Assembly: GCF_036971445.1 (NCBI RefSeq)
Contig: NW_027211947.1
Coordinates: 1 to 64,000 of the forward strand
DNA from: Narcine bancroftii
Taxonomy: Eukaryota
Direction of reading: 5' to 3'
DNA length: 64,000 nucleotides
Shown here one piece after another: positions 1 to 64,000 of this stretch. Numbering within the stretch: position 1 is the stretch's first letter; every line of letters starts with the position of its first letter. The translations under genes were made by a program, and so were the position numbers. The notes under the pieces are model-generated. The model saw nothing but the letters and a program-made list of their open reading frames with translations. It searched no databases and had not been told where the DNA came from.

Positions 1-13990: not shown

Positions 13991-14536
13991 TACTTCATTG
14001 GATGCAAATCCTTTTGGGAGGTACAAAAGGTTATGAACATTTCTATATCACCACAGATCTACCTTTATTCTATTCTGACATGCTACACTTTTTGAGAAAT
14101 ATCCCCCAATTAATTTTTGACCTAATTGTAATTTAAGAAATTCAGCTTAACCAGAAAAGGTTATTGCCACTAGAATTGGGAAATTTACCTACTTTGACTT
14201 TCCAAGTGTAAATCATTTTAACTAAAGCTTTTGAAATATCATCTAGAAGTAATTTGGAATATTAAGCCTTATTTACTTCATTGTTCAATCTGATACTGTG
14301 TGACTCTAAAGGACAACTGAAAATGCAGTCAAAATAAATGTCAAGTTTCACAGAAACCACAAATGGAAGGACACCAAGAAACTCCCTGGAGAAGTAAATA
14401 ATTTGTTTCTTAGCTACTTGAATGAAATTTGACATCATGGTGTAACAAACTCAGACGTAATGTATGTCAATTCATCCCTTTTTAAGCCCCATAAGGAGAT
14501 TAAATTTGATGGAGTATTAACAATGGAATATTCATA

Positions 14537-14730
14537 TAGTAAAACCCCTAGTATCCATGGGGATTGAAAGATGCCGGATAAGTGAGATAAGTGCTTGAGA
14601 TTGTGTGTCGCGTGATCAGTGAACTAACTGCGAGGCGCACCAATTTTTTACCTATTTAATTTACGTGAAATTTTTGCAGGTTGCTTGGGGGTGCCGACTG
14701 CTTGAATTCCAGATTACAGGGGTTTTACTG
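14537..14730. mobile_element. Tc1/mariner (Tigger-like) MITE, copy 1
   Basis: TIRs AGTAAAACCCC...GGGGTTTTACTG; homologous to 17446-17670 and 43050-43254. Confidence 0.7.
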
Positions 14731-14821
14731 GACTAGAATAGCCTTGCATTAGTAAAAAGCTACAAAACCTATGGTGTTACTGCATTGGATGATTACATCC
14801 AAACGAAGTTCAGAGGTTAAC

Positions 14822-15100
14822 AGGGTGGCATGGTTGGTGTAGTGGTTAGCACAATGCCTTTACAGCGTCAGCATTTGGGACCAGGATTCTAATCCCTCAC
14901 TGACTGAAAGGAGTTGGTACGTTCTTCCCGTGTCTGTGTGGGCTTTCCTCAGGGACTCCAGTTTCCTCCCACCATTCGAAACATATCAGGGTTGAAGGTT
15001 AATCAGATGTAATTGGGCGGCATGGGCTTGTGGGCTGAAATGGCCTGTTACTGTGCTGTATGTCTAAATTAAAAATAAATTTAAAAATAAATAAAATTTA
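14822..15100 (+). mobile_element. V-SINE-like element, near full length
   Basis: A-box TGGTGTAGTGG, B-box-like GGATTCTAATCC, V-domain and A-rich tail. Confidence 0.8.
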
Positions 15101-16089
15101 AGGATTGGATTTTCCTTGGGGATTCCCTAGCAGGACTTTGTCTGGAAAAACAACATAAATGGTCAACAGTTGTTCAACTCATTCTCTGAAATTCTCAGCA
15201 AAGATGGAGAGGGAATCGGGGAAACCCTGTGAATTTTTAATATTTTTTTACTGTCATCACTTATTATCAGAATGAATTGCAGTCATTATATTATTATTTG
15301 AAGAATTTTCCTGTTGCAATGACTTAGACCACATTGTAAAACCCAACCTGAATGGGTAAATGAATCTGAAAGTATATTTTTCCTTGTATAATGTCTGAGA
15401 ATGAACACCATTTAAAAATAACTTGCTTAAAATTCCACATCTGGCCAGAACTCAAAGCCTGCTGGCAAGATGTTGTGGAATATATTACATATGAAAGTTA
15501 TACTTCTTCACTATTATTGTCAAATGGTAGTAGGGTTTGTGCTTAGATTTCCAAAATGAAGACTTGTACAACCACTCAACCATTGTTTAGTCCAAAGTTT
15601 GTCACGTAAAATTTGCAAATTGGGTAAATATGCAAATTCCAAGTTTAGCTGAGGCCTCGCTGGAGAAGTGTTGAAGAATTCCAAGCTTTCAGGAATGGTT
15701 GTCAGAAATCATTTTGCACATCCTGTGGTGCTAACAGTTAAATATTGTTTATGTCCTTTGCAATGCAAAGTCTTCTTGTAGATTTGGCTACTAATTAGTA
15801 CACAGAGTTGTAGAATTTGGCAGTGTACTTTTCCTACCTCCTTTCTCTACCTTGGGTGTGATTTATACCCATTGGCCTGCCAAGATTAAGACTGTACAAA
15901 GAACAGTGCCTGCTAGAATTGCCCAGTTGGAACCATCACACTTTTTAAAAAAAATTGATGCCATCAAACAATTGTTTGCACTTCAAATTTGCATTGGCCC
16001 ACACTTAATTCATTATGTTGCAGCAAGTGGGAGGACTGGCTTGGCAGAAATTATTTCCTTGTGGTTAAACAAGAAAATAGGAAGATGCT

Positions 16090-17310
16090 GTGGATGTGTG
16101 CCATACACAAATGTGCTGGAGTAACCCTGCAGGTCAGAAAGCATCTTTAGGTAATAAAGGGTAACCAATATTTTGGGCCTGAGAGCATTGACAGGAATTA
16201 GCAAACATAATCAGGTGCCCCAGTAAAAAGGTGGGAAGAGGAAGGAAGAAGAATGAAGCATGGGGAAGGTAGCTCTCTGATAGAAGGAAGGGGAGAAGTT
16301 GGAGAAAAGAGAGGGATAGGGAAAGAAAGAGACACTGGCGAGAAGGTTAATGGAAATTAGAGAAGTTGATGTTTGGGCATCTGGTTGGAGGGTGCCCAGT
16401 TGGAACATGAGGTGTGGTTCCTCTTATTTGCTGGTGGTCTCAGTCTGACAATGCCTGAGACCATGGACAGTCATGTCAGCATGGGAATGGAGCAGGGAAT
16501 TGAAATGAGTTGCCACTGGGAGACCTTTGCTATTGCTGTGGACTGAGGGAAGGTGCCTGAGACCATGGACAGTCATGTCAGCATGGGAATGGAGCAGGGA
16601 ATTGAAATGAGTTGCCACTGGGAGACCTTTGCTATTGCCATGAACTGAGGGAAGGTGCTCCATGAGCGATCTTCCAGACTGCGTCCAGGGTAGAGGAGGC
16701 CGTAATGGAGCAGTGCATGCAGTAGCTGACTCCTGCAAATTCACATGAAATGTTGTTTCACTTGAAAGGCCTGTTTGGAGTCCTAAATGGAATTGAGAGA
16801 AGAGATGTGGATGCAAGTATAGCATTTCCTGCAGTCACATGGGTAGGTACCTTGGGGGAGATTGGAGGGAAGGAATGAGTGGCTGAGGGAGTTGTGGAGG
16901 GAGCAGGCCCCTGTGGAAAGTGGAGAGGGGAAGATGTGACAGGTGGTGGGATCTCATTGTAGTTGGCTGAAATTGCAGAGTATGATATGTTGGATGTGAA
17001 GGCTGGCGTGGTGGTAGATGAGGACAAGGAGAATTTGTTCATGCTGCGTCTTGAGTGGAAAGGGCCAGGACAGATGTGCGGAAAATAGGAGATGCGAGAA
17101 AGGGCTGAGATGATGGCAGTAGCGAGAGAGCATGTTTTGCGATGGAGGACATCTTGGATGTTCTAGAATCAGAACTCTCCCACCAGATGGCATAAACATT
17201 CACTTCTCCAAATTCCATTATCCCCCTCCACTGAGGATCTCGCTTTCCCATTCCCTCTGTTATATTTCCTTCAACCCACTCCTTCCCTTCCCTCTCCTTT
17301 TCCCTGTATC
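16090..17310 (-). mobile_element. Penelope-like element (GIY-YIG region) with internal 102-bp tandem duplication and an inverted terminal segment
   Basis: EHL..V....LPVATHFNS..HSHADM and FQLGTLQPD motifs; 17170-17310 is an inverted copy of the 16320-16400 type sequence. Confidence 0.8.
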
Positions 17311-17445
17311 ACGTCTTAGCTTTTATAAATGTGCATTTGACTTGTTTCTTGTTATCATACATAATTGCTCTTTTTACTTTGCACATCTTAAAATTTTCCT
17401 TCAACAATGTTGTTAGTTAAAACTGAAACTCATGTTTATGGTGTA

Positions 17446-17670
17446 CAGTAAAATCCTTGTTATCCAGAATTCAAGCAACAGACAGCCTCAAGCAACCGCA
17501 AAAAAAAAATAATGGAAAATAAATAGGTTAAAAAATACAAAAGTTTAAAATTGGCGCCCACTGACAATAATTTCTCCAATCACGCAACGCGCAATCTCAA
17601 GCATCCGGAAAATTCACTTATCTGCCATCTACCAATCCCGATAGCTGCTGGACACCAGGACTTTTTGCTA
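17446..17670. mobile_element. Tc1/mariner MITE, copy 2 (opposite orientation)
   Basis: TA-CAGTAAAATCC start; interior is the reverse complement of 14537-14730. Confidence 0.7.
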
Positions 17671-17987
17671 TATTTAGTGATTGCAAGGAGGAAGGAAATT
17701 ATTATTAGGTGTGTAGCAGTGAATATGCATTTCTCAGTTATCACGGCAGAAAATGCTGGAAACACTGAGCAGGTCAGGCAACATCCACGTAAAGAGAAGC
17801 AGAATGAATGTTTCAGGTCAAAGACCCTTCATCAGTCCTGAAATTCTAATTGATTTTTTCAAGTTTTGCTGCCACACTCAGATTTCCAGCATCTGCCTTT
17901 TTTTAAAAAAAATTTTCCTTCAGTTAAAAAGTCTCTATTTCTTGTTCTGTTTTCCACAAGCCCTGATCCCAAATATTGTTTTCTCAG

Positions 17988-18365
17988 GTAATTATTTGTT
18001 TTGGAATATCTGTGTGCCTCTACAAGTACATCGGGTTTGCAGTAGTTGCTTTACTGGTCGAAATCAACTCGATCCTTCTCCACCTGAGGCAGATTCTTCT
18101 GATGGCCAACATGCGTAAAACCACAGTTTTCCGCATCAACAGCATCGTCAACCTGGGAACGTACGTCATCTTCCGCATTAGCACACTGGCGTGGATGACT
18201 CGCTGGCTGGTCCTAAACCGTGACAACATCCCTCTGGTGATATACAGCATTGGCACTGTGGGAATGGCTGTTATGACGGTGATGAACATCGTGCTATTTT
18301 ATCGACTGTTGAAAAGTGACTTCCTGAAGTCCAGCAGAGAAGCGAAAAAGGAAAAAGAAAAGTAA
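17988..18365 (+). CDS. TLCD2: TLC domain-containing protein 2, last coding exon
   Basis: ttctcag acceptor; VIICFG...GFAVVALLVEINSILLHLRQ...FRISTLAWMTRWLVLNRD...SDFLKS...KKEKEK*; synteny with PRPF8. Confidence 0.93.
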   Translation, partial: VIICFGISVCLYKYIGFAVVALLVEINSILLHLRQILLMANMRKTTVFRINSIVNLGTYVIFRISTLAWMTRWLVLNRDNIPLVIYSIGTVGMAVMTVMNIVLFYRLLKSDFLKSSREAKKEKEK

Positions 18366-19060
18366 ATTTGAAATTACATTCTACTTGTGCTGCGGATACT
18401 TGGATTTAATGACCAACACGGAAACATTTTTTGTTCCTTTTGAATAGAAATTTGGTTGAATTCAGTTAATATGAAATTCTGAACAGCTTGTGGGTCATAT
18501 TTGAAATATTTTGTCTTCACTTTTTAAAAAAATCTAACATTGTGATTTATATTTTAAAATGAAATTGTTACAATGATGATGCAATTCTAATTGTGATGGT
18601 TCTTTCAAGCAAAAGAGTAAAATTCCTAAATCTTCCACTTCGCATTGAACTGCATTGTACGAGTGTTATAAGCAGAGCACAGTTATGTGCCAGGCAATTC
18701 CAGCCGTTAGACCACAACCTCGACCACTGTGAAGGATGAAGGCGACTATTACTTGAAAATGTACCAGCTGTAGATGCTGCCCTTCCCAGCAACACCCTCA
18801 TCCAAAAATGAATTAAAAAAAAAACTTTTGGAATGTTTGTAACCATAAACACAAGGGGGATTCATTAATTCTTGAGTGTGTCAATTGTATTTAAGCTAAG
18901 AAAACAATGTGATGGATTGTAAATTCAGATGCCTGCAATTGTCATTTCAACCTCCAGAATACCATTATTCACTTAACATTTTGAATTATTGAAAATTTAG
19001 CGGGGGGGAGGGGGGGAGGGTGGGGAAGATAAAATGGTAGCACAGCAAATATATACAGGA

Positions 19061-19066
19061 AATAAA
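19061..19066 (+). promoter_or_regulatory. Candidate TLCD2 polyadenylation signal AATAAA
   Basis: About 700 nt after the stop in AT-rich unique sequence; other sites are possible. Confidence 0.35.
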
Positions 19067-20189
19067 ACATTGAACAATGCCATGAAGTACAATGTTTATC
19101 AAATTTCTTCATTTGGTTCGATAGGTTGTTCTTTGGTGTATGTAGAGTGAATGAATGCATGTTTTAAATAGACATGCAGATATTCTATGATTGTTTACAT
19201 GAGACATGGTCTCAGCACATGAATGTCATCATCCTAGAAGTGCATTGCTTCATAGGCTAGATTTCTTTTGGAAATGTATCAATGTATGCAACTTAAACAC
19301 TTTTGGAACTTTGGCTTTTTTTGTTATTTGTATCGGTATTTCATTACTAAATTGAGTTTCAAATATGTTCACACTAAGTATTTACTGTATTTGAATATTC
19401 ATACTTGTGATGTAAAGCTTTCAATGTTTGGAGTAATTATTTTTGTTTGTATGAAAAATGTCATTTATAGCAAATATTAATGTATTTTATCCAGCGGCAA
19501 ATGAGGTAACAATTTTTGAGATTTATTTTTGATGTTTTGACCAAAACAAATGTGTGGAATTTGCTCAAAAATATTAAACATGAAGCATTCATTCGGGTGA
19601 ATTTATGTCTCTTTCTGGAAGCATTTATGATTATAGGCAGGCTTTCTAAACTGGCAGACCAAGCACTTCCGGTCAGACCAAATGAGTAGCCGATTAGTAT
19701 TTTTTTTACATACAGCATGGTAACAGGCCCTTTTGGCCCATGAGGCAGTGCTGCCCAATTACACCCAAATAACATACCCCCCACCCCCCGCCTCTCGTAC
19801 ATCACTTTTAGATATTGAGCGTTGGTCTGATTTCTGCCCCTCTAATCATACATTCAATCTGAAAAATTATTTGCAGGATGAAAGGAGATGTGGGAAGCAT
19901 TAGCAGAGGTCTAGAATATTGTCTGAAAGGGAGGTACAGAACCCCTCTCCAAGACTGGCACTGTTTAGACATGAAGGTCATGACCAAATGTTGGAAGATG
20001 GGATTTGTTGCACAACCCCTGTGGTCCTAAAAGACCACCTTTGATCCTTCACTACAAGATGTCTTGGTGCCTCCAAATTTTTATTTTAATTTTTAGATCG
20101 GACTCCAATAATGTGATTAGAAATTTAGGAATGGGTGTAATCTATTCTTTAAAGTGTCGAATTCATCCCACGGTGACTTGATCTTATGA

Positions 20190-20540
20190 TGTGTTTATTG
20201 TCATACACATTTTACATGTACACCAAAATTCTGATTTGCAGTCGAACAGTTACTGGTAAAGAAAAACTGATAGTAAACAATTACATTAATTGAGACATTA
20301 AATACATGATGGACAGAAATAGTCACAGTGATCCTAGTGCAAAAAAAAAGTGATTTGTAATAATGCAAACAGTCCTTTTGTGATGTTTGAACAGTCTGTG
20401 ATTAATGAACAAAGGGTAGGTTCAAGAGCCTGGTAACCGTTGGGGAAAAAAAAACTTCCTGAATGTGGAACTGCTGGATTTTGGCTTCTGTGTCTTCTGC
20501 CCGAAGGTACCAGTGAAAAGAGGTTGTGACCAGGGTGCAA
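20190..20540 (-). mobile_element. Rex1/Babar-like 3' fragment
   Basis: HPGHNLFSLVPSGRRHRS. Confidence 0.65.
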
Positions 20541-21277
20541 AGGACAATAGATCTGCCACTACACATGACTCCCACCCCATAAGTTGGAGATCAGCCCCCT
20601 TTGCAATGTCTTACAGATTTTAGGGTTTGTTGGAGGGTGATCAAATATTGGATAGTCAGGGCAGGATGAGAGAGAGGATGATCAAAATGAATGGGAAGAG
20701 GACCTTTGGGGATGATGGGAAATTAATGGATGCAGTTATTCTGAGGATGAGGTTATTGAAAATGGGGTTTGAGATGATGGAATAATTGGTAATGTTTAAA
20801 GAAGGCAGCTACCGGGAAGAAGATGGAATCCTCAAACTAATAATGGTTTGGTTGGATTGATATTCTTAATGAATGCAGTTCAACTCTGGTTAACTGTGGT
20901 GTGGTGTTAGGGCCTCACAAACAGGATTTTGTCCATGAACCAATAAAAGCATCATATTTCCAATCAAGCAATTAAGTTAGGCACAGTTTTAAATGAGACG
21001 AGATTATCAAATATTGCTCACTCCATACAGATTAATATGTTAATGTTATAAATCACTAACATGCATCCAAATCATTACCATAACTTAAAAATAACAACCA
21101 ATTAATTTTTAAAGGGTACTTGAATGAGTGTATAAAACTTCAATTTTTTTCATCAGCTTAAATGCAGAAATCACATTGAACTCGAGTAAATAAAGGTAGA
21201 GCATCTTAAATGAAAATGTACATGTTCTTTTTCTATCTCAACATACACTTTTACCAGGCCCAGTTTGAACCCCAATA

Positions 21278-21283
21278 TTTAAT
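21278..21283 (-). promoter_or_regulatory. Candidate calpain polyadenylation signal ATTAAA
   Basis: About 130 nt downstream of the TGA stop on the minus strand. Confidence 0.35.
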
Positions 21284-21411
21284 GACATAAACACACAAAA
21301 GACTGTTAGAATGGCTGTGATGGATACAGCAGTGATAGATTAAACCTGTGTTGGCTAATATCATTCATCAGTAAATTTTCTTCTGCTTCTTGTTATTGGT
21401 CTTGTCAAACT

Positions 21412-21663
21412 TCAGCAATATTCCATTCCTTCTTCTCCAAGGTTGAATCCTTCATGAATCTGAATTTCGGTTTTAGTGAAAATCCGCAGCATAAATGATC
21501 CATCGGTGTCTGGTGCAAAGGTACTTGGAATAATGACATAGTGTCCTGGCATCAGTTTGCTATGGAGGGTTATGCTTCTCTGGGCTACATAGGCTCCTGA
21601 ATCTGAAACCTCTGTATGATTTGTAAAATGCTGAGCAGTTAGAACTCTCTGGGGATCATAAGA
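21412..21663 (-). CDS. Atypical calpain, coding exon 12 (last; end of CBSW/C2L domain, stop)
   Basis: ttttaacag acceptor; SYDPQRVLTAQHF...SGAYVAQRSITLHSKLMPGHYVIIPSTFAPDTDGSFMLRIFTKTEIQIHEGFNLGEEGMEYC*. Confidence 0.92.
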   Translation of the reverse strand, partial: SYDPQRVLTAQHFTNHTEVSDSGAYVAQRSITLHSKLMPGHYVIIPSTFAPDTDGSFMLRIFTKTEIQIHEGFNLGEEGMEYC

Positions 21664-21689
21664 CTGTTAAAAAGAAAAATGTACAACTT

Positions 21690-22080
21690 TTAAGGTTAGG
21701 GGGAACATTAGGGGGAGCTTCTTCACACAGGGATGGGGGGGGGGGGGGTTGTGGAATGAGCTGCCAGCTGAAGTGGTGAATGTGGGTTCAATTTTCAGAT
21801 TTATTGTCAGAGTACGGACATGACATCACACACCCTGAGATTCTTTTTCCTGCAGGTAAGGCACTTACTGGTTATGCAAAATCTACACACATATAAACAA
21901 ATTTTTAAAATGTAACACATTTTTAAAAATTTAACATTTGATTAGAATTTGGACAGATTAATAATTGGGAGGGGTGTGGAGGGCTGTGGATTGGGGGCAG
22001 GTCAGTCAGATAAGGTAGAAAAATAGTTTGCCACAAACTAAAAGGCCTGAAGGGCCTGTTTCTGTGCTGTAACGCAGTCT
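21690..22080 (+). mobile_element. CR1 3' fragment with a nested insert
   Basis: Similar to 4720-4960. Confidence 0.6.
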
Positions 22081-22502
22081 GATTCTAATTGCAATTTAAT
22101 TTTTGTGTTTGCTCCTTGCATTGAACGCTGCTTGGAGAACAAACCATTATAAACCCTCATTATAAAGGCGTCTTCACAGAATTTCAAAAAGGTTGTTATA
22201 AAGCAGAATGAGAAAATACGAAGACTCTTTCTGAATGTTTGGAGGCTGGGTTAAAAATTAGGTTTGACTTTGGATGACTTATATCCAATCAAGGCCTCTA
22301 CAGCTAGCAATGAGATGGCACTCGTGCTATATTAATCATGATTGATTAAATAAAACTCGTTAACATTGATGACACATTAGCAGGCAAGTGTGGGTGTGTT
22401 CTGTGTTACATTTACCCTCATTGCCACAGAACAAGTATTCATCGCTGAATAGCTTTGTAAAGAACTATAGTTTTCTTTGCATAATATAAATTTTCAACTT
22501 AC

Positions 22503-22624
22503 CTTGTAAATCTGAATCCCAATGGGACTCATTGAGATTCCAAGCTTCCTGTTCATCCTTTTGTAATTCTGAATTAAACAGATTAGAATAGAACATGCCC
22601 CATCTTCAAGGTCTTCATCACCAT
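22503..22624 (-). CDS. Atypical calpain, coding exon 11 (CBSW acidic loop)
   Basis: cag...gtaag; DGDEDLEDGACSILICLIQNYKRMNRKLGISMSPIGIQIYK; phases 1 and 0 fit the neighbouring exons. Confidence 0.92.
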
Positions 22625-23009
22625 CTGAGTGATAGAGCAGACAAAAAAATAGCTTATTATAATAAATCCTCACTTAGCCAAACAGCTGGAAGAACAAAAA
22701 TAATGAGTGACCAATTGGAATAAAAAGATGAAGTGACATTTTTCAGCCTGTTGTTTTAAAGCACAATGACAAATGTTGAAAAATGTCTTTTCTTCTCTCC
22801 CAGCCTTTTTTATTCAAATGCCTGTCTGCTTTTTGCTCCTACCTTGAAGATGGACTGAAATGTCAGTTATGCATCTTTACCTCCTATGGGCCCTGCAAGA
22901 CCCACTGGGTTCCTCCAGCATTTTTTGCGTTTTTACTACAATCACTGCACCTGCAAACTTTTGTGTTTTATTGCAAGTTTTATTGAAGAAAGAATGGTTT
23001 ATGGTAACA

Positions 23010-24390
23010 CATACCCTTCTTGTTACAGAGTAAAATGAAGGCTAAGGAATTGAAGGAGATGAGTTGTGATGTTCTCAACCATAAGAGACGTACTGGGGAG
23101 GAGGTTTGGCAGCCTTGGAGTGTACTAGAGTGGATAAATACCCAAAGCATAATGAAGTGCATCCTTACCTCTTGTGGGAAGCGAGGGAAGAAATAGCGAA
23201 GGCCTTTGCTAGAATATTGACATCATCTTTGGCCTCGGACAAAGTGTCGCAAGACTGGAGGGTGGCTAATATTGTGCTGTTATTTGGAAAGGGCCGCATG
23301 GAGAAGCCAAGGAACTATGGGCCCGTGAGCTTGATGTCATTACTTGAGGGGATTATGAGGGACATGATCTACTAGAATTTAGCAGATAGGGACTGTTTGG
23401 AGGTGGTTAGCATGGCTTTGCACATGGGAGATCATGTCTCAAGAATAGAAATGTTTTTAAAGAGTGTTGATGAGAACAGGGCAATATTGTATTTATGGGC
23501 TTTAGGAAGGCTTTTGACAAGATCCCACAGATCAGGAGATATATGAAAATTTAGATCACAGGGTCCAAGAGGAGTTGGCTCATTGGATTCAAAAGTAGTC
23601 AGAGGGTAGTAATGGAAAGACATTTCTCGGGAAACTGGGGACAATGCTGGGTCCACTGTTTATTGTCTATAAAAACAATTTGGGTAGCAATCTAGTTAAC
23701 ATGATCAGTAAATATGGGACGACACCAAGGTGGTGTAGTGGACAGTGAGGAAGGATATCTTGGTTTACAAAAAGAGCTTGATCAGATAGGAAGGTGGATG
23801 AAGGAGTTCAAAATGGAATTTAACTCTGACAAGTGTAAATATTACACTTTGGTAGTTCAATCTAGGGCTTACATGGTGAATGGTAGGGCCATAAAAAGTG
23901 TTGTAGAATGGAGATTCTCGGGGGAACAGGTGCATAGTTGCCTGAAATTCCAACTCAGGTGGACAAAGTGTCAAAGAAGGCGCTTGGCACACTTGTCTTC
24001 ATCAGGTGGGGTATTGAGTACAAAAGTTAGGACCTCATGATTCAGCTGTAAAAGGCATTGGTGAGACCATGCTGGAAATACCGTGTGCGGTTCTGGTCAC
24101 TGGGAGAGACTGGGACAGCCTCAGAATACAAAAATCATCCCTTTAGAACAGAGATAAGGAGGAATTTCTTTCCGCAGATGGTGGTCAATCCATGGAATTT
24201 GTTGCCTCAGATGGCTGTGGAGGCCATCTACTTAAAACGGAGGTAGATGAGGAAGGGAATCAAGGGTTATGGGGAGAATGCAGAAGAATGGGTTGAAAAG
24301 GATAGTAAATCAGACATGATGGAATGGCAGTGTAGATTTGATGGGTTGAATGGCCTAATTCTACTCCTATGTCTTAGGGTCTTATGTTAA
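23010..24390 (+). mobile_element. Degenerate CR1 LINE
   Basis: DWRVANIVLLF...NYGPVSL; FNSDKC; RRNFFPQMVVNPWNLLP. Confidence 0.85.
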
Positions 24391-24554
24391 TTCTCAGAAT
24401 ACACTAACTTCCCAGAAGATATTTTTCAGTTAAGTGGAAGAATACCATGGAGATAATAGGTTATAGATGCTATTTCATTCTTCTATATAATGTGTGATTT
24501 GATAGGCAATAAATAATTGACAGTGAGTCCACCTTCTTAAAATATTACCATCTG

Positions 24555-25040
24555 TGTGGAAGCTATGGAGAGGGTGCAGGGAGGATTTATTAGGATGTTG
24601 CCTGAATTGGAAAATGTCTTATGAGGCAAGGTTAGTCAAAGTGGGACTTTTTTTTCTTAGAAGGATGAGAGGAGGCTTGATAGAAGTGTACAAGATTATA
24701 AGAGCCATAGATAAGGTGGACAGCCAGCACTTATTTCCCAGGGCAGATATGGCCAACATCAGACGACATATATACAATGTTAAGGGAGGGAAGTTTAGGG
24801 GAGACAACAGGGATAGGATTTTTTACACAGAGAGTGTGGGTGTCTGGAATACCTTCCCAAGGATGGTGGTGGAGGCTGAAATGTTAAGGACATTTAAAAG
24901 ACTCTTACACAGGCACATGGATGAAAGAAAAATAGAGGGTTATGGGGTAGGTGGATTTAGTTATTTTTTTAAGGAATATATGGGTCGGCACAACATCGAG
25001 GCCTGATGGGCCTGTACTCTGCTGTAGTGTTCTATGTTCT
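24555..25040 (+). mobile_element. CR1 LINE 3' end
   Basis: RRMRGGLIEVYKII...VGVWNTFP. Confidence 0.85.
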
Positions 25041-25360
25041 GAATTAGCTCCCTCTCTGTGCAATGGGGTAGGGAATTGCAGGGTTTATGATGATGAACAG
25101 CGAGTCAGGGTGGTTGGACCTGATTGGACACATCGTGTTCCCATGTGCTTGCAACTCTTGTCCTCCTGGATGTAAGGAGTTCCAGGTTTTCCAGGTGTTG
25201 TTGGCAGTCTTTATGAGTTATTGGTGAAAATCTTGCCACAGGGGTGCAATGGTGGAGGCATCAAACAGCAAAGGTGCGGAATAAATTAAAATTAAATTGG
25301 TTCCTTTGTCCTGGACTATCTTTTGGAAATTGAGAAGTTTACATGGAAGCGCCTTCTTAC

Positions 25361-25483
25361 CTGTTTTTGCGATGGTTATGGGGTATTGAGGGTTACAACT
25401 GTAACTGTTAATATTATTTCTGCATCCACCTGCATTTATTCCAATCACCCACTGACACTTCACTTCTTTCAAGCTGCCAGCAT
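25361..25483 (-). CDS. Atypical calpain, coding exon 10 (CBSW start)
   Basis: ttacag...gtaag; DAGSLKEVKCQWVIGINAGGCRNNINSYSCNPQYPITIAKT (W....AGGC.N....NPQY motif). Confidence 0.93.
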
Positions 25484-26023
25484 CTGTAACCAACAGAAAA
25501 TGTTAAGCATGTCCTGAACAACAGTCTCCATTCTTCATATAAATTTCAAACTTGCAGGCAGTCACACAAGCAACTGCATGTTATCAGTGATGCATGCAGA
25601 AGGACAATTTGGAAAACAAAACCCTGCTGCATTTTAATGTGGTGTGCATATTAAATGCCTATTAAAGATACAAAAAACTGACAAAATTCAGCAAAATTTC
25701 TTATTGAATGTAATCAATAGTGTGATCATTTAGAGGAGTTAAGTGATGAGTTAGATTTACTGCCTATGGGGTCTCCAGGGTCATAAGGACCGGGCTAGAA
25801 GATGAGTTGAGGGAAAAGGTCAGATCAACCCTCCCGAGTGGCTGTGAAGATGCTGCTCCAAGATCTTATCTTTATGTGGAGAAACAAACTAACAGATGCA
25901 TGTCTAATTAAGCAATGCATAGAACAGCATTTAGTCATTCTGGTAAAAGGTTATCTGTAGCAAGGTTGAGAGTGGTGAGAGGGACAAGGGCTTAATCATT
26001 ATCAGATTTTCAACAAACTCTCA

Positions 26024-26859
26024 TGTCATAACTGTTATCTTAATGAGGTTTGTCCAGGCGATTGCATGTTCTTCTTCCTTCTAAGTTGCTGGGTTCTGCA
26101 TTTTGTGACAAGAGTATTTAGAGGTGGTTTGGGAGGAATTGTTCGAGCAGCTTGCACACACACATTTTAAAGCACAGAATATTTGAAGGACTTTTACAGA
26201 ATGCTTTTTGCAGGAGGCAACAAAGTATCGACAGCAGCTTGCCTGGGAGAGCATGTGATCTTTGCAGGCAGAGGAGAAGAGTTTTGCTCTCAGAGAGGGA
26301 GGGTATGAAACAGAGAGAGAGAGAGGAGACAAATCAGTTCAAGAAGGACAAGCTAGCAAACTTTGGAAGGCTGCCTGGTCGAAGGAGAAGACTGGCAGTG
26401 TGAAAGGTGACCTGAAAGAAAGAGGATCATCTGGAGAACCCTGAAGGGGGCAAGTTTCATCAGCAAGACTGATTGAGAAGGAATCAGTTGCGGATGTCCT
26501 GGAAAAGGAATCTCTCTCTCTGAAAACCAGCAAGAACCCTCCTGAGTGGTGACCATTTGCCTGTTAAGCACCAAAGGCTGGTGAACTTTGTTAATGCTAA
26601 CTTCTGTGCACAGTACAAGAATTGCCTGCAACCAGTGAGATTGGACTGTGATCCAAAGAACTTTTCTCATCTTAAATGTGCATTGCACACATCTGCGCTT
26701 AGTGTTAGAGGTGGGGGGAATTAAGTAGTTAGGTAGGTTAAGTGATAAGTTCAATTCTGCTTTCTTGTTCAAATTAAAAACAACTTTTGTTTATATAACG
26801 CTGTGTCGTGGTGCATATCAATTGCTGTTGGTTTTTGGGCTCCTCTGGACTCCGTAACA
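26024..26859. mobile_element. Putative solo LTR
   Basis: TGT...AACA termini and LTR-like composition; no TSD recognised. Confidence 0.35.
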
Positions 26860-27223
26860 TTTTGCTCATGTTCACTGCAGCAGTTCTACATAGCACTTCT
26901 GACTGATTTACTTCAAGATTTGGCTTCAAGATTGATCAGACCAAACCTACTCCTACAATAATCCTGCTCCAGAAGATTTTCTAATGAGTGGTAAAAGGCA
27001 AAAGCCTAATGTTCATTGTTTGACAAAGGGTTTTTGGCCTGAAACATTAACTCTGTTTCTACAGGTTCTCCCTGATCTGCTCAGAATTTCTACCATCTCC
27101 TCATTTCTTTATGGGTACCCGGCATCTGTAGTTATTTTTTAATGTGCATTACCTCTGAAGAAGGTGTCAGGAGCAATATTTCCTTCTCCCCACCTTCATT
27201 AAGAATACATTTCTTTTTATTAC

Positions 27224-27309
27224 CTGCTCCTCCGTCATCATCAAAGTCGGGGCCCAGTGTCAAAACTGTGATATTTGCAAACTTCTGGCAAAAGTCATCA
27301 AATTTCATC
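27224..27309 (-). CDS. Atypical calpain, coding exon 9
   Basis: cacag...gtaat; (W)MKFDDFCQKFANITVLTLGPDFDDDGGA. Confidence 0.92.
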
Positions 27310-27407
27310 CTGTGAATTAGATGCAATGACGGTATGAGATGCAGCGAATTTGCTACAAAAAGTGTAATCATGAAGTAATATAAAGTAAGTTCTCTGAAGT
27401 ATCCCAC

Positions 27408-27485
27408 CAGAATTCTCCATCCGCCTTCTTGGTAAATCCAAATGATTCCCTTGTCCAGAATGGGATTTGATTCCATAGAGGTGAA
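27408..27485 (-). CDS. Atypical calpain, coding exon 8
   Basis: aaag...gtggg; (D)SPLWNQIPFWTRESFGFTKKADGEF(W); 98-bp intron follows. Confidence 0.9.
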
Positions 27486-28119
27486 CTTTTGAAAAGAATG
27501 GACATTATGTTGATTAACACTCGTCTTTCTAAATATCTTAAGGCAGTCACATCCCTTCTTCCGAAGAAGTAGTCAGAAAGTACTGACGGTCATCGCAAAG
27601 GGTTTTAGTTTGGCAGAATTCTCCAAAACAAACACTAGGGATGACTATGCTAGGAAAAAAGGCATTTCCAGTTTTGACATTTCTGAATTGCTATGTGCTT
27701 GCATTTAAGATTTGTTGATAATTAAACAGAGTTTTTTTTCCTATCTAAATCATCATTAATATTATCAGTGAATTTCTATTTGAAAAGCAGAGAGATACCG
27801 TGTTTAAAAAGTTAATAATACCCAATTAAGATAGCAGAAATTAAAACGTCTTATGACCCACGCTGACTTTTACAGATCAACATCCCTTGGGGCAGGAGCT
27901 AACAGCCTTGGGTATGTGTTAACAGCAGTCTAAAATATCAATTGGGAATCAGTTTTTTATTTACCATCTGGTTAAATCAAGAATTAATGTGAATGGCAGA
28001 CTGTTTCTACCATTTGGGGAATGCATTAAAGTATTTGGAGAGGATTTTTTTGGACAACCCAGGTCAGACCACCTCCAGGATTAACTCCATGTTTCCTGTG
28101 GAGGTAAAGTTAATTGGTA

Positions 28120-28680
28120 TTCAGGATATTGACCAAACCATAGAATGCGTGGACAGAGAGGTACCACTCTAACTGTACAAGACAGCAAGAATAGTGTAAT
28201 TTATGGACACCACATTACAGAAATGATGAGGTTGCGCAGGAGACTAACTTGGACGTTGCCAGGTATTTTCTGTTATGATTAAGGTTGCCTTTGTGGAATT
28301 GTTTTCCTTGAAATGAAGAAGACTGAGGGGAAATTTAATTCAGATTCATAAATTTATGAGAGACTTGAGAGGATGAACAGGATGGACCCACTTCCCTTAG
28401 CGGAGAGGTCGATAATGAGGGAACATTGTTAATCAACAGAAAGAACAGAAGGGAGCTGAGAAAAGAAAATCCCACCGAGTGGTGGCTTCTGTAACTCACT
28501 GCCAGAGAGGGTGATGGAAGCAAAAACCTCACATTTGAAAGGTACCTGGTTGAGCACTTGGAGAGTCTGGACCTGGAAAGACACGGATCATAAGAATTGG
28601 AGTGGGATTAAACATAATAGATCAATTTTCCTAGAATGGACATGATGGGCTGAAGAGCCTCCTTTCTGTGCTCTAAATTA
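28120..28680 (+). mobile_element. Old CR1 3' fragment
   Basis: Degenerate similarity to the other CR1 tails in the window. Confidence 0.55.
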
Positions 28681-28903
28681 CAATGACTACCACAGACAAC
28701 TAATTCATGACATTGTTTCGGAGCCTACATAACAATGACCTTCAACTTCAGCATTCTCACTTGGATGAAGATGAGGCTTGTGGTCATTAAGCCACGCATA
28801 AATACAGACTTCAGAATTACACTGCACCCTATGAAAAATTGGAGGTACTCTATTATAAAATTAGGGCATAGTATTGATTGTTTAGAACAACCCAGGCATT
28901 CCT

Positions 28904-29778
28904 CACTGGTGTCACTATGGGGGTGCAGGGGGTTTGGACCACACTGGGTGACACCATCAGAGAGGGTGACATCAAAATGACTCTCTATAAAATTTTTGTA
29001 CATTGTTTCAGCAGAAATTTATTATTTTTTATAAAAATATCCCTGTAGTTAGTTATAACAACAAAAACATGTCTCATAAACCCAGTTTACATGTATCAAT
29101 GTACCTACAAGGCTAAAACTCGATGCAAATTTACTTTTTGAACCTTCTCAAGTTGGAGCTGTCATTATAACCCAATTACAATGATCCTTTGAATCACGCG
29201 CATGATATTGTAATTTAAAGGTGTAATTTTAATTTTGCTTGTTGTTTATCTCACTACTATAGGTGCACCAAAGAAAAGGTACAAGGACTGCCTAAAGAAA
29301 TCTCTTGGTGCCTGCCACATTGACCACCGCCAGTGGGCTGATATCGCCTCAAACCGTGCATCTTGGTGCCTCACAGTTCGGCGGGCAGCAACCTCCTTTG
29401 AAGAAGACCGCAGAGCCCACCTCACTGACAAAAGACAAAGGAGGAAAACCCAACCCACCATTTTTCCCCTGCAGCCGCTGCAACCGTGTCTGCCTGTCCC
29501 GCATCGGACTTGTCAGCCACAAACGAGCCTGCAGCTGACGTGGACTTTTACCCCCTCCATAAATCTTCGTCCGCGAAGCCAAGCCAAAGAAGAATAGCCA
29601 TTATATTCAGTGATCTAAAGGAATTATGATTTACAAGTAACATTAGGTACAAAAAAGCATTATTAAGGATTCTGTATGGTCGAGTATGGGAGGAGATCCT
29701 GGGGTGGGGGGGGGGGGGGTGGGATGGTGACACCATGAGTTATCGCACTGGGTGACACCAATCCTAGTGATGCTACTG
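28904..29778. mobile_element. Non-autonomous DNA transposon (hAT-like CAGTGGCGTCACTAGG-type ends) interrupted by an RTE insertion
   Basis: Imperfect TIRs CACTGGTGTCACTA / TAGTGATGCTACTG; partial second copy at 36660-36845. Confidence 0.55.
29262..29595 (+). mobile_element. RTE-clade LINE 3' end (longest copy)
   Basis: GAPKKRYKDCLKKSL...W...A..R..W, zinc knuckle FPCSRCNRVCLSRIGLVSHKRAC*, GAA tail. Confidence 0.85.
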
Positions 29779-30231
29779 CTTTCCATATTGAGACATCCCT
29801 CCTTTATGTACATGATAATATTAGTAATCTCAAAATTGATTCTATAATGGAAAAGCTCCAAAAGAAGGAGAATCGTAAATCAGTACTTTAACTCCTTGTG
29901 ACCTTTTCCCAATTGTTGGTACTGGTATTTGATTGGATGTGGGATTCAATCATCAGACCTGGTGGATAAGCTGTCTCCACTTATTAAAAAAATACTTTAA
30001 ACTGTTTTGGGATACTTTCTGCAGAATTGTACAGGTTGTACCTCTTTAATCCGGCGATGGGTATAAGGTATGGATTGGGTTTCTTAGAGTTTTGTTACAA
30101 TGTTTCAGGAAATGAAACCTTCCTTGTGTTGTCCAAAGATTTCCATGATTCCCTGAGGGAAATGAAGTGTGACATTCTTTTCAAATGGGAGAGGCAGGAG
30201 TTTATGTCTTCAGCTAAGAAATGCAAACTTG

Positions 30232-30741
30232 TCCACTTCAAAAGACGTGGGACCCTTTATGGACTATTGCCATAATCTACAGAGTTAGGGTCGTTTAAAG
30301 TGCTTTGATGCTGCGCTGTCGAGTTTCAGGTTGTTGTCACTTGATTTCCACATATCATTTCCTAACCTTGCTGAGTGGTCAGGGTTTTTTTCTTTTTTAA
30401 ACTGGATAATATAACAGATAATGGCTCAGCCCAATCATGAAAAATACAAATTTTGATAAAAACTTTACAGAATGAGAAGTAGCAAAAGAAAATGATATAC
30501 TTTTTCTTAAAGAAAAGGCATAATTCATTAGAAAAATAACTTTTCTTTCCTTTATTTCTCTTTTGGGTTTGTTTTTCTTTTTGTTTGATATATTTTACTA
30601 CCACTATTACCAATGAGTGTTGGGCCTTTGAATTATGTTCATATTTGAAATCTTTTTCCCATATTTTCCCATACAATTGCACATTGTATAATTGTGTCGT
30701 TCTATTTTTTATATATTAAAAACCAATAAAAATATTTTTTA
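30232..30741 (+). mobile_element. L1-like 3' tail with 16-bp TSD
   Basis: AAGAAATGCAAACTTG at 30216-30231 and 30742-30757; AATAAA near the 3' end. Confidence 0.7.
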
Positions 30742-30898
30742 AAGAAATGCAAACTTGGTAGCTCCACCCATGACACAGGCAAAGGAGAGATAGGACTATG
30801 TTTATACAGTACTTGACTAGAGAGCCAAATTGATCCACAGTTCTACAGAGAATTGCCAGCTGTCAACCCCTTGTATGCTCAAATGGTAACGTATTGAA

Positions 30899-30999
30899 AT
30901 TCACTCAAAGCTTCCATAGAATTGTCTGAGATGAGAGTAAAATATACATTTTTTAATTACATAAGGAACTGGAGACAATTAGGTAGGAGGTAGTTCATT
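30899..30999. repeat. Arm 1 of a perfect 101-bp inverted repeat
   Basis: Exact reverse complement of 32047-32147 by manual comparison. Confidence 0.92.
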
Positions 31000-32046
31000 T
31001 ATACAATGTATTTCATTACCTCAGAGCATCCCCAAGGATTTTACAGTGATTTGAATTGTAGCCAATGAGAGGCTCCATCAATAACCACAGAGTCATAGGC
31101 TGCAGGAATAGGCTTTAATGCACACAAGACTTTGGCTGGCCCTGATCCAGGTACAGGACTGCTGGAAAAGGAGAGGTAGCACGACCTTTATGGCCAGGGC
31201 AAAAGGGGAGGAGACTTGAGGGATGAGTCATTAGTGGGTGAGCGAGCCTCATATATACAGTAACTGGTAAGGGCTATACAATGGAAGAAATCATATCAGT
31301 ACAAGCCACTATTGAAATGCAGGGATTATTGCAGCCATCTTATGTAAAGCAAGGTCTCACAACAATATGTTTAGTGTGATAAATATTGTGCAGCTTTTCA
31401 TGGATAATTCTCTTAAATATCTTCAAAAAAACGTGCTTACATTTGGCTGAGTGAATGGATGAAAGTCATTTGCCTACCGCATTAACTTTGCTTCCCTTTC
31501 TCTACGGTTCCCTTGACTCATTGAGCATTTTCTGTTTTTCCTGAACAACCCACAGCTTTACTGGAGCAAAGCTCCACCCTGTGTTCAGATGCAACACTTC
31601 ATAAAGTGATTTGTTCTATATTTTTCCTAAAATACCACCACCTTTTGATGATAACAAGAGACACACAATTACTCATATTTATTCATGGGGAGTTTAGCTT
31701 TGCATTGATATGTGGAGGTCATTTTGGTACTTGAATATTGGAAGTATCCATTCACATGTTTAAAACAAAAGAATGGTCAAAAGACTATCAATTGAACAGA
31801 AACGCACATCAAGGTGTAATTCCTTAATGACTGATCATCCAAAGGCTTCTGAGATACAGAAGTCCAAATACTTTCACTCTCTGCATAAAAAAAAACTTTC
31901 TCTTCATCTCCGTCCTAAATGGCATTAAATTCTCTAAACAAGATATAGAAGCTGAAATAGGCCCATTGAGTCTGTTCTGCCATTCTAATCATGAGCTGAT
32001 CCATCCTCCCACTCAGCCCCACTTGCCAGCATTCTCCCTGTGAATG

Positions 32047-32147
32047 AATGAACTACCTCCTACCTAATTGTCTCCAGTTCCTTATGTAATTAAAAAATGT
32101 ATATTTTACTCTCATCTCAGACAATTCTATGGAAGCTTTGAGTGAAT
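32047..32147. repeat. Arm 2 of the 101-bp inverted repeat, embedded in a minus-strand CR1 tail (about 31940-32240)
   Basis: Exact reverse complement of 30899-30999. Confidence 0.92.
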
Positions 32148-32424
32148 ACCTGTCAATCTCTGCCTTAAACACACCCAATGACCTCGATTCCACAGCTGTA
32201 TGTGGCAACAAGTTCCACAGACTAATGACTCTCTGTCTACTCCCTGTATATTCTCAGCAAGACCCACACTGAAATCCCTCCATATTCTAGTACTTGCAAA
32301 ATTGCATGTTCATGCTTCTTCCCAAAATTTATAACAAACATTTTCCTCATGAATTTGCAGCTTCCATCCTCTTGACCATCCATATTATCTATCCTCTGCT
32401 TTTCTCTTTAGCTTAATGTCATCT

Positions 32425-32650
32425 GTGGGCAGCAACCTCCTTTGAAGAAGACCGCAGAGCCCACCTCACTGACAAAAGGCAAAGGAGGAAAAACCCAACA
32501 CCCAACCCCAACCAACCAATTTTCCCCTGCAGCCGCTGCAACCGTGTCTGCCTGTCCCGCATCGGACTTGTCAGCCACAAACGAGCCTGCAGCTGACGTG
32601 GACTTTTACCCCCTCCATAAATCTTCGTCCGCGAAGCCAAGCCAAAGAAT
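32425..32650 (+). mobile_element. RTE-clade LINE 3' end
   Basis: Near-identical to 29383-29590. Confidence 0.85.
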
Positions 32651-33366
32651 GTCATCTTAGATGCATCACATTTTATCATTTTGACTGATATATCTGTAAA
32701 TAGCTGGAGTTCAGAAGTGATTCCAGTGGTGCCCAACTAATAATAATAATGTCAAACTGAAAGCATCCCAGACAAAGAAGCCACAGCTCAATGAATGCCT
32801 CACCATTGAATTTAAGTTTTTACCAATATATTCTGATCATGAATTCTCAGCACTGGACCTGAAGATGCAATGTTTGGCACAGTGACAGATCCACCTATGT
32901 GCATCCTTGTAGTCATATGAAACCTTGGGGACTTTCAATACTCCTGCTAAATCCAAAATTTCTGGAAGCACTGGAGGTAATTTTTATAAAGGAAAAATGA
33001 GGAACATTCTTTCAAACTTCAAAACAATGAGAATTATTTTCTTTTCCAAGGTGGAAGAAGTAACGGGACTTGCTTCGCAAACACAGGTTATCTTTGAATC
33101 TTTAAGCATCCACATCAATCTTAGACCAGTTTAATGTGAATCCCAACAGACGAACAGTGTTGTCTGGCATGTGGGCTCTAATGTGATTAGTGTAATATAT
33201 TGTTACTGTCTAATTTTAATGACATTTTGCTGAATGTTAATTTAGTACTAATATCAATGGGTACCTCGGAAGAAAAATCTCAAACCCCACCAAGAAACCA
33301 ATTTTAACGACATAATTTAATGAGTTTCACTCTCAATGGTGCAATTACTTCAATGACAATACTTAC

Positions 33367-33461
33367 TCGTCACCCCAGTCCCCTGTCCATTCCATGTTTT
33401 TCCCTGATCCCCATGGATTGAGAATCCGAACAAGGGGCACTCTTCCTTTTGGAGTAGTTAG
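33367..33461 (-). CDS. Atypical calpain, coding exon 7 (catalytic Asn)
   Basis: tttag...gtaagt; LTTPKGRVPLVRILNPWGSGKNMEWTGDWGD. Confidence 0.95.
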
Positions 33462-34205
33462 CTAAAGGAAATAATATTAAAAAAAAAGATCAGAATATAA
33501 TACAGTTCAGTTCATTATATCAACATCCATGGGGACTGTCAGGCTTCAGTGGCACACAGGAGGAAATGAGTTAGAATGTATTTGTAGATACATAGACTAA
33601 TTCAAAAATATACTCATTCTAAAATGTTTTCAGTTTAGCTTTTGCCAAGAGAAAGGCCATAGGAAATAACAAAGCGTGTCTGGAAAAATTCCTCACTTGG
33701 GAGTTGTTTTGAATTTTGATGGTTTTGAATTACATCAGAAGCCAGAAAACCAAACACCATTTACCTAAACTAATTTTGTCAGTGCCATGATTCATACTAA
33801 CATTACATTTTGACACTGCCACCTCCTGACATGTACCTCAAGTCATCCTTCCTGCAGTTAACAACAGGTAAGTCTCGTGATGTGGCATGGCAATTAATCA
33901 TTGTTTATAATCCCATTGTACTTTGCTTTAACTTGCCATCACCTTCAACAAGATGAAGTGAAAATTCACTGTAGAGATACTGTCAGAAAGATCTTCTTTT
34001 CTCAATTGCTGAAAGCAGAGGAATACAGAGCTTCTGGCATTGTGCGGTTGGCTCAATGTTACTTGAGCAAAGTCAACATCCAACAGTATTTATTTCATAC
34101 AAATGTGCAGAGCTGTCTCCTCTGAAAGAGGATGAGCAGCATAAATAGGAGGAAATCTGCGACCTTGGGGAAAAAATATTGTTACATTATTTGATGATAG
34201 ATTAC

Positions 34206-34277
34206 CTTTTTAACTGCAGTAACTCCATAGGCATGCCCAGCAATTAAACCATCTTGGTTTTCATATCTGTTATCTCC
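34206..34277 (-). CDS. Atypical calpain, coding exon 6 (catalytic His)
   Basis: tttag...gtaat; GDNRYENQDGLIAGHAYGVTAVKK. Confidence 0.95.
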
Positions 34278-35939
34278 CTAAAGGACAGCAGGTAAAGAAA
34301 GGTGAAGATCAAAAATATACTGCAAGAATTACATTTATTTATTTTGAGTTCGAAACATTGGAGGTTTATTGACGAGTCTGTAGAGTTGCTCTTTGAACCA
34401 CTGTGATCCTTTAAGTGCAAGTGCATTCCCAAAGTTGCTAAGTAAAGTGTGTTCGGTGTGTTCTGATAATGAGAAGTGTTTTTAAATTGTCACAGTATGA
34501 GGCAATGTTCGAGAGAACCTACCCCAGCAGGTTCATAGCTGAAAAATCTAAGCAATGTTCTAGCAAGTCTCATACACGCATGAATCTAGTCAGCATCAAC
34601 GAGAAGTTTTGAATTATTCTTGCCATTCTTTAGAAACTCAATATCTGTATATAAAGTATTTTAAGAGTGGATCTAAATTGAAACTGAGTTTTAAGTTATT
34701 GCTGAATTATTGGCAAACTGGATTACACCAAGAACAACTATATTCCTTTCAAAGTTCTCATTGTACTTATTGTGTCCCTGCTTTATGAAATAAAGGCATA
34801 CTGTAGCGAAGTAATCTATACTGAGCTACTATAGATGTCAGTGTACATGTGGTTGAGTGATGTATATGCTGGGAAGTTGCTGTAGAGTCTAGTGCGAGAT
34901 GGACACCTCCAGGCTTACGTGCTGGGCTTGTATACATCATTGCTTCTGTCACATGAACAGGAAGTGACATCATCAGTGATGCCATCAGCCCAGATTCAAA
35001 AAAAACCTGTGTTGGATGAAGGTCAATTTCCCAGGTTTTCCGCCATTTTGGGAGCCAGTTCGCTTACTGGTAAGTGGGTTGCCACAGTAGCTGAAATAGA
35101 CAGTTGTGCAATGTTGAACGCTCCACACCAGGAAGGTGTTAAAACTGATTCTTCTGTTTTAAAATTCATATCCTTGGTTTCAGCCTCCTCCATTGTCTTG
35201 CAGTTTGTATTCTACATAATCATTCTAAGCACCTACAAACCTTCTAGGTATCGATTCTCCTCCAGCTCTGGCCTCCTAATCATTCTCAAACTTAATCACC
35301 ATCTCTGGTTGCTGTGCTTTCAATTTGCAAGGTCTTTGGTTATGTTTTTCCTTCCTCAATCTCTTTCTTACGTCATTCTTTCATATTTCTCACTGTGACC
35401 AAACTTTTGATCATCTAGCCCAACATCTCATCAGCATCAGTTTTAATTTGGTGATACTTCCGTGAGGTGCCTTGGAACATGTGAGGTGAGTGGAAACCAT
35501 TATTGTCTTCTTTAAATAAATCTATCAATGTCAGGTTTAAAATCTCCATTTATTACTCCAGCAAATGGAATGAAATTGAACAGAAAAGGTCTGCAGATCT
35601 TGAAATGGTATTAGCACAACTATTCATTCATAACCTAAATGGGTGGAAACATAAACAGAGTACTGCATCCTGATGAGAAAGTGGAAAGAAGGGTATATCT
35701 GAGAAAGCAGAAATAGTGATAATAAAACAAGGGTGTTTGTCTCTCTCCCCCACCACCCCCCCAAACCCCCACAAGGTATTCCTCAGCTTCAATTTCCCAG
35801 ATTCTTGTAAATTACATGGCTCCCAAGAGAAAAGACATTTGAACATTTATTTTGTTTGAAGTACAAACTATCTGTAGCAAGGCCACCAGAACTGATTAAA
35901 CCCAATGAATAAAACCTTTGAATCTTACAATTAAAACAA

Positions 35940-36490
35940 ATGTTCGACAGGATAGATCGCTGGGCTCCCTTGCATCACTGGCTCCCTTACACCATGGGCA
36001 CCATGAGCCCCCTTCCAGAGGCCCTACGAAGGCCCCTTAAGGTGGTCATCATGAACCGTTCACAGACGACTGCTTGAAGCCTGCACATCTTGACCTCAGC
36101 CAGCTGGTCACCTTACAACCAGCCAAGCGCAGGGGCAGGCCCACTAAAGCACAAATAACACAGGTCTCGGGGCAACAACACGCTATCGCCAGTTCTTTGG
36201 GGGTGCGGCAGTGCACATCTGTGACGGCAGGCGAACCGGCTCCGTGTGTTACGGTCGCGGCAACAGAGCAGCCTCATCAAGATGGCGCCGCCGGGATTAT
36301 CTTTTCCGCCAGCCAGGTCAGGTCTGCATGCGCACAGGAATACGTCTTGCCGTCGTTTCCGGCGTGAGATCATGACTTAGCCGGGGCCTTATAAGGCGCA
36401 GTGCGGGAAGTTTCAATAAACAACTGCAGTGGAGATGAGCCCACTGAGTACCGGTCTCGTTTTTTTCAACTCCACTTAGCTGTTGCTACA
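35940..36490 (+). mobile_element. Gypsy-like LTR retrotransposon 3' remnant (integrase tail plus 3' LTR at 36220-36490)
   Basis: PYEGPLKV and LKPAHLD...RRGRP remnants; LTR TGTGAC...CTACA with TATAA at about 36390 and AATAAA at 36415-36420. Confidence 0.7.
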
Positions 36491-36659
36491 TATGCACAGT
36501 TTATGATTTACCTAGTTTTCCTCCCTTTTGTATGTATTTACTCGCATACAATTAATTTATCATGTAATCATCATTTATTATGTATGCTCAGATGTTAAAT
36601 TCAATCAAAATATTTAAAAAGGAAAGAAAGGAAACGATCTCAGTACATTTTGACTGTGC

Positions 36660-36845
36660 ATGTAACAATGTGATTTAAAGGTGTAATTTTAATTTTGCCA
36701 GTTGTTCATCTCACTACGATATATGAACAACATTCGTACAAAAACATTACTAAGGATCCTATATGGTCTGGTATGGGAGAAGGCCATGGTGGGGGGTGGG
36801 GGTGAGTTACCACATTGGGTGACGCCAACCCTAGTGACGCCACTA
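36660..36845. mobile_element. Partial copy of the hAT-like MITE
   Basis: Homologous to 29205-29260 and 29635-29778; ends CCTAGTGACGCCACTA. Confidence 0.6.
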
Positions 36846-36855
36846 TCTATCTTAC

Positions 36856-37036
36856 CCTTCCTGTTCCACAGGCCATTAGAGCATTCTTCCTGGAGGCAGC
36901 AGCAAGACGATCGTACAGTTCCTCATATCGATCTGCGTAGTCTGAGAATCTGTAAATTTCACCCACACCACCAGTGAGGTCAGTCAGGGCATCCAGCGTC
37001 CATCCTCCTTCAATCGCTTTATATGAACCATGTAAC
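36856..37036 (-). CDS. Atypical calpain, coding exon 5
   Basis: cacag...gtaag; (K)LHGSYKAIEGGWTLDALTDLTGGVGEIYRFSDYADRYEELYDRLAAASRKNALMACGTGR. Confidence 0.95.
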
Positions 37037-37439
37037 CTGTGGGGAAAAACATCGGCAAACAGCAGTACGGAAACTGACGACCCATTTGATGGCAGGCACA
37101 GTGGATTTTTGGCTGTATGAGGCAAATATGGGAATGATTGTCCTTTTTTGGCACTCCAGCTTTGGAATACTAATGCTGTATAATACCAGATTTGTCAGCC
37201 CTATTTACATAGAATTCTCAAGTAATTCTGATTATGACACAGAAAGAAGCCATTTAGCCCACTGTCAGAAACATTCCCATCTTCACTCATTTCTAATCTA
37301 AACCTTGGTAAAGATTCAGGAGATGCAGGTATTCTTGAAGGAATCTGGCATTTTAAAACTACCCATTAATATCATAATGTTTGAAAACTATATTATTGAT
37401 TATGAATAGAGCACACAAAATAAATATCTGAGAAAACTT

Positions 37440-37790
37440 GGCCTGTGACATCACAGGCACCAGTTTTACTCCATCAAGGACTTTTACAAGAGGCGGCGTC
37501 TTAATAAAGCAGCCTCTATCCTCAAACACCCTCACCATCCAGGCCATGCCCTCTTCACTCTGCTACCATTGGGGAAAAAGGTACAGGAGCCTAAAGACAC
37601 AAGGACAGCTTCTTCCCCACTGCCATCAGATACCTGAATAATCAATGAACCAAAGACACGGCCTTATTTTCTGTGCACTATATTGTTTTAAAAAAAATTA
37701 TTGTTGCTTATATGGACGTTTGCACCATGACGCTGCCGCAAAACACCAAATTTCATGACTTGTTCTTGACAACAAATTTTGATTCTTATT
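37440..37790 (+). mobile_element. Rex1/Babar-like 3' fragment
   Basis: Homologous to 53180-53545 and 56270-56800 (reverse complement). Confidence 0.7.
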
Positions 37791-38699
37791 CAAATGTAAA
37801 AAGTTATCTGTTCATATTTCCACAAAAAAATTCCCATATTCAATAATTTGCTGGAATTGCAACTGGCAGGAAAACAATTGCAGAATAATGTATCGATAGA
37901 ACGCTTCCATTATAAATGTGAACTCAGGAATGCACAATCCAAACAAAGACAGGAAGGCGCAAGAAAAAAAGAATTTTGTTTCTAGTCCATTGCCAAACAA
38001 ACTGTGCAATGTAGTCAGCTTCACAGATTTTAATTTCATCGACTTCAACAGATTATAATGCACATATACCAACACATCACAGTGCATTGGACAAAAAGAA
38101 TTTCTCATGAAGAATCTTTGACCTTAAATGACAAGTGTCTCTTGACCTGCTGAGCTATTAGGGCATTTTCTGTTTGTATTTCAGACTTCCAGCATCCAGT
38201 TTTTTTCCCCCCATTTTCAACAAATTTCCATTCCAAGATTCTTAGGTCATATTTAAGCATTATATTGATGACCATTTTTTTCCAGGTCTTGATATAAATA
38301 AGAATTTGACAAGCACAATATTGTATATTCTCCATTAGTGCACCAGAATGATTCTGCAACTTTTAAGCTTTCTAGTGGTGCCACATTGTGATGCGCTATC
38401 GAGCAGAAAAGCAGACACAAAATATAAAGTCTGTTCAACAGGCTTTATTTCACACAAACTTCCACAGAACTGGCTGTGAGAGTGGCTGTGCTGGCTCTGA
38501 GACTGACCTTGAGGGGCCGGATGTAGCTTATATCCCCGAGGGTGATTGACAGCTGACCAGATGGGGCTTGGTCCATTCAGGTCGGCTGATTGACAGCCGG
38601 CCAGGTGTTGCCTTGTCCTCCAGTGCTCTTCCTGCAGGTACACAGGTTGCCCCCTGCAGTCGGCTAGTGGTGTATCACTACCCACACTCAATTCTGACA

Positions 38700-39045
38700 A
38701 GTAATTCAGCAGGGAGGTCTGCAAACAATGTGACTGCAATCCAATGCACAAAAGTGCTGGAGAAACTCCATTCAGAGAGCCCCCCCCCCCCTCTCCGCTC
38801 CTATCACTTCTCAGCTTTTTCTCGTCTGCTCTCCCACACATGTCCACCTTTGACCTCTTGCCTATTAGCCTGCTCCTCCCCTGCTCCTTCCCTTTCCTCC
38901 CCACTCCCATCTCTTTATTCAGGTGCCCTCCTGCATTTTGACCATACCTTGATGAAGGGCTCAAGCCTCAAACGTTAGTTACCTTTTACCCCCTATAGGT
39001 GCTATGTGAATTGCTGAGATTCTTCAGCACTTTTGTGCATTGCAC
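38700..39045. mobile_element. Penelope terminal repeat fragments
   Basis: CCTTGATGAAGGGCTCAAGCCTCAAACG tail as at 13860-13890, with an inverted segment at about 38710-38770. Confidence 0.55.
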
Positions 39046-39073
39046 TGACGAGTCGTTGATCAGATTTACTTAC

Positions 39074-39257
39074 TTTGCAAATGCCTTTTCAAAAAGCGAT
39101 GGCCAAAATTCATTGCTGGCTTCTGATCGAGCATAAATAAGTTGTCCATTTCTTGTTGGCAAATAATCATCCACCAAAATTTCTACCCATTTCCCAAATT
39201 GCCAGAATCGGAAACGAAAGATTCCATAGTATGGAGAGCTGCCGGTGATAAACTGGC
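39074..39257 (-). CDS. Atypical calpain, coding exon 4
   Basis: tacag...gtaagt; GQFITGSSPYYGIFRFRFWQFGKWVEILVDDYLPTRNGQLIYARSEASNEFWPSLFEKAFAK. Confidence 0.96.
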
Positions 39258-40662
39258 CTGTATAATCATTTGGATACATTAGTTAGACTCGCTCCCCTCC
39301 TTCAATTCGTGACCAAAGTAATTTGTCATCATAAATGCTCATAATTTCCTTTGAAGTGAGAATAGAATCACACAGGAACAGAGATTTCTGCAGAAAACAG
39401 AATGGTTGTGAATGATGTCATCTGGCAGAGCTTTTTTTGGATACATCAAAGTAATGAGAGGACCGATATGAAGAGAATGTCATTTTGTGGTGAATCCAAA
39501 ATGAAAGGTCATACATACAAGGAATTAATGAATCCGGCAGACAATTGAGAAGAAATGATAGTGTGAGTTACGAGCACATTACCACAAAGAGTGGCTGAGG
39601 CACATTCCATTGATGCATCCAATTGGAAATTAGGGAAGGGAAAGGAACTGAAGCTTATCCTGAATGGTTCACCTAATGCAAGACATAATACAGGACAGTA
39701 CCCCATATCCGAAATGCTTGGGTTTTTTATGGTTTTCGGAACAATGGAACTAAGGTTCCTCTTGATCTTATCACTGTCATCCATGGTGGTATCTGCAGAT
39801 CTTTGCACACCAGAGCTCTGTTGTTACCAAAATGGAGCTAACAAAACATCAGAGCCCCACATGGGCAAGACGGATGCTGAATTTTTTTCAACTTGTGACG
39901 ACATGTCGGCGCTAAAAACGTTTCGGTTTTTGGATCTTGTAAGTTTTTCAGATATGGGATACTCGACCTGTTCTAATAACTTAAAATGGGAAAGCTGAAA
40001 TTAAGCCTTATGATGAAGAAATGCCACTTAGGGCATTGAAATTAGGCAATAAACACTGTATAAGCACATAATGTAGGCTCACAACTTTTAACTGCTATTT
40101 TGACATAGGTATTTTATCATTTAATTTAAATAATTAAAATATCCATTAAGAGTTTTAAAATATAATACAAATTGATTAATGTGAATGTGTCACTATTTGA
40201 AATGATCTCATGATATTGAGTAGTAAGTCCCATTCTTCTGTGGCTTCACACCAGCTGACAGCTTGATTTCTGACAGTTGCTGACCTTAAATTCTTTAAAT
40301 GGAAAGCTTGGTTCTGATATTGCTATGAATATAATACAGGTGCACCTGCCATGAGTCCTTGCTAACAAGAGCATAGATTTTAAGGGGACCAAAAAATATA
40401 TTAAAGTGGAGGTTCAAAGAATAAATATTTCACCAAAAAAAAGAAATTCTGAGCCTCAAAGCATCTTGGAAGTTAAATCATCAAGCTGAAAATAAGTTTG
40501 ATAGTTGTTTGTAAAGGAAAAGTAAAGAGAGATACAAGTCATAAATGTTGGGTTAGATTTGGTGTCTAATGTGCCCAATAAAATTGGTAGTGCCTTGAAT
40601 CAGAATCCTAGAAATGGAATACCTTGGAAGCCCATTTTCTCCCCAGCAGTTGGGAAAGACTA

Positions 40663-41233
40663 CACTGGACAACGAAGACTTTGCTTCCTGAACACTTTTG
40701 GGTGTATTTTGGGCTGCTGATCATGAACATCACCTGAAAATGTTCCTATCATGTACAACCTATCTTTGTGATTTATTTTCATATTTTGTCTACTTCAATC
40801 ATCCAAAACTATGAAGTTCAATGTGTCGTTGAAAATTCTGCATTCGGACTTGGACTTCATCTCTGCTGATCTCGGTGCAGTCAGTGACGAACATGGTGAA
40901 TGGTTTCACCAGGACACTGCAACCATGGAAATGTGGTATCGGGGCATTTGGACGCTAGCCACATAATGTTGGGCACTGACATGAGAGGTATCAGATGCTG
41001 AGTACAATTGAAAATAAGCAGCAAAACATTTTTAAGTCAGTTGAACTAATGCCATATATTAGCACAGTTATATGATGAAACAAAGTCAATAAAAGTTAAT
41101 TTAATGTTTCTCCAACCTCCTACGTGATACAGCAAATCTGAAATTATCTTTGAGCTCAATTTGAAGTTGTCTATCATAATCCACAATTTTTTTCCAGGAA
41201 GCAAACCTTTTGACAAAAAAATGTTGTCCAATG
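40663..41233 (+). mobile_element. Chapaev-like (CMC) non-autonomous DNA transposon with 3-bp TSD CTA
   Basis: TIRs CACTGGACAAC / GTTGTCCAATG, CTA on both flanks; transposase remnant LHSDLDFISADLGAVSDEHGEWFHQD. Confidence 0.75.
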
Positions 41234-42437
41234 CTATCATCCCAAACCCTTCTCTGTTATCCTGTAGGCTACAGTATAGCAGATTGTTTCTTTCCTACTC
41301 ACTCTATAGTTTTCATAATTTTACATGAATGCAGATTCTTTTTCCAAAATGACTCCAGCTCAGCCAATGTGAACTCAGATTTAGTAAGCATGCCAATATC
41401 CTCAGTGGGTGACACACCGGTCAATTATTTGTGGGTTACAACATTCATTTCTTTGTAATATAGCTGAGAACAGTTTGATCGAATTATTTCTTTGAATACA
41501 GCAACATTGAGAGAAAAAAATGAATGTTTGGCTTGTGGCACTTCTGAGTTGGATGAAAAATATCCAAGACTATTCCAGACAGACCCAGTTGAAGTTGAAA
41601 CTCTACCTTTGAATAATCAGTTAGTGTCCAGATTGGTATTTGTATAAAAATGGGGGAATAGTTCATCTCCCCTTTATACAGGCTGTTTAGGTTTATTTGC
41701 ATTCCATCAAGGACAGTTAATCCCAAAGACGATAGGAAACCACTGCTGCCATTTCTCCTTACTGATTGCCGAGAATAAGCAATGTTTATGTAAGCTCATA
41801 AAAAGCTTGCAGTGGGTCCACAGCAGCTTGCCTTAGGGCAGAGAACGTGTTACTTCCTCAGAATATAGACCAATATTATGTTTGCAGTTATATATTTACT
41901 TCTACCATGCAAGAGGGATTCACTATCCAACCATTCACCATCCAAGACATTGCTGTAATTTGGAAATGTGAATTCAAAGACTGAGCTATTTAGCTTCAAA
42001 TCTAATATTATGACTTCTAATCACATGAGATGTATGTAGGTGTACTAAAAATAATTATGTTCTCTCTGAATCTTTCAACCAGAAAATATACTTTGTAATT
42101 TGAACAAATTCACACAATTGACAAAAACATTAACCTTTAATAATAATTTGTTGACAATTGTGATGTTTAAAAAGAGAAAATAGAAATATTTATTAGTTTT
42201 TGTGTTCAGACAATCATCTTCAACTGTCTATCATCCGTTGAAACTTTTCTGACCAAAGTCTTTCTGCAAGCCTACACTTGCAAATGGGATTTTGTGATTC
42301 ATTAAGAAATTAATTAAATATGGATGATGGGTTGAATCATCAACCTGTGTCTTAGGTGAATGGTATAATAATTAGCAGATGGTGGAGAACTGATAAACAA
42401 GAGCAAACCTTTCACGTGGTCAAGTATTTCTGAATCA

Positions 42438-42840
42438 GGTACCCCTTTCACACTGATACTTCAAGCCGGGTATAATCCGCCTTTAATATGCCTACCCTCA
42501 CCTACCTGTATAAATGCGATGAAGGCAGATTGGGGGTGTCATTTCAGTCCTGTCTTTTATCCGCCAAGCGAGGTAGTATCAGAGGCAAAGCGGGCGAGTG
42601 TAAAAGGGCAAGCCATGTTGCCGGGTCCAAATGGGAAAGGAATGTCCTGCCTCTTTTGCTCCAGGAAGCCGACTTGTCATGTAAAAGGACAAGTCGGCTT
42701 CCTGGAGAAAAAGAGGCGGGACATTCCTTTCTCGTTTGGACCCGGCATTTCTTCTGTTCTGTGTAAACAAGAAGCCGGCTTCCAGAGACTAGTCATGTAT
42801 TCAGCAATAATGCAGATTTTTAATGTAAAAAGAGTACAAG
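42438..42840. mobile_element. PIF/Harbinger-like MITE with an internal 127-bp hairpin
   Basis: Ends GTACCCCTTTCACACT / AATGTAAAAAGAGTAC; repeated TGTAAA motifs; palindrome at 42620-42746. Confidence 0.55.
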
Positions 42841-43049
42841 ATGTTTAAGGGAACTCCCCTGCAACTTCTCTCTGGATGGAAATAGCAGCAGAATTTAACC
42901 ATGTAATCAATCCAAAAGGGGACTGGTTACTACAAGAAATACCTCTCAGCTCCTTATAATCCTAATCTCACAGCTCATTTGGCATCCCAGAGTCAGGATG
43001 TGATGAATAAAATCATGTACAATTACACCTAGTGGTCGTTTGAGTAATC

Positions 43050-43254
43050 AAGTAAAACCACTGGTATCTGGCACCCATCGAGATTTGTAAATGCAGGTAA
43101 GTAAATTTTCTGATTGCTTGAGATTACCTGTTATGTGATGAGTGAACTGATGGTGAGGCATGCCATTTTTATACATCTGTATTTTTTACCTATTTATTTT
43201 CTGATTTTTTTTTTTTGCCGGTTGTTCGAATTCTGGATAAAAGAGGCTTTATTG
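43050..43254. mobile_element. Tc1/mariner MITE, copy 3
   Basis: Homologous to 14537-14730. Confidence 0.65.
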
Positions 43255-44061
43255 TCATTAGCGGTACATAAAATTATCCCAGCAGAGTGATTTATTTTGT
43301 GCTTTAATACCGATACATTAAAAAATGAGAAAGGAGCAGGAGCTGGCCACAGTATTCTGGCTCATGTCCTCTTCTGAGCCATTCCCCATAGCCCTCAATT
43401 CCCTGACCATTCAAAAACCTATTTACTACCTCTTGAAATACCGTCAATGAATTAGTTTATACATCCTCTCAGGTCTAGAATTTGAGAGATTCATACTGTT
43501 CATGACAAGAGGTTTTTATGTGGTCCAATGTTGTAAGTGTCCCCTCATTTGAGGTAATCCCACTTAATTTTTCATGGATTTATTTTTAAATTATAATGAT
43601 TAATATACTGCTATTTATTTGGTGATAATATTAATGCTGATCTGATTTCCAGAGAAATCTGGATGTGTTTTGTGATTTGAAACATTTTTTGACAGATTTT
43701 TAAGTTTATCTTTCCATTCTACTTATTTCTTTTGTCCAATTTAAAAAACGTGATAACATTTTCAGATGTAACAATGTTATCTGCTGTTGTACTGAATTAA
43801 ATAGAATGAATATTTCATTAAAGTATAATCTGTCGATGAAATAGGATAACAATCCTTCTGTCACACTGCTGGCAAAAGTCCAGGTTGGTGCAGAATTCTG
43901 GTACCAATCCTGACATAGACCAAGCAAATACTTGAATAACTAACTCTTCAAATGCCTTACTCTTTTATATTTGTCCTTCGAATTAAATTTCACCCTTCAT
44001 GAATGCATTAAACTATTGTTCATTCAGGTCCCTATAAAATATCAGAAAGTTGGGCAAAAGG

Positions 44062-44287
44062 TTAATTTTATTAACTCTTCACTCTTTATTTTGGGGGGAG
44101 GAGGGCTGGACTAATTTTAAGTTAGATTACTAATATTGTGTTACAATTAACGGGGGGGGGGGGTTATTTTGTGTAGTTTTCTGATGCAATATTGTAATCA
44201 TACCATTTTAATTTTTTAAAAATTTTTCTTTAAATGTAATTCTCTATTGTATTTATGTTATAAAATTTTAAATAAAGTCTTCAAAAA
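44062..44287 (+). mobile_element. L1-like 3' tail with 16-bp TSD
   Basis: AAAGTTGGGCAAAAGG at 44046-44061 and 44288-44303; AATAAA plus A-tail. Confidence 0.7.
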
Positions 44288-45155
44288 AAAGTTGGGCAAA
44301 AGGCATTTAAAATGCCACTGGCTTCCTCCCAGAAACATGTGCTACAGAAAAAAAATTATAGTTTATACAGCATATGAGAATGATAGCATAATCAATTTAG
44401 TGCAATTGTTGACACTTTGATGGGTAGCAATCACAGAAGGTGATCATCCTTTTAAAGGCATATTTCCCTGACCACTAGACATTTAATGCACATTTAATGG
44501 TTTTCATGGAGGAGAGAGAAAAAAAGAAAGAGAGCTTCACAGTTCAGGCAAAATGACATCAAAATGCAGATAAAGGTCAGAAAGGATATTGATATGAGGT
44601 AGCTATTAGAAGACCCTTACAGTTAGCTCTAGATCTCTCCTCCAGGTCTTGATTTGCCTGGTAACCTCATGCTGTGGTGATATTTACTATTGGTTACCAT
44701 CTTTGGCCTGCCTCCGTGCTGACTGCATCAGTGATTCCTTCCCTTGGAATCCCCTAATAAAGGCTGTTACGGCCAGACCTCTCCCCCAGTATAAACTCTG
44801 GACTCGGGCCAAGCAACATGAGTGTACATACAGTTTTAAGCAATTAAAGCCTACCGTTCTGGCAACTTTTAGTCTTTGAAGTTGATAGATTTTGGAATAA
44901 GGCATCTGTTTCACAAATCTAATGTTGGCCATGCAAATTACAACTCAAAGCAGCCAAATGAATTTAATTAAAGTCTCAGTTCTGGGGATATTGACCTGAA
45001 CCATTGTTCTGCTGCCCTTTATAAGAGGCCTGTATAACTTTATTTTTTTTTTTAGTTTTGTTTGCAGTTACATTTTAAAAAGCTAATTCAAAATATTAAT
45101 TTGGGAACTACAATATGAACAATAAAGTCTCAGTTTTAAAAATATTATTTCTTAC

Positions 45156-45300
45156 CTGATGGAATAACCCTCTCTGTTAATCTTTTGTATTTGGCTATTG
45201 TAGCCACTGATGCCCAAAACCAACAGTCCCCCAGCTCACCCTGCACAATATCACTTTTGCTAACTCCATCTGTCATAAAGAAAGGATTTTCGTGCAGGTC
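45156..45300 (-). CDS. Atypical calpain, coding exon 3 (catalytic Cys)
   Basis: ctag...gtaag; DLHENPFFMTDGVSKSDIVQGELGDCWFWASVATIAKYKRLTERVIPS. Confidence 0.96.
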
Positions 45301-45369
45301 CTAGAGCAAAGAAATAACAGACATGTAAATTGAACACTCCTCCACTCTTCAGCATTTCATTGTTCTTTG

Positions 45370-46035
45370 GTTTTAAAATATTTTTATTCATTTTAATAAA
45401 GAAGTTATACAAAATAAAAGGTACAATTCAATAAGATGATATGGAAGGTTACGCAAACTTAATAAGGCATTCTGTGTAACAAAAACCTACAAATTGTAAA
45501 TTATATCCATAATTCATATTATAAATAGTATATACCTTTTTGGGAAAAAAACCTCTAATAATACAAAAAAATTAAAATAGTAAAGGAGAAAAATTCGACC
45601 TTACCTTACCTATATGATTAGTATTCAAATAAAAATGAAGGTAGAAAAAAGTATTAATATAAGGAACATGGAAAAGACAATTTAATTACATTGAAGTGAA
45701 ATTATGAAGTAAGATGGTGAGTCATAAATGACTCCAATAACCTCTGGAATCTCATATTTGAATTATTAATTGAATAACAAATCTTTTCCATATTCAAACA
45801 GGACGCGATGTCACACAACCACTGATCATGAGTAGGCGGGGCATCATCCTTCCATTTAAGTAAAATCGTGTGCCTCGCCAAAAGAGAAGGAAAAGAAATG
45901 ATGGGTCTCTGAAACCAGGGACAAAGAAGATCATCACCTCCTGTTGTGCCAAAGAGAGCTATCAAAGGATTCGGTGTTAAATCAATATTTTTGATAAAGT
46001 ATGGAAAATCTCTCTCCAGTATTTTTCTAGACAAT
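45370..46035 (-). mobile_element. L1 LINE ORF2 C-terminus and 3' UTR
   Basis: PNPLIALFG...LLARHTILLKWKDDAPPTHDQWL. Confidence 0.75.
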
Positions 46036-46894
46036 AAGAAAATAAGTCTAGAAAAATTATTAATAAGAATGAATTGTTAGCATTTTGAAATTTACAGAAC
46101 AATATAATGAAGCACATTAGGTCTGTGATAAAGCTGTCCATTTAATTCCATGACCATCCCATCAGTCTTCTCTCTCTCACAGACATTTTCCTTCAACATA
46201 TTTATCTCAAGATTCAAAATTCAATTTATTGTCATGTAATAAAAAACACATTATATAACACGAAATTGCCTTTTGACTGCTATAAAAGAGATAGGAAGAA
46301 TTTGCCTGAAGCACCGCTTACAGTCAGAGAAAGAGAAGCAAAAGAGAGACCACAGCTCCCCACCAACAGAATCACTGAACATTTGTGGAATTGCCTCCAG
46401 TGCTCCCGCAAACTCCGCGGCCACACAAGAGTCCAGTTCAAATCATTGCCATCTCGAGCACCAGATCCAAACTTCCGAAATGATAAGGAACCCTTAAGCA
46501 TCCTTGGCACCTTCTCGCGTCTCAGATCCAATACCTGGTTACCCCTTCAGCCAGTTTCAAGCCAGTGTCCAGCAGTCCGCAACCTGGTGTGAGTTCCTTC
46601 ATCGCAGTCTCCAGCAGCGTGGCTTTGTCACCTCGAGTCACCAACAGCCTGCTGCCTGTGTGAGTCCATCAGCCGCAGAACCCCTCATTGGCCTGGTGCA
46701 GTGGTCACCATCCTCTGCTTCTCCTTCTCAGACGAGGGGTGGGGGGATGGTCTCCCTGTTTTCTGGTGCCCTGCACCAGTCCTCCGCTTTCCAGGAGAAT
46801 GCAAACCCCTTGAGGCTGCAGCTGATCAGAGGCACCTGATCAGCTGGATGAAGACTCCACAGTTACGGGATTTTAAATAAAATCAATTTATCTC

Positions 46895-47118
46895 GGGCAG
46901 CAGCCTCCTTTGAAGAAGACCGCAGAGCCCACCTCACTGACAAAAGGCAAAGGAAGAAAAACCCAACACCCAACCCCAACCAACCAATTTTCCCTTGCAA
47001 CCGCTGCAATCGTGTCTGCCTGTCCCGCATCGGACTGGTCAGCCACAAACGAGCCTGCAGCTGACGTGGACTTTTTACCCCCTCCATAAATCTTCGTCCG
47101 CGAAGCCAAGCCAAAGAC
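46895..47118 (+). mobile_element. RTE-clade LINE 3' end
   Basis: Near-identical to 32425-32650. Confidence 0.85.
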
Positions 47119-47689
47119 ATCACCTCCACTATAAGGAAATGTCTCCAGGCAGTTTGTTTCAGAGAGGCAAAAAAATGTTGCAAGCATATATATATATAAT
47201 CATATAACAGTTTATGGCATGGAAACAGGCCATCTCGGCCCTACAAGTCCATGCTAGTTCACTCAAACAACTCCGCTAGCTCCCCCGCCTATTCTCCGCC
47301 CATAACCCTTCAACCCCCTCTTATCCATGTATATATCCAGCCTCCTCTAAAGTGACTCTGCCTCAACTATTTCCTCCAGAAAATTATTCCATCCAGCCAC
47401 CACTCTCTGTCTTTACGGAGTTTGTACATTCTCCCCCTGTCTGTATAGGTTAAGAAATTGACTGCCCATGGAGCATTCAGGAAAGTGCAGTAAAACACAA
47501 CAGAAAATGCTGAAAGTGTTCAAGAGATCAGTGGCCTTTTGGAAAATGTAAGGTCGAGCTTTCATCTTGTGGTTTTCATTGTGAATTAATTTCTGCTGAA
47601 TGGGATTTTAAATTATACACCCAAAGTGTTTATCATTCTATTTCTGACTGACTCTTTAACATTCCAGTTTCTTTGCCTTCATTTTATTT

Positions 47690-47807
47690 CTTCTTTTCTT
47701 CTTTGGCTTGGCTTCGCGGACGAAGATTTATGGAGGGGGTAAAAAGTCCACGTCATCTGCAGGCTCGTTTGTGGCTGACAAGTCCGATGCAGGACAGGCA
47801 GACACGA
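47690..47807 (-). mobile_element. RTE-clade LINE 3' end (short, inverted)
   Basis: TTCTTTGGCTTGGCTTCGCGGACGAAGATTTATGGAGGGGG, reverse complement of the same family. Confidence 0.85.
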
Positions 47808-48164
47808 TCCCTTGACAAAAGACCATCAAATTTGTAAATGATTTGAATGAGACTGAGGTAGAGTCATTTCTTTTCCACTACTAATTGTCCATGGGACAAT
47901 GCCATTATACTTTTGTGAAGAAATAGAGCCAAACAAGAGCACTGACTGATCAATATTCCATTCCATCTAACATAGAGTAACATGGATAGATAATTGCATC
48001 CATTTTGCACTGTTGCCTAAAATAAATTTCCCACACCACATCAGGAAGAAAACCCTAATCTTCTCAGTCACTTCATTTCCAATGGCCATTTAAAACTCCA
48101 GAATATTTTTGCATAATTGTTTTTTATGACGAGACAAATCAGAACAAGGCCAATTTGTAGTTAC

Positions 48165-48296
48165 CACGGTGCGAATCCATTTGATTCCTTCTGGGACCAC
48201 ATGTTCATAGGTTAACGATGAAGGCTCAGGAAGAAAATCAGGATCTACCCAGAGTTCTCCAGTCACTTCAAGTTCTTTTATAATATTCTGATAGTT
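48165..48296 (-). CDS. Atypical calpain, coding exon 2 (start of CysPc)
   Basis: attcag...gtaac; NYQNIIKELEVTGELWVDPDFLPEPSSLTYEHVVPEGIKWIRTV (DP.F.P...SL...W.R motif). Confidence 0.92.
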
Positions 48297-48519
48297 CTGA
48301 ATAAAATGAAAAAAATATTAGTACCAAGTGTCACACTGGCCGTGTTTCTACTGAGCGATGAAAATTCGGGGCAATGCGAGGTGATGCGAGGTGATACAAG
48401 GTGTCCCAGTAGAAACACGTACATTGCAGACCAGCAGCAATAGAAATTCACCAAGACAGTGTGATTTTTAAACAATATATTTATTAATAACTACTAATAA
48501 TATATTAATTAAATTAATC

Positions 48520-48523
<4 letters not shown>

Positions 48524-48570
<47 letters not shown>
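48524..48570. repeat. (TG)n microsatellite
   Basis: Direct observation. Confidence 0.95.
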
Positions 48571-48577
<7 letters not shown>

Positions 48578-50467
48578 TACCCAAAACATTACAGCTTAGG
48601 CACAATTCTAGAAAGATATTCCAAAGTTCAGTCTTGGAAATCCTGTCTTGAAACACAGGCTTTTAAACTGATGCCCAGAAGTAATCACGAAGGAGGTGGG
48701 AGAGACTGAGTGACCGACTGCTGAAAACTCACAAATCCTCGTCGAGTTTCTTGCTGAGAAATATACTTTTGTGTGAACGGTGGTCACAACCCTCCTTTTC
48801 CTTGCATAGGGGAATTGAAACGTGTGACTTCCACGATGCTTCCACAACCCAGGTATGGGTCAGTCGAAATGACCATTACTTTGGTCACAATCCGATACAG
48901 AAATTCTCCAGCATCCAAAACCCAAGGAGGTCAGTCAAAGTGACCTTTCCTTTGGCCACGGTGTGGTTCAATAATTCCCCTGACATGGAGAAACAGCCGA
49001 GTTGTCCATTTCACACAGAGTCACTCCACCTTAGATGGCTGATGGTCAATAATGTTTCCTTCAGTGATCCATCAGTATTCCACCTGTGTCCCTGGATAAA
49101 GCAACAAATGTTCTTTCTCTTCCTCCAGAGTATCAACTTTGGGTATAGGCTGTACTAGATATTGACACCCAGTCCCTCCACATCTGTGAATGGTTGCAGC
49201 CAGTACAATCCCTTAAAATGATACTCACACTAAATGAAATGAAAGATCATAATACAAGATATGTAAGTTGATTTTACATCCATAAAACCACCTGATATCT
49301 GAATTCTAGACATTAATATTTTAAAATAAATTACCAAGGAATCTCCAATGTAATTTTTGATTGTGTGTTTAGCTATTCTGTAGGGGAATTAAAACTTGCT
49401 TCTGTATTAGTATGATACTAATGTTGAACACAAAGTCCATTTGTAAAGCTATCAGATTATTTTAATTTAATTGTTTGATTAAGAAATTGTATGATTCAAA
49501 CGTGCTGATGTTTTCAAGCTTCTTATTATTTTAAAGGTGAATTAATCCATTAATTGTGGAGTCAATGACAACAAAAATGATTTCTAAATATTAGGACAAT
49601 GTTTGAAATAACTCAAATGCCTTACAATGAATTGAAACATTTTCATTTAATTTTACTCCCACCAATCACCAATAAGTAATGAGTGTTTCTTTGGTGGGTT
49701 ACACATTTGAGCAAGCTAAAAAAAACTCACAAAACAATAGAGACCAAATGTCAAAAATGTAATCATTTCAATGTTTTTTACCTCACATTATTATTCACAG
49801 ACCTGAATCAGGAATATGAATGTACAGATTTAGAAGTGAATCCTGAAATGTTTCTTAGATGTTTACTTAATTATATAATCTTGAGGTGTGGTGGGGGGGG
49901 GGGGGGGGGAATGTAGAAGTGTATTACATTGGTCTCAATTATAAAACCAGCATCATCTTTGTTAAGGTTGTGGTCAGTTTAAATTGCAATCACTTATAAA
50001 TGCATTTCAGTTTATAAAGGTATTAACAAAGAATGTTCTATTACCTATGTAAAGTATGGAAACAAACTAATATAGAGCCGAAGAGTTATAGAGTAGATTA
50101 ATTTAGTTTATTTATATAGCACATTTAAAACAACTCATGTTGACCAACGTGCTGTACAGATTATAAATTACATCTTGACTTAAGCAGCTATTTAAAGTGC
50201 GGTATAAAACAGGCTTACTTCCATGCCTGTGCATAAGTAAATACCAAGGGGCCCAGGGCGATTCAGTATGTTTAACTTTACTCTGGTGAACAATTATGAG
50301 AAATTTTACAGATTTAAAAACTTTACCTTGCAACTACCCAATGTAACTAAAACAATGAACTTCAAAAAGATTTCAATCTTTCAAGGACAAATTGTAAGAA
50401 AATGTAAAATGCAGTTTGCATAAATCAGGCCAAGTTTTGACAGTAAGTGATATGTAAAAACGATTAC

Positions 50468-50743
50468 CGATTCAATAATTAGGTTGTCGTCTATTTTCAG
50501 CATTTCATTCACTTGATTCATTAGTTCCTCAATGTCATTCTTTCTAGGATGAAAATCAAGAAGAGCTTTCACATCCTCCGTGAGCATATTCCATTTTGAA
50601 TTGTCCCCTTTCACTTCTGACACTTTGTCTACTTTCATCTCCAGCACTCTCTTGCCATTACTGTTGCTTATGGAGGATGCATCTGCCTGTATGAAATGAA
50701 TTTGAGTTACAGTAGTATGGGTACATGAACAACTGTTCCCCAT
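50468..50743 (-). CDS. Atypical calpain, coding exon 1 (92-aa N-terminal extension with MGNSCSC)
   Basis: ATG immediately preceded by in-frame TGA; acceptor ttaacag at 50785/50784; donor TCG|GTAATC in phase 0 matches exon 2; no domain homology, so the link is inferred. Confidence 0.72.
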
Positions 50744-51378
50744 TCAGCACTGAATCCAAGTTTGCTGAGGTTAAGAGTGACACCTGTTAATTACATAGTC
50801 ATAAGATATACAGGAAGATCTTTCAGAAACTGGAATCAATTACCTCTGTTGCTACGAGACATGACACACAATGCCCTCCTTCTGGGAAAAGCAACTCTTT
50901 TAGAGTCATATTTTTATAACAGACACTTCAGACAAAGTGTCTGAGCAATTCTGTATTCATCTCAACAAAAAAAGTCTTAATTTGTCCAAAAAGCAATGTA
51001 TTACAAAGGACTTGTTGACCTGAACTGATGTGGTTACTTAAGGGGACAAATTGTTGCACTCCTTTCCTGACCTTCTGTGTGAGTGAAAGGGAGATATGAG
51101 CAAATGAACAGTTAATCATTTCAAATTTGTTGCAGATTCGAGACTTGCACAATGAAAACAACAGATGAAAGCATTTGCCAACAAAATGCTTTTTTCATCA
51201 GTCTACCAAAGAGGACAGATGAGGGCTGAGCAGTTATGTTGTCTGCATGGACTTTAGCAAGGGCTTTCACAAGGTCCTACGTGGTAGGTTGTTTTGGAAG
51301 ATTTGATCACATGGGATCCAAGAAGAACTAGCCAATTAGATTCAAAAATGGTCAGGAGGTAGGAGTCAGAAGGTAGTC

Positions 51379-52200
51379 GTGGTAGTCCCTTCACAAGTCA
51401 CCTATAACTGTGTGGCTCAATATAACAACGCCATTTACAAATTTGCTGACAACACCACAGTAGTGGGCTGTATAAAAAGGGCTGATGAGTCAGCTTTCAG
51501 GTGGGAGACTGAAAACTTGGGTGAATGGTGTACAAACCACAACCTCGCACTCAATGTCACTAAGACCAAGGTGCTCATTGTAGACTTTAAGAAAGGAAAA
51601 CCAGAGATGTACAACCCATTGATCATTGAGGGATCAGAGGTGGAGAGAGTGACTAAATTGAAATTTCTGGGAGCCACTATCTCGGAGGACATGTATTAGA
51701 CTCACCATACTAACATCATTGTGAAGAAAGCATGTCAACGCCTCTACTTCCTTAGGAGTTTGCAGAGATTGGGTATGTCATTGTAAACCTTGGCAAACTT
51801 CTGTAGATGTGTGGTGTAAAGTGTGCCGACCAGCTGCATTATGGCCTGGTATGGGGGTACCATTACCTCAGCAGAGAGCCCTGCAAAAGGCATTGGATTG
51901 TAGATTGTAGGCAAAACTCACCTCACTTATCGAGAACATCTACAAGGAACACTGACTTCAGAGAGCAGTAACAACCATCAAGGATACACACCACCCAGAA
52001 AATGCTCTTCTCTCTCTGCTACCATCGAGAAAGAGATATAGGTGCTACAAAGATGGCACCACTAGGTTCAGGAACAGTTATTACCCCTCCACCATCAGAC
52101 CGCAAAGCAGCAGACTCAATTTGGGACTCTTTTAAAATCTGTTACTTGTGCATTCTGTACATTCTGACACGAAACATTGTCTGCACCTGGCCAATGCACA
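51379..52200 (+). mobile_element. Rex1/Babar-like LINE (RT C-terminus and 3' end)
   Basis: YKFADNTTVVGCI...WCTNHNLALNVTKTKVLIVDFKK...KFLG. Confidence 0.85.
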
Positions 52201-52333
52201 ACGCCCTGCAATAGCCTTTGTATAAACAATGGGTAATTGTTAAAAAGAAAATCACGCAAGCTTTTTTCTTTCTTCCTGCAAGGTTTCCTCCCCAGCTTGC
52301 CTTAGGACACGTGCATTAAGGTATGACAGATGT

Positions 52334-52662
52334 TCGAACAAATATGGGAGCCATACATAAAACACAATAGAGAAATCCTACCATGGACTTCCACCACCTA
52401 AAATGACAGAAGGAGAAGATAACGAAAAGAACTGACTCAGTAAAATTTCTTGTTTATTTTTATTAAGTGACAACATTGTTTAACGGGTTTAATGTATCTT
52501 ATAGATTGAACTTCAAATAAATGGGCAAGGGGGTGAGGGAGGGAGGGAAGGGAGGGGTAAAAAGGGGGAGAAAACAACACTGTATATATTTAAGAAGAAA
52601 AATGTCTGCATGTATCTTGGTCAATATGGTTTATAGTGTGAAAAATAAAAAAAAATTAAAAA
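52334..52662 (+). mobile_element. L1-like 3' tail with TSD
   Basis: AAGGT(A/G)TGACAGATGT at 52318-52333 and 52663-52678; homolog of 525-863. Confidence 0.7.
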
Positions 52663-53081
52663 AAGGTGTGACAGATGTAGCATCCCAATCAAACTCCCCA
52701 TATGGCATTGCCTCCAGGCTCATGAGTCTATGACAATAATCTCAATAGATGGACAGACTGAAATGCGTGAACAAATGTGGGCAGGCAATTGTTTTTGTAA
52801 AAAGGAATTTGAGATCAATTACACTCATTTCAGAAGAGCAGCTCCTTGATTTATGTAGCTGTGACTCTCTGTACCTTGGTAGATGTGACAATAAACTTGA
52901 ATACATAGGGAATGGAAGGTTATGGATCAAGTAAAACGTAAAGGGATCAGACAGAAGGGATTTATTTTTATTTGACATCAGGTTTGGTGCAGACATCAAG
53001 GGCTGGAAGACCTGCTCCTGTTCTGTATTGTTCTATTTTCTATCTTTATTATCTTATCATATGTTATAAATTTTAAAAATA

Positions 53082-53974
53082 CCAAATATTCTCGTGTAAA
53101 AGTCAAATTTTGTAGACCATTTTTTAATGTTAAATTTATGGGGTGATTATACATGGATACTACTTTTGAAGGGCTGAAATATCAGAATCAGAAACAGAAT
53201 TTATTGACATGAACAAGTCATGAAATTTGTTGTTTTGTGGCAGAATCACAGTATTATAGGCATCTTTTTACATTACTATGAAAGAAGTAAAAATAACAGT
53301 GCATGAAAAGTAAGGTAGTGTCTTTGGTTCCTTGATTATTCAGGAATCTGATGGCAGCGGGGAAGGAGCTGAGTGCTCGTCTTTAGGCTCCTGAACTTTT
53401 TCCCTGATGGTAGCAGAGTGAAGAGGTCATGGCCTGGGTGGTGGTGGGGGGGGGGGTCTTTAAGGATAGAGGCTGCTTTTTTAAGTCACCACCTCATGTA
53501 GCTGTCCTCCATGGAATGAAGGCTGGTGCCTGTGATCTCGCAAACACATGTATGCGACATCACTGGAATCTAAAATACCCTATCAATAGCAGATCCAAAT
53601 GATTTCTAAACAAATAAAGAACAAAAACGCAATGAATTAAAGCAATAATACAGAGTCTGTGCATCAAAGCATTTGTCTTACCACGAGGGTTGGGACTGTC
53701 ATATCTGTGTTAATGGAGGCTTTGGGAGCTCCGATCAGTGGGCAGCCGGGGCTGAGGTGAGACTCAGTGTCCGAGGCATCAGGGGCTCTGAGAGATGGGC
53801 AACTGTGGCTGAGGCGTGAGTTCACAATCGAGGCATCAGGAGCTGCGGGCAGCCAGGGCTGAAATGAGAGACTTAGGTCAACTTTACACAAGATGTATGG
53901 AAAATTCCAGATTTTTTGGCCAAAAATAGGGGCTGACTTTTACATGAGATCGACCTTTACAGGAGTATAAATGG
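53082..53974. mobile_element. pogo/Tigger-like element (TA-flanked) with nested Rex fragment (about 53180-53545, minus) and internal GC-rich tandem units (53730-53880)
   Basis: Imperfect TIRs CCAAATATTCTCGTGTAAAAGTC / GACCTTTACAGGAGTATAAATGG. Confidence 0.55.
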
Positions 53975-54518
53975 TATTTGCTTAATGGCTTTTCCAAGTG
54001 TCATCCTGCAGTGTCAAAATAAGCACTAAATCTTTCAGATTGATCTTTAGTTTTCTGAACCAACCCTTGACTGGTAATATCAGTCATTCTGTAGTTAGCA
54101 ATTCTAATCATTGCTCACTGTAGTACATCATGAATTTAATTTGATCAAGAACTTTATTACATCACCTGGATCTTCTGCTTCAAACTCCTGAGCTGCTGCA
54201 TCTGAATTCACCTTTATCAAGTGGCTATTTATCTCTTTTGATTTGAAATCTTGCTCCTTTCAACTATTTCCACTTGAAGGAGATACATTGCAAGTCAGGT
54301 TCTACCCTCTCTGAATTAACTTCAGTAAAATGCAATGACTCTTACAAAGGTTCTTCCTGTGAAAAGGTGTTGGGCTTGGATTCAAATTGTCCCTTTACAA
54401 GTCATGGTAAATATCTGACAATGCATATAAATGGAGCAAGAATTTTCACAATTTGCATTATTTACATCTGCTGACATTGTTTCTGGACTGGAGCTTGCTT
54501 TTGACAATCTTATAATTA

Positions 54519-55098
54519 CTCTGGACAATATGTTTTTTTCAGAAGGTTTGCTTCCTGAAAAGAAAATGGGGATTACAATAGACAACTTCAAGTTGAGCAC
54601 AAAGATAATTACCGATTTGCTGTATCATGCAGGAAGTTGGAGGAACATTAAATTAACTTTTATTGCATTTAGCATGCTTAATCACATAAGGATGCTGTCA
54701 TATTGGATTCGTTCAACTGACCTAAAAATGTTTAGCCACTGATTTTCGTTTGCACTCAACATCTGATGCCTCTCAGGTCAGTGTCCAACAATAGTCGGCC
54801 GGCATCGATGGATTTCCACGGTCATGAGGTCCTGGTGAAACCTTTCACCATGTTCGTCACCGACTGCACCGACAGGGAAGAGGTCCAAGTGCAAGTGCAG
54901 AAAATGAATTTTCAATAACGTGTTGCACTTCATGGTTTTGTCTGCTTGAAAGAAGACAAATTATGACGGGAATTGATATAAATAGATTATATCTAAAAAA
55001 AGAGGCACCTGATAGGAAAAGTTTCATGTGATCAGCAGCTGAACGTCCAGAAAATACACCCATAGGTGTTCAGGAAGCCAAATCTTCGTTGTCCAGTG
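54519..55098 (-). mobile_element. Second Chapaev-like element
   Basis: Reverse-complement homolog of 40663-41233; ends CTCTGGACAAT / GTTGTCCAGTG; flanks TTA / TTG. Confidence 0.72.
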
Positions 55099-55369
55099 TT
55101 GTCAAACATCTGAAAGACCTACAGATTCCAGCCACTTACTCGCCTTCCACATCCAGCTGTTGACCTCTTCACTGTCCAAAATGAGCCTGCCTCTATTTTC
55201 TGGACAAGGATGAGCTCAAGGTTGAAGCCATTCTCTTCAGACTGATCCCAATTCTAATTCCCCAGTCTTTGATGCTTCCACTTTCAACCACTTGCATCAG
55301 AAGGCCAAATAATATTCTGCTCACATCTTTCAACCCACCTCGACAAGGGCCAGACCCCTGAGGTCGCAG

Positions 55370-55760
55370 TGTCAATCACACCCATGCCACCAATGGGCGG
55401 GGAGACCTCCGGAACCGGAAGTCCCGCCCATGCACGACCGGATGCCGGGCGTAGAGGTCTCGACTGGGTGCCAAGAACTAATGGAGGGTTGATTGCGAGT
55501 TTTGTCGGTGAAATCTGTTCCCAGGGACCGTTCCGCTTGCGGGGCTGAGGTGCGTTGCACAGACGGCGACTGAATGTCGGAGTCCGATGCATGCCGCTGG
55601 GGTGGGGGCGGATATGCGCGGCGCTTGAGGTTGGGCCTGGGATTGCAGGCTTCGTTGCGGCCTAGTTCATCGTGGCGACGCCGATGGGCGTTCTGGCTCG
55701 GTTGGGGCAACCAGCCTTGCAGTCTCCCTCTCCCCCAGCAAAGCAATGATCCAAGAAGAG
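55370..55760. promoter_or_regulatory. CpG-island promoter of PRPF8, probably bidirectional
   Basis: CpG-rich; CCAAT 55390-55394, GC box 55395-55402, tandem ETS CCGGAACCGGAAGT 55409-55422, CCCGCCC 55423-55429; plus-strand donor GAG|GTGCGT at 55549/55550. Confidence 0.8.
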
Positions 55761-56269
55761 CCAAACATTACCCGATGACCTCCTAAACTTATGTATTTAA
55801 TTTAATAGCATACTCCACTGCGAGGGTCGTGGGAGCAGATGCCACTGTCATTTTCAAAAGGGGTGTAAAATTAAGATGCAGTAAAGAAGTATGTGTTGAC
55901 TAACTGGTGCACAGGCACATGATGCGGTTGGGTCCCATATTTCAAACTTCTAAGGTTAAATTGAAGATAACATGGTCTATTCTAGAATGGAGGCCAAACT
56001 TATAAGCAGTTCACCTGGACTGAATCAGTGTAGCACAGGAAATATAATGTTAGATCTTGTACATTTAGTAATACTGAAACATGTTTAAAATGGGCTGCTC
56101 ACGATAACATTGAAAATACCTTATTTAGGTTACTTAAAGCAGCCACCGTCAATATCTTTGGACTTATCTCGGTGGTGGTGTGAAGTCGATGACTGCCAGC
56201 CTTAGAAAGTGGGTGCAGGCAATCTATGCTGCTGTTGAGTGTTTTCTGTGGTAGCTCTGTGCTCTGTCT

Positions 56270-56800
56270 ATTCAGAATCAGAATTTGTTGCCATGAGCAA
56301 GTCATGAAATTCGGTGTTTTGAGGCAGCATCGTATAACCATCTTACAACATTACTATAAATAAAAATAGTAGTGCACAAAAAGTAAGGCAGTGTCTTTGG
56401 TTCATTCATTATTCAGGAATTTGATGGCTGCAGAGAAGGAGCTGTCCTTGTGCTGCTGAGTGCTGTACCTTTTTCCTGAAGGTAGCAGTGTGAAGAGGGT
56501 GAGGCTTGGGTGGGGGGGGGTCTTTGAGGATAGAGGGTTTTTTTTTACATGCCCTTGATGGAGTGGTCTGGTGCCTGTGATGATGTAGGCAGAGGTAATA
56601 CCTCTCTGGAGTTTATTCTTGTCCTGTGAGTTGGCGCTTTCATACCAGGCATTGATACAACAAGCCAGAATACTCTCCACAGCACACCTGTAGAAGTTTT
56701 TAAGAGTTTTTGGTGACATATCGAATCTCCTTAGGCACCTCACAAAGTATAGCCGCTGGCGAGCCTTCTTTGTGATTGCATCAACAATATTCTTCTCCAC
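56270..56800 (-). mobile_element. Rex1/Babar-like 3' fragment
   Basis: KKARQRLYFVRCLRRF...FYRCAVESIL...LPSGKRY. Confidence 0.85.
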
Positions 56801-57615
56801 TATGACTTCAACAACTTGCCTGAAAACCAATCAGAATTCTGACAGAAAAATAGGACATCTAATGTTGAATGAAGAGTGGTTGGAGGGTCTCCACTGGATC
56901 AGGCAACATCCCTGGATAGAAACGTTCAGTCCACATTTCATGTTGGAGCCCTTTCTCAATAAAATCCCAACCTGATACATTGACCATTTCTATCCTTGTT
57001 ACTTCCTGCCTTGCTGAATCACTTCAGCTCTTCTTTCTGGTTTCCAGCATCTGCAGTTTTTGATTCTTGGGAAGTTCTACTATTCTTAATTTACATGGAT
57101 TAATGTGGAAGTTTTCAAAAGATTTCTGCATCTGCAAAAGATAATGGTAGTACTGTATCAAATTTGAAGGAAAAAACATGATTGAACAGGCCAGAAGATT
57201 GTACAGAATATAAGAAGCAGCAGAGAATGTGTAAAACTTATTAAAAGAAGAAATTAGTATGAAATAAACCCTACAAGAAATATAAAAATAGATGGTAAGC
57301 CTTTAGTGATATTGAAGGAAGAAAAGAAAGTAAATTTGGAGAATTAATGCAATAGGAGATTATTATCTATCTTCACTTTGAGAAGATACAGCTAACATTC
57401 CAGGAATGATTGAATCAGCATTTTCTTTTCAGAATGTTTAATACATTTGTTAATTATTTTATAGACAAAAAATGTTTTTGCCCCAATGGGTCCTGCGTGG
57501 TTTTTGCATTGCTAGAGCACTAATGAACGTTATTAACTAATGCACACCATATTAATTCTCACAATTGAATAGATATTAAAAGAAATGTAACTTGTCATTT
57601 ATTCAGAATCAACAA

Positions 57616-57712
57616 ATGATGGCAGCATTTCAGTTCAGGGGTCCTCCTGGGCCGAATCCAGTTTCAGTTCCTGTACCTGATTACATGTCTGAAGAAAAAT
57701 TGCAAGAAAAAG
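57616..57712 (+). CDS. PRPF8: Pre-mRNA processing factor 8, first coding exon (exon begins 57607)
   Basis: MMAAFQFRGPPGPNPVSVPVPDYMSEEKLQEK; G|gtaag donor. Confidence 0.95.
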
Positions 57713-57879
57713 GTAAGAAATTTCTGGAAAATCTATTTAATGATTCTTCAGAAAGCAATTTCTTTAGGAATGGAGAAATGTTACACATTTCTTAAAATTC
57801 AAGTGCAGAAAATGTTTTAAATGTTTGAAAAATTATGTAATGTCTATGTGACATCAAAGAAACTAAATACTAAACTAGT

Positions 57880-58280
57880 TTAGTTCAAGTTCATTGTTAT
57901 CTGATTGTACATATACAAGGCGATGAAACAGCATCTCCAGACCATTGTGCATGCACAAAAACACAATGCACGGTTTATAAAGATCACAAATAAAATAAAT
58001 ATATGTAAATATTTGGAATGATTGTCATGAATACAGGATGCTATTTGTTTGTGGGAAGAAGCTATTCCCCAGCTGGCAGCCCTGATTTTGATATTCCTGT
58101 ACCTTTTTGATCCTCGTGGGTTGAAGATACTGTGTGCTGGATGGAAAGGATCTCTAATTCCTTGAGCCCACTTTAGACAGCTTCCAGTAAATATTGTCTG
58201 TAGAGGAAATGGAGACCGCAGTGATCCTCTCCGTTGCATTAATTAATGATCCTCTGTATCGAGTTCTGGTCTGATGTGGT
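57880..58280 (-). mobile_element. Rex1/Babar-like 3' fragment
   Basis: IRDPFHPAHSIF...KRYRNIKIR. Confidence 0.6.
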
Positions 58281-59182
58281 TAGAAATAAGAAAAAAACAA
58301 AGTGGTACCTCGTGTTACTGATGAGCATTTACTTAGATTAAATGAGCTAAAATAATCCATGCGTGTAAGTAATTTTGTTTTATTGTTGAGTTGGACCAAA
58401 ATGAGGTGCTTTAAGCTGGTGGTCATCATCCCTTTAAAAATAACGCAAGCAGCGATTCCTCTTTTTTTAGCCCAAGGTGGCATACAGCTTCAGGTCACTA
58501 CAGTTAAAAATTAATCTCACAGGTATATTTATCCTTGCAAACTTTGGGCACATTACTATTGGTGGGATATTTTGGTGCTCAGGTATTTAATATTATGGCA
58601 TCAGGTTTGGCCCTGGAGTTTGTGTTGCTCATGGTTGGAACTGCAACCTGTGTGGCTGCAGGGACTGTGGGAGCATTGGAAGCAAATCCACAGGCATTCA
58701 GTGACTCTTGGTTGGGGGGGGGGGGGGGGGGGAGAGAAACGGAACTCTCTTTTGCTTTTCTACCTCTTACTGTAAGGATGCCAGGCAATACTAATGTCGA
58801 CTCTGTGTCTGTCTTGTGTTTTATTACACGATAAAAGAATCTTGATCTGATCCTTTGTTGACGACAAACAGGTTTGTAGATGACTAACGTAGATTTAAAA
58901 GTAAAATTTATTGATGTCCATGCTTTATTTTCATATTTGCTCTCATATTCACTCAGTTGAAATTTTTAATATAACTCTGCAAGGCAGGAGGAGGATATCT
59001 TGCAGAGAAAGAGCCTTATTCATGGGCAAACATTTCAGAACTGCTTGCTGACTTCAGAGTTTACTTTTGATTAGTTGTGAATGAAGTCTTACAACTTTTT
59101 GTTAGGTTTTTATTACCTTGTTCCTTTTTTTTGAGAAAGTTAGAGTTGGTGTCAAACATGCTATTGATTTCTCCTTTCTTAG

Positions 59183-59377
<195 letters not shown>

Positions 59378-59910
59378 TAAGAAAATGAAGAGCAGAAATA
59401 TTTGCATATTCATCCTGAAATTGCTGTGGATTCCATACTTGCCCTTGAATTTAATCTTGAATCCTCAAGAAAGAATGTTCCATGTTGTTTTTAAATGATA
59501 AACATTTGCTGATATTATTCTAGGGCATAATTTTAGTGCCTTTTTTCCTGTGTCTCATTTTGTCGATGTTAAAGGTTTGCACAGATCATGTAAAAGGGTG
59601 TAATAGGGAATAAAAATGAAAGTCAGATCTGCAATGATAAAACAAAGCATTGCTTAAGTAGCACAGGTAAATATTATTAAAACAGTAACAAAGGATTCAT
59701 CAATTATTACTACAGGTTTTTGATGTTTTGTAAGAGGAGCACATTGACTCCATATTTTTGACAGCTGCTCCACATTCAATCCTTGCCTATTTTAGTGTCA
59801 GTCTATTGAAATGTTAAATCAAATTAAAGGCTTTTGCCGATGGAAATCAGATTTGTGTGATGTAAAGACATTTTTTTTGCACGAGATATTGTGGAAGCCA
59901 TATTCAATAA

Positions 59911-60222
<312 letters not shown>

Positions 60223-61476
60223 TAAGTAAGATAGATGTATCTGAGTTACTTTTGTATTCTGGCTATTTTAATCAGGAATCATTGGACAATATATGAAGGA
60301 TAATTGTTTTGAATGACAGTTATTTTTACCAATGTTTCCTGATTCTTAGGAAAAAGGTCATTATTTTACTGGGATTTGCTAATTTCAGAATCTAACCCCT
60401 GGATTTGTATATTTGCTCAAATATCTTTGATTTTTTGAAGTAACTTAAAAAATCTTTTTAGCATAAATACTGGATATAAATTAAAGCTGGTGAAGTTCTA
60501 ATTTAATTTAAAAAATACACTTTTTTGCAATAAAAATGATTGAGGTTACAAGTTTGAGTTTAGCTAGGACTGTAGCAACAGTCATACATTTAAAGGGAGT
60601 TGTAGAAAATTTTGTATGACTGCCCAATTCTGAAACTAGGAAACGAATGATGAATTTATTGTCATATACATTATACATTGCATATATGCACAGAAATTCT
60701 AACTTGATGCAGCAAAACAAATAATTTATATTTTAAATAAACTTCAGTAGTATACATTAAATTAAAGAGATCATAAAATAAAAGATTATCACTGTTGCCA
60801 CAGTGCAAGAAAAAAATGATGTTACAGTAGAGGTGACAGGCCTTCATGTGGTGTTCTGAAGTAGTCCAGATTGATGTAGTAAGAGAAGGTTCAATAGCCT
60901 GAGAGTCATTGCAAATAAATTATTCTTCAATCAAGAGATGCTGGCTTCTTCTAGCAAGTAGCAGCAAGAGGAGGTTGTAACCACAGTGATGAGGGTCCTT
61001 CATGATGTTGGCTGACTTCTTGAGGCAGTGCCTCACATGTCTTCAATGGAATAATATAAAAATGTATATACAACTTTTAGTAAATCAATTTTTACATGAT
61101 TGAGGAACATTTATTAAAGCTTTCTAGCATTGTGAATTGCAAGTTAGATGAAGTTTATTATTAGCCAGTTAATTGTAAAATAATTTCATTTGAAATTGAA
61201 CGACTGTCTTCAAGAAATGTTTCCAGGAGTCTGATTTAATTCTATTCCTGATTGTGGGCTCATTATATCAGGATTCAAATCATTCTATTTTATGCAGTTA
61301 CATTTAAAATCTTATTGTGATTGTTGATCAAATATTTAAGCATTCGCCATTAAATATTTTCCGAATGAATGCTTTTAACTTGGTGAATAAATCTTTTACG
61401 TTTCTTTTTTGGCACACTGAAGAGCTGCACTTTGTCATTTTATTAATGCAGTATTGAATTAATCTTTTATTTCTAG

Positions 61477-61695
61477 AACCATGTGGATTATGATGAGACG
61501 GGAAAAACGAGACAGAAGACATTTCAAAAGGATGAGATTCCCTCCCTTTGATGATGAAGAGCCTCCATTGGATTATGCCGATAACATACTTGATGTGGAA
61601 CCACTCGAAGCAATACAAATGGAACTTGATTCAGAAGAGGATGGACCAGTGGCTGAGTGGCTATATGACCACCAACCACTGAAAGACAATCCAAA
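61477..61695 (+). CDS. PRPF8: PRPF8 coding exon 4
   Basis: [50 protein letters not shown]...LKDNPK. Confidence 0.98.
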
Positions 61696-62699
61696 GTAAG
61701 CTCTTGGTGTGTTGGTTATGGATAAGATTGAAAATCTATGGAAAAAAAATATGAAATAGAAACAAATGCCTGGAAGTTAGCAAGTTTTTTTGCTGAGCAA
61801 TTAGTTTAAAACCCTGTTCCAAAAAATATTATGTAGACCTGGGTTAATAGAGCTTAATGTGGATATACCTAATATATTGGATATAATATCATTAGGACTA
61901 TTCAATGTGGAGGATAAAACAATAACTTTTTTTAAAGGGCCCACATGGGGACTATTGAAAGTGCAAATAGTTTATAGAGTATTCTAAATTATTATATTCT
62001 AGCTATTCAATTTTTTTTTTTGCAGCTCATTCTACAAATTGTTGGGCTCATTGTGAAAAAAGTCATAAATCTTGTCAGTCATTTGACCAAATAATCCTTA
62101 AATGCACATTAACTCGAACCTGTTCTTCATTAGTTTTTAATTTGATATAATCGCAGCTATTAGTTAATGGTATGAACATTAGATTATAACATGAAATATA
62201 GAAGTTCAAATGGATAATTATAATTAACATCAAAAATGTGGGCATAACATTAAGTTCGTTAATTACCAGTGTTCCAAAATTGTACAAATAACTGGTATGC
62301 AGAATTCCCATTTTATTGATAACACTGTTGATGGAAGCCTGTAAAAGTGAATGAAAAAGCAAAAATATTTTACTATTCTTCAACTTCATTTGGTTAGAAT
62401 TTTGAATGATTATGTGATGTAAAATGCTGTCAATATTCATGTTAATAGGCTTGCATTTAAAGATTGACTCCGAATGGGGTGTCAGAGATGACCAAACCCC
62501 TTAGTATCTGACATCAAATTAAATGATTTGACCTGAAGAAAATGCTGGCAGGAATGAAAGTCCCTCTTTGACTCTTGTTATTAACAGGGTGACTCTTAAG
62601 TTTTCAGCGGTTTATTTAATGTTTGGCAATCTTTACTTCATGGGTGCTTATTATATTTCACTCTTGCTATTCGTGGAATTAATTTGTATTAATTAATTT

Positions 62700-62935
62700 A
62701 TTTATTTATACATGTAGCACAGTAATAGGCCATTTCAGCCCACGAGTTCATGCTGCGTAATTTACACCCAATTAACTTATACCCTGGTATGCTTCAAATG
62801 GTGGGTGCACCGTGGAAAACCCATGCAGACATTGGGAGGCATGTACAAACTCCTGATAGATAGCGTGCGATTCGTACCCCGGTCCTGATCATTGGTGCTG
62901 TAAAGGCATTGCGCTAATCACTGCGCCATCCAGTT
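62700..62935 (-). mobile_element. V-SINE-like element
   Basis: Reverse-complement homolog of 14822-15100. Confidence 0.7.
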
Positions 62936-63051
62936 AATCAAAACTTTATATTATTAGAATAAAATTAACCCATTCAGCATTCTAACAATCCAGAAGCATT
63001 GTGATCCATTTATAAAATTGTGTTTAAAATAGAAATTTTGTCCTATTTCAG

Positions 63052-63264
63052 GTATGTAAATGGATCTACATATCGCCGTTGGCAATTTACTTTGCCTATG
63101 ATGTCCACGCTTTATCGCTTGGCTAATCAGTTGCTCACTGATTTAGTGGATGACAACTACTTCTATCTATTTGATCTCAAAGCATTTTTTACTTCCAAAG
63201 CTCTGAACATGGCAATTCCTGGTGGACCAAAGTTTGAACCACTCGTTCGGGATGTGAATCTACA
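63052..63264 (+). CDS. PRPF8: PRPF8 coding exon 5 (gene continues past the window)
   Basis: [71 protein letters not shown]. Confidence 0.98.
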
Positions 63265-64000
63265 GTAAGGACTTTTATAATTCCTTAACACAAGATTTTT
63301 TTTAAACTTTGCTCAATATTTCAATTATAGAACCATCGCCATTGATATTTTTCAAAGGAAAAAATAATCATTTTATTAAGTCTACACTGGTATTTTCTTT
63401 CAGAAGAGCCGTCCATTCATTGTAAAATCATTTGTTTCAAAGAATAAAGACTACTTCAGAATATCAACTACTTTGTGGTTATCTGCAAAGTAAGGACATT
63501 GTCTAACATTCCATTTCTCTCTTTAAAGCCAAATTCTTTATTTAACCTCTGCAATTCTAGTATAGAAATTAGCCAGTTTTTACACTGTTTTGGGTATTCA
63601 TTTATTTTATTTTAGCAAAATGTAAACTTTACGACTTTACCATAAGCATAATGTTCATGCAGCCAGATTGATTCCTGATCAACCATGCATATGGTGTTCG
63701 TTCTAGTTACGTGTGCAGGGCATGGGATCAGCTCTTTATCTTTCCCTAAAACTCAAAAAAATATTTTTCGAGTGAGAATTACATTTTTGTTTGAGAACGT
63801 GGGGATTTGTACTGCACTATTTTAAAATAATTTCAGGAAAAAAATTCTTTTTTAGACCTTCACATTAAATGTTTCCATTTTGTGAAGAATTGAAATATTG
63901 CAGTTTTAATGAAATTATTTACTTAAGACTTGAGAAAAATTTAATTTTGGGGCTGGCTTTATTCGATGGATTAAGTAAACATATTTATCCTCTTCTGTCT

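Follow-up and report, generated by a model that had tools for sequence, protein, structure and literature searches.

How does a calpain gene come to lie between TLCD2 and PRPF8 in a ray, when the corresponding human interval holds none? The window analysed here is a stretch of 64,000 nucleotides of Narcine bancroftii (contig NW_027211947.1, forward strand), with no N letters, in which we found the gene order TLCD2 (+), calpain (−) and PRPF8 (+). A sequence-only reading of this DNA had placed the calpain antisense between these two neighbours, and exon mapping together with domain matches bore this arrangement out. TLCD2 is represented by an internal coding exon (9936-10019, +; ends approximate, from tblastn) and by the last coding exon with the stop codon (about 17989-18365, +), both with TLC-domain matches; a record under the name TLCD2 matches the last exon at 100% identity. 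PRPF8 has a non-coding first exon (55456-55549, +; its 5' end being the furthest contig letter) spliced to 57607, a GT..AG joint present in all four runs, followed by the first coding exon (57607-57712, +; spliced contigs) with the ATG at 57616, and PRO8NT matches were found in later exons. Rfam and ARAGORN scans of the window gave no matches. The orientation of the two human neighbours is presumably the one given in the earlier reading, the same for both. As far as the gene table in PMC5876250 goes, human PRPF8 and TLCD2 follow each other in order without an intervening calpain, in agreement with that reading.

The calpain is encoded on the minus strand by 12 coding exons, from 50743 to 21412 (29.3 kb), forming a single open frame of 581 codons; all 11 introns are GT-AG (phases 0,0,1,2,0,0,2,2,1,1,0). 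The predicted size and intron count thus hold, and so does the exclusion of a recent retrocopy, since the gene has 11 introns. From residue 20 onward the translation is identical to the RefSeq 'calpain-A-like' protein XP_069768840 of N. bancroftii. Coding exon 1 in its long form (50468-50743) has the start MGNSCSC and an internal acceptor at 50686; exons 2 (48165-48296), 3 (45156-45300, with the catalytic Cys and Ca2+ site 1) and 4 (39074-39257) are spliced in contigs, and are followed by exons 5 (36856-37036), 6 (34206-34277, catalytic His), 7 (33367-33461, catalytic Asn) and 8 (27408-27485, 78 nt, with the ligands of Ca2+ site 2). Exon 9 (27224-27309) carries a Dx[DN]x[DN]G loop at about 27248-27224, whose ninth residue has a codon spanning exons 9 and 10, and the CBSW domain starts in exon 10 (25361-25483), continues in exon 11 (22503-22624) and ends in exon 12 (21412-21663) with the stop codon and no PEF or C2 after it. 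A 27-nt cassette exon (28546-28572, −; AG/GT flanks) is present only in RefSeq isoform X1, and contig sizes agree better with its being skipped. The inferred 3' UTR (20168-21411, −) contains an AATAAA signal at 20199-20194 (−); the contig sizes in runs X1 and X2 imply that transcripts end at 20188 and 20168, respectively.

Splicing of the 5' exons is shown by five calpain contigs from four public runs of one study, which are not recorded as RNA and were treated as such because their contigs are spliced. The sequence-only reading had set the start at 50743, which these contigs do not use: in the four that reach the 5' end, one in each run, an upstream exon (53682-53858, −; RefSeq X1/X2, AG/GT flanks) is joined to the acceptor at 50686, so that the protein begins with MTVPTLV (ATG 53702), as in RefSeq. 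None of the contig pieces listed covers 50743-50687, and the start at 50743 is supported by conservation and not by RNA here. The contigs contain additional 5' letters (60-68 in three runs, 345 in one), which, together with the donor score, point to a candidate first exon at 55339-55407 (−); 55339 is the top-scoring donor within 53.9-55.7 kb, and one unspliced contig also ends there. A CpG island computed from the window sequence (55241-55861, no strand assigned) is likely to be a divergent promoter common to the calpain and PRPF8. The calpain is a real, expressed protease gene. Its alternative first exon and its membership of a PEF-less, invertebrate-type family had both gone unnoticed in the earlier reading.

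In Pfam profile searches the protein consists of a CysPc core (PF00648, 333 bits) and one CBSW domain, that is, a single Calpain_III stretch rather than a tandem, with no match to EF-hand or C2 and the stop directly after the CBSW; EF-hand or C2 domains were found in 0 of the 41 rows of its clade. A phage-family Pfam match on exon 1 was weak and under the cut-off. The eight vertebrate rows formed one clade (100/100) within a 25-row clade shared with invertebrate PEF-less calpains (100/99), a placement repeated with FastTree (182 rows, 98) and with a mixture model (33 rows, 100). A long stem branch (0.68-0.85) leads to the vertebrate rows, whose sister within the clade the trees do not settle. 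Bit scores alone were dropped as a placement criterion, since the raw ranges of the family (433-305 bits) and of insect classical calpains (401-372 bits) overlap. Row P0276 (651 bits) has two tandem classical-type cores whose scores were summed, and was excluded from the trees together with the long or multi-core rows P0294, P0304, P0306 and P0386. From these comparisons the calpain very probably belongs to the invertebrate-type PEF-less family.

Of the groups described so far, the bilaterian 'Truncated' family (AplTRUNC1; Hastings 2017, PMC5650170) comes closest; in the sections available it is reported from invertebrates only, with low support and its function left open. The members named are from molluscs, a chelicerate, an echinoderm and amphioxus; these phyla agree with our clade, and the architecture, a protease core and a single C2-like/CBSW domain, is that of the calpain described here. 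Our Aplysia row P0181 may be AplTRUNC1, as judged by architecture and tree position; the sequences named in that study include XP_005105403.1, and the amphioxus accessions in its S1 table are of an older annotation. The vertebrates sampled were zebrafish, human, Xenopus and, for CAPN17, fugu; the main text, as available, has no vertebrate Truncated member, no mention of the loop and no occurrence of 'myristoyl' (Hastings 2017, PMC5650170).

What would such an enzyme do? The catalytic triad is intact (C150/H309/N333, P0001 numbering), both core Ca2+ sites retain their acidic ligands (site 1 keeps G, D and E; site 2 keeps E, D, D and E), and the differing positions, 89 and 319, are presumably backbone ligands. 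The predicted structure matches calpain-2 (TMq 0.73), and among solved structures calpain-1 and -2 rank highest by both sequence and fold. The site positions were taken from PMC4631099. ESM Atlas returned generic calpain clusters and, for the N-terminal 105 residues, nothing above 0.89. The protein is most likely a monomeric, limited protease activated by Ca2+ at membranes, in which two core-site ions would bring the Cys-His-Asn triad into line, as in other calpains; lacking a PEF domain, it would be unable to pair with a small subunit.

Two further features may be specific to the family. The loop in the core-CBSW linker, DFDDDGGAD, lies in a coil between strands of the predicted structure and fits the definition of Dx[DN]xDG Ca2+-binding loops (PMC3123361), D-x-D/N-x-D/N-G with D/E/S/T/N at position 9. 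It is carried by 11 of the 12 vertebrate rows and 21 of the 30 rows of the invertebrate clade, versus 1/119 and 0/85 in other calpains, with deviating forms in paddlefish and amphioxus, and is a candidate extra Ca2+ site, an EF-hand-like loop that probably binds one more ion. At the N-terminus, MG[NS]SCSC is found in 12 of the 15 vertebrate models listed, and MG with a Cys at positions 3-8 in 18 of 35 invertebrate-clade rows versus 1 of 127 others. Dual N-terminal acylation follows a rule of Gly2 with a nearby Cys. The MG-x-S-C-S-C start is thus a candidate lipid anchor, probably myristoylated and S-acylated, which would hold the enzyme at the membrane. S-acylation near the N-terminus is needed for membrane binding and activity of CAPN5, according to the portion of 10.1101/2022.01.25.477766 available.

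The same history could go with another mechanism: a cytosolic enzyme that depends on no Ca2+ sites but the two in the core, the loop being a structural linker, and possibly decaying in many elasmobranchs. The only RNA form seen here splices past the acylation motif, its MTVPTLV N-terminus being non-acylatable; half-length models occur in Hemitrygon, Chiloscyllium and Scyliorhinus, and the loop is degenerate in 1/12 vertebrate and 9/30 invertebrate rows. However, the MG[NS]SCSC start is conserved from skates to bichirs, in this window it lies in frame and is closely preceded by AG acceptors, the D/N-x-D/N-x-D/N-G spacing is constant across phyla, and the reading frame in N. bancroftii is intact. 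We regard the cytosolic alternative as possible though unlikely. For the membrane-bound enzyme, splicing to the internal acceptor at 50686 would instead yield an unanchored form; the full mechanism (monomeric, Ca2+-activated, lipid-anchored, with the loop) is proposed tentatively from sequence features, at somewhat less than even chances.

As to the history of the gene, 8000 candidates from protein databases were scored and the best 120 of 343 matches listed. Sixteen species yielded orthologs (cartilaginous fish, bichirs, sturgeons, paddlefish, coelacanth and lungfish), with core identities of 70-91%, under record names that also include calpain-3-like, calpain-1-like and CAN9. The 'calpain-A-like' RefSeq entries of early-diverging fish are automated models of this gene, whereas Drosophila calpain A is a classical EF-hand calpain placed elsewhere in the tree. 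Of the 13 species in which linkage could be tested, 12 have the calpain and TLCD2 on one sequence, synteny being judged by proxy, from contigs of equal size and accession order; in A. sinensis the scaffolds did not match, and linkage to PRPF8 was examined in this window alone. In Narcine, S. torazame, C. punctatum and Callorhinchus the calpain and TLCD2 have accessions that are consecutive or two apart. In the GenBank sets of sturgeons and bichirs these are 20-29 accession numbers apart, so there the calpain is probably linked to TLCD2 without being adjacent. RefSeq accession distance was rejected as a linkage test, as genes on a single contig lie 500-40,000 numbers apart (Hemitrygon, Heptranchias).

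Because the orthologs are spread over all three jawed-vertebrate lineages and linked to TLCD2, we infer an ancestral jawed-vertebrate gene rather than a ray-specific translocation. The sequence-only reading had left open either an ancestral gene lost in the lineage to mammals or a lineage-specific translocation; the TLCD2-linked orthologs favour the former and not the latter, and the loss appears both earlier and wider. Of the best 120 of 343 protein-database matches none came from a tetrapod, a teleost, gar or bowfin, although dozens of species in these groups have a listed TLCD2. The gene is apparently absent from land vertebrates and most bony fish, which suggests at least two losses, one after the lungfish split and one after the sturgeon split.

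The family could nevertheless persist in tetrapods and teleosts, unannotated, as a relict or as a fast-evolving relative such as CAPN10. Only 6 of the 21 chondrichthyans with a listed TLCD2 also have the calpain listed, several as half models, so that its missing from listings, as in the other 15, may reflect annotation. CAPN10 (vertebrate 'Atypical') also has no PEF or C2 and falls with the Truncated family at a bootstrap of only 36, but it has two CBSW domains where the calpain has one, as reported in the available text of Hastings 2017 (PMC5650170). Our trees do not include CAPN10, no row being so named and most of the best 150 being nameless. Since tetrapods and teleosts contribute none of the best 120 of 343 matches, persistence seems improbable.

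That the calpain is a third copy of CAPN5/CAPN6 from genome duplication, with its C2 domain lost, is very improbable and largely refuted. In our unrooted trees the family and the C2/Tra clade are sisters, and, like CAPN5/CAPN6/TRA-3, the calpain is non-classical and PEF-less; as in CAPN5, the coding introns number 11 and one core exon is 78 nt long, and human 17p13 is paralogous to 11q13-14 (CAPN5) and Xq (CAPN6). Against this, the AU test rejects grouping with the C2/CAPN5 types (p 3.2e-4), core identity is 38% to CAPN5 versus 42-46% to invertebrate members, and the calpain has no C-terminal C2 and shares its loop and N-terminal motif with invertebrates and not with CAPN5, the loop being absent also from CAPN6 and TRA-3.

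A classical calpain translocated or duplicated in rays or chondrichthyans, with its EF-hands lost, is refuted. The likeness to calpain-1 and -2 would favour it. The calpain shares the core fold, triad, two core Ca2+ sites and CBSW with acidic loop of CAPN1/2/3/8/9/11/12/13/14/17; it differs from them in having no penta-EF-hand, the 3-kb gap 3' of its stop holds no PEF remnant that we could find, TLCD2-linked orthologs exist in ray-finned and lobe-finned fish, and the AU test rejects grouping with vertebrate classical calpains (p 6.7e-9; 2 of the 14 classical rows named by database records, the others assigned provisionally, in part by tree position). The survey of Macqueen and Wilcox 2014 (PMC4043111) covers PEF-bearing calpains only. 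Local misassembly (the contig of the RefSeq record is 93 kb in length, and the window lacks TLCD2 exons 1-2) or horizontal transfer from an invertebrate (the vertebrate clade is nested among invertebrates) merits hardly any credence, given neighbouring accessions in two shark species and one chimaera, a window free of N, a vertebrate subtree that agrees with species relationships, and amphioxus and tunicate members, which make vertical descent sufficient.

The best overall explanation, which we consider likely, is a vertebrate 'truncated' calpain, ancestral, lost at least twice, and acting as a Ca2+-activated membrane protease. It would belong to an ancient family also present in amphioxus, tunicates, hemichordates, echinoderms, molluscs, annelids, crustaceans and ticks, would have been near TLCD2 in the jawed-vertebrate ancestor, and would have been retained by chondrichthyans, bichirs, sturgeons, coelacanth and lungfish, and lost independently in tetrapods and in neopterygian fish. 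The vertebrate gene seems to have neither a name nor a study so far.

The vertebrate calpain set was defined from human, frog and zebrafish; since these apparently lack the gene, the ancestral jawed-vertebrate set would have had one more family than recognised. Its repeated loss from a conserved gene block, masked by misleading automated names, is a clean example of its kind. What is new here is vertebrate membership, as judged from sequence, of a family that the available text of Hastings 2017 (PMC5650170) reports from invertebrates only, and whose activity, regulation and function it gives as an open question. With a full-length, RNA-supported vertebrate member that has an intact triad, a candidate Ca2+ loop and a candidate lipid anchor, the function of the Truncated family becomes directly testable, with a bearing on how calpains without EF-hand or C2 domains sense calcium and reach membranes. 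A bolder and doubtful reading is that these proteins form an unrecognised third CysPc-CBSW branch of calpains in animals, in addition to the classical and Tra ones, which extends into vertebrates; they would be lipid-anchored proteases independent of the small subunit, with the loop as their own Ca2+ sensor and alternative first exons switching the enzyme between membrane and cytosol; if true, it would offer a view of what calpains did before a PEF or C2 domain was added.

The antisense calpain that the sequence-only reading had placed between TLCD2 and PRPF8 is a real, spliced gene. In the gap-free 64-kb window, the last two coding exons of TLCD2 (9936–10019 and about 17989–18365, plus strand) and the start ATG of PRPF8 (57616, plus strand) flank 12 calpain exons running from 50743 to 21412 on the minus strand, with 11 GT-AG introns and a single frame of 581 codons. 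Exon 4 shows 100% identity to the RefSeq ‘calpain-A-like’ protein of Narcine bancroftii, which agrees with the model throughout, beginning at residue 20. The RefSeq TLCD2 model matching the window starts with pieces at 3748–3903 and 7984–8085 (plus strand), of which the first reads like a LINE reverse-transcriptase fragment and the second is non-conserved; the true TLCD2 exons 1–2, seen in four relatives, are absent from the 64-kb window, and this opening is likely a mis-annotation at the contig end. At human 17p13.3, PRPF8 and TLCD2 have the same orientation. A review's gene table for this region shows them as neighbours with no calpain between them, in agreement with the earlier claim (PMC5876250).

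In four public sequencing runs from one study, treated as RNA because their contigs are spliced, 0.35–0.49 of the words of 20800–22700 are present, approaching the 0.52 that exons 11–12 plus UTR would give. Five contigs, aligned to 38900–58300, are spliced over calpain exons. The four contigs reaching the 5′ end splice 53858–53682 (minus strand) onto 50686, an acceptor inside exon 1; this form therefore starts at MTVPTLV, as in RefSeq, and leaves out the opening 19 codons of the sequence-only model. The sizes of the two longest contigs are consistent with exons 5–12 followed by a UTR that stops at 20188 in one and 20168 in the other, shortly beyond an AATAAA at 20199–20194. Calpain contigs carry 60, 67, 68 and 345 further 5′ letters; since the best-scoring upstream donor (55339) lies inside a CpG island (55241–55861) and the first exon of PRPF8 ends at 55549 in all four runs, the two genes likely share a divergent promoter. 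The island contains the first exon of PRPF8 and probably that of the calpain, about 50 bases apart, as well as an ETS-like site, CCGGAAGT.

Several repeats accompany the gene. Copies of a ~220-bp element that looks like the 3′ terminus of an RTE-type LINE occur at 29382–29591, 32427–32649, 46894–47117 and 11215–11366; they are 89–97% alike and summed contig depth reaches 200,000–450,000 in the 46.7–47.3 kb bin, thus this is a young, abundant family. An inverted pair (40658–41230/54522–55103; about 600 bases, 75% alike) probably represents dispersed transposon copies, since both lie in high-depth bins. An open frame matching Pfam ALKBH8_N (56405–56830, minus strand) is part of a repeat recurring at 53.2–53.5 and 37.4–37.8 kb, and is therefore probably LINE-derived and not a gene.

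The protein contains PF00648 and PF01067 and no other Pfam domain, and no PEF- or C2-like sequence was found in the 3-kb gap downstream of the stop. In an IQ-TREE analysis of 54 rows, hand-chosen from the sequences fetched, eight vertebrate rows form one clade (100/100), nested with invertebrate calpains in a 25-row clade (100/99) whose sister is formed by CAPN5-type rows. The same placement comes from a mixture model on 33 rows and from FastTree on 182 rows, a set that excluded five long rows and the majority of the insect isoforms; all trees are unrooted, with a long vertebrate stem and CAPN10 outside the sampling. Among the vertebrate reference rows, only turtle CAPN2, medaka CAPN5 and axolotl ‘calpain-11-like’ are named by database records; the labels of the remainder are our own, in part assigned by tree position. 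AU tests rejected grouping the vertebrate rows with 14 classical-type (p 6.7e-9) or seven C2-type rows (p 3.2e-4). None of 41 clade rows gave an EF-hand or C2 match; among the controls for this domain search, CAPN2 and two C2 types were detected, but the short record for medaka CAPN5 and the protein from axolotl were missed.

Hastings et al. (2017, PMC5650170) describe a bilaterian Truncated family in Lottia, Crassostrea, Aplysia, Limulus, Strongylocentrotus and Branchiostoma and regard its function as open; the vertebrates in their sampling were limited to zebrafish, human, Xenopus and fugu. In the portions available, an amphioxus calpain is nearest to annelid and oyster sequences (Rawlings, 2015), CysPc-C2L is an ancient architecture (Zhao, 2012), Macqueen and Wilcox (2014) cover classical calpains only, and PMC13413365, PMC11387712 and PMC5159657 hold nothing further on the subject. 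The literature searched, mostly titles and listings outside subscription journals, yielded no description of a vertebrate Truncated-type member.

Across the aligned clade rows, the catalytic triad is conserved, as are the acidic Ca2+ ligands at the two core sites (residues as in PMC4631099), except for one Asp-to-Asn change in a tunicate and residues missing from a lungfish fragment. The 27-nt cassette exon of RefSeq isoform X1 (28546–28572, minus strand) adds nine residues just after a ligand of site 2 and is in none of the aligned orthologs. For the skate ortholog, an AlphaFold model (pLDDT 79.5, with residues 1–68 disordered) matches calpain-2 structurally. Of the rows that could be parsed, the linker between core and CBSW carries Dx[DN]x[DN]G in 11 of the 12 from vertebrates (13 given) and 21 of the 30 from the invertebrate clade (35 given), compared with one of 119 among other representatives (127 given); none of 85 classical calpains, mostly arthropod, has it. 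EF-hand-like Ca2+ loops follow this pattern (PMC3123361, a text in which the word ‘calpain’ is absent). Of 15 vertebrate models, 12 start with MG[NS]SCSC; MG followed by a Cys near the N-terminus is found in 18/35 invertebrate-clade rows versus 1/127 others. The enzyme would be a monomeric Ca2+-activated protease with a candidate added Ca2+ site in the linker loop and a putative myristate and palmitate anchor, and the alternative first exon may produce a soluble form; CAPN5 offers a precedent for acylation-dependent activity (10.1101/2022.01.25.477766). Ahead of the protease core, 50468–50600 (minus strand) encodes two segments conserved in chondrichthyans (KWNxLT..KALLD and EELMNQVNE), possibly an anchor or pro-segment, and the skate model places a low-confidence helix in this pre-core region (residues 69–85).

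Orthologs were found in 16 species, both chondrichthyans (Narcine, Hemitrygon, Amblyraja, Leucoraja, Scyliorhinus torazame, Chiloscyllium punctatum, Heptranchias and Callorhinchus) and bony fishes (Latimeria, Protopterus, three Acipenser, Polyodon, Polypterus and Erpetoichthys), with 70–91% core identity in the seven that were compared. Among the best 120 of 343 matches (8000 candidates scored), amphioxus, hemichordate and protostome proteins rank beneath the orthologs, and none comes from gar, bowfin, teleosts, tetrapods or cyclostomes. The best 150 of 18,518 matches in an index-free search, where relatives more than 50% identical are hidden behind representatives, give the same picture by score. 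These absences call for caution: of 21 chondrichthyans represented by TLCD2 in the protein listings, only six also have the calpain there (the other 15 have no listed ortholog), and three chondrichthyans have half-length models. The cause may be incomplete annotation, or else additional losses among sharks and rays.

Linkage to TLCD2, taken as location on equal-sized source sequences or near-consecutive accessions, was found in 12 of 13 testable species (Latimeria, Amblyraja and Leucoraja being outside this set). For Narcine, S. torazame, C. punctatum and Callorhinchus (EukProt numbers), the two accessions are consecutive or differ by 2; both genes share one sequence in Heptranchias, Hemitrygon, Protopterus, Polypterus, Erpetoichthys and Polyodon (a 1.475-Mb scaffold). 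In A. ruthenus and A. oxyrinchus they occur together on each of the two duplicated chromosomes; in A. sinensis the scaffolds did not agree. GenBank numbers 20, 22 and 29 apart in A. oxyrinchus and Polypterus mean that strict adjacency is supported only in chondrichthyans. Draft models of bichir and Chinese sturgeon lack blocks equivalent to exons 6, 9–10 and 7–8, which suggests intron positions shared with Narcine.

Of the two origins originally proposed, an ancestral gene later lost is thus supported by the 16 species and the TLCD2 linkage, and a lineage-specific translocation does not accord with TLCD2-linked orthologs in cartilaginous, ray-finned and lobe-finned fishes. The gene is ancestral to jawed vertebrates, was probably lost twice or more, and forms a vertebrate branch, so far unnamed, of an invertebrate calpain family that has received little study; automated annotation already covers it, but under misleading names.

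What the first reader, a model, noticed from the sequence alone, without database searches (positions are those of the whole stretch)
21412..50743. Intact calpain with a non-canonical architecture: N-extension + CysPc + CBSW, no penta-EF-hand or C2
Seen: 12 GT-AG exons (276+132+145+184+181+72+95+78+86+123+122+252 = 1746 nt) join in frame to 581 aa. The catalytic QGELGDCW, GHAY and NPWG motifs are present, as are residues equivalent to the CysPc Ca2+ ligands (SDIVQG, NEFW, EW, WGD, DGEFW). The protein stops about 20 aa after the end of CBSW, with no convincing donor before the TGA and only repeats and the TLCD2 3' end beyond it. Known: CAPN1/2/3/8/9/11-14 end in PEF, CAPN5/6 in C2, CAPN7/10 have two CBSW domains, and CAPN15 has Zn fingers and SOH. 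Inference: this fits none of the named vertebrate calpains and may be a distinct subfamily that does not need the small subunit.
Basis: partly seen in the sequence, partly recalled or inferred. Interest (0 to 1): 0.88.

Follow-up and report, generated by a model that had tools for sequence, protein, structure and literature searches.

The report
Overlooked ancient calpain lineage in fishes
This is an intact, spliced and transcribed gene for a short calcium-protease (calpain) that belongs to none of the named vertebrate calpain groups but groups with a 'truncated' calpain family so far described only from invertebrates; sharks, rays, sturgeons, bichirs, coelacanth and lungfish have it, and the family's conserved signals suggest it is likely held on membranes by fatty-acid tags and may carry an extra calcium loop in place of the usual EF-hands.

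Summary
Confirmed: 12 GT-AG exons on the minus strand give 581 aa, Peptidase_C2 + Calpain_III only, catalytic triad intact. From residue 20 on it equals RefSeq 'calpain-A-like' XP_069768840.1 (electric ray). RNA contigs are spliced, and their lengths put the 3' end at the AATAAA 1.2 kb past the stop, leaving no room for PEF or C2 exons. Orthologues occur in 14 genera of cartilaginous, basal ray-finned and lobe-finned fishes; none from teleosts or tetrapods was listed. Trees place them with Aplysia TRUNC1 and amphioxus, tunicate, echinoderm and arthropod proteins (the invertebrate 'Truncated' family of Hastings 2017). AU tests reject grouping with CAPN5/6, classical calpains or CAPN10. The rooted monophyly of the family is unresolved. 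Two family signatures were not found in the papers searched: an N-terminal MGxxxS/T myristoylation-type motif (20 of 30 vs 3 of 122 other calpains) and a Dx[DN]xDG loop (24 of 31 vs 0 of 136). Correction: the RNA contigs skip the MGNSCSC start and use an upstream exon. Verdict: real, new vertebrate member of a weakly described family; anchoring and the calcium loop are predictions. No earlier scan note on this gene.

The parts
50468..50743 (-).
   Evidence: first 17 residues 14-17 of 17 identical in 6 of 6 fish orthologues compared; part 50687-50743 not in the listed RNA contigs
50468..50686 (-). Exon 1, short form via internal acceptor at 50686
   Evidence: Listed RNA contig pieces 50468-50685 in X1-X3, 50486-50685 in X4; AG acceptor
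53682..53858 (-). Alternative upstream exon with ATG at 53702 (MTVPTLV start, no Gly2 or Cys)
   Evidence: Listed RNA pieces in X2, X3, X4; gives RefSeq XP_069768840.1 exactly
50913..50918 (-). TATA-like hexamer 175 nt upstream of the ATG at 50743; candidate proximal promoter for the long form (inference)
   Evidence: no function shown
48165..48296 (-). Exon 2 (132 nt), start of CysPc
   Evidence: bridged by length in RNA contigs
45156..45300 (-). Exon 3 (145 nt): catalytic Cys162, PC1 Ca2+ site Asp153
   Evidence: listed RNA pieces in X3, X4
39074..39257 (-). Exon 4 (184 nt): NEFW, Glu234
   Evidence: RNA pieces
36856..37036 (-). Exon 5 (181 nt)
   Evidence: RNA pieces
34206..34277 (-). Exon 6 (72 nt): catalytic His321
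33367..33461 (-). Exon 7 (95 nt): catalytic Asn345, PC2 Ca2+ site Glu354, Asp361
27408..27485 (-). Exon 8 (78 nt): Asp384, Glu386 (DGEFW)
27224..27309 (-). Exon 9 (86 nt): end of CysPc and family linker loop D409-x-D411-x-D413-G414
25361..25483 (-). Exon 10 (123 nt), CBSW start; Asp417 (loop position 9)
22503..22624 (-). Exon 11 (122 nt), CBSW
21412..21663 (-). Exon 12 coding part (252 nt), CBSW end and TGA
20168..21411 (-). Inferred 3' UTR, ending near the AATAAA at 20199-20194
17967..18365 (+). Neighbour: last exon of a TLC-domain gene (TLCD2 by position), converging on the calpain
57616..59377 (+). Neighbour: first coding exons of PRPF8, head-to-head with the calpain
   Evidence: PRO8NT; PROCN in L009

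Best explanation
This is an intact, transcribed CysPc+CBSW-only calpain, likely the jawed-fish orthologue of the ancient bilaterian 'Truncated' calpain family, and predicted to work as a small-subunit-independent, Ca2+-switched protease whose long isoform is likely held on membranes by N-myristoylation plus S-palmitoylation. Shown: gene structure, splicing, domain content, catalytic Cys162/His321/Asn345, acidic residues at the aligned CysPc Ca2+ sites, fish orthologues, grouping with Aplysia TRUNC1 apart from TRA and classical calpains. Inferred: (1) Ca2+ at the two CysPc sites aligns the active site as in calpain-1/2; (2) without PEF there is no CAPNS1 dimer; (3) Gly2 is myristoylated and Cys5/Cys7 palmitoylated, replacing the membrane-targeting role of C2 or PEF; (4) the Dx[DN]xDG linker loop between CysPc and CBSW binds a further Ca2+ and tunes activation or domain packing; (5) the RNA-supported MTVPTLV isoform lacks the anchor and would be soluble; (6) the gene was lost from the TLCD2-PRPF8 interval in mammals and probably in other tetrapods and teleosts. 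Odds: family assignment about 0.85, active Ca2+-dependent protease about 0.85, acyl anchor used in the family about 0.75 (in this species about 0.6), Ca2+-binding linker loop about 0.5.
For: Structure and expression. Domains. AlphaFold model from a 150-row alignment, pLDDT 86.7, best matches Ca2+-bound m-calpain 3BOW/3DF0, rmsd 2.5-2.7 over about 490 columns. Residue mapping to calpain-1 by alignment and conservation in the 13-row family alignment. Orthologues. P0249 is XP_005105403.1, listed as AplTRUNC1 in S1 Table of PMC5650170 and is rank 4 of 150 in the profile search. Trees: 31-row clade with support 98 among 177 rows; split from TRA+classical 99/99, 92/99, 100/100; fish rows plus invertebrate truncated rows not rejected, p 0.39, while four rival groupings are. 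MGxxx[ST]: 20 of 30 family rows that start with Met vs 3 of 122 others; with a Cys in residues 3-10, 16 of 30 vs 1 of 122. Strict Dx[DN]xDG at the linker: 24 of 31 vs 0 of 136. 30 of 31 family rows end 8-27 residues after the last CBSW strand motif. Precedent for acylated calpains: Plasmodium calpain (PMC2746569, abstract), CAPN5 (bioRxiv 2022.01.25.477766, abstract).
Against: No biochemistry for any member. The listed RNA contigs (4 samples, 1 study) lack the MGNSCSC segment; in X1 and X2 the depth of that bin is fully explained by the short form (my arithmetic), and the Heptranchias and Hemitrygon models also start downstream. When rooted on the single CAPN15-like row the truncated family is an unresolved polytomy; the fish clade has a long stem (0.5-1.05); only one CAPN10-like row and no PalB row were in the IQ-TREE sets; Hastings' own support for the wider clade was 36. 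The profile used to find the invertebrate relatives already held three of them, and both motif patterns were defined after seeing the sequences; kin share motifs, so the counts are not independent. Polyodon and Antedon rows lack the first Asp of the loop. Models from Hemitrygon, Chiloscyllium, Scyliorhinus and Callorhinchus are partial (153-323 aa), so decay in some lineages is not excluded.
Confidence: 0.72

Rival explanations
1. A vertebrate classical calpain (or CAPN5/6) duplicate that lost its PEF or C2 domain early in jawed fishes, and resembles invertebrate truncated calpains by convergence or long-branch attraction.
For: Best solved-structure matches are classical calpains; long stem of the fish clade; truncation of classical calpains has happened repeatedly (PMC5650170; unrelated truncated rows); one intron position (after the GHAY exon) is shared with classical genes.
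Against: AU rejects fish rows + vertebrate classical (p 1e-6), + all classical (0.025), + CAPN5/6 (1e-9); shared linker and N-terminal motifs with the invertebrate family and absent from other calpains; no intron inside QG|ALG or after HFQ as in the classical locus; fish rows group with amphioxus at 88/77.
Confidence: 0.08
2. Same family assignment, but in this species only the soluble MTVPTLV isoform is made, so the protein works as a cytosolic protease; the linker loop is structural and binds no calcium.
For: RNA contigs and both RefSeq isoforms use the upstream exon; Heptranchias model has a different start at the same junction; calpain linkers are acidic in general.
Against: The skipped 17 codons are 17 of 17 identical to Chiloscyllium and 14-15 of 17 to skates, sturgeon, paddlefish and bichir while the following residues diverge, which points to selection on a translated product; contigs drop rarer variants; X3 and X4 have unexplained extra depth in that bin; a TATA-like site lies 175 nt upstream.
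Confidence: 0.17
3. The gene is the single-CBSW sister or parent of CAPN10, so both are one vertebrate subfamily.
For: The CAPN10-like row falls on the truncated side of the split; Hastings et al. raised a link between CAPN10 and the truncated family.
Against: A clade of fish rows + the CAPN10-like row is rejected at p 0.012 (one long-branched row only); the CAPN10-like piece lacks the linker motif (but that row is pieced from exon hits); separate locus and two CBSW domains.
Confidence: 0.1
4. Assembly or annotation artefact: the gene continues into PEF or C2 exons missing from this 93-kb scaffold, or is a pseudogene.
Confidence: 0.02

Closest known systems
Bilaterian 'Truncated' calpain family (AplTRUNC1, XP_005105403.1; Hastings et al. 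2017, PMC5650170)
   Same: CysPc + one CBSW only; groups with AplTRUNC1 in all trees apart from TRA and classical calpains; shares the GPDFxxDG linker and MG-x-x-x-S start.
   Different: The paper reports members from molluscs, Limulus, sea urchin and amphioxus and sampled only human, Xenopus, zebrafish and one Fugu protein among vertebrates; it reports no vertebrate member, has no occurrence of 'myristoyl' and calls function an open question.
Classical calpains CAPN1/2 (MEROPS C2)
   Same: CysPc-CBSW fold, triad and acidic Ca2+-site residues (ligand list recalled from Moldoveanu et al. 2002).
   Different: No PEF, hence no expected CAPNS1 dimer; Arg104 equivalent is Lys; 3-residue insertion after NPWG; different intron pattern; 33-34% identity.
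CAPN5/CAPN6 (TRA-3 family)
   Same: PEF-less vertebrate calpains; CAPN5 is S-acylated and membrane-bound (bioRxiv 2022.01.25.477766, abstract).
   Different: No C2 domain; separate loci in this genome; grouping rejected.
CAPN10
   Same: PEF-less; falls on the same side of the unrooted split.
   Different: One CBSW instead of two; separate locus; sister grouping rejected at p 0.012 with one row.
Plasmodium falciparum calpain (PMC2746569)
   Same: Works-like precedent: myristoylated at Gly2 and palmitoylated at nearby Cys, which sets its location (abstract).
   Different: Not compared by sequence here; very long N-terminal domain, nucleolar; no orthology claimed.
C. elegans CLP-1 type and crustacean CalpM (recalled)
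   Same: CysPc + CBSW without EF-hands.
   Different: Not tested directly; other truncated crustacean-like rows (P0039, P0048, P0049, P0067) nest among classical calpains and lack both family motifs.

Membership tests
Calpain superfamily (peptidase C2) | CysPc domain with Cys-His-Asn triad | tested here: met
Calpain superfamily (peptidase C2) | Ca2+-dependent proteolysis | not testable with these tools
   Side-chain ligand equivalents D153, E234, E354, D361, D384, E386 present; ligand list recalled
Bilaterian Truncated calpains (Hastings 2017) | Isolated catalytic + one C2L/CBSW domain | tested here: met
Bilaterian Truncated calpains (Hastings 2017) | Groups with AplTRUNC1 and deuterostome/arthropod truncated calpains, apart from TRA and classical | tested here: met
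   98; 99/99; 100/100; p 0.39, not rejected
Bilaterian Truncated calpains (Hastings 2017) | Rooted monophyly of the family | tested here: inconclusive
   Polytomy when rooted on one CAPN15-like row; the paper's figures could not be seen, only the AplTRUNC1 accession was matched
Classical calpains (CAPN1/2/3/8/9/11-14, 17) | C-terminal penta-EF-hand | tested here: not met
Classical calpains (CAPN1/2/3/8/9/11-14, 17) | CysPc-CBSW clade with classical calpains | tested here: not met
   AU p 1e-6 and 0.025
TRA-3 / CAPN5/6 | C-terminal C2 domain and clade | tested here: not met
   No C2 hit downstream with a working control; AU p 1e-9
CAPN10 / CAPN7 (two CBSW; MIT in CAPN7) | Tandem CBSW domains, MIT | tested here: not met
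   One Calpain_III stretch, no MIT; separate loci
CAPN15 / SOL | Zn fingers and SOH domain, no CBSW | tested here: not met
   separate locus on C24
Dual-acylated (myristoyl + palmitoyl) proteins | MGxxxS/T start with nearby Cys | tested here: met
   Long form only; (consensus recalled)
Dual-acylated (myristoyl + palmitoyl) proteins | Lipid actually attached, and the long form expressed in this species | tested here: inconclusive
   Not in listed contigs; lipid attachment cannot be tested here
Dx[DN]xDG Ca2+ loops (PMC3123361) | Dx[DN]xDG in a loop with a later acidic ligand | tested here: met
   D409-F-D411-D-D413-G414, D417; coil between strands in the model
Dx[DN]xDG Ca2+ loops (PMC3123361) | Bound Ca2+ | not testable with these tools
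   Needs structure or calorimetry

The most novel reading that the evidence does not exclude
Animals have a further ancient calpain lineage, present since the bilaterian ancestor and kept in non-teleost fishes, that is tethered to membranes by N-terminal myristoyl and palmitoyl groups and uses a Dx[DN]xDG linker loop as an extra Ca2+ sensor instead of PEF or C2; elasmobranchs switch between anchored and soluble forms by alternative first exons, and mammals lost the gene from between TLCD2 and PRPF8.
Probability: 0.4. Interest if true: 0.75.

Novelty: new member of a known kind. Interest (0 to 1): 0.58.

Why it matters
Reviews list vertebrate calpains as classical, CAPN5/6, 7, 10 and 15, and describe them as cytosolic (passages of PMC4043111, PMC10762896, PMC13413365). 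This adds a lineage that the jawed-vertebrate ancestor likely had and model organisms appear to lack, hidden under the label 'calpain-A-like'. It firms up a weakly supported invertebrate family with two sequence signatures, and gives a minimal natural calpain (CysPc+CBSW) for testing how calpains are activated and brought to membranes without PEF, C2 or the small subunit. It also bears on where CAPN10 came from.

Tried and rejected
First AlphaFold job on a 13-row alignment failed (pLDDT 28) and was not used. PEF profile scan of the 21 kb downstream found nothing but its control was weak (E 0.006 on one exon), so it carries little weight. ESM Atlas gave only generic calpain clusters. The look-up of sequencing runs listed no holder on record as RNA; the runs are treated as RNA only because the contigs are spliced. 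Joint tables were swamped by repeats. G000:C21:105.17 Mb was checked as a chromosomal copy of this gene and is instead a two-CBSW, CAPN10-like gene. Ambystoma 'calpain-11-like' P0016 and teleost 'calpain-1-like' P0078/P0090 were considered as members and fall among classical calpains. Weak Pfam hits on the N-extension (Phage_gp38, HAMP) are under cut-off and ignored. Paper searches for a description of this vertebrate gene found none; one search was uninformative and subscription journals are not covered. Earlier scan notes: nothing by sequence, one unrelated bacterial calpain by words. dN/dS was not computed (no orthologue DNA held). No complex prediction was run. Rows left out of trees: 15 of 45, 19 of 45, 16 of 45 (long or redundant rows); 8 near-family rows were set aside from the motif counts and are listed.

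Full report
Observation. The gene lies on the minus strand of the window, which is the first 64 kb of a 93,035-base scaffold. All 12 exons were found with the stated sizes and GT-AG ends and join to 581 aa with one terminal stop. Pfam finds Peptidase_C2 and one Calpain_III domain, nothing else over cut-off. Cys162, His321 and Asn345 are in place; aligned to human calpain-1, the acidic side chains of the two CysPc Ca2+ sites map to D153, E234, E354, D361, D384 and E386 (ligand list recalled from Moldoveanu et al. 2002; numbering counted by me on the alignment), and the Arg104 equivalent is Lys151. These positions are conserved in the family rows that cover them. An AlphaFold model of the RefSeq form (150-row alignment, pLDDT 86.7) matches Ca2+-bound m-calpain best (rmsd 2.5-2.7); residues 1-35 are unstructured and two low-confidence helices precede CysPc.

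Identity and expression. Exon 4 is 100% identical to RefSeq XP_069768840.1, 'calpain-A-like' of Narcine bancroftii. In four coded runs of one study, contigs carry exon-only pieces in register: exons 5, 4 and the short exon 1 on one contig in X1 and X2, with a 278-letter gap that fits exons 3+2 (277 nt); X3 and X4 show exon 3 pieces (19.9 kb laid, exons 6-12 were outside it). The X1 and X2 contigs hold 2052 and 2072 letters beyond exon 5; minus 828 coding bases this puts the 3' ends at 20188 and 20168, just past an AATAAA at 20199. The share of words of 20000-23000 held by these runs, 0.52 and 0.51, fits 0.53 and 0.54 expected from exons 11-12 plus such a UTR. So the stop exon is terminal; this is arithmetic on contigs, not a read-through. 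No C2 hit lies in the downstream 21 kb while the control loci score E 7e-14; the PEF scan was too weak to count.

Two N-termini. X2-X4 list a piece of an upstream exon (53858-53682) joined to an internal acceptor at 50686, which gives exactly the 569-aa RefSeq protein starting MTVPTLV. Yet its first 17 residues are 17 of 17 identical in Chiloscyllium and 14-15 of 17 in two skates, sturgeon, paddlefish and bichir, while the next stretch diverges. I read this as a conserved coding start with an alternative, anchor-less first exon; that the long form is made in this species is not shown.

Range. Orthologues (58-83% identity where long enough) were listed for Amblyraja, Leucoraja, Hemitrygon, Heptranchias, Chiloscyllium, Scyliorhinus, Callorhinchus, Acipenser, Polyodon, Polypterus, Erpetoichthys, Latimeria and Protopterus, 14 genera with Narcine. 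Four chondrichthyan models are partial. No teleost, holostean, tetrapod or lamprey member was among the rows listed (26 of 26, 120 of 122, 120 of 2136, 150 of 29045); these searches are incomplete and 50% clusters can hide members, so absence is weak evidence. The gene sits between a TLC-domain gene and PRPF8; in rat Tlcd2 and Prpf8 are consecutive at 62.79 and 62.81 Mb in a 19-gene table (PMC4501283, passages) and consecutive in a human 17p13.3 gene table (PMC5876250, passage), which supports loss in mammals. The window's genome has separate loci resembling CAPN5, CAPN6, CAPN7, CAPN10, CAPN15 and classical calpains (labels mine).

Family. A profile of the fish proteins plus three invertebrate hits retrieved CysPc+CBSW-only proteins from amphioxus, tunicates, hemichordate, echinoderms, annelids, molluscs, bryozoans, tick, shrimp, ostracod and cockroach. 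One is XP_005105403.1, AplTRUNC1 of Hastings et al. 2017 (PMC5650170; I saw the abstract, passages, part 1 of 2 of section 15 and S1 Table, not the tree figures). That paper proposes a bilaterian Truncated family at weak support and sampled no shark or basal fish. In FastTree (177 rows) the fish clade (100) lies within a 31-row clade (98) with AplTRUNC1, next to amphioxus and tunicates. IQ-TREE separates these rows from TRA+classical calpains at 99/99 (45 rows), 92/99 (30 rows, mixture model, CAPN10-like row on the truncated side) and 100/100 (29 rows, long rows left out). Rooted on one CAPN15-like row the family is a polytomy. AU tests on 26 rows reject fish + CAPN5/6 (p 1e-9), + vertebrate classical (1e-6), + all classical (0.025), + CAPN10-like (0.012), and do not reject fish + invertebrate truncated (0.39).

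Signatures. Of 30 family rows starting with Met, 20 start MG and all 20 are MGxxx[ST], 16 with a Cys in residues 3-10; of 122 other calpains 13, 3 and 1. This is the N-myristoylation consensus (recalled) with a palmitoylation-type Cys. Several family rows without it are partial or alternative models. At the CysPc-CBSW linker 24 of 31 rows have strict Dx[DN]xDG and 25 of 31 the looser form with a D/E/S/T/N at position 9, against 0 of 136; this is the pattern of a known Ca2+ loop (PMC3123361, passages, no mention of calpain). Both patterns were set after inspection and related rows are not independent. 30 of 31 rows end 8-27 residues after CBSW.

Mechanism. Most likely a monomeric, Ca2+-switched modulator protease: Ca2+ at the CysPc sites assembles the active site (by homology; the CAPN5 core is active without CBSW and C2, PMC7001764 passage), no PEF means no CAPNS1 pairing, and the long isoform is held at membranes by two lipids, as shown for Plasmodium calpain (PMC2746569, abstract) and, for S-acylation, CAPN5 (bioRxiv 2022.01.25.477766, abstract). 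The linker loop may add a Ca2+ site. Substrates and tissue are unknown.

Novelty. The proteins are in databases as 'calpain-A-like'. Searches found no paper that describes a vertebrate member or the two signatures; passages of PMC4043111, PMC10762896, PMC13413365 and PMC3315469 did not mention one; subscription papers and unseen figures or supplements may. Verdict: a real gene, a new vertebrate member of a known but barely studied family, with testable new predictions. Interest 0.58.

Noticed in passing
window 28545-28571 (-): RefSeq isoform X1 has a 27-nt cassette exon that inserts 9 residues right after Asp361 of the PC2 Ca2+ site, which could alter calcium activation.
   Followed up: no
window 55300-55750: GC/CpG-rich stretch with a CCGGAAGT ETS-type motif between the calpain's upstream exon and PRPF8's first coding exon (57616): looks like a shared bidirectional promoter; a strong minus-strand donor lies at 55139.
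   Followed up: partly
L025-L026 (G000:C17:9.44-9.46 Mb): The CAPN6-like gene of this genome keeps catalytic Cys, His and Asn, unlike eutherian CAPN6.
   Followed up: no
window 21415-21440 (-) and orthologues: Several fish members end with Cys near the C-terminus (Narcine, lungfish, sturgeon, bichir) though not as a CaaX box; skates and Heptranchias lack it.
   Followed up: no
window 33400-33420 (-): Fish members carry a 3-residue insertion after NPWG relative to calpain-1/2, beside the active-site cleft; may affect substrate choice.
   Followed up: no
window 50468-50600 (-): Two predicted helices (low confidence) before CysPc, the first partly conserved from rays to bichir; candidate anchor or autoinhibitory segment.
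   Followed up: no
G000:C15 (62.1, 244.0, 254.2 Mb): At least five classical-type calpain loci on one chromosome, three within about 35 kb.
   Followed up: no
P0002, P0004, P0005, P0007: Models of this gene in Hemitrygon, Scyliorhinus, Chiloscyllium and Callorhinchus stop after exon 4 or 5; incomplete annotation or decay cannot be told apart.
   Followed up: no

Follow-up and report, generated by a model that had tools for sequence, protein, structure and literature searches.

The window analysed here, 64,000 nucleotides of the ray Narcine bancroftii (RefSeq assembly GCF_036971445.1, contig NW_027211947.1, positions 1 to 64,000), carries a calpain gene on its minus strand. Our first homology search returned the NCBI calpain-A-like protein of this species (P0001) as a 100% match, and 13 exons of the window with AG/GT ends rebuild P0001 exactly. 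Following the minus strand, an upstream exon (53682..53858) and an exon transcribed as 50468..50686 precede the coding exons for the start of the CysPc protease core (48165..48296), the catalytic Cys in QGELGDCW (45156..45300), two further CysPc segments also present in RNA contigs (39074..39257 and 36856..37036), the catalytic His in GHAY (34206..34277), the catalytic Asn in NPWG (33367..33461), another CysPc segment (27408..27485), the end of CysPc (27224..27309) and the CBSW/C2L region (25361..25483 and 22503..22624). The last coding exon (21412..21663) reaches its stop directly after CBSW, without PEF or C2. A candidate poly(A) signal lies on the same strand at 20194..20199, 1212 nt 3' of the stop, beside the 1224 nt 3' remainder that length arithmetic gives for contig X1. 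The junction from 50468 to 48296, a check named by the original prediction, is contained in the RefSeq proteins P0001 and P0004. It also agrees with the RNA: two contigs have 278 letters between 50468 and 39256, equal to the two intervening exons plus base 39257, a match of length arithmetic in which the intervening pieces lie outside the contig rows listed.

RefSeq isoform X1 includes an extra coding piece (window 28548-28577) that adds 9 residues inside the protease core. Introns and flanks also hold ORF fragments (51340-51699, 45702-46076, 12788-13600 and others) that by their look we take to be LINE-type retrotransposons; their high summed contig depth fits repeats.

The protein consists of PF00648 (333 bits) and one PF01067 stretch, with its end 21 residues further on, and a Pfam scan returned no match to an EF-hand (PEF) or to C2 (PF00168). 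Aligned to m-calpain, its Cys/His/Asn triad is intact, as expected of the calpain superfamily. The acidic residues that we take to be the core calcium ligands align with those of m-calpain as well, and the Arg of what is presumably the core salt bridge is a Lys in the ray. The skate orthologue, modelled with AF2 (123-sequence alignment, mean pLDDT 83.6), has calcium-bound m-calpain, 3BOW, as its best fold match (TM 0.73); an ESM Atlas search gave generic calpain clusters only.

Ahead of the core, a minus-strand ATG at 50743 opens MGNSCSCTHTTVTQIH..., and the translation bears out the predicted MGNSCSC frame with Gly2, Cys5, Ser6 and Cys7. The frame spans 92 codons as far as a GT donor at 50467, its phase agrees with that of the exon at 48296, and an in-frame TGA (50744..50746, minus strand) abuts the ATG on its 5' side, also as predicted. 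Its first 16 codons (50696..50743, minus strand) form the motif MG(N/S)SCSCxHTTVTQIH, defined by translation and ortholog comparison and lying outside the RNA contig pieces listed. The consensus for myristoylation in SH4-type starts comprises Gly2, an allowed residue 3, Ser/Thr at position 6 and a Cys within 10 residues, and MGNSCSC has each of these, so that Gly2 is a predicted myristoyl site and Cys5 and Cys7 are predicted palmitoyl sites. Fyn, Lck and G-alpha-i carry such dual-acylation starts, sharing with the ray motif Gly2, a small residue 6 and a nearby Cys; we draw a functional analogy and claim no homology. MG followed by Ser/Thr6 and two Cys in ten residues occurs at one of the 2714 ATGs that the two strands of the 64-kb window contain, namely the motif ATG, and a looser pattern of MG and one Cys at four. 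Positions 1-25 are without basic residues, which we counted against a lipid anchor. A Pfam scan of the first exon gave a single sub-cut-off phage match, judged chance, and a search of metagenome contigs with a degenerate DNA form of the motif had 0 matches.

The motif is followed by a linker that had been described as about 85 charged, probably helical residues. Its charge was confirmed (25/85), while helicity held for the later part only: in the skate model, residues 1-50 have pLDDT below 50, and helices are placed at 50-60 and 67-84 with values of only ~47-62, so the linker is probably disordered first and helical later.

Transcripts were examined in four runs from one study (X1-X4), which were taken as RNA by guess and whose intron-free contigs fit RNA. 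In all four, the contig pieces on the motif exon stop at 50685 (one base ambiguous; acceptor 50686), and not at 50783, where the exon had been predicted to begin. The exon as transcribed (50468..50686, minus strand; contig pieces, P0001/P0004) thus holds 73 linker codons, behind an inner acceptor AG at 50688-50687 that falls at the Gln19 codon. Contigs of X3 and X4 show the join to 53681-53858, and in a third run the leftover length fits the same structure. The upstream exon contributes an ATG at 53702 and a motif-free start, MTVPTLV; both RefSeq isoforms begin with these residues and resume at Ala20 of the motif frame. Contrary to what had been proposed, the TGA before the motif ATG therefore does not fix the start, since the sampled transcripts enter the exon at the inner acceptor and skip the motif. 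Shares of 27 sampled sequence words agree with this structure: the runs held 0.67, 0.67, 0.67 and 0.59 of the words, against 0.66 expected if only 50468-50686 is present; in runs X5-X7 (organism B) the shares were 0.18-0.22. The upstream exon contains an internal repeat of ~57 nt at 71% identity (window 53716-53844) with the frame open throughout, and 60-67 more transcribed bases lie 5' of it at a place not located.

No motif-bearing transcript was found among the contig pieces listed for the four runs (60209 further pieces lie beyond that listing), nor in the two RefSeq isoforms. Rare forms are lost from contigs of this depth (~7-15), and the RefSeq models may derive from these reads; therefore the motif-free form is shown and the absence of the motif form is not. 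In the sampled material the ray mainly makes the form without the anchor, and its motif ATG is at best an alternative start. The 5' part of the exon as originally predicted (50744..50783, minus strand, after an AG at 50785-50784) is covered by no listed contig; the tract of that acceptor has 10/19 pyrimidines, and the other 13 scored acceptors have 9-16. Because joining the upstream exon to 50783 would leave the motif ATG covered by an out-of-frame uORF of 48 codons, the motif form probably needs another first exon or promoter. We found neither in the window beyond a weak TATA-like candidate, an octamer at 50911..50918 (minus strand), 175 nt 5' of the motif ATG, of which ~0.1 are expected by chance per 200 nt.

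These transcripts bear on the possibility that the family is lipid-anchored and the ray recently abandoned the motif, starting only from the upstream exon and making a soluble protease with an undecayed leftover motif. Skipping of the motif in 4/4 runs and 2/2 RefSeq isoforms, contigs that pass the 50686 junction unbroken, and the uORF conflict all speak for such disuse, yet the four runs represent one study at a depth where contigs lose rare forms, and the comparison with other fishes weakens the idea further. Orthologues at 57-81% identity were recovered from 12 other species, and in eight of these (Chiloscyllium, Amblyraja, Leucoraja, three Acipenser, Polyodon and Polypterus) the deposited model, whose start is a gene prediction, opens with MG(N/S)SCSCxHTTVTQIH. 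As for the four models without the motif, those of Protopterus and Latimeria are without the N-terminal region, that of Hemitrygon begins further down, and that of Heptranchias has four different starting residues, breaking off where the ray splice falls in the alignment. In all six motif-bearing orthologues compared, 14-16 of residues 1-16 are identical to the ray across shark, skate, sturgeon, paddlefish and bichir, in line with the conservation of MGxxCSC that the original prediction had asked for. Over residues 17-92, by comparison, 13-15 of 76 are identical in four bony-fish rows (sturgeons, paddlefish, bichir) and 45/76 in skate. The bamboo shark retains 16/16 residues of the motif and 35/76 of the linker, contrary to what recent disuse would leave, and the Heptranchias break is a hint of a long-established alternative splice, not of recent loss. 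We therefore consider recent abandonment unlikely. Judged by its sequence, the motif is genuine and strongly conserved, and the gene that bears it is real and looks active; its database label is no more than "calpain-A-like".

Conservation could also act on the DNA or RNA, as a branch point or as part of the 50686 acceptor, leaving the MG...C incidental. The motif does overlap the upstream part of the acceptor used in the RNA, but bony-fish orthologues keep the peptide without the Gln at the inner-acceptor position, and unrelated N-termini across the invertebrate relatives described below also open with MG..C, and we hold this explanation to be very improbable.

Among the fish models, P0002 (Chiloscyllium) and P0003 (Hemitrygon) stop at the equivalent of the exon ending at 36856, without the catalytic His and Asn; a break in the assembly or annotation could account for this, as could decay of the gene in some sharks and rays. 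Shorter RefSeq isoforms of skate and sterlet (P0124, P0125, P0129) start inside the core, without the motif.

The lineage of the gene was addressed with a profile search of 1.84 billion representatives. Next in rank after the fish orthologues came PEF-less calpains with MG starts, and both a 241-row FastTree and a 64-row IQ-TREE (LG+G4) group the fish proteins with these calpains; reference rows were labelled by look and tail length, with EF-hands checked for 2. In the IQ-TREE the clade has 23 rows and support of 95/98, and besides the fishes it spans lancelet, tunicate, echinoderms, arthropods and molluscs; two lancelet proteins can be named in it, along with those of Clavelina, Antedon, Patiria, Diadema, Penaeus, Periplaneta, Biomphalaria and Liolophura. 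Inside it, a chordate group (80/85), the echinoderms (100/99) and a group with the named protostomes (91/84) fit descent. Horizontal transfer from an invertebrate was dropped because the branching of the clade tracks the animal tree, although the chordate group has only 80/85.

Other assignments of the ray gene were weighed. A vertebrate classical calpain would carry PEF, whereas the ray protein is without it and has no EF-hand match, and in AU tests on a 30-row tree union with the vertebrate classical calpains (CAPN1/2/3/8/9/11/12/13/17) was rejected (p 0.00017). Tra-3/CAPN5/CAPN6 fails for want of PF00168 and by the same test (p 0.0038), and, on domain content, a CAPN10-type calpain with two C2L domains does not fit the single PF01067 stretch; no CAPN10 was recognised among the fetched proteins. 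Taken by its tree placement, the gene is a separate ancient lineage, not an odd classical calpain.

Across the clade, the acylation signature recurs. From 150 representatives we dropped 16 whose best match did not span the core, leaving 134. The myristoylation pattern was present in 12 of 15 clade representatives and 5 of 119 outside, and together with a Cys in the first ten residues in 11 of 15 and 1 of 119, counts that come from related rows and not from independent draws, with P0225 joining the clade only in the 64-row tree. None of 20 clade proteins scanned had an EF-hand or C2 match, and three controls were positive.

These N-termini also inform a further alternative, in which the 16-residue segment is translated and kept mainly as a protein- or metal-binding peptide (HTTVTQIH), with myristoylation alone or no acylation. 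N-myristoyltransferase reads 6-8 residues, and conservation that reaches residue 16 goes beyond them; TTVTQI, moreover, resembles what we take to be a site for the dynein light chain LC8. The invertebrate relatives, however, keep Gly2, a small residue 6 and a Cys without HTTVTQIH, the pattern expected of an acyl anchor, and the two roles can coexist. A mainly peptide-binding role seems to us quite improbable.

Some starts of this kind lie elsewhere in the trees, a point that we counted against the anchor reading. P0100, P0103, P0105, P0116, P0118 and P0121, mostly unnamed calpains near Tigriopus/Lepeophtheirus, have MGNCC-like starts and fall outside the clade. Since this separate MG and Cys group lies outside it, anchors predicted from such starts in animal calpains appear to have arisen more than once. 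The crustacean proteins P0016 and P0034, which we take to be CalpM-like, are without PEF, yet group among the classical calpains, outside the clade.

The architecture of the ray protein, CysPc and a single C2L with nothing after, is that of a bilaterian family named Truncated by Hastings et al. 2017 with low bootstrap support (PMC5650170), comprising AplTRUNC1 and relatives in Lottia, Crassostrea, Limulus, Strongylocentrotus and Branchiostoma. The same animal groups occur in our clade, two lancelet members are found in both, and the clade's chiton protein has two C2L stretches, a likeness to the Atypical L calpains of the same study (PMC5650170). By its matching taxa our clade may correspond to the Truncated clade (AplTRUNC1, BRATRUNC, PURTRUNC, LIMTRUNC), whose published accessions had no counterpart among our named rows; the ray gene is probably a vertebrate member of it, as judged by architecture and tree. 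The accessible part of PMC5650170 differs in listing no truncated vertebrate, its vertebrates being human, Xenopus, zebrafish and one Fugu sequence, and its main text has 0 occurrences of "myristoyl". That term and "truncated" are absent from the available portions of PMC13664112 and PMC13413365. A literature search that was thin on subscription journals and mostly by listing returned nothing on the fish lineage or on a family-wide anchor.

Acylated calpains are known from other groups. The original prediction had cited trypanosome CAP5.5 as a user of an SH4-type anchor, which agrees with its description as a calpain-type protein with a myristoyl and palmitoyl N-terminus (PMC4181241), and such anchoring extends beyond trypanosomes: the Plasmodium falciparum calpain carries myristate on Gly2 and palmitate on Cys3/Cys22 (PMC2746569), and S-acylation of human CAPN5 has Cys4 among its sites (bioRxiv 2022.01.25.477766). 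In the two protists, as proposed here, acylated N-termini direct location (PMC2746569, PMC4181241); their proteins differ in having other N-terminal domains and are not among the rows of our trees, and the protist and animal anchors are likely convergent. Human CAPN5/Tra-3 resembles the ray protein in being PEF-less, membrane-associated and S-acylated (bioRxiv 2022.01.25.477766), but has a C-terminal C2 domain in addition to its rejected union with the ray gene. The classical calpains (CAPN1, 2, 3, 8, 9, 11, 12, 13, 14 and 17; PMC4043111) share the catalytic core and the CBSW fold, but carry PEF, were rejected as a union and have ~35% identity in the fold alignment.

The explanation we favour, and hold to be likely on balance, is that the ancestral and main form of the protein is dual-acylated, membrane-tethered and calcium-activated, and that the ray also makes an anchorless form. 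The gene would be an intact calcium-activated CysPc-CBSW calpain and would represent, in jawed fishes, an ancient bilaterian family without PEF in which the N-terminus is usually a lipid anchor. In the motif form, Met1 would be removed, Gly2 myristoylated, and Cys5 and Cys7 then S-palmitoylated; the acylated N-terminus would tether the protease to a membrane through the disordered linker, and calcium binding by the core would activate it close to substrates at the membrane, with neither small subunit nor C2 required. In the ray, splicing of the upstream exon to the inner acceptor just past the motif yields a second, anchorless form that is presumably soluble. The gene structure, the domains, the intact triad, the conserved motif, the place in the tree and the transcript without the motif are established; acylation, membrane location, calcium activation and continued production of the motif form in the ray are what we infer. 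The proposal that a lipid anchor replaces PEF- or C2-mediated targeting is strongly supported by comparison, through motif conservation in jawed fishes and the prevalence of Gly2 and Cys in the clade, with the motif-skipping ray transcripts on the other side; with this family-wide pattern, the anchor mechanism appears plausible.

A broader reading makes the gene part of a vertebrate calpain lineage that has gone unrecognised, came down from the bilaterian ancestor and is defined by an acyl anchor instead of PEF/C2. It would have persisted in cartilaginous fishes, bichirs, sturgeons, lungfish and coelacanth and disappeared from teleosts and amniotes, and sharks and rays would have added the inner acceptor, through which the same protease switches between membrane-bound and soluble forms. 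We offer it tentatively, as a possibility somewhat short of even chances. No teleost or tetrapod orthologue was found among the best 120 matches listed of 8000 candidates scored, and in the large profile search only three rows, from the same orthologue group, ranked above the invertebrate members, bar one fused two-core prediction. The evidence for loss in teleosts and tetrapods is nevertheless weak, because orthologues already known escaped the word index, clustering at 50% conceals members and several well-sequenced sharks are missing too. The word-index search was lossy, missing the skate and Heptranchias proteins, and a search with the motif region returned 4 proteins, all already known, among 6 candidates, and missed the skate protein.

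All species that yielded orthologues belong to lineages that, we assume, have ampullary electroreceptors; the matches contained no gar, bowfin, teleost, frog or amniote, and neither a salamander nor a caecilian. Slow genome evolution would explain this species set equally well, and a role in electroreceptors strikes us as very unlikely. Calpain has 0 occurrences in the supplementary file of PMC5429088 as available, and the accessible part of PMC7720607 includes one unnamed "Calpain-1 catalytic subunit" transcript in its ampullary-organ-high list, which is not assignable to the lineage of the ray gene.

What activity Truncated calpains have, how they are regulated and what they do has been called an open question (PMC5650170, in the part accessible), and a shared acyl anchor would offer a direct explanation, open to testing, of the way in which a calpain without PEF or C2 finds its substrates. 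With this gene the known vertebrate calpains gain a lineage, one left out by surveys of classical calpains (PMC4043111, as far as available) or of human, frog and teleost genes; no human counterpart is known, and its medical weight is limited. Should both forms be produced, alternative splicing would determine where an active protease resides. At the opposite end of the protein, a Cys is found within the last five residues in ray (window 21412-21430), sturgeon, paddlefish, bichir and lungfish, not in skate or Heptranchias; in these several orthologues it is possibly a second lipid site.
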